Position numbers and translations under genes: made by a program | DNA from: a virus | Length of the DNA stretch: 29,711 nt | IMG/VR virus record: IMGVR_UViG_3300045988_119598 | Coordinates: 1-29,711 of that record | Reading direction: 5' to 3' (one strand) | The notes under the pieces: generated by a model | Told to the model about the DNA's origin: nothing | Databases searched by the model: none | Seen by the model: only the letters and a program-made list of their open reading frames with translations | Shown here: piece by piece, positions 1-29,711 of the stretch | Numbering within the stretch: position 1 is the stretch's first letter | How the letters are laid out: each line of letters starts with the position of its first letter

Positions 1-73
1 ATTTCTTCATCTCCCGCATTGAAGAGATTAGGGTAGCTACTGTTAAGCTCTCTAATAATTTGCAAAAAAAAAC
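1..73. repeat. 73-bp terminal direct repeat, identical to 29639..29711 (circular-contig overlap; unit genome 29,638 bp)
   Basis: Bases 1-73 (atttcttcat...tgcaaaaaaaaac) recur exactly at 29639-29711. A minus-strand ORF reads in frame across the join. Confidence 0.95.
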
Positions 74-550
74 CATTACATCAGTAACAATAGTAATTGG
101 AATCTTATCATATAAATCTTCTGCCAATTCCATTACATCATAACCCTCATTATATTTCTTTCCTTTAGGAATTAAAAAGCATAAGAATATATACTTCTGA
201 TTCTTTTCATATTCTTTATAGAAATTCTGAAAATCAATATACTGAGCAGCAGTCATATTTCTGAGATTTAATTGAACTGTATATTTATTACCATCAATCT
301 CATACTCAGTTTCAGGAACTTTAGATTTATACTTATTTACAATAAAATGAATCTTACTAAGTTCTGCAGATAATTGATCTACTGTCATATTTAATAGAGT
401 ATCTCTAGCTTTATCAGGATTATCTGTAAGTAATGCATAGATTTCAATACTTCTATCTAAATCTGTCATTTTTGCATCACTCATAATAAATGAATTTAAA
501 GCTTGAAATTTCTTTAAAGATACTTCTTCCCATTTAGTTGCTACATTCAT
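1..550 (-). CDS. Tail-assembly-chaperone-like protein, 5' part (frame-0 ORF starts at 550, leaves the window start and continues at 29638; 219 aa in total)
   Basis: ATG at 550..548, one nt after the terL TAG. There are 183 uninterrupted codons down to base 2, and codon 184 spans the junction. The segment YEIDGNKYTVQLNLRNMTAAQYIDF resembles gpG-type chaperones by eye only. It is absent from the track because no stop lies inside this end of the window. Confidence 0.55.
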   Translation of the reverse strand, partial: MNVATKWEEVSLKKFQALNSFIMSDAKMTDLDRSIEIYALLTDNPDKARDTLLNMTVDQLSAELSKIHFIVNKYKSKVPETEYEIDGNKYTVQLNLRNMTAAQYIDFQNFYKEYEKNQKYIFLCFLIPKGKKYNEGYDVMELAEDLYDKIPITIVTDVMVFFCKLLESLTVATLISSMREMKK

Positions 551-551
551 A

Positions 552-1799
552 CTATTTAATTTTAATATTATAATGTCCTTTGTTTGTATTTAATGAGTCA
601 TAGGCTAACATTAATGAAATAACTGTATCATCATTAAATCCTGATGGAGCATTATAACTAACATTTCCAGTTTTTGGATTATATGAAGCCTCATATAGTC
701 TTAACTCATTTAAAAGTTTATCATCTTTTAATAATCCTATCTTTTCATTCTCTAAAGCAGCTTGAAGCTTATTAACTATATCTGCCTTACTCTTATTAGT
801 AGTTAAGAATCGTATAATCCTGATTTTCGGATTCTTCCGAACTAACATATCATAGAAGACACTACCAATTGAGTTTTGTTCAACTTGTACAATCTTTATA
901 AATCCTTGATACTCAGTTAGTATATTTGTTAATAAATCAACTTGCTCTGTTGGAGTTTTATCATTAAAATACTTTATAAAGACCATTTGCCCAGATTCAT
1001 TTAAAGCAGTAACACAAGTATAGTCTTTACCACTTCCAGTAGCCCAGTCTATTCCTATATAAAGACTCTGATAATCTGGTTTTTTCTCAATTACGCAATT
1101 AGCTATATTATTAAATAAACAGCCATCATCATCTGCAAATTCCCCTAAATATTCAGTTCTAAATTTATTTTTTGAGGTTGTAAGTCGATACATCTCTAAC
1201 TTCTCTTTATCTAAAAGCATAGATGTATCTTCTAAAGCCCAATCAAATGATTTATAGAACTTGTCATATTTTGGATCTAGCCCTTTAGTAAAGCAATCAT
1301 AAAAAAATCCTTCTCGAAATCTTGGAGTACTGATAATTAATATTGGCGCAGATCATACATCAGCTATAGGAGTTAATATTTCGAATACTTCATCTGATAT
1401 ATATGCAGCTTCATCTATTACTAATAATCCGCTTACTGTAAATCCTCGTAATGAATCTTTTTGTTCTGCGGATTTAAATAATATTTCACTTCCATTAGTA
1501 AACTCTATTTCTAATAAGGACTCATTTTTCTTTTTAATAAGGTCACATTCCCCAAGAGCTTTTATTATTTCCTTAAATATTTTTCTACTATTAGTTAAAG
1601 TTGGCTCCACTATACAACTAATACTACCTGGATAATTTATAGAGAATCTTAATAATTCATTTTCTGCCATAAATGACTTTCCGCATTGTCTTTTAGCTTT
1701 TACTGTAAATATTTTTCCAGACCTATAAGAGTCATTCATTGCAGTATGTACTTTATATTGATAGATAAATGGTCTGTATCCTTTATATATCCTTGTCAT
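552..1799 (-). CDS. terL: Terminase large subunit (415 aa; one in-frame TGA at 1353-1355)
   Basis: Track ORFs 1353..1799 and 552..1220 share a frame and are separated only by the TGA plus 44 open codons. The joined protein has Walker A (RQCGKSF), Walker B (LLVIDEAAY) and nuclease-domain acidic motifs (IGIDWATGSGKD, FNDDTVISL). It ends TAG 552-554. Confidence 0.9.
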
Positions 1800-2235
1800 T
1801 TATAATTGGATCTCCAAATTTAAACTGGCATTCATTATTTTGAATATTAACTTGAATTTCTGGTTGGTTCAATCCAAACATAGAATTTATTGTTTTAATA
1901 ACTTCAGTAGCAGATCTTACATCATTTTTACTAATAGCAATATCCAATAATGTTTCCAATCTTGTTAATTGTATATGTCTTAAATTCTTTATAAGATTAT
2001 CATTTTTATCAGCAATAATCTTATAAGCTTCTCTAATATATTTAGCAGCAGTAGTTTGTCCAACTCCATATTTAGCTTGAAGTTCTTCACTTACTTTATT
2101 TCTGGACCAACCTTTATTAAATAATCTTGCTGCATAAAGATATTTAGTCTTTTGTTCGTCTACTTGATCCTCTTTTACCTCTTCCTTTCTTGGTCTCCCC
2201 GTTTTCTTCGGAAGTTCCTGATCCTTCACTTTCAT
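1783..2235 (-). CDS. Putative terminase small subunit / DNA-binding protein (150 aa)
   Basis: Basic N-terminus (KKTGRPRKEE) and an HTH-like segment (WSRNKVSEELQAKYGVGQTTAAKYIREA). It lies directly upstream of terL and overlaps it by 17 nt. TAA stop. Confidence 0.5.
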   Translation of the reverse strand: MKVKDQELPKKTGRPRKEEVKEDQVDEQKTKYLYAARLFNKGWSRNKVSEELQAKYGVGQTTAAKYIREAYKIIADKNDNLIKNLRHIQLTRLETLLDIAISKNDVRSATEVIKTINSMFGLNQPEIQVNIQNNECQFKFGDPIINDKDI

Positions 2236-2479
2236 TTGTTTTCAGTTTTTCTTGGTATTCAAAATAGATTGGAGCAATTCTCTTTATAAGATTAAGTATG
2301 CAAGTAGCACAAGCTATACTCATTCTATACTCCTGTTCAATTATATACTCATAAATCTCTTTAATCTTTATTACGTCCTGCTTTTGCACATTTCTGCAGT
2401 AATTAGATTTAGTTGCAGTTATAAACCTATCTTCAAATCCTTTTAAATATTTAAACTGATCTTCTGTTAATTGTTTCAT
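2144..2479 (-). CDS. Hypothetical protein (111 aa)
   Basis: Intact ORF with a TAA stop. Its last 92 nt overlap the next ORF out of frame and encode a low-complexity tail. Confidence 0.5.
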   Translation of the reverse strand: MKQLTEDQFKYLKGFEDRFITATKSNYCRNVQKQDVIKIKEIYEYIIEQEYRMSIACATCILNLIKRIAPIYFEYQEKLKTNESEGSGTSEENGETKKGRGKRGSSRRTKD

Positions 2480-2568
2480 AATTAGCGCTTTTTAGTATAA
2501 GTAAATATAGAAATTAACTTTCCATTCTTGTAATGATAAATAACTTCTGTTTCCATAAAATATAATTT

Positions 2569-2898
2569 TTAATTAATAAGTTTGTATATAACATCTATCA
2601 ACTTAGTAGATGCGTCTTTTAATAATATCATAATATCTTTAATAATTGGAGTCATAAATGCTAATAATGCAATATATCCAACCATTAAAATTGAAAATTG
2701 ACTTGTAATAAGAATATATAGTAATCCAATTCACCAAGTCATACACAAACTGCAATCTAAAGGTTTGAGTCTTCAATCTTCTTTATATGGTATACCTTTA
2801 AATAGCATTTTTCAAATACTATGTTTAAAACTATCTAAAGCTCCAGATAAATCAATTATAAAAACTATTATTGCAGTTATTATAAATAATTCTAACAT
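2569..2898 (-). CDS. Small integral membrane protein (109 aa; three in-frame TGA)
   Basis: ATG 2898..2896 overlaps the preceding TAG; TAA at 2569-2571. TGAs are at 2812-2814, 2773-2775 and 2731-2733, the last directly after TGG (CSLCMTW-W-IGLLY). It has hydrophobic TM-like stretches and is invisible in the standard-code track. Confidence 0.65.
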
Positions 2899-3137
2899 AA
2901 TCTCTCTCTTATTTGTTTAATAAATCTTTGAATTGTAGTATGACTAATTCCTAATATTCTTCCAACTTCTCTATAACTGTGATATTCAGCATATAATATG
3001 ATTACTGTCTTATCTGCCTTATTAAGCTCAAGCCATTTTGGATATATACTTAATAATCTATCATCCATATTTGTAAACATACTATAGTCTATTTCATACT
3101 CATTAAGTAAATCATCAATATTAATCTTCCTTTTCAT
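2892..3137 (-). CDS. Sigma-70 region-4-like / HTH transcription regulator (81 aa)
   Basis: LNKADKTVIILYAEYHSYREVGRILGISHTTIQRFIKQIRERL follows the region 4.2 / LuxR-type HTH pattern, by eye. TAG stop. Confidence 0.55.
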   Translation of the reverse strand: MKRKINIDDLLNEYEIDYSMFTNMDDRLLSIYPKWLELNKADKTVIILYAEYHSYREVGRILGISHTTIQRFIKQIRERLC

Positions 3138-3429
3138 TTAATCAATCCTCCAATTCATCATTTTGTTGTTCAAGTGGCTCTTTAACAATCTCATAATATT
3201 TCTTATAAGTATAGTAATATCTACTTGTTTTACTAAACCAATAATTCTTAAATAATCTTGTAATCCAAAATTTCAATTCATTTTTACTATCAAGCTGATT
3301 TAATTTTGGATTTGATGTTTCCAGAAGGTCTAGTATACACATCTGGAAACAATCATCATCCATTCCAAATTTAAGTTTTAACTCTTGGCAGAAGTCATAA
3401 TATTTGGTAATAATCTCATTATTCGTCAT
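3121..3429 (-). CDS. Sigma-70 region-2-like protein (95 aa to the TGA at 3142-3144; 102 aa if TGA is read through to TAA 3121-3123)
   Basis: DDDCFQMCILDLLE ... ELKFWITRLFKNYWFSKTSRYY resembles sigma region 2.1-2.4 / ECF sigma, by eye. This is the only gene whose track stop is a TGA that does not rejoin another fragment. Confidence 0.45.
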
Positions 3430-3853
3430 TTGCTATATAATTACTAAATTCTGTATTTACATCTATCTTAATGGCTTTCTTTAAAGATAATTCTGTTTTT
3501 AATGAATAGCCATAAGTTCCTTCAAAATCTGTTGTAGAACAACCATATTTCATAGAATCCTTTATAAAGGCTTGTTTTATATCTTTAAATATATATACTC
3601 CATCATCAAATATTATTACTAATACAGAATTATTTCTTGATAAGATATCAAATTTATCTCTATTAATAATAGTAGTTGGATATTTATTAGAATTAAATCT
3701 TCTTCTTTTAACTTCTATTATATAATCAATTCCATTCCAATTAAATGTTCCATCATATCTGGAATAATTATCTTTACATCATTCTATGTCTATATTAAAT
3801 TTCTCTTTAAATAGATTCTTTGTAAAGACTAAGCTTCTTATATCTGTTTTCAT
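3419..3853 (-). CDS. PD-(D/E)XK-type nuclease-like protein (144 aa; in-frame TGA at 3779-3781)
   Basis: ATG 3853..3851 overlaps the upstream TAA (TAATG). The ORF is open to TAA 3419-3421 apart from one TGA. It carries a D...IDYIIEVKRR motif (D-x(n)-E-x-K). Not in the track. Confidence 0.5.
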
Positions 3854-4092
3854 TATTTTATATTATTAATTTTAAGGGTTAAATCACAATATTCTTCATA
3901 TAAATCAGATACTTCTTCACTTGCAGGATTAAACCACATTACTGAATCTAATTTATGTTTTAATTCTGCTCTTTCTAATCTTAATTCAAATGTTTTATGT
4001 TGTCTTTCCTGATAAACCTCATTTACTCTGAAACCAGCAATAATTGAAGATGCTATTAAAAGTCCAACTAAAATTTTATTTATTTTTTTCAT
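3853..4092 (-). CDS. Membrane-anchored small protein (79 aa)
   Basis: N-terminal hydrophobic anchor MKKINKILVGLLIASSIIAGF. It is the first minus-strand gene after the divergent control region. Confidence 0.6.
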   Translation of the reverse strand: MKKINKILVGLLIASSIIAGFRVNEVYQERQHKTFELRLERAELKHKLDSVMWFNPASEEVSDLYEEYCDLTLKINNIK

Positions 4093-4136
4093 AATTTTAT
4101 TATTTAAATGTTAATACTTGTTTTATTATTGTAATA

Positions 4137-4168
4137 CAAAGATAATACATTTTTATTCAATTTCCAAA
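4137..4168 (-). promoter_or_regulatory. Bacteroidota-type promoter (TTTG-N20-TATCTTTG) facing the minus-strand operon
   Basis: On the minus strand, TTTG lies at 4168..4165, a 20-nt spacer follows, and TATCTTTG lies at 4144..4137. This matches the published -33 TTTG / -7 TAnnTTTG consensus. Gene start is at 4092. Confidence 0.6.
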
Positions 4169-4211
4169 TTTTTAGACAACTTTTTTTCATATTTTTTTTT
4201 CTTAAAAATTA

Positions 4212-4243
4212 TTTGGAAATCTAAAAATAATGTTGTATATTTG
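4212..4243 (+). promoter_or_regulatory. Bacteroidota-type promoter (TTTG-N20-TATATTTG), plus strand
   Basis: TTTG 4212-4215, 20-nt spacer, TATATTTG 4236-4243. It belongs to the same ~44-bp repeat unit as the other two promoters. Confidence 0.55.
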
Positions 4244-4301
4244 TACTATCAAAATAAGAAATAATAAAAATGAAAATTTATTAAAAATAATTGCTAAATT
4301 A

Positions 4302-4333
4302 TTTGGAAATTTAATTTTTATGTATTATCTTTG
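4302..4333 (+). promoter_or_regulatory. Bacteroidota-type promoter (TTTG-N20-TATCTTTG), plus strand
   Basis: TTTG 4302-4305, 20-nt spacer, TATCTTTG 4326-4333. The segment atgtattatctttgtatta is the exact inverted copy of 4132-4150. Confidence 0.6.
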
Positions 4334-4370
4334 TATTATGAAATTAAAACTAATAATTCTACTACTTCTA

Positions 4371-4397
4371 GGCAGGTGAAAGTCCTGCCACTTTTTG
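4371..4397 (+). terminator. Hairpin plus T-run in the leader of the plus-strand module (attenuator or end of a short RNA)
   Basis: GGCAGG-tgaaagt-CCTGCC (4371-4389) followed by ACTTTTTG. It lies about 35 nt downstream of the predicted start of the promoter at 4302-4333 and 90 nt upstream of the ATG at 4488. Confidence 0.45.
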
Positions 4398-4405
4398 AAT
4401 CTTAC

Positions 4406-4455
4406 TGTCAAGTTTTTTACTCAAATTTAGTAGTAAGAAAATAAAAATATTGACA
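4406..4455 (+). repeat. Dispersed 50-bp intergenic element, copy 1
   Basis: Invariant 18-mer TGTCAAGTTTTTTACTCA (4406-4423), then TAGTA, then AAATAAAAA, then TTGACA (4450-4455). Orientation is given as written; the functional strand is unknown. Confidence 0.9.
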
Positions 4456-4487
4456 AAAAAACTTTAACTATTTAAATTATTAAAATT

Positions 4488-6209
4488 ATGAAAACGTATT
4501 TAAACAATCTAATTAATGAGTTACCAACTAACTGCTTATTTGATAAAGGAAAAGTTGGATGTGGAGGAACTTCAATGGCAATTGAATGTGATAAGCCTTA
4601 TGTTATTTGTGTTCCATTTACAAGCTTAGTTGAAAATAAAATTCAACAATATCCAAATGAAAGACGTAAAGAGAAGATATTTGGAGTTTATGCGGGAGTT
4701 ACTATTAAAGAGATTAAAGATTATGTAGATAGTGTTAAATGTCCTAAAATTATTGTTACATATAATTCACTACCAAAAGTTATTTCTGCTGTTAATACTA
4801 AAGAATATAGTTTATTAGTAGATGAATATCATATACTATTTAATCAGTATAGCTTTAGAAAGGATGCTATTAAACCTGTTTTAGAGAATTATACATTATT
4901 TAAGGATTTTACATTTATGACTGCTACACCTCTTGAAGAAGAATTTGTATTAGATGAATTAAAAGATTTAGAATTAGTAAAACAAGAATGGGATGATGTA
5001 ATTGAAACTAAAGTACAAGCTGTTAAATGTAAGAATGTTGAAGCTTCAACTATTAAATTAATTAATGCTGTTCTTAATAATCAGGTTGAAGGTAATGTTT
5101 ATATATTTGTAAATTCTGTAGACTTTATAAAGAATCTTATTCAGAAAGCTAAACTTACAGAAGATAATACAAGAGTTATATATTCTAAAAACAATAAAAC
5201 TAAATTATCAATTCATAATTCTACAGTATTAGATGAACCTAAGAAAATAAATTTATTAACTTCAACAGTATTTGAAGGTTCTGATATTTATGATGAAAAT
5301 GGAAGAATTGTAGTAGTAAGTGATGCTCAAAAAGCTCAAACTCTTCTTGATATCTCTACTTCTATTCAGCAGATTGCAGGAAGAATTAGAAATAGTAAAT
5401 ATTTAAACTGGATAACACATCTTTACTCAACAACAAGATATGCAGATATTAGTTATGAAGACTTTAAAAAGAAGAATATTCAGAATATTGAAGAAACTAA
5501 GATTGCTGTAGATGCTTATAACTCAATGCCTGAAGTTGCAAGAAAGAAGCTTAAGGAATTTACATCTGATGCTTATATTCAAGTAAATGATAACTTTACT
5601 TTTACTTTTGATCCTAATATGGCCAAAGTGGACATATTTAACTTTAAAGTGACAAGAGGCTTATATTCTATTAGAACTAATCTTAATAAGGAATATATAA
5701 AGAATGGGTTTAAAAAAGTAGTAGAATGTGAAGATAATTCTATTAAGATTGATTTTGAATCTGATAATAAACCATTTAAAGATTTAATTAAAGAAGTAAG
5801 AGCTGAGTGGGAAAATAAGTTTAAATTAAACACTCCTATATTAAATGATGCTATTATTAAATATCCTTGGTTACCTGAAGCTATTAGTAAATTAGGATTT
5901 GAAAAGATGGCAAGTTTAAAATATTGTATTTCAGATATTAAAGATGCCTTATTAAAAAAATCTAATAAAAGTGCAGATAACAAAGCTGCTAAGAAGTTGA
6001 ATCAATCAGTTACTCTTGGAATGTGGTATTCTAATTCTGATATTAAAAAGTTTATTAAAGAAGCCTATGAAATTAGTGATATTACTATTACCCCAAAAGC
6101 AACAGAAATTGATAAATATTATGAAGTTAAAAAATGCCAGAAAAGAATAAATGGTAAACAAACTGAAGGTTATATACTTATTAGTAAAAAATTTGTATTT
6201 AATAAATAA
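4488..6209 (+). CDS. SF2 (DExH) helicase-like protein, 573 aa
   Basis: P-loop-like GKVGCGGTS, motif II LLVDEYH, motif III MTATP and motif VI QQIAGRIRN, by eye. No in-frame TGA (5 Trp, all TGG). TAA stop. Confidence 0.6.
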   Translation: MKTYLNNLINELPTNCLFDKGKVGCGGTSMAIECDKPYVICVPFTSLVENKIQQYPNERRKEKIFGVYAGVTIKEIKDYVDSVKCPKIIVTYNSLPKVISAVNTKEYSLLVDEYHILFNQYSFRKDAIKPVLENYTLFKDFTFMTATPLEEEFVLDELKDLELVKQEWDDVIETKVQAVKCKNVEASTIKLINAVLNNQVEGNVYIFVNSVDFIKNLIQKAKLTEDNTRVIYSKNNKTKLSIHNSTVLDEPKKINLLTSTVFEGSDIYDENGRIVVVSDAQKAQTLLDISTSIQQIAGRIRNSKYLNWITHLYSTTRYADISYEDFKKKNIQNIEETKIAVDAYNSMPEVARKKLKEFTSDAYIQVNDNFTFTFDPNMAKVDIFNFKVTRGLYSIRTNLNKEYIKNGFKKVVECEDNSIKIDFESDNKPFKDLIKEVRAEWENKFKLNTPILNDAIIKYPWLPEAISKLGFEKMASLKYCISDIKDALLKKSNKSADNKAAKKLNQSVTLGMWYSNSDIKKFIKEAYEISDITITPKATEIDKYYEVKKCQKRINGKQTEGYILISKKFVFNK

Positions 6210-6227
6210 AAATATTATATTTGTGAT

Positions 6228-6389
6228 ATGGAAGGTGATATTAAAGAAACAATTAAACAAACTGAAGAGTATATTAAAGAATTAAATAAATGAATACTCG
6301 AATGTAAAGAAGCTACTAAAAGATTTGGTGATATTATAGATAAAGTATTAAAAGATAAAGATTATATGTTTATTTCTAAATTTGATTAA
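6228..6389 (+). CDS. Small hypothetical protein (53 aa; in-frame TGA at 6291-6293)
   Basis: ATG 6228 and TAA 6387-6389. It reads ELNK-W-ILECKE across the TGA and is tightly packed after the helicase-like gene. Confidence 0.4.
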
Positions 6390-6391
6390 TT

Positions 6392-6532
6392 ATGAATGAT
6401 TATTTATTTAAAAAACTTGAAGAACTAGAATATAGAATAGTTCAATTAGAAAACCAGAATAAAGGTTTAGTCTGGGAAGAAGTAGAAGAAATGCCAAAAC
6501 CAGAAATTTCTAATGCAACTTATATTGACTAA
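6392..6532 (+). CDS. Small hypothetical protein (46 aa)
   Basis: ATG lies 2 nt after the previous stop. Coiled-coil-like (LEELEYRIVQLENQ). TAA 6530-6532. Confidence 0.4.
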   Translation: MNDYLFKKLEELEYRIVQLENQNKGLVWEEVEEMPKPEISNATYID

Positions 6533-6533
6533 T

Positions 6534-6677
6534 ATGAAATATCAAACATATAAAGTATGTATAAACGGAGTGTATTATGTATATGTAATACCAGAGAATA
6601 GTAAGTTTTTAGTAGACTTACAAACAGGAGATCTAATACCTAAAGAAGATGATAAGTTATTTGAAATAATGGAATAA
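6534..6677 (+). CDS. Small hypothetical protein (47 aa)
   Basis: ATG lies 1 nt after the previous stop. TAA 6675-6677 is followed by the convergent terminator. Confidence 0.4.
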   Translation: MKYQTYKVCINGVYYVYVIPENSKFLVDLQTGDLIPKEDDKLFEIME

Positions 6678-6681
6678 ATGA

Positions 6682-6709
6682 AAATAGGAGGGTATATGCC
6701 CTCCTATTT
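6682..6709. terminator. Bidirectional hairpin terminator between the convergent plus and minus modules
   Basis: 11-bp perfect stem AAATAGGAGGG / CCCTCCTATTT with loop tatatg. The stop of the minus-strand HNH gene (6704-6706) lies inside it. Confidence 0.7.
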
Positions 6710-7027
6710 CTGTTTAAATCTTTGATAGTTACTAACCGATGAATGAATAGCTTTATGACAAACTGAACATAATGTTATTAAATCCTCCAAATGTTCTTGC
6801 TCATTATATAGATTCTCATACGTCTTATGATGTACCGATAAAGACCTATTTCCGCCTTCCTGAACGCATCAGTTACAAGTTTGGCAGTGATAGTTATCTC
6901 GCAATAATATTTGCTCTCTAATAGCCTTAAAATCCTTTGATCTTATATATCTTTGGTACTTTAAATATTCTTCACTTCTTACTTTCTTTTTCGTCTTATG
7001 AAGCAGTTTACTTGATTTGGAGTCCAT
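6704..7027 (-). CDS. HNH endonuclease (107 aa; in-frame TGA at 6869-6871)
   Basis: RDNYHCQTCN-W-C ... SVHHKTY ... DLITLCSVCHKAIH is a classical HNH / zinc-hook pattern. ATG 7027..7025, TAG 6704-6706. Not in the track. Confidence 0.8.
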
Positions 7028-7029
7028 AA

Positions 7030-7482
7030 TTATATAATTGTAAATTTCTGTCTTCTCTGCAAACCTTCTTTATTCTTCAGACCTAAATGAATTCAACTAG
7101 CTATTCCATTTCTGGGTTTTTCATAAATAAGTTGATCAAAATCATACTTTTCAATAGCTTCAGTAATTCAAACCTGAAATTCTTTCATTCGACCATTACT
7201 TGGAACTATATCAGCCGCATATCCTGTTAGATGTGCAGATGTTAAAGATCCTCCTACAGCTTTATTAAGTTCATTACATCTATAACCTGAATTCACACTT
7301 ATTGCTGGATTACCCAACTGATTAACATCACAATACTCTGCCCAATCATTTCTTAATGGATCTAAGAGCTTCTCGACTAACTCTATAAGGTGTTCAGTAA
7401 TCTCTTTATTTGGAGTATTATCTATCTGCTTAATAGAAGCTGTATCAGATCTTGTTAATTCACTAATAGTAAAATATTTCAT
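7030..7482 (-). CDS. Endolysin, peptidase M15 family (150 aa; in-frame TGA at 7168-7170 and 7093-7095)
   Basis: SGYRCNELNKAVGGSLTSAHLTGYAAD contains the H-x6-D zinc ligands. The third His lies in AS-W-IHLG, downstream of both TGAs. The track ORF 7168..7482 is the N-terminal two thirds only. TAA 7030-7032. Confidence 0.8.
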
Positions 7483-7643
7483 TATTTAATAATATCTTTA
7501 AGCATAACATAACGGTAAAATAAATGACATCCTGCACCAAGTGCTATGAGTACTAATGTAATCCAAAATGGAATTACTTTTACCATTAAACATACTAAGA
7601 TTATAATTACTATTGCTATTAAATATTTCATCCAATATTTCAT
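7482..7643 (-). CDS. Holin-like small membrane protein (53 aa, two hydrophobic helices)
   Basis: MKYWMKYLIAIVIIILVCLMVKVIPFWITLVLIALGAGCHLFYRYVMLKDIIK. Its TAA overlaps the endolysin ATG (TAATG). No TGA. Confidence 0.5.
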   Translation of the reverse strand: MKYWMKYLIAIVIIILVCLMVKVIPFWITLVLIALGAGCHLFYRYVMLKDIIK

Positions 7644-7646
7644 AAC

Positions 7647-8300
7647 TTATTTATTTAAAATTATACTTATTTTAATTCCTGCATCTCTTAGTTTTACTCA
7701 AGTATCAACTGGCATCTCATTATCACAATAAGATAATCCTAAAACTCCAATATCTCTATCTTCTGACTTTAAATAGAATATTGCAATCTTATTAACATCA
7801 TTAGATTTAAATGTATAATACATTCTCCTATCTAATTCCTTTATATCTTCAACATCTCCAAATCATCCTCCTTTTTTAGATGTTTCCAATATAAATAAAT
7901 AATCAGATAATAGGAAATCTTTATAGTGTTTAGAAACTGGAGCAACTCCAGGTTCTGTTTCTTCACTATTCATAATCCCATAAGTAAATGGAAGTCCTCC
8001 TAATCCTGAAGTGCCATTATGATACTCAATAACTCAAGCTCTATCTGCATTCGTATCATTTAAAAGATCTTTAAGTATATATCTAACCTTAATATCTGCT
8101 TCTTGTCGTATTACTTGATTAGTATTATGGACCGTTTTTATATAGTTTGTAACTTTATCATATATTATTCCTGGATTAGTACTTATAATTATTACATAAG
8201 AAATAAATATAAATCCAATTCCACCTTTAATTATTTTCCACAGTCCATATTTATCTACTCATTCTAATACCTTTCCAAACCAGTTTAATTTATTTTCCAT
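7647..8300 (-). CDS. Membrane-anchored protein of the lysis region (217 aa; four in-frame TGA)
   Basis: ATG 8300..8298 overlaps the upstream TAA. TGAs lie at 8259-8261, 8034-8036, 7863-7865 and 7698-7700; the ORF is otherwise open to TAA 7647-7649. N-terminal TM segment WKIIKGGIGFIFISYVIIIS. Not in the track. Confidence 0.6.
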
Positions 8301-8725
8301 TACATATTATCAGAACAAGTACCTAGAGTGTTGTCTACAGCAAAATCAACTCTAACAAATACTCCAGTACAAATATCTTTGAACTTCTGATAAAATGGAG
8401 TAAAAATTAAAGGATAAGAAATATCAACTTCTAGATAATGGTTATTAAATCGATTAATTATATTAGTTAATGCTAATATTCCAGCTGATTGCTCTTCTAG
8501 CTGATTATTATCAGTCTCATCCCATCTTGCTATAAAATAGAGATTTAATGAGTAAGTAATAGTATCTTCATCCATATTAAATGTATTTGGCGTTATATAA
8601 AATACATTATATTCAATAGTTGGAATACTATTAAGTTCATATATATCTTTACTTCCTACAAAATTAATATTAGGTTCTTCAAGAGCACAAGCTTTTAAAT
8701 TTGAAATTATTTCATAGTATGTCAT
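8300..8725 (-). CDS. Hypothetical virion-module protein (141 aa)
   Basis: The start is taken at MTYYEIISNLK (ATG 8725..8723), 1 nt after the re-extended upstream ORF ends. The track ORF begins 22 codons earlier, inside that ORF. Confidence 0.55.
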   Translation of the reverse strand: MTYYEIISNLKACALEEPNINFVGSKDIYELNSIPTIEYNVFYITPNTFNMDEDTITYSLNLYFIARWDETDNNQLEEQSAGILALTNIINRFNNHYLEVDISYPLIFTPFYQKFKDICTGVFVRVDFAVDNTLGTCSDNM

Positions 8726-8726
8726 A

Positions 8727-9410
8727 TTATTTACTCTTTTTATTGTTATTACCTGAAGGAAAATCATATGCTCTTTGTAGAGGACCTTCACAAGAATTAT
8801 ATCTTCAACCCTTTCCTCTAGCTCCTCCTAACCAAATTGTACAGGATGAGCTTGAATACATATTTGGATACATATCTTTAAGAGGTTTATAAGAATATAA
8901 TTCAGGAAAATCATTATAATATGTAATTACCCAATTCTGCAATCTAGTTTTGAAGAAATCTGCTTTATCTCTATAATACTTCTTAATAAGATTAACTTGA
9001 TTAATATCAGAAGTTAAATCTTTCTCATCATCAGTCCTCATAACTCCAAAATTACTAAGTTTAAAAGAGATAGGAATAGTAATTTCACTTAATACTTGAT
9101 AAAGTAAATAAGGCTGAATATAGTAATCTAGTAATTCTTTATATCTATGATTTTCTGGATCATCTATAGATGTTGGATCATAAATAGGAGGTTCTATAGG
9201 ATGAACTGGTTTATTTGGATCTTTCCAATCAATTACTAATTTCTGAATCTTCTCTAAGAGCTTAGTTCCAATTAATGACTGAAGCTCAATATCTTGTGCA
9301 AGTTTGATTGCAGACTGAAGATATTTACCAGAAACATTATTATCTAAATTAGATTCTGATTTTATATAATCTTCAGATATTAATAGTACGTTTCTATAAT
9401 TATTTTCCAT
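8727..9410 (-). CDS. Putative head-tail connector/adaptor-like protein (227 aa; in-frame TGA at 8805-8807)
   Basis: Track ORF 8805..9410 continues ...GGARGKG-W-RYNSCEGPLQ... to TAA 8727-8729. It sits immediately after the portal gene. The product call rests on position and a weak gp6-like N-terminal pattern only. Confidence 0.5.
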
Positions 9411-10492
9411 TATTCAACTTGTTTAGTATCAGCTTCATTAAGGCTAAATGGTGAAATTGTGATTGAATTTTGCATTCCAAAAATCTTATCAAATGAATCA
9501 CAAATCTCTTTCTGGATAGGTCTAATCATAGTTCTATTATAAAGCTTGAATGAAGATTCAAATTCTTGCTCGTTAAAACCAGTTGAATCTGAGTTAATTC
9601 CAAATAAGTTAGGATTAGCTCTAAATGCGCAGAATATTTGCTCCCTTGTTCTTTCAGATAATGATTGATATTTTTCATCAAAATCATCAGAATCTAACCT
9701 TTCAATTGTGGTCTTATTTGCCTCATCTGCATTATATGAAATCAATATTCTGCCAGCGTTTTGATAACCAGAGAACTTCTCATTAATATTTCTTTCAATC
9801 TCTTCTCTAATTTCATCTGTAGGCTCTCCATTATTAAAGTTAATAATAAGATTGCCCATAAATCCATTATTGATATTGTTTAAATGGAACTCATTAATAT
9901 TTTTCTCAGTTTCACAAGATAGAATAGCAGCTCCGTAAACAGGAATAGGATATACGCCTCTTGTTATATAACCTTTATTATAAAATACACTAGCTGGGTT
10001 TTCATCTCCAACTCCAAATTTTGGATATTTAATAGCTTTTACAGACCAGGCTGTCCAATCAGTTGCATAGTATAATATATCATTCTTTTCACTTGATCTT
10101 ATATTCATAAAATCAATATGATAGATTTCTGCAACTCTTCCAATCATATCTCTAATTACTTGGATAGCGTAACCTCCAAATATCATCTTATCAATAGTGA
10201 TTTTTCTCATTATATCAACTATTGTTTCCCCTTTTTTATTTACAACTACTTCAAATCCTGGAGCATTACATTTAACATCATTACCAACAATAAAGTCAGC
10301 AGAACCATTAATAATAGATTGGAGAGTAGCAACATTTAAATATAAATCCCATAGATATAATGGATATTTGTTATCTTCTCCCCACATTACATAATCTTTT
10401 CCTCTTACTTTAGTTTCTGTAGGTAATACGATATTACTTGCAATAAATGGATCAATAGCACTTAACTGAACTTTTGTTTTATTTTCGCTCAT
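9410..10492 (-). CDS. Portal protein (360 aa)
   Basis: WGEDNKYPLYLWDLYLNVATLQSIINGSADFIVG, plus the central and C-terminal pattern (NAGRILISY ... REQIFCAFRANPNLFG ... YNRTMIRPIQ), resembles HK97-type portals by eye. No TGA. Confidence 0.65.
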   Translation of the reverse strand: MSENKTKVQLSAIDPFIASNIVLPTETKVRGKDYVMWGEDNKYPLYLWDLYLNVATLQSIINGSADFIVGNDVKCNAPGFEVVVNKKGETIVDIMRKITIDKMIFGGYAIQVIRDMIGRVAEIYHIDFMNIRSSEKNDILYYATDWTAWSVKAIKYPKFGVGDENPASVFYNKGYITRGVYPIPVYGAAILSCETEKNINEFHLNNINNGFMGNLIINFNNGEPTDEIREEIERNINEKFSGYQNAGRILISYNADEANKTTIERLDSDDFDEKYQSLSERTREQIFCAFRANPNLFGINSDSTGFNEQEFESSFKLYNRTMIRPIQKEICDSFDKIFGMQNSITISPFSLNEADTKQVE

Positions 10493-10871
10493 AACTTACG
10501 TATGTATTAGATTTATCATATTGATATTTATTATTCTCATAATCTCCAATTCTTATTAATCCTGTTCCCAATATAGGTATTGGTTTACCAGCTACTAATA
10601 TCTGAGTGCCATTAGTAAGAGTATTATTATATGTAACCAAGATAACTGGATTTCCATATAACTCTGATCTAAATGGATTGTTTACATCAACTATAACTTG
10701 AAATTTATTTGGATTAGTAAATAAAATATATTGATATTCACCGTCTCTCATTCCTTCTTGAAGTGTAATATCAAACTTATAGTAGATATTCTCAGAATAA
10801 TTCTGATTTTCAAGATCAAATAAATAAACTTCTTTAGTAGTTGTATGCTGTAAAATAAGGCTATAATTCAT
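10479..10871 (-). CDS. Hypothetical protein (130 aa)
   Basis: Intact ORF with a TAA stop. It overlaps the portal start by 14 nt. Confidence 0.55.
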   Translation of the reverse strand: MNYSLILQHTTTKEVYLFDLENQNYSENIYYKFDITLQEGMRDGEYQYILFTNPNKFQVIVDVNNPFRSELYGNPVILVTYNNTLTNGTQILVAGKPIPILGTGLIRIGDYENNKYQYDKSNTYVSYERK

Positions 10872-11526
10872 ATTTTCAAATATATTTTTTATATGTTGAA
10901 GTTATTCCTCGCAGAGCATTATACACTCCACTTCTAATAAATTCATCTTCTATGTCTTTTGCCCTATTATATCGCTTAATAAGAACTCCATCTAAAGAAT
11001 ATCTTAATATAGATTTATATTTTGTATTAGTTCTAGTTTCTCAAGATTTCTTAATTGATTCTTTAGTCTCTTTGCTTCTCTTTCTACCATATAAAGGGCA
11101 AAGCTCTCCAATTTTGCCATACATACTTGAATGCTTACCATACATTGGATTTTTAGAACCTTTTTTGGATTTTGATATTTTTGCTTTTGTAATTGCATTT
11201 ACAATGTGGCCAGATGTTCCATCTCCTCCATCAGTCATATTATATCCTCTATCCTTAGTACTAAACAATTCAATATAATGCTTTTCTGCTTCATCTAGCT
11301 TTTTATTTAACAAACTTGATGTAGAGCAACAAAATACCTGTATAACTTCAATAATAAAATTCTCTTCACCATACTTTCTCATTGCTCGGCTTAAATGATA
11401 ATTTAGACCATTTCTCGCCTTTAACTTGTGTTCAGTAAATCTTTGATTTACATCTCGTACAGTCTTACCAATATAAATTTTATTATTTACCAAATTGGTA
11501 ATTTTATATATTACACCGCTTTTCAT
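10861..11526 (-). CDS. GIY-YIG homing endonuclease (221 aa; in-frame TGA at 11041-11043 and 10876-10878)
   Basis: GVIYKITNLVNNKIYIGKT ... RFTEHK ... GYNMTDGG. Read-through adds a NUMOD/IENR-like DNA-binding tail (ILRYSLDGVLIKRYNRAKDIE...TYKKYI-W-KYEL). TAG 10861-10863. Confidence 0.85.
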
Positions 11527-11594
11527 AATTTTTACATTAGTTTTACATATCTTTTTCTTAAAATATAAACTAATTTACTAATGTATTAAAATAA

Positions 11595-11620
11595 TTAAAG
11601 GAGACCTAAGCCTCCTTTAA
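11595..11620 (-). terminator. Hairpin abutting dispersed-element copy 2
   Basis: 9-bp stem TTAAAGGAG / CTCCTTTAA with an 8-nt loop. On the minus strand it is followed by AATTATTTTAAT. Confidence 0.5.
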
Positions 11621-11670
11621 TGTCAAGTTTTTTACTCACTCAAAGTACTAAGAAAAAATAAAAACTGACA
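11621..11670 (+). repeat. Dispersed 50-bp intergenic element, copy 2
   Basis: TGTCAAGTTTTTTACTCA 11621-11638 ... CTGACA 11665-11670. It starts 1 nt from the stop of the minus-strand fibre gene (11672-11674). Confidence 0.9.
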
Positions 11671-11671
11671 A

Positions 11672-12661
11672 TTAGTTAAAACTTGCTAAAGTTCAGTTTT
11701 TAGATGCAGCTAATGATTTCTGTTCCTCAGTAAGTGCATTATAAACGTTAGTATAAAAAGCTAAAGTTTTAGTATCTTTTCCAGATAAATCACTAACATT
11801 TGTAATAATATCAGTTACCGATTGACTATTTAGTGCTCTAAAATTTGCTAAATTCATACTTTTATCGGCTCCTTCAACACCCCCAAAATAAGTTACAACA
11901 GTACTAGCCATACCACAAAGTGCTGTTTTATTAAGATCTTGGTATAAAGAACAATTTGTTAATTTTATTTTACCTACAGATGTGATACTAGATGAATATG
12001 AGCTAAAATACTGAGTAAAAGTTACTTGCCCATTTATAACTTCAATTTCAGGGACACTAATAGGAACAGCAGAATCAGTAGTTACTAGATTAAAAAAATA
12101 TTCTAATGCACATACACTAGTTTCATACTTATTTGTTATTGTTATATTTTTTGGAAAAGATGTGGATAAATAAAATGTGCGCGTACAATATCCTCAACTA
12201 GTGGAATAAGGATTAATAAATTCTAGAGTATCAATACTGCCTTCAAAACCAGAAAATGTAAATGAACGTTCGGCCATCAGTTTTATCTCATTAATATGTA
12301 TATTGCTAGCATATTGAAATGTTCTTTCCGCAGCATATAATGTATCTGGATTAATATGATCAGATATATCAATAGGATCTTGAAATGAAGCCATATGAAA
12401 TCAATAACTACAATCTTGTGGAATTTTATATTCAACGTTATCATAATGATCTTTATCCATTTTAGAATTTGAAAATGTTAATCCATAATCATTTAAATTA
12501 ATCTTTCCTCCACCACCTCCAGAAATCTGTCCTATCTTATCTGCATAGCTTCTAAAGGTATCTGAATCCGATACAGCAACACCTTTAGCTACAATAGCAT
12601 CTTTAATGGCACTCTTAGTACCTTCAAGATACGTTAATTTATCAGAAATTGTATTTGCCAT
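11672..12661 (-). CDS. Tail fibre / receptor-binding-like protein (329 aa; three in-frame TGA)
   Basis: Track ORFs 12401..12661, 12194..12394 and 11693..11911 are one frame joined by TGAs at 12401-12403, 12194-12196 and 11693-11695, with open sequence between them. It has the N-terminal fibre motif KLTYLEGTKSAIKDAIVAKGVAVSDSDTFRSYADKIGQI and a Gly5 hinge. It ends ...ASKN-W-TLASFN, TAA. Confidence 0.6.
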
Positions 12662-12662
12662 A

Positions 12663-13184
12663 TTAGATATATTTAAATTTTACCCCTTTATAAGTGTCTG
12701 TTCTTCCTTTAAGACAATCTATAACTCTACTATGAGTATACCCATCTATTGATGTTTCAATTGCATTTTTATATGTTTTAACTAGTAAATCATTAATAAA
12801 TAGCCCTACAGGTTTACTAATTTTATCAATACATCTATTTATTCTAGTTCCATATGTATTATTATACTTTGCATCACATCATTCTAAATTTTCTACCCTA
12901 TTATCTGTCTTATTTTCATTTATATGGTTAACATATGGTAGATTGTCAGGATTTGGAATAAATGCTTCTGCTACTAGTCTGTGAACTTTAATAGCTTTAG
13001 GTTTATCTAAGCCAGATACTAGAATTACATAATTATAGCCATATTTATCTATATGCTGTTTTAGCTTTTTATGTATTTGTTTTCTGGTTCTTCCAATAGA
13101 ATCTTTAAAAGTCAATGGGTTACTATATACATCTCCTGTAGAAGATACACTATAGTTAGGATAATTTGTTAATACTCTATTCAT
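12663..13184 (-). CDS. HNH homing endonuclease, NUMOD4/HNH_3-like (173 aa; in-frame TGA at 12879-12881)
   Basis: [11 protein letters not shown] ... [42 protein letters not shown]. Read-through adds a DNA-binding tail ([21 protein letters not shown]...YKGVKFKYI). TAA 12663-12665. The start is taken at MNRVL (13184). Confidence 0.85.
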
Positions 13185-13851
13185 TTGGAATTTCACCATT
13201 AATTGTATCAAGAGTAGTTGAGATAGTTCCGATTTGTGCCTGTAAAGCTTGAATAGCAGCTTCTAATTCTGAAACCTTAGCATTATATACTTCTAATGTT
13301 ACATAATTAGATAGTTCCGATTTGTCTGCTTTATTTGCATCTAATGTCCCAACTTCCTTATCTAATGCATCAATCTTTAGTCCATCCTCTTCTTGCTTAC
13401 TTTCAATAGCTTTAATCTTAGAAGAATTGTTTCCAACTTCACTTTCAACAGATGCAAGCTCTTCTTTAGTAGCAAAATCCTCAGTACTTGGAATATCTGA
13501 CTTGAGAGCATAGTTAGAAAGATCAATAGATAGATGTAAATCTTCACCCTCTCTATTAAATGACATAGGAGAGTTTACTTGAAATACTTCCATCTTAGAT
13601 GTTTCTAATTCAGTAATATCATTCTTAATTGGCTCTAACTTAGGTTCAAGTATGACATCCAACTGAGAATTAATTTGCTCATCAATTATTTCAACAGCCT
13701 TATCTTCAGAAATGTAATTACCTTTAGGTTGAAATCTTTCATCTGATTCAATCTTAGTATAAGAACCAACAGGAAGTTGTCCAGATTCAATTCCACATTT
13801 CTTACTTACATAGAAAGTTTGTGTGTTTTTAGTATTTTTAAGTATAATCAT
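13177..13851 (-). CDS. Fibre-associated coiled-coil protein (224 aa)
   Basis: The C-terminal heptad-like region shares the block [14 protein letters not shown] with the 771-aa fibre. TAG stop. Confidence 0.55.
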
Positions 13852-13853
13852 AA

Positions 13854-14090
13854 TTATCTAACTTTTATTGATTCCTCATACTCTTCTAATGCTTTCTTAG
13901 CTGCTTCTTTATATTCAATATCTTTATCAAGAGTTATTTCTCTTAGATGCTTTAAATCACAGCTTAAAGGACATATACATTCTTTAAAAGATGAATATTG
14001 TTTAATATCTAATTCGTCCTTATAGTTAGTAAGTAAATAACCTTCTTCTGGTTTTACTATTTGATATTTTTCTTTAATTTCAATTTTCAT
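13854..14090 (-). CDS. Hypothetical protein (78 aa)
   Basis: Intact ORF, tightly packed in the fibre cluster. TAA stop. Confidence 0.5.
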   Translation of the reverse strand: MKIEIKEKYQIVKPEEGYLLTNYKDELDIKQYSSFKECICPLSCDLKHLREITLDKDIEYKEAAKKALEEYEESIKVR

Positions 14091-14092
14091 AA

Positions 14093-15007
14093 TTAATTAT
14101 ATGATAAAGTTCAACCTTTTGCTACTGTATTAGCCATTTGATCTTCTGTTAGTGAATCATAAACAGTCTTATTAAATACTATCGTAGGATTTTTACCTGG
14201 ATCTGTATATAACCCATCTATAATATTATTTACTGATTGTGAAGTTAACGATGGCAATCCTCCTAAATGTAAACTATATGTTCTCATAGTTACTCCTTGC
14301 CCAATATTTGTAAATCCTCCAATATCTGTTAATAGTGTAAAATCTTTATCATTGGTATTACGCTCATCATCGATTCTAAATAAATCATCAAATGATGATC
14401 AATTACTTGCATCATATTGTGGTACAGTTTTTAACCTATAACAGTATCTAAACATTTGATCTACTATAACTTTATCAGTTGTTGTAAATGTTATTTCTGG
14501 GGCAGATTCAAGATTAATAGAATATCTAAATAAACCATAACAAAATACAGCATTAGATAGATTTAATGGTTCTATAGAAGTTGCTCCAATTCCTGATAAA
14601 GCTCCCATCATACGAGTTTTTCCAGTAAATATAGAAGGCAGTATATATGTTAATTGACTACATCCAGCAAATAAATAATATAGATCTGTATCCGTATTTT
14701 CAGATAAATACTTTTCAGCATCTATAGATGTTACTAAGCTATTTTGTAGAGTTGAGGTAGCTCTAAAAATAGATGTTTTTGGATTACTAGACTCTGGGAT
14801 AATATACCAACTTGTAACATTAGGATTATTACATTCATTAATAATAGTATTTTCACTACCAAAATATTGTCTAGATATTGACTTTCTAAATGCCTCATCT
14901 TCAAATTGAATTACTGGACAAGGCCAGACTTTGGTACTGCCTACATAAATGGCAGTACCTTGTCTGTTACCTACATAAAAAGCTTTTAAATTATCTCGAA
15001 TATTCAT
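14093..15007 (-). CDS. Fibre / receptor-binding-like protein, paralogous C-terminus to 11672..12661 (304 aa; two in-frame TGA)
   Basis: Track ORF 14399..15007 continues through TGAs at 14399-14401 and 14111-14113 to TAA 14093-14095. The C-terminus LTSQSVNNIIDG...VYDSLTEDQMANTVAKG-W-TLSYN parallels LNSQSVTDIITN...VYNALTEEQKSLAASKN-W-TLASFN. Confidence 0.6.
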
Positions 15008-15008
15008 A

Positions 15009-17324
15009 TTACTCTACAATTAAATATTGAGTATTTGGATCTTTACTTGAAATAGCATCATATTCAGATTGAGTTACCACAAGAATAGTATGAACTTGTG
15101 GTTGAGTTCCACTTCCATAAGTAACTGGATTAGAAACGCTCTCAATATCTATATTTCCACTACCTAACAAGCTTTCTCCATTAACTGTCTTGATATTTGT
15201 TCCACTAACTAAAGTATCTTGTTTATTTCCTAATCCTGCATTTAATTCAGTTTCCGTAACATATTCATCAGGAATAGAAGTTAAAAAGCCACTATCGTTA
15301 GTAAGCTCAGATGTCTTAGTTGGTATACCTAAATCCTCAAGACTCTTATTACCACTAAGTTCAACAGAATTGATTTGAGGCTTATTGGTCAATTGATTAT
15401 AATCAGTAGTACCTCCACCTCCTGAAATATCTAAGTTACCAGAACCAAGAATATCCTGTCCATTTATGGTTTTTATATTCGTACCACTAACTAATTGTTC
15501 TTGGTAATTATGGAAACTCTTGTCTACAGAAACTCCAGTTGGAGTAATCTGAGCAGTAACTAAAGTATGATTAGTTGTGCCAGATTCAAAATGGAACGTA
15601 GCTTGAATATTTTCTCCTAAAACAAAACATACTTCTGGAGCAGCTACATCACCATAACCTAGAATATTTACATAATAAAGCTCAAATGGTGTTTTATTAG
15701 CTATAGCATTCTTAACAGCAGCGAAATCTCCAGAAAGATGAGTTGAAGAATTTATAAATAGATATGGAATATCAGAACCACTATTGATTACTATATTACC
15801 TTCTCCAAGTAAAGACTGACTATTGATTGTTTTGATATTAGTTCCACTTACAAGTAAATCTTGCTTAGTAGCCATCTCTTTATCAAGAGCATCTATCTTA
15901 TTTCCATCTTCTTCTTGCTTAGTTTTAATAACTGATATATCTGAAGTATTAGTTGCTACTTGAGTAGATAGAGATTCTACTACAGAAGAATCTGCTTTGT
16001 TAGCAAGTTCTGTTTTTGTTGCATAATCTCCTACAGGCTGTTTAGTGGCAAGCTGCTCATCAACATAAGTTTTGTCTGCTTTATTTGCTAAATCCCCAGA
16101 AACTTCTGCTTCAGTTACAAAGTTGGAATCATTAGTAAGCTCACTAACTTTAGTTGGAATTTCACTTTTTAAAGCATAGTCTCCAGCTGGTTGATATCCA
16201 GATAAATCTACAGATAATTGGGATTTATCTTCATTAAAAGCTAATGGAGCTTGGGGAGTAAATACGCCTTGCTTAGTTGCAAGTTTCTCATCTACTTCAT
16301 CTTTAGTATAGCCTTTATTAGTAAGATCAACTTCTGTTGTCTTAACAGTCATTTGACCATTATTAACTATAATAGCATTAATTGTTACTAATACTTCATT
16401 ATCTTTAAAATAGTACCCATATAAATCAATAGTATTAGTATGCTCTACTACAGTCATTGGAACTACTATTGTATCTTCATTATATGTTATCTGCCCAAAT
16501 AAATAGAAATCCATATTACTTCTAATAAAGTTATAAATTTCTAATTGCCTATCTGGGTCATTTACATCTAAATTTAAGAAGAAGTGATTCTGAAAAGCAG
16601 AAATTACATTATCAACAATAGTGATATTAGCTCCAGCAGTTAGTATTCCTTGTTTGGCATTTATAGCTTTGTTAATTTCTATATTTAATTGGTCTATCTC
16701 AGCCTTTGTATATTTATCTGCTAATTGAGCATATAAAGTAGCAGTAATAATTCCTGCAGTATTTGTTTCAGTATTGTATGCAGGTAATTCTTCAGGATTG
16801 CCAGTTTGATTTCCAAATATAGAAGATATAGTAACCTTATCTGGAACTGATTGAATCTGAATGGATGGAATTATCTCCGTTGGTTTAATAAGCTCTACTC
16901 CATTTAAAGATGGCTTATTATTAATTGTAGAATAATCAGCAGAAATAGTGTTGTTATCAATTACTATACCATTACCTTGAATTAATATATCTTGTTTCCC
17001 AGAAGTAGCTTCAGTTATTTCGGCAGTTACTTCTTCTTTAGTTGGATAGTCAACAAGTTTCTCTGTAATTTGATTATCAACATCTTCAATGGAAGTAACT
17101 CCTAATTCTTTAGAAGTTATATTTCCATTTAATTCAACTCCATTTATTTCAGGTTTAAATTGAAGATCTTGATAGTTATTTGAGCCTAACTGAGAACCAT
17201 CCATAACCTTAACTTCATCATCCTTGTCAATAACAATAACTTTAGTCACATTTGACTTATCTATTGTTTCGACTTCAAGGACATTAAGATAAGGAAGAAT
17301 TGTCTTTTCAGTTTCGTTTGCCAT
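15009..17324 (-). CDS. Tail fibre protein with internal repeats (771 aa from MANETEK)
   Basis: There are three copies of LVSGTNIKT(I/V)N..S/ILG.GN(I/L), two copies of IPTK.SELTNDS.F, and repeated NKP..N(G/S)VEL blocks. The start is taken at ATG 17324 because the track start (17372) lies within 8 nt of the upstream terminator stem and overlaps its T-tract. Confidence 0.7.
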   Translation of the reverse strand: MANETEKTILPYLNVLEVETIDKSNVTKVIVIDKDDEVKVMDGSQLGSNNYQDLQFKPEINGVELNGNITSKELGVTSIEDVDNQITEKLVDYPTKEEVTAEITEATSGKQDILIQGNGIVIDNNTISADYSTINNKPSLNGVELIKPTEIIPSIQIQSVPDKVTISSIFGNQTGNPEELPAYNTETNTAGIITATLYAQLADKYTKAEIDQLNIEINKAINAKQGILTAGANITIVDNVISAFQNHFFLNLDVNDPDRQLEIYNFIRSNMDFYLFGQITYNEDTIVVPMTVVEHTNTIDLYGYYFKDNEVLVTINAIIVNNGQMTVKTTEVDLTNKGYTKDEVDEKLATKQGVFTPQAPLAFNEDKSQLSVDLSGYQPAGDYALKSEIPTKVSELTNDSNFVTEAEVSGDLANKADKTYVDEQLATKQPVGDYATKTELANKADSSVVESLSTQVATNTSDISVIKTKQEEDGNKIDALDKEMATKQDLLVSGTNIKTINSQSLLGEGNIVINSGSDIPYLFINSSTHLSGDFAAVKNAIANKTPFELYYVNILGYGDVAAPEVCFVLGENIQATFHFESGTTNHTLVTAQITPTGVSVDKSFHNYQEQLVSGTNIKTINGQDILGSGNLDISGGGGTTDYNQLTNKPQINSVELSGNKSLEDLGIPTKTSELTNDSGFLTSIPDEYVTETELNAGLGNKQDTLVSGTNIKTVNGESLLGSGNIDIESVSNPVTYGSGTQPQVHTILVVTQSEYDAISSKDPNTQYLIVE

Positions 17325-17370
17325 ATTATTTTCTATAAAATATAAATTATTAATTATGTGGTATATAAAC

Positions 17371-17405
17371 AAAAAACAAGGGGCAAGTAAATTAATACTC
17401 GCCCC
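17371..17405 (-). terminator. Rho-independent terminator after the capsid/abundant-protein genes
   Basis: On the minus strand: GGGGCGAGTA-ttaatt-TACTTGCCCC, then TTGTTTTTTG. Confidence 0.75.
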
Positions 17406-17416
17406 TCTTTCTGTTA

Positions 17417-17941
17417 TTAAGCACCTACAACGCTTTGGATAGCTTCTGCAGATAACTCATAAGGATAAGAATCTGAATCTGTTGAAAGTGTCAGAGTATA
17501 AGCATTCTGATCACCTTTAGCAGTACCAGTAACACCCGTACCAGCGGAAGCGCTTACATAATCATCTTTACCTAAGAACCAATACTTACCATTACTGTCT
17601 TCAACAACAACTGCAAGCTGACCAATAGATAAAGCTGCAATCTCTACTCGTTTTGCTGTCTCCATCTTAGTAAATACAAGAGCAAGCTCATTACTTACAT
17701 AATTAACACCAGCACTTTCATCTACATTTAAAGTTGAGGTTAGAGAACCAGTAGCCTTTCTAAATTGATAATTATACCATTTAGCAGAAGCTTCAAGAGT
17801 AATAGCCGAAATCATATTACTATCAGGATCAACCGTTACACTCTTAACATCTGAATACTGAGTAATCCAAACCTGTTTGATACCACCTAATGAAGGTTGG
17901 CAATCAAGTGTGATTCCTGCAATAGTTATTAAACAAGCCAT
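17417..17941 (-). CDS. Abundant virion protein, possibly major tail (tube) protein (174 aa)
   Basis: It lies directly after the capsid gene and before a strong terminator. The pattern CQPSLGGIKQVWI ... VVVEDSNGKYWFLG resembles tail-tube proteins by eye only. No TGA (3 Trp, all TGG). Confidence 0.45.
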   Translation of the reverse strand: MACLITIAGITLDCQPSLGGIKQVWITQYSDVKSVTVDPDSNMISAITLEASAKWYNYQFRKATGSLTSTLNVDESAGVNYVSNELALVFTKMETAKRVEIAALSIGQLAVVVEDSNGKYWFLGKDDYVSASAGTGVTGTAKGDQNAYTLTLSTDSDSYPYELSAEAIQSVVGA

Positions 17942-17980
17942 ATTTCAATTTATTTTAAAAGTTAATAAAATCTATTGAAA

Positions 17981-18886
17981 TTAAGCCTTAGCGCCTAATA
18001 CTACTTCATCAGGGAATGCAACTTGTACACCAGCGTTAAATTCAATAGCTAATCTGAACTCGCGGAAATCCTGTGAATACCACAATTCAAATTTCTCCTC
18101 ATCATTTACCATATCTACTCCATAGAAGAAGTTCTTATCAAGCTGACCAGCTACGATCTTGTCAGTTCCATTAAGACCATTAACAGCAATTACTTTAACC
18201 TGTGAACCAGGAAGATAAATTTCACCATTAAGATTCTCACCACTATAATGATAGTAGTTCTTTGCAACTAATTCATTAACGAACTTACGGAAAGTATCAG
18301 CACCTACAAGGATAGAAGCACCTTCCAGAACCTTCTCAGGAATAGCGTTATAAACTGCCATAATGTCATCATAAGCAGATGCACCAGTAATTACTACATC
18401 AACTGTACCAGCATCATTTTTTAAGATCTTTAACAGACCATCAAAGTACTTCAGGTTATTAGTAACAGAAGTAGTATCACCCTGCCAGATTGCAATCTCT
18501 ACAGCTTCTTTTACATTCTCAACAACAGCACTTACAAAATCCTCTTCAAAAGGAAGAGTCTTCTGACCAGCAGCTACTCGAATCTGATACTGAGTCCAAT
18601 ATTTAAGCATAGCTTTATCGCAATATGCCATATTGATCTTAATATTACCAGTCTTAAGGATTCTCTGAGAAAGAGTCTGAGTTCCAGCCTCATCCCAACC
18701 ACAAGTAAGACCATCACCAAACTGAACATCAGTCGATAACAAGTTAAGAGCAGCATCAGTTTTAATATCTGATTGAAGATTGAACAAACTTGCACTCTTA
18801 GCTTTTAAAACAGCCTCTTTAATAAGAGGAAGACGTCTTTGCTCCACATAAGCAGGAAGCGTTGCCATTACAGGACTATTTGCCAT
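17981..18886 (-). CDS. Major capsid protein (301 aa)
   Basis: Position after the protease and scaffold genes, size, and composition. No TGA (4 Trp, all TGG). The family call is by context, not by search. Confidence 0.65.
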   Translation of the reverse strand: MANSPVMATLPAYVEQRRLPLIKEAVLKAKSASLFNLQSDIKTDAALNLLSTDVQFGDGLTCGWDEAGTQTLSQRILKTGNIKINMAYCDKAMLKYWTQYQIRVAAGQKTLPFEEDFVSAVVENVKEAVEIAIWQGDTTSVTNNLKYFDGLLKILKNDAGTVDVVITGASAYDDIMAVYNAIPEKVLEGASILVGADTFRKFVNELVAKNYYHYSGENLNGEIYLPGSQVKVIAVNGLNGTDKIVAGQLDKNFFYGVDMVNDEEKFELWYSQDFREFRLAIEFNAGVQVAFPDEVVLGAKA

Positions 18887-18907
18887 AATTATTTAAAGTT
18901 TTATAAA

Positions 18908-19522
18908 TTAACCAATAAAGTTTTTAAGCTTTCTATCTATCTCTGCTATTCCACTTATGGAAGCAGTTGTCTTATTTTCAAGTGTTTCTTCTGCTGAAAA
19001 AGCAGCACTCATCTTACTCATTTTTTCTACAGTTTTTTCAGTAGCTTCTGACTTTCCTTCAAGTTCAGCTACCTTCTTAACAAGCTTATCTACAATATCA
19101 TAAAGCTCATTAATTTCGCGATGAATAGCGTCGATTGCATCAGTCTCAGTTTCTTTAACACCATCTGTTTCAACAGCAGGATCAGCAACTTCCTCAGCCT
19201 TTACTCTCTTAGTTCCACAAGCAGCATCAACCTCAACAGTTTTCATACCTTCATCTGGATCAACTTCAGCTTTTGGATCAGTAATGGACTCTACTTTACC
19301 GTCTTTAACAACAATAGTTTTGCCATCTTCGGTAACATACTCACCATCAGCAGCAGGTGCATATTCGCCAGTATCAGTATCCATTGTATATACACTCATA
19401 CCTGCCCTTAGATCCTCATCCTCACTACCATCGTAAGTTAGAACTCCAGCACTAGTCTTAACATCGTTAAATTTTGCTAAGAGTTTACTAAGTTCGATTC
19501 TCAGTTTAGTTAATTTGTTCAT
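18908..19522 (-). CDS. Scaffolding-like protein (204 aa)
   Basis: Acidic, coiled-coil-rich and Trp-free, immediately upstream of the capsid gene. Confidence 0.5.
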   Translation of the reverse strand: MNKLTKLRIELSKLLAKFNDVKTSAGVLTYDGSEDEDLRAGMSVYTMDTDTGEYAPAADGEYVTEDGKTIVVKDGKVESITDPKAEVDPDEGMKTVEVDAACGTKRVKAEEVADPAVETDGVKETETDAIDAIHREINELYDIVDKLVKKVAELEGKSEATEKTVEKMSKMSAAFSAEETLENKTTASISGIAEIDRKLKNFIG

Positions 19523-20117
19523 ACTTAAATTTAAAATTTTTATGATAGTTTTGTTTATTTTTGCAACATTTTATAATAGCACTATGATCAAAATTTCCGT
19601 TTCTTTCAGCGTCCATAGCAGATTTCCAAGTGCATATATAAGTATCATTAATATCTGTCATAATTATACGTTTACTTACTTTTTCTTTCTGCTGTTCAGT
19701 TTGTTTAGTTCCTAATCTACATTCTCTTAACTTTAATTTTGTTTCATCCTTTAATACTCTTCCAGACTGTTTTAAAGACATTTTGTGTTTAGATTCTTCA
19801 CTGTGTTTAAATCCAGTATTAGAACCTCCACCTTCATTTAAATTATAACCATTATTTAATGTATCAAATAACTGAATATATTTAATTTCTGCATTATTTA
19901 GTTGTCTTTTCAATAATTCTGTAGAAGAACAACAAAAGATTTGAAGAATTTCCCATTTAAAGTTATTGAATTCATATTTCCTAATCGCTCTATGAAAATA
20001 TGTAAGATTAGAACTGTATTTATGTTCATTCTTTCTTCTCAAGAAATTATTTGTTTGTCCTACATATTTATTGCCATTTATAAGATTTGTTGCTAGATAT
20101 ATAACTCCACTATACAT
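19506..20117 (-). CDS. GIY-YIG homing endonuclease (203 aa; no TGA)
   Basis: GVIYLATNLINGNKYVGQT ... RKNEHKY ... GYNLNEGG. Clear paralogue of 10861..11526 (shared FCCS(S/T)..LL...L..AE..YI.LF). Inserted between the protease and scaffold genes. Confidence 0.85.
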   Translation of the reverse strand: MYSGVIYLATNLINGNKYVGQTNNFLRRKNEHKYSSNLTYFHRAIRKYEFNNFKWEILQIFCCSSTELLKRQLNNAEIKYIQLFDTLNNGYNLNEGGGSNTGFKHSEESKHKMSLKQSGRVLKDETKLKLRECRLGTKQTEQQKEKVSKRIIMTDINDTYICTWKSAMDAERNGNFDHSAIIKCCKNKQNYHKNFKFKYEQIN

Positions 20118-20118
20118 T

Positions 20119-20709
20119 CTATTTAACTCTTTTTATCTTCTTAATCATATTAAGGATCTCTTTTATTTCGTCATATTCATCAGACTTTCTCTCTAAAGTA
20201 AATAAACCTTCAATAGAGAATCCTTTAAACTTGCCAGCTTTAATTGCATCCCATATAACAGGATTATTTACTTTATAAGTAGCAAATAATGAACCATCTG
20301 GACAATCAGCAAATTCAACTGGATTAATTCCTCTATCTATATCTTTAATATATAGTTCTTGAAGAATTATTCCAGGAATTACTGAATCTTCCAAATGTTC
20401 AATATTTACATCAGTAGTTCTCTTATCATACATCATTTTTTCAGCCATTAAACGGAGAGTTTCTTTATTATATTGAATATAGTATTCTCCATTTTTACTA
20501 TCTCGTCTAAAAATAGGTGTGTCACATACCATTAAACAAGAAGTAACTATATGTTTTTCTTCATCCATCGAGAACTTCTGAGATTCCCCAAAAGCAAGCC
20601 AATTAACTTGGGTTGCAGGTTTACTGGTCAATGCTACAAATTCTATTCCATCACAATCATCAGCAATAATTGCTTGATATAATGGAAGATCATTATACAT
20701 TTTTTCCAT
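20119..20709 (-). CDS. Prohead protease, XkdF-like (196 aa)
   Basis: TDVNIEHLED ... GSLFATYKVNNPVIWDAIKAGKFKGFSIEG matches the XkdF-type pattern (D.NH ... W..vk.G...GfSieG) by eye. TAG stop. Confidence 0.6.
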   Translation of the reverse strand: MEKMYNDLPLYQAIIADDCDGIEFVALTSKPATQVNWLAFGESQKFSMDEEKHIVTSCLMVCDTPIFRRDSKNGEYYIQYNKETLRLMAEKMMYDKRTTDVNIEHLEDSVIPGIILQELYIKDIDRGINPVEFADCPDGSLFATYKVNNPVIWDAIKAGKFKGFSIEGLFTLERKSDEYDEIKEILNMIKKIKRVK

Positions 20710-20787
20710 TTTTATTAATATATAAGCTATTTTAAAAATGTAATATTGTTACAATCTTTTATTTTTATATATTTATATACTACCAAA

Positions 20788-20836
20788 TGTCAAGTTTTTT
20801 ACTCAAATTTGTATCTAAGATAAATAAATTTTGACA
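20788..20836 (+). repeat. Dispersed intergenic element, copy 3 (49 bp)
   Basis: TGTCAAGTTTTTTACTCA 20788-20805 ... TTGACA 20831-20836. It lies upstream (minus sense) of the head-morphogenesis genes. Confidence 0.9.
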
Positions 20837-20888
20837 TAGCACTACTATATAAGCACTGATAATCAGCAACTTACATAGTAGTGTGTCA
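20832..20888 (-). terminator. Long imperfect hairpin after the tape-measure-like gene
   Basis: TGACA-tag-CACTACTAT ... ATAGTAGTG-TGTCA: a 9-bp plus 5-bp stem with a 26-nt loop that contains its own CTGA/TCAG mini-stem. It overlaps the right arm of element copy 3. Confidence 0.4.
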
Positions 20889-20901
20889 GAAATTTTACTC
20901 A
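20884..20901 (+). repeat. Degenerate extra copy of the 18-mer (14/18)
   Basis: TGTCAGAAATTTTACTCA versus TGTCAAGTTTTTTACTCA. It starts 2 nt from the stop at 20904-20906. Confidence 0.6.
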
Positions 20902-20903
20902 CT

Positions 20904-23237
20904 TTAGAAACTTGCATTTGATTCTGTAACTGCAACTTTAGTTTGAACACTGGTAATATCACTCTCAACTACATAACATTTAACAGGTTGATTCAATTCA
21001 TCAGTCTCTTTATTGCCAAGTAAGTTTCGAGTATATTCTACAGGAGCAGTATTTAAAGCAGCAGGAGCAGTAGTTCCTGCATCACTTCCAGAACCTCCAG
21101 ATGAAGGAAGCTGCTCATTCTGGATAGCCTTAACATTAGCAAGACCTGCAATAACTGCTGTAGCTGCTGCAATAGGTGCCAGAATAGGACCTACAAAAGG
21201 TATACCTACCATAGCTTTATATGCACCTTGGGCAGAACTGATAGTATCAATAATAGCTTGAGTAGTAGCTAATGCTTTATACACTTTAAATGATTTCTCC
21301 CTCTGTTTCTCAGATTTTTTATCATCACTAGCTTCTTGTTTAAATACATTAGCTAAAGCTCCACTTAAAGAAGAAGCTACATTCATAGTAGCTTGAATAG
21401 CTTGCTGCTTTTTAGCTTGTCTATCTTTAAATGCTTGCAGATCTGCTTCTCCTCTTGCATTAGCTGCTTCTGATAAAGCTATATCATTAGCATCCTGTTG
21501 CAATTTAATAGCTTGAGATTGATTAGCATATTCTTGTTCTGTTATTAACTTATTGTTATATTGCTCATCTAAGATAGCTTGCTGTTGAGACATCAATTCA
21601 TTTTCTCTTGTAATCCTATCTTTAGTAAGATTATATAACTCTTTATTATAATCTACTGTAGCTTGATATTGCTTTTGAACATCTTTTCCAGATTGATAGA
21701 AATCCGTTGAACCAAATTGTTGAACTCTAGTTTCATAACTTCCAGATTTACCTGCAGATAATGCAGCCTCTTTATTTGCAAATAATTGAGATTCCCTATC
21801 TTGCATTTCTTGTAATGCAGATAATCTGTTTTCTAAGTCTTCCCTATAACTTTCATTATTATTATCTAACCACTCTTTATTATATGCATCATTTATTTGC
21901 TTTAATCTCTTTCTATATTCCTCAACTGTTATAAGCTCTTTATCTTTAGCTGTTTTAAGAGCATCTAATTGATTTTGATATTTGGTATTTAATTCATCTA
22001 ACTCTCTAGCTTCATCATCTAATAGCAGTTTTCTATTCTCTTCATAGAAATCATTGATAACCTTCAGTAAATCAGCGTTACGTTTCTTTGCATCTTCAAT
22101 ATTCTTTAGATAGTTAGCCTTAGCCTCTTCTCTGGCTTTACGCTCTGCAGAGATTTCCATCAGTTTAGTCTTTTCATAAGCTTCAGCAGATTTTTGCATC
22201 AAATCATTTCGCTTCTCAAGATAAGTGTTATAAATACCAGAAGCTTTATCATAAGCTGCTTTTTGATCATCATTTAACTTACTTAAAAAGAAATCAACTT
22301 CATTTGAGCTAGTCTTTAATCTTCATTGTATAGCTTGTGAATACTCCTCCCAAGTGTCATATCCAGATTTCTTAAACTCTTTTCTGAAGTATTTATTACT
22401 CTTAAGTATATCTGTAAATGAATCATTATATGCTTTAGTTACACTTCCAAATTGCTGGAATAATTTAGCATCTAATTCACCTAATGCTTGAGCATAATCC
22501 TTTCAGATTTGTATTTCATTCTTTTTACCTTCAGCTAAATCTCTTTCTCTCTGTCTTTCTAATTCTGCAATTTCTGTATTAGCTTGTGCATAGTTAGTTC
22601 CTCATTGGTCTGTTATATCTTTTAAACCAGAAATACTAATTTCTAAATCATCAATTCCTGATGCTGCTTTAATTGCAAAATCTATTAACATACCAAGAGC
22701 TACAACTAAAGCTCCAATTCCTGTAGATATAATTGCAGACCGTAGCACACCCATTGCTACAGATAATCCTCCAGTTGCAGCCGTAGCACCACCCATTGCT
22801 ACAGATAAGGCTTTAAATGATTTTACTCCATTAAGAATACCTTCACCTAAACCTTTTAATCCTCCAATTCCTTGAACTATAGCAATTGCTGCTTGCAATT
22901 TAACCATAGTTTTTTGAAGATTCTCTGTATCTTTTCCAAATAAAGTGAATGCTGCACTAACAGCTGAAACTCCTCCAGCTAAACCTCCTGCTACTTGATT
23001 GATACTGTCAAACGCCTTAACTGCATTTACAGTTTTACCTTGCATAGATTCTGTAGCAACACCTAACTTATTTTGAACATTAACAAGTTCTTCAAGTTTT
23101 TTAGTATAGTCAGTACTACCAATCTCAAGATCTTCCAGTTCAGCCGTCAAGCCAGCTACTTCTTCTCGTAGCTGCTTGATCGACTTTGAACTAGTTTTAG
23201 TATCTATACTAATTACTTTTTTAATTTCTTCAGCCAT
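20904..23237 (-). CDS. Tape-measure-like / internal virion protein (777 aa; three in-frame TGA)
   Basis: Track ORFs 22602..23237 and 20904..22202 share a frame. The gap is open except for TGAs at 22602-22604, 22503-22505 and 22323-22325. It has Gly/Ala-rich hydrophobic segments plus long coiled coils. TAA stop. Confidence 0.65.
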
Positions 23238-23238
23238 A

Positions 23239-26200
23239 TTAGTTTATAGTTACATTTTTAACAGTATCTTCTGTTAGTGTTAAATTCTCTGTATATTTAA
23301 CTGTTCCTGTAGGTCCATCAGTCACTTCGAATTTAAACTGAACACCTTTTTGAGCATATATTCTATAATTTCCATTATCCCGCATATAAGCCACATTCAA
23401 GAAGTTATCGTTTTCTGTAAGTATCTGATTTACCCCAGTTGGTATAGTGCCACTTGGAGTTTCTAATTTGCCTGTAATAAGAACAGCTTTATTTGGATCT
23501 GGAGTTTGAGTAAACATACATTTAGGACCATCTATGCCTCCTTGTTTATAAAGACTAAAGTAGAAACTTCTTTGGTCATATTTAGTATTCTCATTATAAG
23601 TAACTGTTAATTCTGTTTCTCCAGGTTGCCCAGATTCAGGTGTAATGCTTACAATTTCATTTGGACTATATCATCCTAATTCCCAAGGAATATTAGAAGT
23701 AACTGTAATCTTTTTAGTTCCAGCTTTATAATCTACAACTGGATCTGAATCGTCAAATGATATATACTCACCTAAATTTTGAATTCCAGCTAAATAACTA
23801 TTAATATCTTGAACTTTAATAAATTCACATCTAACAGTAGAATCTGAATTAATATCATAAGCATCTATCTTATTAAGTACCCAGTATGAATCTTCAAAAT
23901 AATAGAATTGTCTAAGTAAATCATATTTAACATCTAAATCATCTAATCTTACAAAGCAGGTGACTTTTTTAGTATTTACATCAAATTGATCATTATAAAA
24001 TTTACTCCAGAATTGGTGATATAAAGTAGATGTCTCAGTATATGTTATATCATCAATATATATCTCTTTAGGTAATCCAAAATCTCAAGAAGATATAACA
24101 TTATAGTCTGATAACATATATCTGGTAAACTGAGGTAATGAAGTCTTCTTTATTGCAATCTTCTTACCAGCTATGTCCCTCTCACTATTAGTATATAAAT
24201 AGCACATCTTCTGATCATTTAATACATTCATTTCTAGAAGATCATCTGTAATCCAGTAGTTTATAGGGTTTCCATCAACATCATTTAATGAAATATTACC
24301 ATTATAAAATACTAAGGATGATGTAATATCCTCTAATGTTTCCTCGTCTCCATCTACAGAAAAGAACATATTTTTAGCAAATATATCATTGCCAGGAATC
24401 TTATATCATTCTGTAGTCTTACTTGGATCTATAAAGTTAACTCCATATAAATCCTGACTTCCAGATTTGATATCAGATGCTAAACCACTAAATAGATTAT
24501 ATGTGATATTATCATTCATAAATGCAGGAACATAAGAACCAGTTGAATTATAGAAATTCCTGTAATACTTACTTCTCCATCTAGCTGAGATGATGTTATC
24601 ATAGATATTATCACTATATAAATCAGTAGTTTCTGAATTAAAGTTATAACCAGTATTTAATCTTTGCTGTCCATATAATTGACTATAATCTTTATTGTAT
24701 TTCTTATAATAATAAGTCTCTGGACCTTCAGAACTCATCTTATAGAATTTCTTATCAAATAATATTGGATTTACATTGAAATCTTTAGAATAGTCTATTC
24801 TCTTACTCCAATCTGAAATTATATTCTTAAAAAAGTTATTTCTAGTATATATTCTAATTGTTTTACTGTCAATATCTTTTGTAAAATACAATCCAAATAG
24901 TTTTGCATAGCTTAGAAGATAATCAGCAGGAGATTGTTCTGTCTTTAATAATAAACTCTTAGTTAATAGAGCATTACTCTGTAATGTGTCTGTAGATATT
25001 ATAAACTCAATAGGAGATGTAAAACTAACTGATATGTTTCCTTTTGGAATAGTTGAAAAGTCTTCACCTCTCTCGTATGTTTCACTTAATAATCCAGTAG
25101 GAGATACTGTATTACCTGTATCCCATATAACATTCAGTTTAATCTTTATATAATCAATCGGAATCTTGAAATCATCAATATTAATATGAAAGAGATTAGT
25201 CTTGGAATTTACATCATAAAATTGTCCGTTCTCAAAATATCCAAAGTGATTCACTCCATCACTTATAGGATTAGAATAATTTCCACTATTAGTAAATCTA
25301 TGAATCTCTGAAGTATATATAACTTGATCATATGTATTAGTTATAGATAACCATACATTAGCATATCCTTTATATGCTGAATAAAAAGGAGGTACTGATG
25401 AACTAAAATACCTTCTAAATCCGAAGTAATATCTATTAGCTATATTTCCAGCTGTCCTACTAAAATTCAAATTAAAGGAGAATGTTGTAGAGAGGCTCCT
25501 TCTAAATCCAGCTTCAGTCAAATCAATAACTCCAGATGAATATTTAATAGTAGAAGATGTTATATCCAACTGTAAAGGACTTAAAACAAACCCTTGATAA
25601 TTAATACCAACATCATAGTTATATGTTCCATCTTTAACTAGAATTCCAGATTCCGCAGTAGATTCAGCATCTCCAACTAAATTAGACAATAGAGGAAGAG
25701 CTATGAATGACTTACTCCAATAAGGATTAGAATTATTAAAGAAACTATCATCAAATATCACATCATATCCAGAATTCTCCTTTCTACAGATCGTTTCTAT
25801 TAACTTACTTAATTTTAAAGCTGGCCTTTGCATATAACTTCTAAGATCTCTTATCTCCCATTCTGTATATGCTCTATTTAAATTAGCTAATCCGTATCCA
25901 TTATATGGAGTATACGTAGTCCCTGATTCAGTTATAGATTTTGGAAATAAACTATCTCCATTAGTATTTATTAGACAAGTCTCATTATCAAAATCTTCAG
26001 GTAATCCATTATATGAAGGTATAAATGTTATATAGTCATATATCTGACTTCCATCTATAGACTTATTTCAATCAAAACAAGTATTTACAAAGTCCTTATT
26101 AATAGAGAAATTCATCTCCTTCTCAGAAGGTAATACATTCCCATCTTCATCTGTTATGAAGTACTGCAATTCCGATAATGTTCTAATAGTGCCATCTTCT

Positions 26201-26598
26201 TTATATTTAAGTCCATAGAAGAAATCTCCTAATCCTCCATATAAAGTAATATTATAAGTAATGACAGCTTGTTTTATAGATATGCTATTTAATTGCATAT
26301 ATCCAGATTCAACTAAATAGCCATTATTATAAATTCCAAAATCAACTCGTTTTGAAGGATCAAAATATACTCCAGAGAAATTACCTTCTTTTATATGGAG
26401 AAATCTATCTAATTTATAAATCTCTCCAAAAATCTTATTATTGTTTTTGTCTCCTGGAATGCTTATAGTCTTACTGAATGAATTTTTTACTATTGTTGGA
26501 TTCTGAAAATCTTCTACAGTATAAGTCATTGGTAACGATATGCCTTCAGAACAATGTACTTCTTTTCCTGCAATAAATAATTTAATATTCTTTCTCAT
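23239..26598 (-). CDS. Large tail/baseplate structural protein (1119 aa; four in-frame TGA)
   Basis: Track ORFs 26068..26598, 24406..25833, 24085..24369 and 23239..23517 are all in one frame. They are joined by TGAs at 26068-26070, 24406-24408, 24085-24087 and 23671-23673, with open codons between. TAA 23239-23241. Confidence 0.7.
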
Positions 26599-26600
26599 AA

Positions 26601-28781
26601 TTATTTACGATAAGTAGCTTGAGAAGCTTCCACATTAATTGTATAATAGAACTTGTTTTTACCTTGATTAGTATAAGTTTTATATTCGCAATTTGTATCA
26701 GTAATCAATACTGGAGTAATAGTATTATCTTTAAGATTATGCAAATATACTTTAGTACTTTCAATTAAATTAAACATCTTAGAAGCTTGAATATCATTTA
26801 AATAACCAGTATAAAGAATCCAGCTTGAAGTTATAGTATTTAAATACTTATTCCTTGCAAATTCTTGAGATGTATTTAATACTTTGCGAGTATATGTTTC
26901 AGATTTAATCTCATCAGTCTTTCTAACATTACCCTCAACAAGTAATGAATCCCATCCTCCTGCTGAATTAGTATAATATAATACATAACCTTTACCTGTG
27001 GTATCTATATCATATCTAATCTGTCTATCACTAATATTTCCGTCTTCTACAAATCCTACTATTAAATAGCTCCCACAAGGCCATAGTTTATTGCTTAAAT
27101 CTTCTGTATATGTATATCCATTAATTCCAGAATTTAAACTAATATCCATAGCAGTTTGTACTCCATCTACATAAAAAAATCTATTAATTACTCCAGTTCC
27201 AGTTGGTAGAATTCAACTTGATACTAAATATTGTCTTGGATCAACTAAACCAGTAATAGGATCACTTAACATAGTACCTTTAGTCAAATCTCTATCTTTA
27301 TAACTCCAATCATTGAAAAAAGTAATTGGTTTTTCATTTCCAGATGATGTTATTAATGTAAATGGTTTTAAATATTCTGGAGATACTATTGTCTTTGAAG
27401 TATTAAATATAATTCCATTAGATAGATAATTTTCAGCAACATTATTTAATAAAAACTCTACTCTATCAGTTTCTGGATATTTATAAGCTTTGCCAGCATA
27501 TACCATATCCCCTGCATAATCTAAATGATATTCAATAAAATCTGAACTGGTTATCTCATTCCAAACATAATCTTTCCAAATTGGAGATATATCAGACTTA
27601 ACTGATTGGATAATATTAATAGATAAATTAATAATACTTGAACTATTCTTTATAACAGATACTCCAATAGTTGCTTTTCTGGAAGATAATCCAGAATTTT
27701 CTGCAATATTTAAGCTAATAGTTGCTACACCTTGAGAATTTACAGATAACTTCTGTCCACTAATCCAACCTACAGGAATGCTAAATACAACATCATCTAA
27801 GTTATTAGAACCTGTTCCCATAATATTTAATGTAGATGCAGTCCAATTTACTTCATAATTAGTATTAGGAATCACCAAAGAAGTTGCAGCTTGTTTAATT
27901 GGAACTGTAGCTTCAAGGTTATAACCCCCAGAAGTTGTTGCAGTAACCATTGCACTAAACTCCAAATTATTAGTAGTTTTATTCTCTGGAACAGTTAATA
28001 CAAAATAGTTATCAACACTATCCTTTTTAATATTACTAGCTTGAGGACAGGTAACATTAAATGAAGTAATAGTTTCTTCTGCTTTAGTTGTACTTAAATG
28101 AAATTCTTCAGTAACAAAAGCAGCTGCTCCATAAGTTCCAGAAGAAGGAGTTACTACCAATTTTAAATCTTCAGGAGTATTACTCTTTTCAATCTTAAAG
28201 TCATAACTATAACTAATAAGTTTATTAGTATCATAATAAGCCCCTAATTGGATAGTTGCAGTTAAATTAGTATTTCATTGAGTATTAGCTCTTACTGTAA
28301 CTTTAAACTTAATAGAGCAAGAATCTCAATCCAGAACTTCCATATTAACTAAAGCTGTAGCATTAACAACTGCTGCATCTCATTTAATAATATCTGATCT
28401 ATTTAATATATACTCTACTGTATATTCTCCACCAGTATTTGGTACTTTAATGGTGCCATTAGCAGGATAATATCCAGGAGCTTTACTATGTAAATTAATT
28501 GGTAAATCTTCCCCTAATAAAGCAGTAGTAATACCTCTAGGATAAAAATGAAATACAGTAGAAGAATCAGTAGTTATTGTTGTAGGAGATAAAAATTGTA
28601 TTGTACATCCTTCTTTACTTGGATCCTGTATAGTTACATTTAAAGGCCCTTCTTCAGTATAATCATCTCCCCAAGTCCAATAATCATATTCTCCAGTAAT
28701 TCCCCATCCAGGATTATTCCATTTAACAGGAAAACTCCTTGATGCATTATATATTCCTAATTTACTTGGTATAAATGCCAT
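26601..28781 (-). CDS. Large tail structural protein (726 aa; four in-frame TGA)
   Basis: Track ORFs 28380..28781, 27213..28160 (which has a TTG pseudo-start) and 26601..27149 share one frame. TGAs lie at 28380-28382, 28326-28328, 28275-28277 and 27213-27215. TAA 26601-26603. Confidence 0.7.
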
Positions 28782-28783
28782 TT

Positions 28784-29263
28784 TTAAAAGTTTTTAAATA
28801 CATTATCAACTTGTGTTTCTAAATCTTTTGTAATTGCATCATCTAATAACATATAAGCATCTAACTCGGTTAAAGATTCTTCAAGCAGATGTTTTCCATC
28901 AATTCCTCTTTTAGAAATTTTTCTTGCTATTAAATATGCTAACTGATCAATAGTTGGAAGCGACCCGTTATATGGACGAGGTAATACAGGCTTAGTTTGT
29001 ATTCACCTTTTTATATCACTGATAGGAGGAAACTTTCCTGCATTTCTGCCTTCCTCAACATACTTCCAATAATCTTGTATTTGTAAACTAACTTCATATA
29101 CTTCATCTTGATCTTCAACTATATAATTAAGTGTATTACCAAGAGTTCCTGTATCATCTGAACCAGTTTGTAGTAATTTCTGCCTATATATAGAAAGTAA
29201 TTGTTCTCCATATTGTTTTAAGACAGCTTCTAAATTGGGAAAATCCAAAACTTGATTTGCCAT
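28784..29263 (-). CDS. Hypothetical virion-module protein (159 aa; in-frame TGA at 29003-29005)
   Basis: Track ORF 29003..29263 continues ...PISDIKR-W-IQTKPVLPRPYNG... to TAA 28784-28786, 2 nt before the next ATG. Confidence 0.65.
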
Positions 29264-29305
29264 TTTTACTAAAATATATCATTCTCATATTGAGTATCTA
29301 AACAC

Positions 29306-29330
29306 AAATAGGGAGATTTACTCCCTATTT
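29306..29330 (-). terminator. Hairpin next to dispersed-element copy 4
   Basis: 10-bp perfect stem AAATAGGGAG / CTCCCTATTT with loop attta, 3 nt from the element. Confidence 0.5.
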
Positions 29331-29333
29331 AAG

Positions 29334-29383
29334 TGTCAAGTTTTTTACTCACTTTTAGTAGTTAAAATAAATAAATCTTGACA
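29334..29383 (+). repeat. Dispersed 50-bp intergenic element, copy 4
   Basis: TGTCAAGTTTTTTACTCA 29334-29351 ... CTTGACA 29377-29383 (perfect 7-bp inverted arms). It starts 2 nt from the TAA at 29386-29388. Confidence 0.9.
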
Positions 29384-29385
29384 TT

Positions 29386-29628
29386 TTAGTGTTTAGCTTT
29401 TCAAAGATCTATTTGTCTTTTTTCTTCTTTCCCTTTATCAAGTAAGTAGCAAATAATATTCAAAAACTCTTGAATCTGCATATCATATACTTGATGTCAA
29501 TTTAACCTTGTTACTTCGCTAACTCTATCTATTCAACAAATCCAGTTCCATTTTTGACTAAATTCAGAGTTTGTCTCGCCTGAACTATCCTCTTCCGTAA
29601 TTGATACTTCTTTACTGGATCTTTCTCC
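29386..29628 (-). CDS. -1-frame extension of the chaperone-like gene (80 codons; three in-frame TGA), probable gpGT-type frameshift product
   Basis: It has no start codon of its own. It is open from the slippery site to TAA 29386-29388 only if the TGAs (29533-29535, 29497-29499, 29401-29403) are sense. It reads ...SQKWNWIC-W-IDRVSEVTRLN-W-HQVYDMQIQEFLNII... Confidence 0.5.
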
Positions 29629-29711
29629 TTTTTCATCAATTTCTTCATCTCCCGCATTGAAGAGATTAGGGTAGCTACTGTTAAGCTCTCTAATAATTTG
29701 CAAAAAAAAAC
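29529..29711 (-). CDS. Chaperone-like protein, 3' part of the frame-0 ORF begun at 550 (29639..29711 duplicates 1..73)
   Basis: It continues ...SMREMKKLMKKEKDPVKKYQLRKRIVQARQTLNLVKNGTGFVE to TAG 29529-29531. Confidence 0.55.
   Translation of the reverse strand, partial: VFFCKLLESLTVATLISSMREMKKLMKKEKDPVKKYQLRKRIVQARQTLNLVKNGTGFVE
29628..29634 (-). other. Candidate -1 ribosomal slippery site G_AAA_AAG
   Basis: Minus-strand ATG AAA AAG GAG. A shift back by one nt at AAA-AAG enters the open -1 frame (GGA GAA AGA ...). Confidence 0.4.
29639..29711. repeat. Second copy of the 73-bp terminal direct repeat
   Basis: Exact match to 1-73. The repeat ends in an A9 homopolymer. Confidence 0.95.

What the first reader, a model, noticed from the sequence alone, without database searches (positions are those of the whole stretch)
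1..29711. Genome-wide reassignment of TGA from stop to sense, best fit Trp (translation table 4)
Every place where two supplied ORFs are collinear and in the same frame is interrupted by TGA only, never TAA or TAG. Translating by hand, I count 38 in-frame TGAs in 18 genes, and all genes then terminate in TAA or TAG.

The TGA positions fall where Trp is expected:
- 12879-12881: the W of the HNH motif ENLE-W.
- 10876-10878: KKYI-W-KYE in the GIY-YIG DNA-binding tail.
- 7093-7095: AS-W-IHLG, next to the third zinc ligand of the M15 endolysin.
- 2731-2733: directly after a TGG (MTW-W).
- 1353-1355: joins the ATPase and nuclease halves of the terminase.

A standard-code annotation would miss or truncate about half of the proteome.
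Basis: partly seen in the sequence, partly recalled or inferred. Interest (0 to 1): 0.9.

Follow-up and report, generated by a model that had tools for sequence, protein, structure and literature searches.

The report
Gut phage reading TGA as tryptophan
This is the complete 29.6-kb genome of an uncultured human-gut phage that reads the stop codon TGA as tryptophan, a phenomenon already described for gut phages, though this whole clade carries no suppressor tRNA of its own.

Summary
The observation and the interpretation both hold. There are no in-frame TAA or TAG, and every gene ends in TAA (31) or TAG (7).

In about 45 related IMG/VR genomes, window TGA sites carry TGA (564) or TGG (271) and GGA only once. 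Window TGG sites carry TGG (1485) or TGA (299). In standard-code relatives, Trp is the commonest residue at TGA sites (23/84; Gly 1/84). TGA therefore means Trp, not Gly.

The window is a complete genome with a 73-bp terminal repeat, from human faecal metagenomes. It has no cultured relative. Sister clades also use code 4, and more distant relatives use the standard code or recode TAG.

"Genome-wide" needs qualifying. Twenty genes have no TGA. The major capsid, portal, protease, holin and plus-strand helicase-like genes avoid it across the clade. TGA supplies only 35% of Trp codons, against 68-88% A-ending in comparable codon pairs.

No tRNA, release factor or Trp-tRNA synthetase is encoded in the window. 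No tRNA-UCA was found in any related locus. How TGA is decoded is unresolved. An endolysin plus holin and the lack of Shine-Dalgarno sites point to a walled, Bacteroidota-type, standard-code host. This is a new member of a known kind.

The parts
1..73 (.). Exact 73-bp direct terminal repeat (identical to 29639-29711). The window is a complete genome with 29,638 unique bp.
   Evidence: relatives align across the junction
29386..29709 (-). Second ORF (107 codons, no start codon) of an overlapping ORF pair downstream of the terminase. In-frame TGA at 29533-29535, 29497-29499 and 29401-29403.
   Evidence: Clade TGA 99 / TGG 51. W in standard-code relatives at two of the three sites.
552..1799 (-). 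Terminase large subunit, 415 aa. TGA at 1353-1355 (residue 149).
   Evidence: Pfam Terminase_6N and Terminase_6C. This site is TGA 6 / TGG 26 in relatives. W in close homologues, H/Y in distant ones.
2569..2898 (-). 109-aa membrane protein. TGA at 2812-2814, 2773-2775 and 2731-2733.
   Evidence: 2731-2733 is W in 7/7 standard-code relatives.
3121..3429 (-). 102-aa protein of unknown function. TGA at 3142-3144.
   Evidence: TGA 19 / TGG 8 in relatives
3419..3853 (-). 144-aa Hjc/RecU-like nuclease fold. TGA at 3779-3781.
6228..6389 (+). 53-aa plus-strand gene downstream of the helicase-like gene. TGA at 6291-6293.
   Evidence: third-position substitution bias, no TAA/TAG in 32 relatives, TGA in 31/31..
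6704..7027 (-). 107-aa HNH endonuclease. TGA at 6869-6871.
   Evidence: Pfam HNH
7030..7482 (-). Peptidase_M15_3 endolysin, 150 aa. TGA at 7168-7170 and 7093-7095.
   Evidence: Pfam. 7168-7170 is TGG 14 / TGA 1 in relatives. 7093-7095 is W in L114 and in the TAG-recoded relative L045.
7647..8300 (-). 217-aa protein with an N-terminal hydrophobic (probable transmembrane) segment, next to the holin and endolysin. TGA at 8259-8261, 8034-8036, 7863-7865 and 7698-7700.
   Evidence: three of the four sites are TGA/TGG polymorphic in relatives
8727..9410 (-). DUF6712 protein, 227 aa. TGA at 8805-8807.
   Evidence: TGG 14 / TTT 2 in relatives
10861..11526 (-). GIY-YIG / NUMOD3 homing endonuclease, 221 aa. 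TGA at 11041-11043 and 10876-10878.
   Evidence: Pfam. The gene is present in only about 6 relatives, all with TGA.
11672..12661 (-). 329-aa protein of unknown function, in a block with fibre-like genes. TGA at 12401-12403, 12194-12196 and 11693-11695.
   Evidence: clade TGA 57 / TGG 1
12663..13199 (-). NUMOD4 / HNH_3 homing endonuclease, 178 aa. TGA at 12879-12881.
   Evidence: Pfam. Aligns with W of I-HmuI 'NLRW'. TGA 12 / TGG 8 in relatives.
14093..15007 (-). 304-aa protein of unknown function, next to the fibre gene. TGA at 14399-14401 and 14111-14113.
   Evidence: 14111-14113 is W in L111 and L104.
20904..23237 (-). 777-aa tape-measure-like protein. TGA at 22602-22604, 22503-22505 and 22323-22325.
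23239..26598 (-). 1119-aa protein of unknown function (probable tail component). TGA at 26068-26070, 24406-24408, 24085-24087 and 23671-23673.
   Evidence: all four sites are TGA/TGG polymorphic in relatives
26601..28781 (-). 726-aa protein of unknown function (probable tail component). TGA at 28380-28382, 28326-28328, 28275-28277 and 27213-27215.
   Evidence: three sites are TGA/TGG polymorphic, one is TGA in 30/30
28784..29263 (-). 159-aa protein. TGA at 29003-29005.
   Evidence: TGA 5 / TGG 26 in relatives. W in 8 of 9 standard-code relatives and in both TAG-recoded relatives.
4488..6209 (+). Contrast: 573-aa SF2-helicase-like gene on the plus strand. It has 5 TGG and 0 TGA; the clade has TGA 1 / TGG 117.
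17981..18886 (-). Contrast: putative major capsid protein, assigned by size and position only (no family hit). It has 4 TGG and 0 TGA; the clade has TGA 1 / TGG 103. Also TGA-poor across the clade: the 174-aa gene at 17417-17941, the portal at 9410-10492, the protease at 20119-20709 and the holin at 7482-7643.

Best explanation
**What it is.** The window is the complete genome of an uncultivated tailed phage from the human gut. It has 29,638 unique bp and a 73-bp terminal repeat. Nearly all genes lie on one strand. In this phage UGA is a tryptophan codon (genetic code 4), and only UAA and UAG terminate translation.

**Shown.**
- TGA interrupts 18 of 38 genes, 38 times in all.
- TGA and TGG interchange freely at the same sites across about 45 related genomes.
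- Trp occupies those sites in standard-code relatives.
- The trait is shared by sister clades with 59-62% terminase identity.
- More distant relatives with the same gene order use the standard code or recode TAG. One TAG-recoded relative carries a tRNA-CUA.

**How UGA is decoded (inferred).** The phage encodes no tRNA, release factor or Trp-tRNA synthetase, so decoding must be supplied or re-programmed in the infected cell. I think the most likely setting (about 55%) is that described for alternatively coded gut phages. The host would be a standard-code, walled bacterium with Shine-Dalgarno-independent initiation, of Bacteroidota type. UGA would be suppressed by an unidentified route. Candidate routes are:
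- host tRNA-Trp reading UGA once RF2 is blocked;
- a modified or edited host tRNA-Trp;
- a suppressor supplied by another element in the cell.

Suppression that is incomplete or costly would explain two patterns. TGA supplies only 35% of Trp codons, although A-ending codons make up 68-88% of comparable pairs. And the capsid, portal, protease, holin and plus-strand helicase-like genes avoid TGA across the clade.

The alternative is a host that itself reads UGA as Trp (about 30%).
For: **Recoding.**
- In-frame stop triplets: TGA 38, TAA 0, TAG 0. Terminators are TAA 31 and TAG 7.
- Coding density rises from 85% to 96% under table 4. In relatives it rises from 0.69-0.79 to 0.90-0.93.
- Codon exchange with relatives is TGA 564 / TGG 271 / GGA 1 at window TGA sites and TGG 1485 / TGA 299 at window TGG sites.
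- In standard-code relatives W is the top residue at TGA sites (23/84; G 1/84).
- The HNH TGA aligns with W of I-HmuI.
- Substitution patterns stay coding-like after the first TGA.

**Completeness and source.**
- The 73-bp terminal repeat is exact.
- Identical capsid genes lie on 29.7-kb human-gut contigs.
- Metagenome 3300045988 is a co-assembly of human faecal samples (10.1101/2023.07.31.550844).

**No code-change machinery.**
- ARAGORN finds no tRNA in the window or in about 115 related loci, apart from one tRNA-Ser.
- ARAGORN at an 80% threshold finds no UCA anticodon; looser intron- and mitochondrial-mode runs gave only scores of spurious calls.
- Rfam at E<=1 finds no tRNA.
- Pfam and PHROGs find no release factor, aaRS or deaminase among the proteins scanned.
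- The intergenic regions do not fold better than shuffled sequence.

**Host type.**
- Peptidase_M15_3 sits next to a 53-aa two-TM protein, a typical lysis cassette.
- Shine-Dalgarno motifs precede 2 of 34 genes, which is background. The same holds across the whole terminase family, while a control locus scores 47%.
- Five of nine mis-binned standard-code relatives sit in Bacteroidia MAGs.

**Selective avoidance of TGA.**
- The TGA fraction is 0.35, against 0.68-0.88 for other NNA/NNG pairs. It is 0.03 in the TGA-poor genes, where the other pairs are unchanged.
- Clade counts are: capsid 1/104, helicase-like 1/118, 174-aa gene 2/80, holin 0/70.
- Site-level Fisher test gives p = 2e-7, with post hoc grouping.

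Against: **The host is not identified.**
- There is no prophage copy, no integrase and no cultured relative. The best terminase identity to an isolate is 29%, and the capsid protein has no match.
- None of 185,579 GTDB species genomes holds a close relative.
- Lack of Shine-Dalgarno sites and presence of an endolysin are indirect. Some Mollicutes also lack Shine-Dalgarno sites.

**Points favouring a host that reads UGA natively.**
- The whole clade and its sister clades lack a suppressor tRNA.
- TGA occurs in genes just downstream of the divergent promoter region (3121-3853, 2569-2898) and in a plus-strand gene (6291-6293). No transcription unit is TGA-free.
- In sister lineages TGA reaches 0.66-0.69 of Trp codons, close to the neutral expectation. 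There, 74-87% of genes carry TGA. One terminase has 6 TGA and 0 TGG.

**Other caveats.**
- The gene grouping used for the avoidance test was chosen after seeing the data.
- No proteomic evidence exists for this phage.
Confidence: 0.9

Rival explanations
1. The recoding is the same (TGA = Trp), but the phage simply matches its host. The host would be a gut bacterium that natively reads UGA as Trp, with tRNA-Trp(UCA) and no RF2. No phage-driven code change would then be needed.
For: - No suppressor tRNA is found in the window or in about 115 related loci.
- TGA is present in genes of every transcription unit, including the plus-strand unit.
- TGA is never a terminator.
- Sister lineages use TGA for 0.66-0.69 of Trp codons, near the A-ending share of other pairs. 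There, 74-87% of genes carry TGA. That approaches the 90% reported for host-matched code-25 phages.
Against: - The known code-4 bacteria that could host phages (Mollicutes) have no cell wall. This phage has an M15 peptidoglycan peptidase next to a holin-like gene.
- No Shine-Dalgarno sites are used anywhere in the terminase family. Standard-code members are binned mostly with Bacteroidia.
- TGA is under-used in the window clade and almost absent from the capsid, portal, holin and helicase-like genes. That is not expected if UGA were an ordinary codon.
- Relatives include a TAG-recoded phage with its own suppressor tRNA. Recoding in this family is therefore phage-driven at least once.
- There is no similarity to known Mycoplasma or Spiroplasma phages.
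Confidence: 0.3
2. TGA encodes glycine (table 25), as in phages of Absconditabacteria and Gracilibacteria.
For: Coding-density gain alone cannot distinguish table 4 from table 25. Code-25 phages exist in human microbiomes (PMC10746230).
Against: - Across relatives, TGA sites exchange with TGG 271 times and with GGA once. No other GGN appears among the commonest aligned codons.
- Gly is 1 of 84 aligned residues in standard-code relatives, against 23 Trp plus 14 Phe/Tyr.
- The HNH site aligns with a structural Trp.
Confidence: 0.01
3. The TGAs are genuine stops. The collinear ORFs would be separate genes, pseudogene fragments or assembly errors, or would be joined only by rare read-through or selenocysteine insertion.
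For: Public gene calls on identical contigs made with table 11 do split these genes (L034 and L035).
Against: - 38 of 38 interruptions are TGA, whereas TGA is 29% of off-frame stops.
- The same sites are TGG in related genomes.
- Pfam domains and homologue alignments span the TGAs.
- Codon-position substitution bias is unchanged downstream.
- Essential genes (terminase, tail, endolysin) carry up to 4 TGAs, so leaky read-through of about 1% per site could not yield product.
- There is no TGA to TGT/TGC exchange, as Sec or Cys would predict.
Confidence: 0.01

Closest known systems
Alternatively coded (stop-codon-recoded) gut phages using code 4, as surveyed by Borges et al. (bioRxiv 10.1101/2021.08.26.457843). 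This includes small clades of about 22-34 kb (Garnet, Amethyst, Topaz) and large TGA-recoded clades (Jade, Agate).
   Same: - It is a human-gut phage with low GC (29%).
- TGA aligns with Trp.
- TAA is the preferred terminator.
- Lysis and tail genes are recoded.
- About half of the genes are recoded, inside the reported 26-71% range.
- Close relatives use code 11, code 4 or code 15.
- Like 65% of their code-4 genomes, it has no detectable suppressor tRNA.
   Different: - Here the absence of a tRNA is established on a complete, 96%-coding, 29.6-kb genome and across a whole clade. It is not a possible detection failure in a large genome.
- The capsid, portal and protease genes are TGA-free, whereas that study reports structural genes as preferentially recoded.
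- There is no integrase and no code-change module (RF1 / TrpRS / tRNA).
Genetic code 4 of Mycoplasma and Spiroplasma, and their phages
   Same: UGA = Trp, a low-GC genome, and no need for a phage-encoded suppressor.
   Different: - Those hosts are wall-less, while this phage has a peptidoglycan peptidase and a holin.
- There is no sequence similarity to any Mollicutes phage in the INPHARED collection.
- TGA is the minority Trp codon here (35%) and is avoided in the most highly expressed genes.
Code-25 phages of Absconditabacteria and Gracilibacteria (PMC10746230)
   Same: In-frame TGA is dense and is never used as a stop. The phages come from human microbiomes.
   Different: There TGA = Gly and about 90% of genes are recoded. 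Here TGA exchanges with TGG and not with GGN.
crAss-like phages with TAG or TGA reassignment in late-gene blocks (PMC7886860; Mgcod preprint 10.1101/2022.06.29.495998)
   Same: These are gut phages of Bacteroidota that lack Shine-Dalgarno sites, and their stop-codon recoding is unevenly distributed over the genome.
   Different: - crAss-like genomes are about 100 kb and usually carry suppressor tRNAs.
- They show contiguous dual-code blocks. Here the TGA-free genes are interspersed rather than forming one block.
- There is no detectable sequence relationship.

Membership tests
Users of genetic code 4 (UGA = Trp) | In-frame TGA inside conserved protein-coding genes, with reading frames continuing through it | tested here: met
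   38 TGA in 18 genes. Pfam domains and homologue alignments span them. Codon-position bias is unchanged downstream.
Users of genetic code 4 (UGA = Trp) | TGA positions correspond to Trp in homologues | tested here: met
   TGA/TGG exchange is 271 and 299 events against GGA 1. W is the top residue in standard-code relatives. W of I-HmuI aligns with the HNH TGA.
Users of genetic code 4 (UGA = Trp) | TGA is not used as a terminator | tested here: met
   Terminators are TAA 31, TAG 7, TGA 0.
Users of genetic code 4 (UGA = Trp) | A tRNA able to read UGA (anticodon UCA) and loss or neutralisation of RF2 | tested here: not met
   Not encoded by the phage: no tRNA by ARAGORN or Rfam, and no release factor by Pfam or PHROGs. 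The host's complement is not testable with these tools.
Alternatively coded gut phages on standard-code hosts (Borges et al.) | Phage from a human or animal gut microbiome whose code differs from code 11 | tested here: met
   Human-gut contigs; code 4.
Alternatively coded gut phages on standard-code hosts (Borges et al.) | The host uses the standard code | tested here: inconclusive
   No host link was obtained. Indirect evidence is the endolysin plus holin, the absence of Shine-Dalgarno sites across the family, and Bacteroidia bins for relatives.
Alternatively coded gut phages on standard-code hosts (Borges et al.) | Recoded stops concentrated in structural and lysis genes, with early genes in the standard code | tested here: inconclusive
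   Lysis, tail, terminase and homing-endonuclease genes are recoded, and the plus-strand helicase-like gene is TGA-free. But the capsid, portal and protease genes are also TGA-free, and small genes next to the divergent promoter region carry TGA.
Alternatively coded gut phages on standard-code hosts (Borges et al.) | Phage-encoded suppressor tRNA or other code-change genes (present in about 35% of their code-4 genomes, so not strictly defining) | tested here: not met
   None in the window and no tRNA-UCA in any related locus. A TAG-recoded distant relative, L045, does carry tRNA-CUA.
Alternatively coded gut phages on standard-code hosts (Borges et al.) | Close relatives that use other genetic codes | tested here: met
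   L037-L044 use the standard code. L045 and L046 are TAG-recoded. L111 and L114-L117 use code 4.
Code-25 phages (TGA = Gly) | TGA aligns with Gly or exchanges with GGN | tested here: not met
   GGA 1 of 848 aligned codons. Gly 1 of 84 residues.
Phages of Mollicutes (host-matched code 4) | Wall-less host, so no peptidoglycan lysis cassette, and relatedness to known Mycoplasma, Spiroplasma or Acholeplasma phages | tested here: not met
   A Peptidase_M15_3 endolysin lies next to a holin-like gene. No DNA or protein similarity to any Mollicutes phage in 50,697 phage records.

The most novel reading that the evidence does not exclude
A whole clade of small, complete gut phages writes essential genes with UGA = Trp yet encodes no suppressor tRNA, release factor or Trp-tRNA synthetase. 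These are 27-32-kb genomes at about 96% coding density. Two novel readings remain open.

1. The phages re-programme UGA decoding in a standard-code, Bacteroidota-type host by a mechanism not yet described for phages. Possibilities are:
   - a small protein that blocks RF2, so that host tRNA-Trp(CCA) reads UGA;
   - editing or modification of the host tRNA-Trp anticodon;
   - dependence on a suppressor supplied by a co-resident element. Candidates include the 85-168-kb code-4 phages found in the same samples.
2. They reveal an unrecognised walled gut bacterium that natively uses code 4.

The clade-wide avoidance of TGA in the most highly expressed genes would then reflect the cost of that decoding route.
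Probability: 0.4. Interest if true: 0.7.

Novelty: new member of a known kind. Interest (0 to 1): 0.4.

Why it matters
**Practical.** Table-11 annotation truncates 18 of 38 genes of this phage. Public gene calls on identical contigs do show this fragmentation. Any virome pipeline must use code 4 for this clade.

**Scientific.** The recoding itself is a known phenomenon. The useful feature here is the combination of four properties:
- the genome is small and complete;
- there are dozens of close relatives in which TGA and TGG flip at the same sites;
- relatives with the same gene order use the standard code or recode TAG;
- no phage-encoded suppressor is present.

This makes the clade a compact system for asking how a phage gets UGA read as Trp without its own tRNA. 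It also allows measuring what recoding costs, since the capsid, portal and holin genes stay TGA-free.

Tried and rejected
1. **Known relatives with a known host.**
   - Megablast of 25 kb against 50,697 phage records found no match.
   - tblastn with the capsid protein found no match.
   - The best terminase hit is 29% identity, to haloarchaeal and Thermus phages.
   - No host information came from any of these.

2. **Prophage copies in 185,579 GTDB species genomes.** The best hit is 50% identity, on 18-39-kb contigs. These are whole phage genomes mis-binned into Bacteroidia, Clostridia and other MAGs. They are not reliable host evidence.

3. **The one relative on a 148,631-bp contig (L022, L105, L120).** I walked 20 kb outwards. 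The flank is not host DNA. It belongs to a family of 85-168-kb phages that are also code 4. The join lies inside a fibre gene, so it is either a co-assembly chimera or a recombinant.

4. **A hidden suppressor tRNA.**
   - ARAGORN at an 80% threshold gave 7 weak calls, all in coding sequence and none with a UCA anticodon. The looser intron- and mitochondrial-mode runs returned 74-90 spurious calls (one intron-split 'tRNA-SeC tca' with a 1560-nt intron), none credible.
   - Rfam at E<=1 gave none.
   - Three intergenic stretches folded no better than shuffled sequence.

5. **A code-change protein.**
   - Pfam and PHROGs show no release factor, aaRS or deaminase among the proteins scanned.
   - The 144-aa gene at 3419-3853 is the only early-region gene restricted to code-4 lineages.
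   - Its AlphaFold model (pLDDT 88) matches Hjc/RecU Holliday-junction resolvases. It is a DNA enzyme, and it contains a TGA itself. I rejected it.

6. **Sequence context of sense TGA.** The +4 and -1 bases do not differ from those around TGG or all codons. There is no sign of selection against strong RF2 contexts.

7. **PDB alignment of the M15 endolysin.** It did not reach the two TGA positions. They were assessed from relatives instead.

Full report
**The sequence.**
- The window has 29% GC, with genes almost entirely on the minus strand.
- Its first 73 bases are repeated exactly at its end, and relatives align across the junction. It is therefore a complete genome of 29,638 unique bp.
- The capsid protein occurs identically on 29.7-kb contigs from human-gut metagenomes.
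- Most relatives come from IMG metagenome 3300045988, which one paper describes as a co-assembly of human faecal samples (10.1101/2023.07.31.550844).
- Pfam identifies several phage proteins:
  - a terminase large subunit;
  - a portal;
  - an XkdF-type protease;
  - a tail-tip fibre;
  - a Peptidase_M15_3 endolysin beside a 53-aa two-TM protein;
  - two GIY-YIG and two HNH homing endonucleases.

**Checking the observation.**
- I built a gene list by hand. Starts were corrected where relatives have TAA upstream. One gene was joined across the terminal repeat. Four small genes were added because they show third-position substitution bias and no TAA/TAG in 32-33 relatives.
- The result is 38 genes covering 96% of the genome. 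Of these, 18 contain 38 in-frame TGA codons, and none contains an in-frame TAA or TAG. Terminators are TAA 31 and TAG 7.
- In the two off-frames of the same genes, TGA is only 29% of stop triplets. An all-TGA set of 38 interruptions has a probability near 1e-20.
- A mechanical ORF call gives 85% coding density and a mean of 153 aa with table 11, against 96% and 240 aa with table 4. There is no gain when TAG is made sense instead.

**What TGA encodes.**
- Scans of IMG/VR with the terminase and the portal returned about 45 distinct related genomes at 75-95% nucleotide identity.
- Codon-by-codon blastn alignment gives the decisive table:

| Window codon | Codons at the same site in relatives |
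|---|---|
| TGA | TGA 564, TGG 271, GGA 1, no TGT/TGC |
| TGG | TGG 1485, TGA 299 |

- Where relatives have TGA at other window codons, the window residue is mostly Phe or Tyr.
- More distant relatives from GTDB MAG contigs (terminase 36-50% identical) use the standard code. Alignments to them run through the TGA positions. Trp is the commonest aligned residue (23/84; Gly 1/84), and several sites are Trp in essentially all of them.
- The HNH TGA aligns with the Trp of 'NLRW' in I-HmuI, PDB 1U3E.
- Substitutions remain third-position-dominated after the first TGA of each gene.
- Table 4 is therefore right. Table 25, Cys/Sec and true stops are excluded.

**How far "genome-wide" holds.**
- Twenty genes have no TGA.
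- TGA supplies 35% of Trp codons. The A-ending member of the Lys, Glu, Gln, Leu and Arg NNR pairs supplies 68-88%.
- The deficit is concentrated in particular genes and holds across the clade:

| Gene | TGA among aligned Trp codons (TGA + TGG) in relatives |
|---|---|
| Putative major capsid | 1 of 104 |
| 174-aa neighbour of the capsid gene | 2 of 80 |
| Holin | 0 of 70 |
| Plus-strand helicase-like gene | 1 of 118 |
| Portal | 18 of 153 |

- At most other Trp sites both codons occur across the clade. A site-level Fisher test gives p = 2e-7, but the gene grouping was post hoc.
- In those TGA-poor genes the other A/G pairs are unchanged, so this is not a compositional effect.
- TGA is richest in the homing endonucleases, the 329-aa gene at 11672-12661, the tape-measure-like gene, the 217-aa lysis-cassette gene and small genes near the divergent promoter region.
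- No transcription unit is free of it. Even the plus-strand unit has one TGA (6291-6293), conserved in 31/31 relatives.

**How UGA is decoded.**
- The phage brings nothing recognisable:
  - ARAGORN finds no tRNA in the window or in about 115 related loci. The one exception is a tRNA-Ser in a single sister-clade locus.
  - ARAGORN at an 80% threshold gives no UCA anticodon. The looser intron- and mitochondrial-mode runs return only scores of spurious calls.
  - Rfam at E<=1 gives no tRNA.
  - Intergenic regions do not fold better than shuffles.
  - Pfam and PHROGs show no release factor, aaRS or deaminase among the proteins scanned.
- The only early-region gene confined to code-4 lineages is the 144-aa gene at 3419-3853. 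It models confidently as an Hjc/RecU-type resolvase and contains a TGA itself. I rejected it as a code-change factor.

**The host is not identified.**
- There is no integrase, no prophage copy in 185,579 species genomes and no cultured relative.
- Indirect evidence points to a walled host with Shine-Dalgarno-independent initiation:
  - the endolysin/holin pair;
  - Shine-Dalgarno motifs before 2 of 34 genes, which is background. The same holds across the entire terminase family whatever its code, while a control locus scores 47%.
- From established knowledge, absence of Shine-Dalgarno use is characteristic of Bacteroidota and their phages, and Bacteroidota use the standard code.
- I therefore favour the published scenario of an alternatively coded phage on a standard-code host, at about 55%. 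Suppression would be by an unknown and probably costly route, which would explain the TGA-free highly expressed genes.
- Against this, several points fit a host that reads UGA natively (about 30%):
  - the tRNA-less state of the whole clade;
  - TGA in genes of every transcription unit;
  - near-neutral TGA use in sister lineages (0.66-0.69 of Trp codons; a terminase with 6 TGA and no TGG).
- No such walled gut bacterium is known.

**Comparison with what is known.**
- Stop-codon recoding in gut phages, including TGA = Trp, was surveyed by Borges et al. (10.1101/2021.08.26.457843). They report:
  - code-4 phages predicted to infect standard-code Firmicutes and Bacteroidetes;
  - small clades of 22-34 kb;
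  - clades mixing codes 11, 4 and 15;
  - suppressor tRNAs detectable in only 35% of code-4 genomes.
- TGA recoding is rare. In Dutch cohorts it affects 21 of 58,776 viral contigs, against 5,706 for TAG (PMC9610469).
- The present genome fits that picture. Sister clades L111 and L114-L117 use code 4. Standard-code relatives are L037-L044. TAG-recoded relatives are L045 and L046, and L045 carries tRNA-CUA.
- It differs in three ways:
  - the capsid, portal and protease genes are TGA-free;
  - there is no code-change module;
  - the absence of a tRNA is shown on a complete, densely coding genome and across the clade.
- Membership of a named Borges clade could not be tested.

**Verdict.**
- Observation: confirmed.
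- Interpretation: supported.
- Novelty: a new member of a known kind.
- Interest is moderate. The recoding would not surprise a specialist. The tRNA-less clade with graded, gene-specific TGA avoidance is a good small system for the open question of how such phages get UGA decoded.

Noticed in passing
window 1-104 and 29386-29711 (minus strand); T-run at 63-72: **Layout.** Two overlapping minus-strand ORFs lie downstream of the terminase. The first encodes 219 aa (550 -> 1, continuing 29638 -> 29529). The second has 107 codons, sits in the -1 frame and has no start codon.

**Slippery site.** They overlap at a run GG-TTTTTTTTT-GC. The T9 run is conserved in all aligned relatives while the flanks vary.

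**Conservation.** The overlapping pair is also present in standard-code relatives. The second ORF is clearly coding, with conserved Trp sites.

**Reading.** This looks like a programmed -1 frameshift or transcriptional slippage, of the tail-chaperone G/GT type. The run also coincides with the end of the 73-bp terminal repeat.
   Followed up: partly
window 4396-4458, 11611-11673, 20788-20828, 29324-29386: **Element.** Four same-orientation copies of a 41-63-nt intergenic element are present. On the minus strand the core reads GAGTAAAAAACTTGACA, with TGTCA / TGACA inverted ends about 40 nt apart.

**Position.** The four copies sit in the divergent region upstream of the 79-aa gene and just upstream of the 159-aa, protease and GIY-YIG genes.

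**Conservation.** For two of the four copies (11611-11673 and 20788-20828), the surrounding intergenic regions are more conserved than the genome mean (0.93-0.97 against 0.85).

**Reading.** These are probably promoter or operator elements that split the long minus strand into four transcription units. A split sigma-like pair (3121-3429 and the region-4 HTH at 2892-3137) lies in the first unit.
   Followed up: partly
L045 (JAEEVN010000017.1) and L046 (JAGHSX010000037.1): Distant relatives (terminase 34-37% identical, binned in Bacillales and 'Ca. Scybalousia' MAGs) are TAG-recoded. Coding density rises from 0.58 to 0.92 in L045 and from 0.83 to 0.96 in L046 when TAG is read as sense. L045 carries a tRNA with anticodon CUA at 5454-5541. 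The same terminase family therefore holds standard-code, TGA-recoded and TAG-recoded phages.
   Followed up: partly
L118-L131 (for example IMGVR_UViG_3300045988_141593); L105 1-9119; L120: **A second code-4 group.** A family of 85-168-kb viral contigs occurs in the same human faecal co-assembly and in two other metagenomes. They are also code 4: coding density rises from 0.62-0.78 to 0.93-0.99, and TGA supplies 0.64-0.75 of Trp codons. They show no Shine-Dalgarno motifs and no tRNA in the 21 kb seen of each.

**Link to this phage.** They share a fibre segment (about 41% identity over 156 aa) with the window's 771-aa fibre.

**The 148-kb contig.** Contig 3300045988_175865 joins such a large phage to a relative of the window phage inside a fibre gene. 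This is either a co-assembly chimera or a real recombinant.
   Followed up: partly
window 10861-11526, 19506-20117, 12663-13199, 6704-7027: Four homing-endonuclease genes are present (two GIY-YIG/NUMOD3, one NUMOD4/HNH_3, one HNH). They occur in only 6-13 of about 45 related genomes, so they appear to be mobile insertions. Three of the four carry TGA.
   Followed up: no
window 3419-3853: A 144-aa protein is found only in the code-4 lineages of this family. It has 21 homologue clusters in 5.8 billion proteins, all on phage contigs of 31 kb or less. Its AlphaFold model (pLDDT 88) matches archaeal Hjc and bacterial RecU Holliday-junction resolvases, with a conserved D...E-x-K motif.
   Followed up: yes
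window 13355-13439 and 15877-15961: An 85-nt direct repeat (73% identical) lies in both the 224-aa gene and the 771-aa fibre gene. Both encode the same coiled-coil segment (...[14 protein letters not shown]...), so the two fibre-like proteins share a module.
   Followed up: no
L034 and L035 compared with L114-L117 (public gene calls): Public gene calls on contigs identical to the window were made with the standard code and fragment the recoded genes. Calls on sister-clade contigs were evidently made with an alternative code, since they give full-length products that do not translate under table 11. Annotation of this phage group in public collections is therefore inconsistent.
   Followed up: no

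Follow-up and report, generated by a model that had tools for sequence, protein, structure and literature searches.

How is UGA decoded in a phage that reads this codon as tryptophan, displays Bacteroidota expression signals, and carries nothing recognizable with which to decode it? This paradox had been proposed from the 29,711-nt DNA stretch analyzed here (the window), and the analysis supports it. We conclude with high confidence that the window holds the whole genome of a tailed human-gut phage, uncultured and probably virulent, from a ~30-kb family infecting Bacteroidota, and that in this phage UGA encodes Trp, all 36 genes stop at UAA or UAG, and no decoding gene (tRNA, release factor or aminoacyl-tRNA synthetase) is recognizable.

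A complete genome in which UGA encodes tryptophan

End-to-end comparison resolved the window into 29,638 bp of unique genome and an exact 73-bp direct terminal repeat (left copy 1..73, right copy 29639..29711), and thus the entire genome is visible. An identical major capsid protein (MCP) occurs in independent assemblies of 29,765 and 29,693 bp. The 36 genes occupy ~95% of the window, with only about 1.3 kb of non-coding DNA. The family is common (hundreds of contigs), and the clade of the window is abundant and diverse, with genomes of 29-31 kb. A second recoded clade, represented by the temperate phage c377, is its sister on both MCP and portal trees. Standard-code sister phages such as c019 share the architecture and GC content of the window; c019 ends 2 of its 39 genes in TGA, so UGA terminates translation at least in its host.

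The predicted recoding was borne out. Coverage by stop-free ORFs is 79% under table 11; read-through of TGA raises it to 94%, and read-through of TAG adds nothing. In-frame TGAs (35 in total) are spread over 17 of the 36 genes, which end in TAA (29) or TAG (7) and never in TGA. In alignments with about 67 related contigs, the columns that hold TGA in the window contained TGA 287 times and TGG 158 times, followed by TTT/TAT, while window TGG columns contained TGA 206 times; no Gly codon was found opposite a window TGA. Since TGG, but no Gly codon, exchanges with TGA, UGA is assigned to Trp (code 4). For example, the in-frame TGA at 1353-1355 of the large terminase (552..1799, minus strand; Pfam Terminase_6N and Terminase_6C) aligns with W in the closer homologues and with H/Y in more distant ones. 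The conserved peptidoglycan endolysin (7030..7482, minus strand; Peptidase_M15_3, Pfam E=3.5e-14) has two in-frame TGAs, one of which just precedes the second metal-binding His (ASwIHLG). The base 3' of in-frame TGAs matches the background and no downstream structure was found; UGA is therefore a generally reassigned codon and not a site of context-dependent readthrough.

Expression signals and the probable host

A motif scan against shuffled sequences found four matches to the Bacteroidota-type promoter TTTG-N20-TAnnTTTG (0.93 expected), and sigma-70-type promoters showed no enrichment in the window. Three matches fall within the 395-nt divergent region: a leftward promoter (4137..4168, minus strand) before the operon starting at 4092, and a rightward tandem pair (4212..4243 and 4302..4333, plus strand), the second about 90 nt after the first. 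This trio, which the original prediction had described, is kept in the divergent regions of 16 of 17 relatives, with the leftward promoter in the same relative place, so these are no chance matches; the exception, L103, has one rightward match only. The fourth match (6192..6223, plus strand) directly precedes the small ORF 6228-6389. A terminator-like hairpin followed by a T-run (4371..4389, plus strand) follows the rightward promoters and precedes gene 4488, and a terminator hairpin with a 12-bp stem (6681..6710, minus strand) separates the convergent operons. The reported lack of Shine-Dalgarno motifs also held: each of the starts at 4488, 17941, 18886, 20709 and 29263 is preceded by 25 nt with 1-4 G/C, and a core of at least 4 nt precedes 2 of 36 starts, versus a background of 8%.

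The Bacteroidota-type promoters, the peptidoglycan endolysin, the relatives present as prophages in Bacteroidota chromosomes, and the Bacteroidota-type integrase of c377 together point to a standard-code Bacteroidota host. The standard code is also used by contigs that carry the target of the c377 integrase, a tRNA-Asp, although this link is weak.

Search for a decoder and the distribution of TGA

The prediction that the phage lacks a tRNA and a release-factor-like ORF was confirmed by wider searches. ARAGORN at default settings found no tRNA in the window, and relaxed runs (-ps80, introns, mitochondrial mode, circularized genome) gave no credible UCA anticodon, only junk inside coding sequences; the sole tca call spans a 1,560-nt 'intron'. 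No tRNA was detected in the window by Rfam search at E<=10, or in more than 100 loci spanning both halves of about 45 recoded relatives. Pfam searches of all 36 ORFs, with PHROGs and NCBIfam searches of the early genes, revealed no release factor, aminoacyl-tRNA synthetase or deaminase, and no translation- or tRNA-modification-related domain. Given a complete, ~95% coding genome and recoded relatives that also lack a tRNA, neither an overlooked divergent tRNA nor missing genome sequence can be invoked for the window.

A cryptic non-canonical tRNA or another phage-encoded decoder RNA that escaped these searches is the explanation that the literature favors for tRNA-less recoded phages, and the genome does contain conserved structured elements. 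An imperfect 50-bp palindrome (TGTCAAG-N36-CTTGACA), able to form a hairpin, occurs in three minus-strand copies: 4406..4455, 20788..20836 (upstream of the head operon) and 29334..29383 (upstream of the tail operon), the last inside a very stable fold (29264-29400; -38 kcal/mol, z=-7). However, the hairpin loops differ in sequence from copy to copy and carry no UCA in the anticodon position, the element is missing from the more heavily recoded c377 clade, and the roughly 1.3 kb of non-coding DNA, an amount that closer analysis shrank further, offers such an RNA little room. With nothing credible from ARAGORN or Rfam, we regard a decoder of this kind as highly improbable.

The use of TGA is uneven. 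It makes up 35% of the Trp codons in the window, with TGG in the majority, and the A-ending share in the other NNR pairs (K, E, Q, L, R) is 68-89%. In the high-expression set of abundant structural genes, none of 13 Trp codons is TGA. The head block (17417..20709, minus strand), comprising a protease (20119-20709), a GIY-YIG endonuclease, a scaffold-like protein, the MCP (17981-18886) and a 174-aa structural protein (17417-17941), contains zero TGAs, and the portal (9410..10492, minus strand; Pfam Phage_portal) has four TGG and no TGA. Clade-wide, the ratio of TGA to TGG is 2 to 229 in the MCP, 2 to 143 in the 174-aa protein, 0 to 36 in the scaffold-like protein and 11 to 184 in the portal. 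The first genes on either side of the promoter region follow the same pattern. The SF2 helicase-like early protein (4488..6209, plus strand; five TGG, no TGA), predicted from its fold (AlphaFold pLDDT 88; Foldseek matches to DbpA, Vasa and UL9 helicases at E~1e-8), has 1 TGA versus 84 TGG across the clade. The first leftward gene (3853..4092, minus strand), encoding 79 aa with an N-terminal hydrophobic helix, is TGA-free in 27 of 27 relatives (0 TGA versus 27).

Other genes do use TGA, and some proteins hold 4-10 each. The four-gene tail block (20904..29263, minus strand; 159, 726, 1119 and 777 aa) contains 12. Two overlapping leftward ORFs (3121-3429 and 2892-3137, within 2892..3429, minus strand) include a sigma-70 region 4-like protein in the second (NCBIfam sigma70-ECF E=2e-5, below the family cut-off; PHROGs sigma factor matches), whose homologues have 27 TGA and 4 TGG. 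All 19 relatives have TGA at Trp codon 22 of ORF 6228-6389. In c377 the recoding is heavier than in the clade of the window, with TGA in nearly every lytic gene. Synonymous divergence is saturated, yet TGA is missing from the highly expressed genes. Its under-use and its avoidance in abundant proteins fit a decoder of limited capacity, and decoding of UGA thus looks real but limited.

Where the decoding capacity may come from

The original prediction left three explanations, namely a decoding host, a helper or co-infecting element, and an unrecognized mechanism, and these were judged to be the right ones. We tentatively favor, at a probability of about 0.4, a decoder supplied by the infected cell and not by the phage. 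The host range of the phages would be limited to Bacteroidales strains already endowed with an opal-suppressing Trp-tRNA activity, which could be a tRNA(UCA) on the chromosome, a resident mobile element or a prophage, or the host's own tRNA-Trp(CCA) reading UGA where competition from RF2 is weak. The phage's own stops would require RF1 only. If the capacity to decode UGA were below that for UGG, selection would remove TGA from the most abundant proteins and the first-expressed genes, and low-copy products, among them tail proteins, terminase, endolysin, regulators and nucleases, would tolerate it. Some observations run against a cell-supplied decoder. The TGA-free genes beside the promoters on both sides are as a phage-induced, post-early switch predicts, and at least the host of c019 terminates at UGA. 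The proteins with 4-10 TGAs demand high per-codon suppression, which is hard to square with a cell that uses UGA stops except where the cell tolerates the suppressor or RF2 is neutralized. In the literature searched, we found no report of a common gut host with a constitutive opal suppressor.

Somewhat unlikely, and less favored, is a non-tRNA switch encoded by the phage. A small or orphan TGA-free early protein would neutralize RF2 or retarget the host tRNA-Trp (e.g., by modification or editing of C34), after which this tRNA would read UGA slowly; translation of host genes with UGA stops would no longer terminate, and the switch could double as host shut-off. Candidates in the window would be 3853-4092, 4488-6209, 6392-6532, 6513-6677 and 2144-2479, and in c377 the 88-aa and 90-aa ORFs adjoining the integrase. 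Slow near-cognate decoding would account for the avoidance of TGA in abundant proteins, the TAA/TAG stops make RF2 dispensable to the phage, and modified host tRNAs or translation machinery have also been raised as a possibility (bioRxiv 10.1101/2021.08.26.457843). The TGA-free genes flanking the promoters agree with a switch, as does the rightward operon of c377, its only TGA-free multi-gene unit. However, the first leftward lytic gene of c377 already has five TGAs and no TGG, ORF 6228-6389 with its invariant TGA lies in the rightward unit of the window, and the helicase family (more than 1000 clusters) occurs in standard-code relatives as well. No ORF has a suitable domain. The two recoded clades, although sisters, also have no TGA-free gene in common that standard-code relatives lack, and this speaks against a conserved switch encoded by the phage. 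The only recoded-specific family in the presence/absence table is a Hjc/RecU-like PD-(D/E)XK resolvase-fold protein, predicted from its fold (3419..3853, minus strand; one in-frame TGA; D34, E47 and K49 invariant; pLDDT 87; Foldseek matches to 2eo0 and 2wcw at E~3e-4), and its genes themselves contain TGAs; no conserved switch is therefore visible.

The simplest account of a whole clade without decoding genes would be an unrecognized lineage of gut Bacteroidota that has tRNA-Trp(UCA) and lacks RF2, and whose table-4 code the phage shares. It would also explain the TGAs in early and regulatory genes and in nearly all c377 genes, and the missing context bias. Nothing was found that points to such a host, and we consider it improbable. 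With a cognate tRNA(UCA), TGA should at least equal TGG; its under-use and its absence from highly expressed genes despite saturated divergence argue against a fully native code 4. The bacteria known to use code 4 are Mollicutes, which have no wall, or endosymbionts of insects, unlike the origin suggested by the conserved endolysin, the Bacteroidota promoters and the human-gut source. The standard-code sisters use TGA stops, the tRNA-Asp contigs are (weakly) at odds with a native code 4, and an equally common code-4 lineage of gut Bacteroidales would probably have been noticed already. We likewise give little credence to a co-infecting helper, a second phage that supplies tRNA-Sup(UCA), such as an opal-recoded crAss-like phage. 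Some gut Bacteroidales phages do carry opal suppressor tRNAs, e.g., Lera/ct1yV3, with Parabacteroides as predicted host (PMC12386605), the Jade clade has a tRNA, TrpRS and RF1 module (bioRxiv 10.1101/2021.08.26.457843), and nothing comparable occurs in the window phage. Against this, it has full structural, packaging, lysis and replication gene sets and no satellite features, an abundant and diverse clade is hard to sustain if each burst needs a specific second phage, and we found no sequence evidence linking it to any helper.

Suppressor tRNAs were detectable in only 35% (bioRxiv 10.1101/2021.08.26.457843) or 15% (PMC11210395) of code-4 phages, leaving 65-85% without one in published surveys, and the window is a new case of this documented gap from an unusually small-genomed and well-sampled clade. 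Nor was a suppressor tRNA found in several opal-recoded zeta crAss-like phages; 3075_90106, ctddo16, ctvkg4 and ctPTU4 are gut phages with obvious TGA reassignment (PMC12386605, Table 1), but they belong to an unrelated lineage (Crassvirales), and their genomes of 173-177 kb carry 18-25 other tRNA genes; for them, in contrast to the window, an incomplete genome or a divergent suppressor may still be the reason. Mycoplasma and Spiroplasma phages read UGA as Trp in the native table 4 of their wall-less hosts, where no suppressor tRNA is needed (PMC11210395); the window phage differs in its peptidoglycan endolysin, its Bacteroidota-type promoters without sigma-70-type enrichment, and its majority use of TGG. 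The small gut phages Garnet, Amethyst and Topaz (22-34 kb), compared on size and recoded structural and lysis genes alone, are similar, but reassign TAG to Gln and not TGA to Trp (bioRxiv 10.1101/2021.08.26.457843). The Jade, Sapphire and Agate clades (Borges et al., bioRxiv 10.1101/2021.08.26.457843) share with the window TGA=Trp, low GC content, a gut habitat, predicted standard-code hosts that include Bacteroidetes, and close standard-code relatives. Their mean genomes, however, are about 150-560 kb, often with many tRNAs, as against zero tRNA in the clade of the window. The window clade avoids TGA in its most abundant late proteins and uses it in early and regulatory genes, a misfit with a simple picture of late-recoded and early-standard genes.

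Genetic code, genome and codon usage

ORFs of at least 100 codons covered 79% of the window under table 11, 94% when TGA was read through and 80% when TAG was read through, and the longest ORFs grew from 816 to 1122 codons once TGA was treated as sense. TAG recoding was ruled out by the lack of a coverage gain, and the gain obtained by reading through TAA is a trivial effect of dropping the main stop codon. With TGA as a sense codon the window holds 36 genes, and 35 in-frame TGAs are spread over 17 of them. These genes end in TAA (29) or TAG (7), a distribution that arises partly by construction, and no gene model needs a TGA stop. In codon-level alignments with relatives, the codons facing the TGAs of the window were TGA (287) and TGG (158), followed by TTT/TAT; a TGG of the window faced TGA 206 times, and no Gly codon (GGN) was found opposite its TGAs. 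Because TGA and TGG interchange and Gly codons are absent, the alignments show that the phage uses table 4 (TGA = Trp) and not table 25, and they rule out TGA = Gly, the code of hosts of the Absconditabacteria/Gracilibacteria type. The practical consequence is that gene calling under table 11 damages 17 of the 36 genes, which are cut short or split; terminase, endolysin and large tail proteins are among them.

To the 3' side of in-frame TGAs, the next base was A in 46%, G in 26%, T in 29% and C in 0% of cases, which is near background, and folding of the 60 nt downstream was no stronger than after TGG. Readthrough in a leaky or SECIS-like context was rejected, since next base and 60-nt folding energy were the same as in controls. 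With no context signal at TGA, the recoding is a general reassignment.

The first 73 bases of the window are identical to the last 73, and this terminal redundancy identifies it as a complete genome of 29,638 bp (GC content about 29%) in a terminally redundant assembly. Two further assemblies, made independently and 29,765 bp (SRR341583, labelled human gut metagenome) and 29,693 bp long, encode an identical MCP. The terminal repeat and the equal length of these assemblies rule out that the window is a fragment with a tRNA located elsewhere. Pfam matches comprise a large terminase, a portal, an XkdF-type prohead protease, a Peptidase_M15_3 endolysin, a tail-tip domain, and two GIY-YIG and two HNH endonucleases. 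The endonucleases make up four genes of homing-endonuclease type in 29.6 kb (two GIY-YIG/NUMOD3 and two HNH; 10861-11526, 19506-20117, 6704-7027 and 12663-13199, all on the - strand), one of them between the protease and scaffold genes, and their presence differs among close relatives. No cultured relative came to light: 50,697 phage records gave neither a megablast nor an MCP protein match, and TerL reached an identity of at most 29%. In metagenomes we found 1280 TerL homologues, the close ones on contigs of 29-34 kb; the IMG/VR loci numbered 67 by capsid protein and 76 by TerL profile. The phage family is common in metagenomes.

Usage of TGA is uneven among the genes. It accounts for 35% of the Trp codons of the window, against an A-ending share of 68-89% in the NNR pairs of Lys, Glu, Gln, Leu and Arg, and for none of the 13 Trp codons in the highly expressed set, i.e., the portal, protease, scaffold, capsid and 174-aa structural genes. 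The avoidance is clade-wide despite saturated synonymous divergence. Across the clade, TGA and TGG were counted 2 and 229 times in the capsid, 2 and 143 times in the 174-aa structural protein (17417-17941), 0 and 36 times in the scaffold-like protein, and 11 and 184 times in the portal; the corresponding counts are 1 and 84 in the helicase gene (4488-6209, + strand) and 0 and 27 in the first leftward gene (3853-4092, - strand). In the sigma-like gene (2892-3137, - strand) they are 27 and 4, and among the low-copy genes (terminase, endolysin, tail, nuclease-like and sigma-like) 30-100% of Trp codons are TGA. Since TGA is under-used overall, shunned in abundant proteins and frequent in low-copy genes, codon usage suggests that UGA is decoded, at an efficiency inferior to that of UGG. 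Such inferior decoding argues against a host in which a cognate tRNA(UCA) is the only Trp tRNA.

Search for a phage-encoded decoder

The original prediction held that the sequence contains neither a tRNA-like cloverleaf nor a release-factor-like ORF, and our searches agree on both counts. ARAGORN with default settings found no tRNA or tmRNA in the window. With relaxed settings (80% threshold, introns and armless mitochondrial models, circularised genome), it returned only low-grade calls in coding regions, none with a believable UCA anticodon, and a permissively filtered Rfam search (E ≤ 10) gave no tRNA either. A cryptic tRNA was rejected, as these searches yielded only junk within coding sequences. 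Pfam analysis of all 36 proteins revealed no release-factor (PCRF, RF-1), synthetase, deaminase or tRNA-modification domain, and PHROGs and NCBIfam gave no decoding candidate among the early genes. The window carries no recognised code-change machinery of its own (suppressor tRNA, RF1 or TrpRS). ARAGORN likewise detected no tRNA in over 100 loci, which between them span the two halves of some 45 recoded relatives; a small number of tRNAs (Leu, Met, Val) were encountered otherwise, in distant loci without clear recoding.

Non-coding DNA amounts to about 1.3 kb of the window, and part of it is probably coding as well. The 494-nt "gap" at 6210-6703 was rejected as an RNA gene, since it contains three small ORFs on the + strand, one of them with a conserved TGA. 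A 119-codon open frame without a good ATG lies on the - strand from 29386-29638 into 1-104 (circular 29742->29386) and overlaps the 3' end of the gene 29529..550 in another reading frame. Its conservation in 17 relatives is of coding type, including a TGA/TGG swap at 29496-29498, and it may extend another gene by programmed frameshifting or be a small gene that starts at a codon other than ATG.

Recoding is limited to part of the phage family. The standard-code sister genome c019 (IMGVR_UViG_3300029905_000019; loci L038 and L125; 30,128 bp, 27% GC) has the architecture of the window and 65% capsid identity. It contains no in-frame TGA, and of its 39 genes just 2 stop at TGA, the sigma-like gene among them. 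The scarcity of TGA stops in c019 agrees with the published idea that depletion of TGA stops precedes reassignment. The temperate sister genome c377 (3300021399_000377; 34% GC) is recoded more heavily than the window: its capsid, portal and nearly all of its lytic genes contain TGA. It, too, has no tRNA. In capsid and portal trees the window and c377 clades group as sisters to the exclusion of c019; in the TerL tree the two recoded clades fall apart, a discord that is probably due to module exchange. On this reading of the trees, a single origin of recoding is plausible.

No gene combines freedom from TGA with presence in the two recoded clades and absence from relatives that use the standard code. 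The only family confined to recoded genomes (9/9 vs 0/~33) is that of the gene at 3419-3853 (- strand), an orphan family with 21 homologues in 5.8 billion proteins and invariant residues D34, E47 and K49. The predicted structure has a Holliday-junction-resolvase fold of the Hjc/RecU-like type, and the c377 homologue has TGA at five of five Trp codons. The fold and the TGAs in the gene itself led us to reject it as the code switch. Because the two recoded clades are sisters in the MCP and portal trees, its association with recoding may reflect a single inheritance, and we regard the product as a putative enzyme of recombination that was passed down within the clade. The 573-aa early protein encoded at 4488-6209 is, by its predicted fold, an SF2 helicase; it was likewise rejected as a switch, being a generic member of a very large family that also occurs in standard-code relatives.

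Host evidence and possible sources of UGA decoding

The promoter motif TTTG-N20-TAnnTTTG, which we take to be the consensus of the Bacteroidota primary sigma factor (TTTG at -33, TAnnTTTG at -7), occurs four times in the window against 0.93 expected. Three matches fall inside the 395-nt divergent region, and the fourth lies directly 5' of a small ORF. Two tandem rightward promoters and a leftward one are kept in 16 of 17 relatives, in which the divergent region is 404-1077 nt long, and the relatives' regions together hold 49 matches in 13.7 kb. Matches to sigma-70-type promoters in the window were below shuffle expectation. A Shine-Dalgarno core precedes only 2 of 36 starts, with a background of 8%. 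The three Bacteroidota-type promoters of the control region and the starts without a Shine-Dalgarno motif, both proposed from the sequence alone, are thus upheld. Native table-4 hosts of the Mollicutes type lack peptidoglycan. The window encodes a peptidoglycan endolysin (Peptidase_M15_3, E=3.5e-14) with homologues in most recoded relatives, and wall-less Mollicutes are therefore excluded as hosts.

MCP relatives, which are not the window phage itself, were found in large chromosomal contigs of Bacteroides sp. UMGS1534 (646 kb, 52% identity), Leeuwenhoekiella (325 kb) and Mucilaginibacter (2.7 Mb). The integrase of the c377 clade is of the Bacteroidota type, with the domains Arm-DNA-bind_5, Phage_int_SAM_5 and Phage_integrase, and a 66%-identical homologue adjoins a tRNA on a contig with GH28, GH106 and BACON genes. 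Close integrase homologues were of no use as prophage markers, as every one lies on a contig of at most 36 kb. The attP core of c377 (L136 and L037; contig coordinates ~4690-4720) is identical to the 3' end of tRNA-Asp(GTC). The same 22-mer occurs in L137, a standard-code relative of 44% GC, and one Logan contig starts exactly at it (L165:1-22). The attachment site was rejected as a route to the host: numerous contigs with the standard code and 50-62% GC contain the tRNA-Asp(GTC) sequence, and the search brought up no recoded prophage still joined to host DNA.

Close relatives of the window phage lie on contigs of at most 34 kb, with one apparent exception, the IMG/VR contig IMGVR_UViG_3300045988_175865 (148,631 bp; L025/L104/L119), which holds a full related-phage copy in its last ~29 kb. 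The contig is very nearly five times as long as the genome, but it gave only a single capsid and a single terminase match; it may represent a concatemer, a chimera or host DNA. Residues 958-1014 of the 1119-aa tail protein (23239-26598, - strand) gave a weak match (E=0.006, below the Pfam cut-off) to Viral BACON, a domain described for tail proteins of crAss-like phages.

Recoded phages of standard-code hosts and a shortage of suppressor tRNAs are established. Suppressor tRNAs were reported in 35% of code-4 genomes (bioRxiv 10.1101/2021.08.26.457843) and in 11 of 73 code-4 phages (PMC11210395), a matching tRNA was found in only 13% of TAG-recoded genomes (PMC9610469), and four opal-recoded zeta crAss-like phages lack Sup-TCA (PMC12386605). 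The gap has been blamed mainly on divergent tRNAs or incomplete genomes (bioRxiv 10.1101/2021.08.26.457843, PMC11210395, PMC9610469, PMC12386605). The window phage belongs to this known, unsolved class and is not a new kind of system. The published account of how phages impose another code on a standard-code cell, by means of a phage suppressor tRNA, covers only 15-35% of code-4 phages. What is new here is a small, complete and abundant clade that defeats the excuse of missed tRNAs or incomplete genomes, because its genomes are complete, 29-31 kb long and ~95% coding, and dozens of relatives have no tRNA. New as well is a pattern of codon usage that the "late genes are recoded" model leaves unexplained.

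We favour decoding supplied by the cell, with a probability of roughly 40%. A resident opal-suppressing Trp-tRNA activity in the infected cell would read UGA or, alternatively, the host tRNA-Trp would do so under weak competition from RF2. This fits best because no conserved phage factor was found, the lytic genes expressed first in c377 already contain TGA, and codon usage points to a decoder of limited capacity. Neutralisation of RF2 or retargeting of tRNA-Trp by a phage protein is a rather doubtful alternative; the promoter-adjacent genes are strictly TGA-free and the phage's own stops are independent of RF2, as such a switch would have it, but no candidate is recognisable or common to the clades. 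The remaining explanations are less likely. A Bacteroidota host that natively uses code 4 is improbable in view of the peptidoglycan hydrolase, the low share of TGA relative to other A-ending codons and its absence from highly expressed genes. We consider an obligatory helper phage equally improbable, and a cryptic decoder RNA in the phage genome hardly credible.

A further proposal, which we put forward tentatively, is that UGA would be read as Trp in ordinary standard-code gut Bacteroidales without a dedicated tRNA, either through a small, unrecognised phage protein that disables RF2 or reprogrammes the host tRNA-Trp, or in common strains that naturally read UGA as Trp with high efficiency. 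If true, this would amount to a protein-only code switch that fits into 29.6 kb, or to natural, efficient UGA = Trp decoding in common Bacteroidales, and either route would be a mechanism of code change yet to be demonstrated in bacteria. The compact, abundant and completely sampled clade would then offer a minimal system for finding the mechanism. The early region is small, with about 12 genes, roughly six of them free of TGA, and this makes the decoding question directly testable.

Palindromic elements and predicted hairpins

An imperfect palindrome of ~50 bp (TGTCAAG-N36-CTTGACA) is present in three conserved copies, located in the divergent region (4406-4455), before the head operon and before the tail operon (20788-20836 and 29334-29383), all read on the - strand. 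The copies supply 6 of the 11 TTGACA hexamers of the window. Variants in relatives keep the complementarity of the arms (TGTAAC...GTTACA), and the element is absent from the c377 and c019 genomes. The TTGACA elements were rejected as sigma-70 promoters, since just one copy of the three is accompanied by a plausible -10 and the window as a whole shows no enrichment of sigma-70-type matches. The palindrome could act as a promoter of late genes or as a site for a regulator, possibly the phage sigma-like protein, or else as an RNA-processing hairpin.

At 29264-29400 (- strand) we predicted a very stable three-way fold of -38.1 kcal/mol (z=-7.1 vs shuffles), in which an 8-bp closing stem surrounds a GC-rich hairpin of 10 bp together with the palindromic element. 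Another strong hairpin (z=-5.5) follows the 777-aa tail gene at 20836-20883. Ahead of the gene at 4488, within 4338-4400 (+ strand), a terminator-like hairpin (4371-4389) with a T-run lies ~35 nt past the second rightward promoter, and could give rise to a short transcript of ~60 nt or serve in attenuation or antitermination of the early operon.

What the first reader, a model, noticed from the sequence alone, without database searches (positions are those of the whole stretch)
4406..4455. A 50-bp element with an invariant 18-mer occurs four times, always intergenic, same orientation, at module boundaries
Copies lie at 4406-4455, 11621-11670, 20788-20836 and 29334-29383. Each has TGTCAAGTTTTTTACTCA (identical in all four), about 26 nt with conserved TA(G/C)TA and AAATAAA blocks, then (T/C)TGACA. 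That last block is the inverted complement of the left-end TGTCAA, so the arms are about 38 nt apart.

On the coding (minus) strand, copies 2 and 4 begin 1-2 nt after a stop codon and are followed within 3 nt by a 9-10 bp hairpin (11595-11620, 29306-29330). Together the copies precede the tail module, the head module, the portal-to-lysis module and, at copy 1, the regulator-to-terminase module (or the plus-strand helicase gene).

Candidate roles are a phage-specific promoter for the sigma-like proteins, a 3'-UTR/terminator-linked RNA element or processing site, or a promoter-stem-loop cassette that mediates module exchange.
Basis: seen in the sequence. Interest (0 to 1): 0.7.

Follow-up and report, generated by a model that had tools for sequence, protein, structure and literature searches.

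The report
Conserved hairpin repeat between phage gene modules

Summary
The 18-mer occurs exactly four times, on one strand, always intergenic, and a covariance model finds no further copy.

The window is a complete circular phage genome of about 29.6 kb that reads TGA as tryptophan.

The whole 50 nt forms an imperfect AU-rich hairpin. The arms make the outer stem. TTTTTATTT pairs with the invariant GAGTAAAAA, using two G·U pairs, to make the inner stem. The fold is more stable on the coding strand.

In about 45 related contigs I found 145 copies (34 variants). The core stays fixed while the arms change in a compensatory way: TGTCAA/TTGACA, TGTAAC/GTTACA and TGTCTA/TAGACA.

The element varies between genomes:
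- It is absent at site 2 or site 1 in some genomes.
- It is flipped in place at site 4 in one lineage.
- It occupies a fifth site, 2 nt after the helicase stop codon on the other DNA strand, in others.

No −10-type box lies at a fixed distance from it. A separate TATATTTTA box sits next to each downstream start codon, including one intergenic region that has no element.

Best reading (about 0.4): a transcribed REP/PeSL-like hairpin at the 3' ends of transcription units, involved in end formation, processing or insulation. It travels with terminator–promoter cassettes at mosaic junctions. A phage-specific promoter is not supported.

The parts
4406..4455 (-). Copy 1 of the hairpin element. It lies between the helicase start codon (4488, + strand) and the early control region. 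The core GAGTAAAAAAC reads on the minus strand.
   Evidence: Exact 18-mer; model R1 64.8 bits; RNA fold -9.9 kcal/mol, z -2.4. Its + strand TTGACA (4450-4455) with TAAATT 17 nt downstream is a candidate helicase promoter.
11621..11670 (-). Copy 2. It starts 1 nt after the stop codon of the 329-aa fibre-like gene (11672-12661).
   Evidence: R1 68.5 bits. The sequence is identical in 32 of the 145 copies although the upstream protein is only 47-94% identical.
20788..20836 (-). Copy 3 (49 nt), between the tape-measure-like gene and the prohead protease gene.
   Evidence: R1 56.4 bits; fold z -2.8.
29334..29383 (-). Copy 4. It starts 2 nt after the stop codon of the 108-aa ORF that follows the terminase gene, and lies upstream of the tail module.
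   Evidence: R1 66 bits; fold -15.1 kcal/mol, z -4.9.
11594..11621 (-). Intrinsic terminator hairpin abutting copy 2 (AUUAAAGGAGG...CCUUUAAU, then UAUUUUAAU).
   Evidence: Terminator scan; fold.
29306..29330 (-). GC-containing hairpin 3 nt after copy 4 (AAAUAGGGAG-UAAAU-CUCCCUAUUU, then GUGUUU).
   Evidence: Fold. The same hairpin is kept in relatives whose element is flipped.
4371..4397 (+). Hairpin GGCAGG...CCUGCC next to copy 1. Its T-run is on the + strand, so it terminates the short rightward early transcript.
   Evidence: Terminator scan; sequence.
20840..20902 (-). Partial second core plus arm (GUGAGUAAAAUUUCUGACA, 20884-20902) directly after the tape-measure-like gene's stop codon, followed by a 20-bp hairpin (20840-20883). 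Together they look like a decayed element-plus-hairpin unit upstream of copy 3.
   Evidence: 4-mismatch matches in relatives; sequence; fold.
29270..29278 (-). TATATTTTA box 7 nt before the ATG at 29263; a candidate -10/-7 promoter element of the tail module, separate from the hairpin element.
   Evidence: It is conserved in diverged relatives while the surrounding sequence varies.
11559..11567 (-). TATATTTTA box downstream of copy 2 and its terminator.
   Evidence: It is present in relatives that lack the element at this site.
17336..17344 (-). TATATTTTA box in the one long late intergenic region that has a terminator (17378-17407) but no element.
   Evidence: This shows that terminator-plus-box cassettes exist without the element.
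4139..4331 (.). Three copies of an early promoter, TTTGGAAAT-N16-TAT(A/C)TTTG: 4139-4167 (-), 4213-4241 (+) and 4303-4331 (+). They are context, unrelated in sequence to the element.
   Evidence: Exact pattern matches; repeats D5, I1 and I2.

Best explanation
The element is a transcribed, cis-acting hairpin placed at the 3' end of transcription units in a compact phage genome. It is the viral counterpart of bacterial REP-type intergenic palindromes and of the stem-loop part of T4-type PeSL cassettes.

On the coding-strand RNA the 50 nt fold into a 15-23-bp AU-rich imperfect helix. The outer stem is UGUNNN/NNNACA. The inner stem is UUUUUAUUU paired with GAGUAAAAA through two G·U pairs. The helix starts 1-4 nt after the upstream stop codon at sites 2, 4 and 5, and is usually followed at once by an intrinsic terminator and then by the next module's own TATATTTTA promoter box.

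I infer that it shapes the 3' end of the upstream module's mRNA. It could do this as a second hairpin that blocks 3' exonucleases, or as a double-strand-specific (RNase III-type) processing site in read-through transcripts. Either way it would insulate neighbouring modules.

The invariance of one strand implies sequence-specific recognition by an unidentified factor.

Because the element-terminator-promoter cassette is nearly identical in genomes whose flanking genes have diverged, it also travels with, and may help, module exchange by homologous recombination.

Shown: the repeat, the fold, the compensatory arm changes, the positions, the presence/absence and orientation differences, and the mosaic flanks.

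Inferred: that it acts as RNA, and what it does there.
For: - Four exact copies, against 0.24 expected. No further copy by covariance model.
- All 31 and 34 distinct variants fold as one hairpin. 92% of cells are paired, against 48-61% when the 3' partners are slid.
- Three arm positions change on both sides: TGTCAA/TTGACA, TGTAAC/GTTACA, TGTCTA/TAGACA. Different arm types coexist in one genome, for example L087. That argues against a single protein reading both arms.
- G·U pairs (TGTCAG/TTGACA in 11 variants, plus two near-invariant U·G pairs in the inner stem) make the core strand the more stable one in all but two of the element variants, typically by 3-9 kcal/mol. Fold z-scores are -1.95 to -4.9 in the window and -8.75 for the 23-bp L079 variant.
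- The element starts 1-4 nt after a stop codon at sites 2, 4 and 5. At site 3 of the L079 group it starts 10 nt after the stop.
- The fifth site, found in L025, L169, L196 and L206, lies on the opposite DNA strand. It is co-oriented with the rightward helicase operon, so orientation follows transcription rather than a fixed DNA strand.
- Terminator hairpins abut copies 2 and 4.
- Copy 2 is 100% identical in 32 of the 145 copies, while the upstream protein ranges from 47 to 94% identity. The flipped site-4 copy is identical across lineages with different flanks.
- All combinations of flank identity occur at sites 2 and 3, and whole cassettes are swapped, as in L083.
Against: - No transcript data exist, so RNA-level action is inferred.
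- At site 4 one lineage (14 of the loci fetched around the protease gene) carries the element flipped in place. There the coding-strand RNA folds only weakly (z -1.3), yet the sequence is perfectly conserved.
- Copy 1 has no upstream gene on its strand and no identified leftward promoter in front of it, so it may not be transcribed in the 'right' sense.
- A stabilising hairpin alone would not need an invariant GAGTAAAAA.
- The U·G pairs are never improved to C-G, which suggests a constraint other than stability.
- Four variants have mismatched arms (TGTCTA/TTGACA).
- Compensatory changes in a quasi-palindrome can also arise by template switching during replication, without selection on RNA.
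Confidence: 0.4

Rival explanations
1. A DNA palindrome with no dedicated RNA function. In this view it is a selfish or neutral REP/MITE-like repeat, or a recombination 'linker', that persists and spreads among co-infecting phages by homologous recombination or by an endonuclease. Its arms would be kept complementary by template switching in the hairpin rather than by selection.
For: - Presence and absence both occur at sites 1, 2 and 5.
- An in-place flip occurs at site 4, exactly bounded by the arms.
- Chimeric arms such as TGTCTA/TTGACA look like recombinants.
- Where site 5 is filled, the helicase gene is bracketed by inverted copies.
- Flanks are mosaic and cassettes are swapped.
- The genomes are rich in GIY-YIG and HNH homing endonucleases, some inserted next to the elements.
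Against: - Only five sites are used, all of them the few available intergenic gaps.
- There is no target-site duplication and no clean empty site; the neighbouring hairpin also differs.
- No transposase, RAYT or recombinase is detected.
- There are no copies in host-type genomes.
- The strict strand asymmetry (two fixed G's opposite T's) and the bias towards the coding strand are unexplained.
- The breakpoints I could place lie beside the element, not in it.
Confidence: 0.25
2. A phage-specific promoter or activator-binding site. In this view the core, alone or with an arm, is bound on double-stranded DNA by the 81-aa sigma region-4-type HTH protein, perhaps with the 102-aa partner, to switch on the module downstream.
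For: - A 10-12-nt motif is invariant across all variants.
- In this genome the element is co-oriented with the genes and lies upstream of every module.
- Copy 1 heads the leftward unit without any upstream gene.
- The phage encodes an HTH that scores just above the Sigma70_r4_2 cut-off (26.6 against 25.7 bits).
- AAAAAACTTGACA resembles an UP element plus a -35 box, and in cellular genomes the same 18-mer often sits 17 nt before a -10 box.
Against: - No conserved -10/-7 box lies at any fixed distance downstream.
- A terminator follows within 3 nt in copies 2 and 4.
- Downstream genes keep their TATATTTTA box when the element is absent, and one late cassette never has the element.
- The element is flipped at site 4 in one lineage.
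- At site 5 only 20 nt separate the arm from the ATG.
- Arm sequences differ within one genome, and their covariation is unexplained by a promoter.
- The 102-aa protein shows no sigma region-2 similarity.
Confidence: 0.15
3. A nut/put-like antitermination signal. In this view the RNA hairpin, made just before each inter-module terminator, recruits a phage factor that lets RNA polymerase read on into the next module. This would give a temporal cascade from the early leftward promoter.
For: - The element sits between a gene end and a terminator at sites 2 and 4, as lambda nutR sits between cro and tR1 (my own knowledge).
- The conserved single strand within a hairpin suggests factor binding.
- Small basic and aromatic-rich early proteins are encoded upstream.
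- Genomes lacking site 2 could rely on complexes loaded earlier.
Against: - The flip occurs at site 4, which would be the key early-to-late boundary.
- Sites 3 and 5 have no terminator after the element.
- Copy 1 lies upstream of the early leftward promoter, not downstream of it.
- There is no overlap with the terminator stem that could give an alternative fold.
- Each module has its own promoter-like box.
Confidence: 0.07
4. A family of small RNA genes. In this view transcription starts inside the element, so the RNA begins with the invariant GAGUAAAAAACUUGACA as a seed and ends at the adjacent terminator hairpin.
For: The core followed by a hairpin and a U-run at sites 2 and 4 has the layout of a seed plus a terminator. 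In every variant a TAC lies 17-18 nt after the 5' arm.
Against: - The TAC-type box is a poor -10 element, and its spacing is forced by the stem.
- No complementary target exists in the phage genome.
- Sites 1, 3, 5 and the flipped site 4 have no proper terminator.
- There is no Rfam match.
Confidence: 0.04

Closest known systems
PeSL cassettes (promoter-early stem-loops) of T4-type phages (Arbiol et al. 2010, PMC2839356; Comeau et al. 2014, PMC4122927)
   Same: Both are short conserved intergenic repeats that combine a stem-loop with transcription signals. Both sit between a stop codon and the next start, border variable genes, and are proposed crossover points for modular shuffling. G-T pairs in the stems are noted there too.
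   Different: A PeSL is defined by a strong sigma-70-type promoter (AT-rich region, -35 and -10) with a usually GC-rich stem-loop that is itself the terminator. Here the repeat holds no recognisable promoter. Its stem is AU-rich and 15-23 bp long. The terminator and the promoter box are separate neighbours. There are 3-5 copies per genome rather than dozens.
REP / BIME intergenic palindromes of enterobacteria
   Same: Both are imperfect palindromes of tens of nucleotides with G·T pairs that give them polarity. Both are transcribed in 3' untranslated regions close to stop codons, occur in either orientation, and are present or absent between relatives. Known REP roles are mRNA 3' protection and effects on the upstream gene when the element lies within about 15 nt of the stop codon (my own knowledge).
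   Different: This element is carried by a virus, not a chromosome. No RAYT-type transposase is present. No copies occur in any of 185,579 species genomes beyond chance. Only five sites are used. One strand is invariant.
RNase III processing hairpins of phage T7 early and late transcripts (R0.3 ... R18.5)
   Same: Both are families of about 50-60-nt imperfect hairpins with an internal loop. Both lie between cistrons of long polycistronic transcripts, are co-oriented with transcription and are similar in sequence to one another. In T7, cleavage leaves a protective 3' hairpin (my own knowledge).
   Different: Cleavage is untested here. The helices are shorter in most copies (15-20 bp). The element is usually followed by a terminator, which T7 sites are not. 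One lineage carries it inverted.
Lambda nutR (boxA plus boxB) between cro and tR1
   Same: Both are a conserved RNA signal with a hairpin, placed just after a gene end and just before a terminator.
   Different: There is no boxA/boxB similarity. The hairpin is 50 nt instead of 15 nt. Several copies per genome lie far from any promoter. Orientation is not fixed in relatives.

Membership tests
Sigma-70-type or Bacteroidota-type promoter | Two boxes (-35 TTGACA or -33 TTTG, and -10 TATAAT or -7 TAnnTTTG) at 16-21-nt spacing, conserved among copies | tested here: not met
   Only copy 1 has a -10-like hexamer 17 nt from an arm, and that is on the + strand, serving the helicase gene. No position within 70 nt downstream of the element exceeds about 1 bit of information across 15 site classes. 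The phage's own early promoters share nothing with the element.
Sigma-70-type or Bacteroidota-type promoter | Fixed orientation towards the gene served, and present wherever that gene is present | tested here: not met
   Flipped at site 4 in 14 of the loci fetched around the protease gene. Absent at site 2 in L079, L081, L086 and L092, and at site 1 in L130 and L131, with the downstream genes intact.
Intrinsic (Rho-independent) terminator | GC-rich stem directly followed by a U-tract | tested here: not met
   The element's stem is AU-rich with 2-3 G-C pairs. The next 6 nt are UUAAAG, CUUAAA and GUAAGA at copies 2, 4 and 1, and the scan does not call it. The adjacent hairpins at 11594-11621 and 4371-4389 do qualify. 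At sites without a neighbouring hairpin the element is followed by UUUGGU (site 3) or UUUAUU (site 5), so a weak attenuator role there is not excluded.
PeSL cassette (T4-type phages) | Repeat contains a consensus early promoter | tested here: not met
   See the promoter rows. The likely promoter box TATATTTTA lies 54-66 nt further downstream and is not part of the repeat.
PeSL cassette (T4-type phages) | Stable stem-loop in an intergenic cassette at junctions of variable genes, with recombination between copies | tested here: inconclusive
   The stem-loop and the junction position are met. All combinations of flank identity occur at sites 2 and 3. However, the breakpoints I could place fall 50-150 nt upstream of the tape-measure-like gene's stop codon, or between the element and the promoter box. 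Chimeric arms hint at crossovers inside the element.
REP-type palindrome | Imperfect palindrome transcribed in 3' untranslated regions, in either orientation, variably present | tested here: met
REP-type palindrome | Cognate RAYT (Y1 transposase), and many copies in the host chromosome | tested here: not met
   No transposase-like protein was found among the gene products scanned. The 18-mer gives 25 single hits in unrelated taxa, close to my own chance estimate of about 17 for a collection of this size, and no contig has several copies.
RNase III substrate | About two turns of imperfect double-stranded RNA within a transcript | tested here: inconclusive
   15-20 paired positions in the window copies, and 23 in the L079 site-3 variant at -21 kcal/mol. 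Transcription through the sites is inferred from the gene layout only.
RNase III substrate | Cleavage by RNase III | not testable with these tools
   Needs an in vitro cleavage assay or mapping of RNA ends.
nut/put antitermination site | Lies downstream of the promoter it serves and upstream of terminators, in a fixed orientation | tested here: not met
   Copy 1 lies upstream of the leftward early promoter at 4139-4167. Site 4 is flipped in one lineage. Sites 3 and 5 have no terminator after them.
Any curated RNA family (Rfam 15) | Match to a covariance model | tested here: not met
   The only match in the window at E<=1 is a sub-threshold snoR43 hit elsewhere.
CRISPR-repeat mimic (solitary repeat unit) | The same sequence arrayed as CRISPR repeats in a host genome | tested here: not met
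   No genome contig holds more than one copy of the 18-mer. Only the exact 18-mer was tested.
tRNA / suppressor tRNA | Cloverleaf with an anticodon | tested here: not met
   ARAGORN finds none. The loops differ between copies and hold no common UCA anticodon.

The most novel reading that the evidence does not exclude
The element is a miniature palindromic element native to a virus: a REP/MITE-like hairpin whose invariant strand (GAGTAAAAA) is recognised by a phage-encoded nuclease or DNA/RNA-binding protein. That protein would copy, flip or exchange the element between the few intergenic sites of these genomes. Module boundaries and gene-module inversion, such as the helicase module bracketed by inverted copies, would then be actively organised by the element.
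Probability: 0.1. Interest if true: 0.7.

Novelty: new variant of a known kind. Interest (0 to 1): 0.45.

Why it matters
Conserved intergenic hairpins are among the few regulatory signals that can be read directly from uncultured phage genomes. This one defines a clade-wide motif with no Rfam family. It comes with clean comparative evidence: compensatory arm changes, filled and empty sites, and an in-place flip.

It occurs in a group of small phages that read TGA as tryptophan and whose biology is otherwise unknown.

If it is an RNA processing or 3'-end signal, it marks the transcription units of these phages and gives a handle on how their modules are expressed and insulated. If it is instead a recombination or mobility signal, it would be a compact example of how phage modules are reshuffled.

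It also shows that a repeat upstream of every module need not be the promoter.

Tried and rejected
- Promoter readings. I tested the 3' arm as a -35 box, the core as a -10 box, the 5' arm plus the loop TAC as -35/-10, and Bacteroidota-type TTTG/TAnnTTTG boxes. None is consistent across copies.
- Split ECF sigma. The 102-aa protein seemed by eye to carry a region-2-like motif. It has no Pfam or PHROG hit, no PDB sequence hit and no fold match despite a confident model (pLDDT 86). hhalign against E. coli RpoE gives probability 0.1%. Rejected as unsupported.
- Host REP element or CRISPR-repeat mimic. Only chance single hits occur in 185,579 species genomes.
- Known RNA family: none.
- Suppressor tRNA hidden in the element plus hairpin: no cloverleaf and no common anticodon.
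- Attenuator with alternative pairing between the element and the terminator: the strands are not complementary and overlap by only 1 nt.
- Invertible switch. No genome pair shows the same arm type in both orientations at one site, and no recombinase is encoded.
- Homing-endonuclease target. The endonuclease gene at site 2 is inserted downstream of the promoter box, not in the element.
- Cultured relatives. There are no megablast or capsid-protein matches in GenBank phages. The terminase is under 30% identical to any of them, and only marginal 33-nt DNA hits appear, so the host could not be named.
- A loose gapped pattern scan of viral contigs returned mostly chance hits. A look-alike hairpin in an unrelated 91-kb contig (L178) could not be told from chance.

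Full report
**1. The observation**

The 18-mer TGTCAAGTTTTTTACTCA occurs exactly at 4406, 11621, 20788 and 29334, all on the + strand. Allowing three mismatches adds nothing, and shuffles give 0.24 matches. The alignment and the repeat finder confirm a 49-50-nt unit that ends in (T/C)TGACA. A covariance model built later from 29 variants scores the four copies at 56-68 bits and finds no other copy in the window. The repeat is real and far beyond chance.

**2. Context**

The first 73 bases of the window equal the last 73, so this is a circular genome of about 29,638 bp with roughly 28% G+C.

Standard translation breaks the terminase, tape-measure-like and other large genes. Reading TGA as a sense codon fuses them: terminase 415 aa, tape-measure-like protein 777 aa, and proteins of 1,119 and 726 aa. 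TGA falls where tryptophan is expected, for example in the NLE-W motif of an HNH endonuclease. No tRNA gene is found.

With this code the minus-strand genes are packed with gaps of -41 to +3 nt. The only long gaps between the late genes are the three that hold copies 4, 3 and 2, plus 17325-17416. That last gap has a strong terminator but no element.

Gene content confirms the module picture:
- Copy 4 precedes the tail and tape-measure-like genes.
- Copy 3 precedes the protease, a GIY-YIG endonuclease, the scaffold and the capsid genes.
- Copy 2 precedes a GIY-YIG endonuclease, the portal, and the holin and endolysin genes.
- Copy 1 lies between the plus-strand helicase gene and a divergent control region.

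That control region holds three exact copies of TTTGGAAAT-N16-TAT(A/C)TTTG.

Next to the start codon of three module-leading genes lies TATATTTTA. Copy 3's downstream gene has TATATATTA instead. The same box occurs in the gap that has no element.

**3. Anatomy**

On the coding (minus) strand the element reads TGTCA(A/G)-N26-TGAGTAAAAAAC-TTGACA. It is a hairpin over its whole length:
- The arms form a 6-7-bp outer stem.
- UUUUUAUUU (or AUUUAUUUAUUUU) pairs with GAGUAAAAA, through two U·G pairs, to form an inner stem of 9-12 bp.
- The apical loop is 8-16 nt and varies in sequence.

Fold z-scores for the element alone are -1.95 to -4.9. The complementary strand folds less well because the wobble pairs become A·C mismatches.

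Copies 2 and 4 are followed within 0-3 nt by a GC-containing hairpin with a U-rich tail. Copy 1 adjoins a hairpin whose T-run is on the other strand. Copy 3 is preceded by a partial core plus arm and a 20-bp hairpin, which looks like a decayed unit.

**4. Relatives**

The exact 18-mer is found in 60 stretches of viral contigs. Nearly all come from genomes of about 30 kb in one metagenome, with 3-4 co-oriented copies each at the same four positions.

Fetching 20 kb around the protease gene and searching with the model gave 145 copies and 34 distinct sequences.

The core (G/T)AGTAAAAA never changes apart from one G-to-T variant. The arms change on both sides:

| Arm pair | Distinct variants | Pairing |
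|---|---|---|
| TGTCAA/TTGACA | 8 | perfect |
| TGTCAG/TTGACA | 11 | G·U on the core strand |
| TGTAAC/GTTACA | 6 | perfect; up to 9 bp as TAATGTAAC/GTTACATTA |
| TGTCTA/TAGACA | 2 | perfect |
| TGTCTA/TTGACA | 4 | one mismatch |
| TGCAAC/GTTACA | 1 | one mismatch |

Different arm types coexist in one genome.

On the model alignment 92% of cells pair, against 48-61% when the 3' partners are slid. That alignment captures only one of the three covarying positions, so I counted the arms directly.

**5. Three polymorphisms that constrain the function**

(a) Empty sites.
- L079, L081, L086 and L092 have stop codon, terminator and TATATTTTA box at site 2, but no element.
- Genomes with a different replication module (L130, L131) have no copy 1, although they keep the same leftward early genes.

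(b) An in-place flip. At site 4, one lineage (14 of the loci fetched around the protease gene) has the TGTAAC-type element reversed exactly between its arms, while the terminator hairpin keeps its place. The 50 nt are identical across sub-lineages whose flanks differ.

(c) A fifth site. In L025, L169, L196 and L206 an element starts 2 nt after the helicase stop codon, on the helicase strand. It is therefore on the opposite DNA strand to the other copies but co-oriented with local transcription. The helicase gene is then bracketed by inverted copies.

**6. Conservation against mosaic flanks**

Copy 2 is identical in 32 of the 145 copies, although the upstream fibre-like protein ranges from 47 to 94% identity and the downstream protein from 61 to 97%. 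All combinations of high and low flank identity occur, and the same is true at site 3.

Identity profiles at site 3 place breakpoints 50-150 nt upstream of the tape-measure-like gene's stop codon and between the element and the promoter box. In L083 the whole intergenic cassette has been swapped into a foreign background.

**7. What it is not**

- Not a conventional promoter. No box lies at a fixed distance. A terminator follows directly at sites 2 and 4. The element is dispensable and can be flipped. A separate promoter-like box serves each module.
- The 'sigma-like' pair does not hold up. The 81-aa protein has a sigma region-4-type HTH that barely passes the Pfam cut-off, alongside a stronger generic HTH hit. 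The 102-aa protein has no family, fold or profile similarity to sigma factors.
- Not a terminator by itself. The stem is AU-rich and there is no U-tract at sites 1, 2 and 4.
- Not a known Rfam family.
- Not a host repeat or a CRISPR-repeat mimic.
- Not a tRNA.

A more distant phage group (33% protease identity) has plain cassettes of a terminator plus an AACGTTATAT box and no AU hairpin. The element is therefore a clade-specific addition to an ordinary terminator-promoter layout.

**8. Most likely mechanism (confidence about 0.4)**

The element is transcribed as the last part of each upstream transcription unit and folds into a 15-23-bp hairpin right after the stop codon. Together with the neighbouring terminator it sets or protects the 3' end, or serves as a double-strand-specific processing site in read-through RNA. 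Either way it would insulate the modules.

The evidence for a single-stranded fold is the compensatory arm changes within single genomes, the wobble pairs that favour the coding strand, the stop-codon-proximal position at sites 2, 4 and 5, and orientation that follows transcription on both DNA strands.

The invariant strand implies a specific partner that I could not identify.

The steps from 'folds' to 'acts as RNA' to 'stabilises, processes or insulates' are inference.

Three observations fit poorly: the perfectly conserved flipped copy, copy 1 with no known upstream promoter, and the unimproved U·G pairs.

**9. Rivals**

- A selfish or neutral DNA palindrome and recombination linker (0.25) explains the flips, the empty sites and the chimeric arms best. 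It lacks a mobilising enzyme and does not explain the strand asymmetry.
- A promoter or regulator site on DNA (0.15).
- A nut-like antitermination signal (0.07).
- A seed-sharing small-RNA family (0.04).

The last three each conflict with several observations, as listed under the rival explanations.

**10. Comparison with known systems, and novelty**

It works most like REP-type palindromes and like the stem-loop half of T4-type PeSL cassettes (PMC2839356, PMC4122927). It also resembles T7 RNase III sites.

It is not a member of any of these. It has no promoter inside (PeSL), no RAYT transposase or chromosomal copies (REP), and cleavage is untested (RNase III).

I rate it a new variant of a known kind: a sequence-specific, clade-wide hairpin repeat of small TGA-recoded phages. 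It is of moderate interest (0.45) because its function is open and directly testable, while the general phenomenon is familiar.

Noticed in passing
window 1-29711 (e.g. 552-1799, 20904-23237, 23239-26598, 26601-28781): The genome reads TGA as a sense codon, most likely tryptophan (code 4). Standard translation splits the terminase, tape-measure-like and other large structural genes. No tRNA gene is detected. TGG is still the commoner tryptophan codon. The early helicase gene (4488-6209) has five TGG and no TGA.
   Followed up: partly
window 1-73 and 29639-29711: An identical 73-bp overlap at both ends shows that the window is a complete circular (or terminally redundant) genome of about 29,638 bp.
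   Followed up: partly
window 4115-4355: Divergent early control region with three exact copies of TTTGGAAAT-N16-TAT(A/C)TTTG: one leftward and two rightward. The motif fits both a sigma-70-type promoter and the Bacteroidota TTTG/TAnnTTTG consensus. Genes lack Shine-Dalgarno sequences, which hints at a Bacteroidota host, but I could not confirm the host.
   Followed up: partly
window 4338-4397 (+): The second rightward promoter is followed after about 60 nt by a terminator (GGCAGG...CCTGCC, then ACTTTTTG). This could be a short leader or small RNA, or an attenuator in front of the helicase gene.
   Followed up: no
window 10861-11526, 19506-20117, 12663-13199, 6704-7027 (all minus strand): Four homing-type endonuclease genes (two GIY-YIG, two HNH) sit in a 30-kb genome. 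The one right after copy 2 is absent from most relatives, and other relatives carry different endonuclease genes next to site 1 (L128) or after the HTH gene (L127).
   Followed up: partly
window 2892-3429 (-): Two overlapping early genes. The 102-aa product is confined to this phage clade; its model is confident and five-helical but matches nothing known. The 81-aa product has a sigma region-4-type HTH. The genes overlap by 17 nt in different frames, and I did not test for a frameshift fusion.
   Followed up: partly
window 6681-6710: A strong hairpin with an A-run on one side and a T-run on the other lies between the convergent helicase operon and the lysis module. It is a likely bidirectional terminator and has no element next to it.
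   Followed up: no
window 11559-11567, 17336-17344, 29270-29278, 2556-2564 (all minus strand): All five TATATTTTA occurrences are on the coding strand. Four of them lie in intergenic gaps a few to about 75 nt upstream of start codons, which makes this box the likely late or middle promoter element. The total count alone is not above chance (5 against 4.1).
   Followed up: partly
L100 2802, 9947, 11369, 13546; L096 several sites: A distant phage group (33% protease identity) repeats the box (T)AACGTTATAT 8-25 nt before start codons and after ordinary terminators. This looks like that group's own promoter motif.
   Followed up: partly
L130 1157-1494; L131 1-260: Some relatives replace the helicase module with a 248-aa protein gene. 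It is preceded by short direct repeats (gattcagtaccc twice, ataaaagtaatactata twice) that look like origin iterons.
   Followed up: no
L015, L017 (contig IMGVR_UViG_3300045988_175865, 148,631 bp): Genes and elements of this 30-kb phage type sit on a contig listed as 148 kb. It may be a concatemer, a mis-assembly or something larger.
   Followed up: no
A-run of the core, e.g. L062 9906, L071 9906, L064 2558: The A-run of the core is 5, 6 or 7 bases long in different contigs. This is either real length variation or homopolymer error in the assemblies.
   Followed up: no

What the first reader, a model, noticed from the sequence alone, without database searches (positions are those of the whole stretch)
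17417..20709. TGA codons are absent from the head block and the helicase gene but dense in tail, lysis and endonuclease genes
Protease, one GIY-YIG, scaffold, capsid and the tube-like protein (17417-20709), plus portal (9410-10492), the helicase-like gene (4488-6209), the sigma region-4-like gene and the terS-like gene, contain no in-frame TGA. The protease, capsid, tube-like, portal, helicase-like and terS-like proteins encode at least 19 Trp between them, all as TGG.

By contrast there are 3-4 TGAs each in the genes at 20904-23237, 23239-26598, 26601-28781, 7647-8300, 11672-12661 and 2569-2898, and 2 in the endolysin.

This pattern fits either avoidance of the reassigned codon in the most abundantly or earliest made proteins, or use of the codon as a timing gate.
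Basis: seen in the sequence. Interest (0 to 1): 0.65.

Follow-up and report, generated by a model that had tools for sequence, protein, structure and literature searches.

The report
Recoded phage spares head genes from TGA
This complete 29.6-kb human-gut phage reads the stop codon TGA as tryptophan but keeps it out of its helicase-like gene, a likely holin gene and the genes for its most abundant head proteins; this is a real variant of a published pattern, and what decodes TGA is still unknown.

Summary
The window holds 34 in-frame TGA and 64 TGG, and no gene ends in TGA. The head block has 0 TGA/11 TGG, portal 0/4 and the helicase-like gene 0/5.

In the window alone the unevenness is only marginal (omnibus permutation p=0.037). 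It becomes convincing across about 46 related TGA-recoded gut contigs:
- Capsid 2 TGA/156 TGG, scaffold 0/28, tube-like 2/113, helicase-like 1/105, holin-like ORF 0/46.
- Portal, protease and connector-region genes 11-16% TGA.
- Tail genes 32-63%, and fibre and HNH genes 75-100%.

Per Trp column, head genes average 0.08 TGA against 0.41 in tail genes (p=5e-5). Lys/Glu/Gln A-versus-G usage does not explain this.

TGA aligns with Trp, so this is code 4, not code 25.

A strict timing gate is not supported. Relatives carry TGA in portal (16/36), protease (10/40) and capsid (2). terL always carries TGA. No suppressor tRNA or other code-switch gene was found.

The best reading is graded purifying selection against TGA in high-demand proteins, plus unexplained avoidance in the helicase-like gene. 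Uneven use of recoded stops in phages is already published (Borges et al.); sparing the head module is a variant.

The parts
20119..20709 (-). Head maturation protease-like gene, first gene of the head block. Window 0 TGA/2 TGG; relatives 10/66.
   Evidence: PHROG protease and head-maturation-protease hits; counts.
19506..20117 (-). GIY-YIG homing endonuclease inserted in the head block. Window 0/2; family members in relatives 31/38, so the TGA-free state is not conserved.
   Evidence: phrog_314, E=5.6e-31; counts.
18908..19522 (-). Scaffold-like acidic protein. No Trp in the window; relatives 0 TGA/28 TGG.
   Evidence: Position between protease and capsid.
17981..18886 (-). Major capsid protein. 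Window 0/4; relatives 2/156. It also prefers G-ending Lys/Glu/Gln codons (A fraction 0.34 against about 0.72 elsewhere).
   Evidence: phrog_11320 and phrog_1623.
17417..17941 (-). 'Tube-like' protein; identity not verified. Window 0/3; relatives 2/113.
   Evidence: Only PHROGs of unknown function. The AlphaFold2 model has pLDDT 55 and gave no significant fold match.
17378..17407 (-). Strong hairpin plus T-run terminator that closes the head block.
20788..20804 (-). Exact 17-mer GAGTAAAAAACTTGACA upstream of the head block. Identical copies lie at 29334-29350 (tail block), 11621-11637 (portal block) and 4406-4422 (g3853-to-terL block).
   Evidence: 4 exact hits and 1 three-mismatch hit; 0 of 100 shuffles reach 5. 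Conserved in relatives.
9410..10492 (-). Portal protein. Window 0/4; relatives 16/134, with one TGA in 16 of 36 contigs.
   Evidence: Pfam Phage_portal, E=1.7e-15.
8300..9410 (-). Two genes after portal (8727-9410, DUF6712; 8300-8767), probably head-completion or connector proteins. Window 1/3 and 0/1; relatives 16% and 11% TGA.
4488..6209 (+). SF2 helicase-like gene; the only large gene on the + strand. Window 0/5; relatives 1/105, although its Lys/Glu/Gln A fraction is an ordinary 0.73.
   Evidence: Walker A-like, DEYH and QxxGRxxR motifs seen in the sequence. Pfam gave only a weak Helicase_C_2 hit, below its cut-off. Counts.
6228..6389 (+). Small ORF (53 aa) directly downstream of the helicase-like gene, with one conserved TGA (20 TGA/1 TGG over 21 loci).
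7482..7643 (-). Unannotated 53-aa ORF with two hydrophobic segments, holin-like, directly upstream of the endolysin. Window 0/2; 24 loci 0/46.
   Evidence: The holin function is inferred from position and hydrophobicity.
7030..7482 (-). Endolysin, Peptidase_M15_3. Window 2/1; at least one TGA in 23/23 relatives.
   Evidence: Pfam E=3.5e-14.
7647..8300 (-). Protein of unknown function with a hydrophobic N-terminus. Window 4/2; relatives 58% TGA.
20904..29263 (-). Tail block: 28784-29263 (1/1), 26601-28781 (4/12), 23239-26598 (4/10) and tape-measure-like 20904-23237 (3/2). Relatives 32-63% TGA; 23239-26598 carries 2-11 TGAs per relative.
   Evidence: Tape-measure PHROG hits.
10861..17324 (-). 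Fibre and accessory block with two homing endonucleases.
- 15009-17324: no Trp in the window; relatives 27/1.
- 14093-15007: 2/2.
- 12663-13199 (HNH): 1/0; relatives 46/15.
- 11672-12661: 3/0; relatives 79/21.
- 10861-11526 (GIY-YIG): 2/0.
552..3137 (-). Packaging and regulator region.
- terL 552-1799: 1/2; at least one TGA in 17/17 relatives.
- terS-like 1783-2235: 0/1; relatives 3/13.
- Membrane protein 2569-2898: 3/1.
- Sigma-region-4-like HTH 2892-3137: 0/1; relatives 15/2.
   Evidence: Pfam terminase and Sigma70_r4 hits.

Best explanation
The window is a complete, circular genome of about 29.6 kb from an abundant human-gut phage family that reads TGA as tryptophan throughout. It encodes no decoder of its own, so TGA is read by something the infected cell supplies.

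Decoding must be efficient, because one essential tail gene carries up to 11 TGAs. It is still slightly worse than TGG, either slower or more prone to termination. The cost of a TGA therefore grows with how much of a protein must be made, and perhaps with how early it is needed.

Purifying selection then does three things:
- It removes TGA almost completely from the proteins expected in the highest amounts (capsid, scaffold, tube-like, holin-like) and from the helicase-like gene.
- It keeps TGA rare in proteins expected at about 12 copies per virion or similar (portal, connector-region proteins, protease).
- It lets A/T mutation pressure drive TGA to 30-100% of Trp codons in low-copy proteins (tape measure, distal tail, fibres, terL, endolysin, homing endonucleases).

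Shown: the codon distribution, its conservation, that it is specific to TGA, and the lack of any code-switch gene.
Inferred: the copy-number ranking of the proteins, the cost of TGA, and the source of decoding.
For: - TGA means Trp. 67 of 118 TGA columns have TGG partners, followed by Tyr/Phe/Leu/Ile; Gly appears in only 10. One TGA sits at the Trp position of an HNH motif (NLEW), recognised from memory of the HNH families.
- Graded, conserved avoidance across about 46 recoded contigs: capsid 2/156, scaffold 0/28, tube-like 2/113, helicase-like 1/105, holin-like 0/46; portal 11%, protease 13%, the two genes after portal 11-16%; tail genes 32-63%; fibre and HNH genes 75-100%.
- Per Trp column: head 0.08 against tail 0.41 (Mann-Whitney p=4.7e-5); helicase-like 0.01 (p=0.002).
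- The effect is specific to TGA. The Lys/Glu/Gln A fraction is 0.57 in head genes, 0.71 in tail genes and 0.73 in the helicase-like gene. Across gene families, TGA frequency does not track that fraction (rho=0.17, p=0.40).
- Selection is ongoing, not a leftover. Head Trp columns flip TGG/TGA about as often as Lys/Glu/Gln columns flip A/G (1.21 against 1.39 parsimony changes per column), yet TGA stays at low frequency.
- The trend recurs in the deep-branching lineage L037: head 4/16 against tail plus lysis 24/41, p=0.038.
- It is not a strict gate. Single TGAs occur in portal (16/36), protease (10/40) and capsid (L036, L037).
- Decoding is efficient and context-independent. Gene 23239-26598 has 2-11 TGAs per relative, the base after TGA has the same distribution as after TGG (p=0.78), and TGAs show no positional bias within genes.
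- The capsid gene independently shows strong codon selection for G-ending codons.
Against: - The helicase-like gene is not expected to be abundant, yet it avoids TGA as strictly as the capsid gene. Abundance alone does not explain it.
- Copy numbers are assumed from general tailed-phage biology, not measured. The 'tube-like' assignment is unverified.
- Scaffold, protease and the helicase-like gene show no parallel G-ending bias in other codon families.
- There are few independent Trp columns (19 in head genes, 5 in the helicase-like gene). Sequences are related and mosaic, so the p-values are approximate.
- The decoder and the host are unknown, so the assumed cost of TGA is untested.
Confidence: 0.5

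Rival explanations
1. Temporal code switch (Borges-type gate). The host uses the standard code. TGA-free genes (helicase-like, procapsid proteins) are translated first. Later something makes TGA readable, releasing terminase, tail, endolysin and homing endonucleases, so procapsids form before packaging, tails and lysis.
For: - The helicase-like gene avoids TGA (1/105) despite ordinary A/G usage, which fits an early gene read in standard code.
- terL, the endolysin and every tail gene keep at least one TGA in every relative.
- The closest relatives are standard-code. L038 is nested among the recoded capsids in an NJ tree. Relatives L091, L095 and L096 lie in contigs labelled Bacteroides or Bacteroidales.
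- The phage has a peptidoglycan peptidase, lacks Shine-Dalgarno sites and is of human faecal origin. From general knowledge, the known TGA=Trp bacteria are wall-less Mollicutes or insect endosymbionts.
- Borges et al. (bioRxiv 10.1101/2021.08.26.457843) report preferential recoding of tail, lysis and intron-endonuclease genes, and suppressor tRNAs detectable in only 35% of code-4 phages.
Against: - No switch component exists in a complete genome: no tRNA, even at relaxed thresholds, and no release factor or TrpRS. None of the 31 recoded relative loci scanned has a tRNA either.
- Portal has a TGA in 44% of relatives, protease in 25%, and capsid in L036/L037.
- The ORF next to the helicase-like gene is TGA in 20/21 loci, and the regulator-like sigma-r4 gene in 15/17 relatives.
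- The holin-like ORF, the classic lysis timer, has no TGA.
- No gene uses TGA as a stop, not even the TGA-free ones.
- Head and tail blocks share an identical upstream 17-mer.
Confidence: 0.25
2. Historical or mosaic legacy. The head module and the helicase-like gene are conserved 'code-neutral' cassettes inherited from, or still exchanged with, standard-code relatives. Fast-evolving or newly acquired genes (fibres, homing endonucleases) gained their Trp codons under A/T pressure as TGA. No expression-linked selection is involved.
For: - Standard-code relatives share head genes at 55-65% identity and interleave with recoded ones in the capsid tree.
- Head genes are far more conserved across the family (about 90% identity) than tail genes (45-70%).
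- TGA columns are often variable positions that align with Tyr, Phe, Leu or Ile.
Against: - Synonymous sites in head genes have turned over. 33 of 47 conserved Lys/Glu/Gln columns in the capsid gene are A/G polymorphic.
- TGG-to-TGA changes do arise in head genes at a similar per-column rate, but stay rare.
- No near-identical standard-code donor was seen; the closest has 65% capsid identity.
- The pattern persists in lineages whose capsids are 56-67% identical to the window's.
Confidence: 0.15
3. Chance. With only 98 Trp codons spread over 27 genes, some runs of TGA-free genes are expected.
For: Window-only permutation tests are marginal: p=0.037, 0.064 and 0.089.
Against: The same genes are depleted across about 46 related contigs and in deep-branching lineages, with column-level p of about 5e-5 and a Lys/Glu/Gln control.
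Confidence: 0.03

Closest known systems
[quoted passage not shown]
   Same: - TGA read as Trp in a gut phage.
- Recoded and standard-code relatives at short evolutionary distance.
- A DNA-metabolism gene (here the helicase-like gene) kept in standard code.
- Tail, endolysin and homing-endonuclease genes rich in the recoded codon.
- Per-family statistical avoidance of the recoded codon (they showed it for integrases).
- Many code-4 genomes without a detectable suppressor tRNA.
   Different: - Here the head-morphogenesis genes and a holin-like gene are spared. In the published small clades the structural and lysis genes form one recoded unit, and lysis membrane proteins are preferentially recoded.
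- No suppressor tRNA, release factor or TrpRS in a complete genome or in any relative scanned.
- TGA also occurs in a regulator-like gene and in an ORF beside the helicase-like gene.
- Avoidance is graded, not all-or-none.
- Whether this family belongs to one of their named clades was not tested.
crAss-like phages with TGA-to-Trp or TAG-to-Gln reassignment, mostly in late genes (Yutin et al. 2021, PMC7886860)
   Same: - Human-gut phages (their genomes are from human gut metagenomes). From memory, not from that paper or a tool here, crAss-like genomes are likewise AT-rich and lack Shine-Dalgarno sites.
- The code switches at short phylogenetic distance.
[quoted passage not shown]
   Different: - In that study in-frame stops in the capsid, portal and TerL genes were the diagnostic for recoding. 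Here capsid and portal are exactly the genes that avoid TGA.
- Unrelated, much smaller genome (29.6 kb). None of the ORFs scanned hit an RNA-polymerase or DNA-polymerase family.
Phage genomes with blocks of different genetic codes (Mgcod, bioRxiv 10.1101/2022.06.29.495998)
   Same: A standard-code-compatible block (the head block, 17417-20709) sits inside an otherwise TGA-recoded genome.
   Different: - The 'block' is not absolute in relatives.
- TGA is never used as a stop anywhere, so the genome is better described as single-code with codon avoidance than as dual-coded.
- Only the abstract of this paper was seen.
Classical translational selection on synonymous codons in highly expressed genes
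   Same: - The disfavoured codon is depleted in the proteins expected to be most abundant.
- The capsid gene shows a parallel shift to G-ending Lys/Glu/Gln codons.
   Different: - The disfavoured codon is a reassigned stop.
- The depletion is far stronger than in other codon families, and also affects the helicase-like gene, which is presumably not abundant.

Membership tests
Code-4 (TGA=Trp) recoded phage | Multiple in-frame TGAs in otherwise intact, conserved genes | tested here: met
   34 in-frame TGAs in 20 of 33 ORFs. ORF coverage rises when TGA is read as sense.
Code-4 (TGA=Trp) recoded phage | TGA positions align with Trp in homologues | tested here: met
   67 of 118 TGA columns have TGG partners. 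Standard-code relatives show Trp most often (22), then Tyr, Ile, Leu and Phe.
Code-4 (TGA=Trp) recoded phage | TGA is not used as a terminator | tested here: met
   0 of 32 stop codons in the window (the 33rd ORF runs across the window junction). All orthologues with a complete end terminate at TAA or TAG at the homologous position. Standard-code relatives use TGA for about 19% of stops.
Code-4 (TGA=Trp) recoded phage | Phage-encoded suppressor tRNA(UCA) or other code-change genes (frequent, but not universal) | tested here: not met
   ARAGORN at default and relaxed settings, Rfam at E<=1, and Pfam/PHROGs all found nothing.
Code-25 (TGA=Gly) phage of Absconditabacteria or Gracilibacteria | TGA aligns with Gly | tested here: not met
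   Gly is a partner in only 10 of 118 columns, against Trp in 67.
Recoding as a late-gene or lysis timing gate (Borges model) | Early and replication genes are free of the recoded codon | tested here: inconclusive
   Helicase-like 1/105. However, the adjacent ORF 6228-6389 is 20/1 and the sigma-r4-like gene 15/2. Which genes are early is not known.
Recoding as a late-gene or lysis timing gate (Borges model) | Structural and lysis genes are recoded as a unit | tested here: not met
   Capsid, scaffold, tube-like and holin-like genes have about 0% TGA. Portal, protease and the connector-region genes have 11-16%.
Recoding as a late-gene or lysis timing gate (Borges model) | A component that changes decoding during infection | tested here: not met
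   None detectable in a complete circular genome.
Recoding as a late-gene or lysis timing gate (Borges model) | The host uses the standard code | not testable with these tools
   Only indirect hints: the M15 peptidase, no Shine-Dalgarno sites, faecal origin, and standard-code relatives in contigs labelled Bacteroidales.
Phage of a natively TGA=Trp, wall-less host (Mycoplasma or Spiroplasma phage) | No need for a peptidoglycan hydrolase; TGA is the dominant Trp codon in an AT-rich genome (expectations from general knowledge) | tested here: not met
   Peptidase_M15_3 endolysin, E=3.5e-14. TGA is only 35% of Trp codons at 29% GC, while Lys/Glu/Gln codons are about 72% A-ending.
Translational selection against a costly codon | Depletion scales with the amount of protein needed | tested here: inconclusive
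   The ranking capsid/scaffold/tube-like/holin-like < portal/connector-region/protease < tail/fibre/enzymes fits. Copy numbers are assumed, and the helicase-like gene is an exception.
Translational selection against a costly codon | Difference in decoder supply or termination risk between TGA and TGG | not testable with these tools
   The host and its tRNA and release-factor set are unknown.

The most novel reading that the evidence does not exclude
A suppressor-less phage of a standard-code gut bacterium (plausibly Bacteroidales) relies on a cell-supplied or still unrecognised TGA decoder. It uses the number of TGAs per gene as a translational rheostat. Head, tail, portal and packaging gene blocks carry the same upstream motif. 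On this reading, TGA-free genes give bulk procapsid and holin proteins, while TGA-laden genes (terminase, tail, endolysin, homing endonucleases) are held back in amount or time. This would set virion stoichiometry and a 'heads first' assembly order.
Probability: 0.15. Interest if true: 0.8.

Novelty: new variant of a known kind. Interest (0 to 1): 0.5.

Why it matters
Why phages recode stop codons, and how the many recoded phages without a suppressor tRNA get TGA read, are open questions. This family is small (29.6 kb), very abundant in human faecal assemblies, complete, and free of any detectable code-change gene. It nevertheless shows a sharp, conserved split that differs from the published 'all late genes recoded' picture: the helicase-like gene, the bulk head proteins and a holin-like gene are in standard-compatible code, while terminase, tail, endolysin and endonuclease genes are recoded. 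That makes it a tractable natural test of efficiency against timing. It also has a practical consequence: code-11 gene callers will recover the capsid and portal genes intact but fragment the tail genes, which can hide the recoding.

Tried and rejected
- Cultured relatives: blastn and tblastn of the head region and capsid against GenBank phages found nothing. terL and the helicase-like gene gave only distant hits, uninformative about the host.
- Host from long contigs: the 148-kb IMG/VR contig looked like a possible prophage in a host genome, but it is a wrap-around or concatemer-like assembly of phage genomes.
- Host from genomes: the genome-contig scan gave only distant (≤55% capsid identity) relatives (the two whose codons were tabulated, L090 and L091, show no in-frame TGA), in contigs labelled Bacteroides/Bacteroidales, Sphingobacterium, Lachnospiraceae, Coprococcus, Clostridium or Clostridia. 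This suggests a host group but does not prove one.
- Hidden suppressor tRNA: relaxed ARAGORN settings (lower score thresholds, introns, mitochondrial mode) and Rfam at E<=1 gave only spurious calls inside coding regions, none a credible tRNA with anticodon UCA.
- Identity of the 'tube-like' protein: the AlphaFold2 model was poor (pLDDT 55) and Foldseek against the PDB gave no hit at E<=0.001.
- Leaky-stop context: the base after TGA has the same distribution as after TGG.
- Early-in-gene placement of TGAs: none.
- General A/G codon bias as the explanation: rejected.
- Stabilising selection on the number of TGAs per gene: dispersion is inconsistent between genes and confounded by relatedness, so it was dropped.
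- Code 25 (TGA=Gly): rejected.

Full report
**What the window is.** The window is 29,711 bases at 29% GC. It has an exact 73-bp direct repeat at its two ends, so it is a circularly assembled, complete genome of about 29.6 kb. A related contig confirms that the two ends join. Read with TGA as sense, it holds 33 ORFs of at least 70 aa, all but one on the minus strand.

The order on the minus strand is:
- a tail block: 28784-29263, 26601-28781, 23239-26598 and a tape-measure-like gene at 20904-23237;
- a head block: protease-like, GIY-YIG endonuclease, scaffold-like, capsid and a 'tube-like' protein (20709 down to 17417), closed by a strong terminator at 17407-17378;
- a fibre and accessory block with an HNH and a second GIY-YIG endonuclease;
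- portal and two following genes;
- a gene of unknown function at 7647-8300, an unannotated holin-like ORF (7482-7643), an M15 endolysin and a second HNH;
- small genes, a sigma-region-4-like HTH protein, a terS-like gene and terL.

An SF2 helicase-like gene (4488-6209) and three small ORFs lie on the plus strand. The annotations rest on PHROGs and Pfam hits. The identity of the 'tube-like' protein could not be verified: the model had pLDDT 55 and gave no significant fold match.

**Checking the observation.** The window has 34 in-frame TGA and 64 TGG, and no gene ends in TGA. The head block has 0 TGA/11 TGG, portal 0/4, the helicase-like gene 0/5, and the six named proteins hold 19 Trp, all TGG. 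The genes listed as TGA-rich have exactly the numbers given.

Within the window alone the statistics are weak. Shuffling TGA/TGG labels among the 98 Trp codons gives p=0.037 for overall heterogeneity, 0.064 for the longest TGA-free run and 0.089 for Trp codons in TGA-free genes. A functional grouping, head morphogenesis against the rest, gives Fisher p=0.005, but the groups were chosen after seeing the data. 'Dense in tail genes' is overstated: the two large tail genes use TGA for only 25-29% of their Trp codons, below the genome mean of 35%.

**What TGA means.** I fetched 67 loci from IMG/VR that encode relatives of the capsid protein, and 22 more through the helicase-like protein.
- Loci L001-L037 and L039-L041 are TGA-recoded. 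L042 is a short fragment of the same ~90% clade and shows no in-frame TGA.
- L038 (65% capsid identity) and the more distant loci are not recoded.
- In codon-aware alignments, 67 of 118 columns that contain TGA also contain TGG. The next partners are Tyr, Phe, Leu and Ile; Gly appears in only 10 columns.

TGA is therefore tryptophan (code 4), not glycine (code 25).

**The family-level test.** I assigned orthologues of every window gene in about 46 recoded contigs.

| Group | TGA/TGG, or TGA share of Trp codons |
|---|---|
| Capsid | 2/156 |
| Scaffold | 0/28 |
| Tube-like | 2/113 |
| Helicase-like | 1/105 |
| Holin-like ORF | 0/46 |
| Portal | 11% |
| Protease | 13% |
| Two genes after portal | 16% and 11% |
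| Tail genes | 32-63% |
| 7647-8300, endolysin, terL | 42-58% |
| Fibre-like, HNH and GIY-YIG genes | 71-100% |

Three controls follow.
- Independent units. Taking each conserved Trp column as one unit, head genes average 0.08 TGA against 0.41 for tail genes (Mann-Whitney p=4.7e-5). The helicase-like gene averages 0.01 (p=0.002).
- General codon bias. The A-ending fraction of Lys/Glu/Gln codons is 0.57 in head genes, 0.71 in tail genes and 0.73 in the helicase-like gene. Across gene families, TGA frequency does not correlate with it (rho=0.17, p=0.40). Only the capsid gene (0.34) and the tube-like gene (0.52) show a marked G-ending preference.
- Time for change. 33 of 47 conserved Lys/Glu/Gln columns in the capsid gene are A/G polymorphic. 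Head Trp columns change state about as often as Lys/Glu/Gln columns (1.21 against 1.39 parsimony changes per column), yet TGA stays rare. That is the signature of recurrent mutation held down by purifying selection, not of an unameliorated legacy.

The trend recurs in the deep-branching lineage L037, with head 4/16 against tail plus lysis 24/41 (p=0.038).

Retrieval bias is unlikely. Most of the capsid search patterns contain no Trp, capsids that carry a TGA were recovered, and portal, protease and the tube-like gene were not used for retrieval.

The sigma-region-4-like gene is TGA at its Trp in 15 of 17 relatives. GIY-YIG family members are 45% TGA. The terS-like gene is 3/13.

**Gate or gradient?** Several results argue against an on/off timing gate.
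- Portal carries one TGA in 16 of 36 relatives, protease in 10 of 40, the tube-like gene in 2, and capsid in L036 and L037.
- terL has at least one TGA in 17/17 relatives, so DNA packaging always needs TGA decoding.
- The small ORF just downstream of the helicase-like gene is TGA in 20 of 21 loci.
- The holin-like ORF, the usual lysis timer, never has TGA.
- No gene anywhere uses TGA as a stop, including the TGA-free genes, whereas standard-code relatives use it for about 19% of stops.
- An identical 17-mer (GAGTAAAAAACTTGACA) precedes the tail, head, portal and packaging blocks. If it is a promoter element, head and tail genes are not separated at the level of transcription.
- No switch exists. 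There is no tRNA at default or relaxed ARAGORN settings or in Rfam at E<=1, none in the 31 recoded relative loci scanned, and no release factor or tRNA synthetase.

TGA decoding must nevertheless be efficient. The essential tail gene 23239-26598 carries 2-11 TGAs in relatives. The base after TGA is distributed as it is after TGG (p=0.78). TGAs show no positional bias within genes.

**Most likely mechanism.** TGA is read as Trp by something the infected cell provides. It carries a small cost relative to TGG, and that cost scales with how much, and possibly how early, a protein must be made. Selection therefore purges TGA from bulk proteins (capsid, scaffold, tube-like, holin-like), holds it low in intermediate-copy head proteins, and leaves it to A/T mutation pressure in low-copy proteins and enzymes.

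The distribution, its conservation and its specificity to TGA are shown. The copy-number ranking, the cost and the decoder are inferred. The helicase-like gene fits an abundance argument poorly and is the strongest remaining hint of a temporal component. I give this explanation 0.5, a Borges-type temporal switch 0.25, a mosaic or legacy explanation 0.15, and chance about 0.03.

**Host.** The host is unresolved.
- The family comes from human faecal assemblies. IMG dataset 3300045988, the source of most relatives, is described as a human faecal co-assembly in bioRxiv 10.1101/2023.07.31.550844.
- The family is very abundant: 3,999 capsid homologues at E<=1e-20, on contigs of about 30 kb.
- The M15 peptidoglycan peptidase argues against the known wall-less TGA=Trp hosts.
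- Nearly all genes lack a Shine-Dalgarno sequence.
- Distant standard-code relatives sit in contigs labelled Bacteroides or Bacteroidales, including one contig of 647 kb.
- In an NJ capsid tree the standard-code L038 nests among recoded lineages, so the code state changes over short distances.

**Comparison with what is known.** Uneven use of recoded stop codons in gut phages is published.
- Borges et al. (bioRxiv 10.1101/2021.08.26.457843) report standard-code replication genes. They also report preferential recoding of a tail protein, lysis proteins and an intron endonuclease, avoidance in integrases, and detectable suppressor tRNAs in only 35% of code-4 phages.
- Yutin et al. (PMC7886860) report reassignment mostly in late genes of crAss-like phages, and used in-frame stops in the capsid, portal and TerL genes as their diagnostic for recoding.

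This family matches that framework in the TGA-free helicase-like gene and in the TGA-rich tail, endolysin and endonuclease genes. It differs in four ways: the head-morphogenesis genes and a holin-like gene are spared, the avoidance is graded, the genome never uses TGA as a stop, and a complete genome has no detectable code-change gene. I therefore class it as a new variant of a known kind and give it moderate interest (0.5).

Noticed in passing
window 4406-4422, 11621-11637, 20788-20804, 29334-29350 (all minus strand): The exact 17-mer GAGTAAAAAACTTGACA (an A-tract followed by a perfect TTGACA) occurs four times. Every copy is intergenic and upstream of a gene block, and three of the four are followed directly by a hairpin. 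It is conserved at the equivalent places in many relatives. It could be a phage promoter or regulator site, perhaps the target of the 81-aa sigma-region-4-like protein (2892-3137). Only the head-block copy has a plausible -10 element.
   Followed up: partly
window 1-73 and 29639-29711: An exact 73-bp terminal direct repeat shows that the window is a circularly assembled complete genome of about 29,638 bp. The ORF at 2-550 continues across the junction and ends near 29529.
   Followed up: yes
window 7482-7643 (-): An unannotated 53-aa ORF with two hydrophobic segments lies immediately upstream of the endolysin and is a likely holin. It has 2 TGG and no TGA, and is 0 TGA/46 TGG over 24 loci, the opposite of the 'lysis genes are recoded' expectation.
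   Followed up: partly
window 6228-6677 (+): Three small ORFs follow the helicase-like gene on the plus strand. The first (6228-6389) has a TGA that is conserved in 20 of 21 loci, so the plus-strand unit is not uniformly TGA-free.
   Followed up: partly
L038 (IMGVR_UViG_3300029905_000019), whole 20.7-kb locus: This close relative (65% capsid identity, 28% GC) has no in-frame TGA (43 TGG). Of the 20 non-overlapping ORFs tallied, none ends in TGA (17 TAA, 3 TAG). It may be a TGA-unassigned intermediate state, or simply chance at this GC content. In the capsid tree it nests among recoded lineages.
   Followed up: partly
window 17981-18886 (-): The capsid gene has a distinct composition: 38% GC against 29% for the genome, and 55% G-ending among A/G-ending two-fold codons against about 20-25% elsewhere. 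The scaffold and tube-like genes are also GC-richer (37%).
   Followed up: partly
window, all gene starts: Almost no gene has a Shine-Dalgarno sequence; the upstream regions are A/T-rich (for example TAAAATT before ATG). This suggests a host that initiates translation without Shine-Dalgarno pairing, as Bacteroidota do.
   Followed up: partly
window 10861-11526, 12663-13199, 19506-20117, 6704-7027: A 29.6-kb genome carries four free-standing homing endonuclease genes (two GIY-YIG, two HNH). They are present or absent, and differently placed, in relatives; L025, for example, has a GIY-YIG gene between capsid and tube-like. They are therefore actively mobile.
   Followed up: no
L025/L087 (IMGVR_UViG_3300045988_175865, 148,631 bp): This contig is about five genome lengths long, and the stretch examined wraps through one full circle of the phage. 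It looks like a concatemer-like or mis-joined assembly rather than a prophage in a host genome.
   Followed up: partly
window 9410-29263: The gene order is unusual. Distal-tail and tape-measure-like genes lie upstream of the protease-scaffold-capsid genes, and portal lies about 7 kb downstream of the capsid gene and far from terL. This order is conserved in relatives whose capsids are only 55-67% identical to the window's.
   Followed up: no
window 4093-4487: The divergent intergenic region between the helicase-like gene and the minus-strand genes contains a repeated ATTTCCAAATAATTT element (two copies). On the plus strand it also has TTGACA, 17 nt, then TAAATT, just upstream of the helicase-like start.
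   Followed up: no
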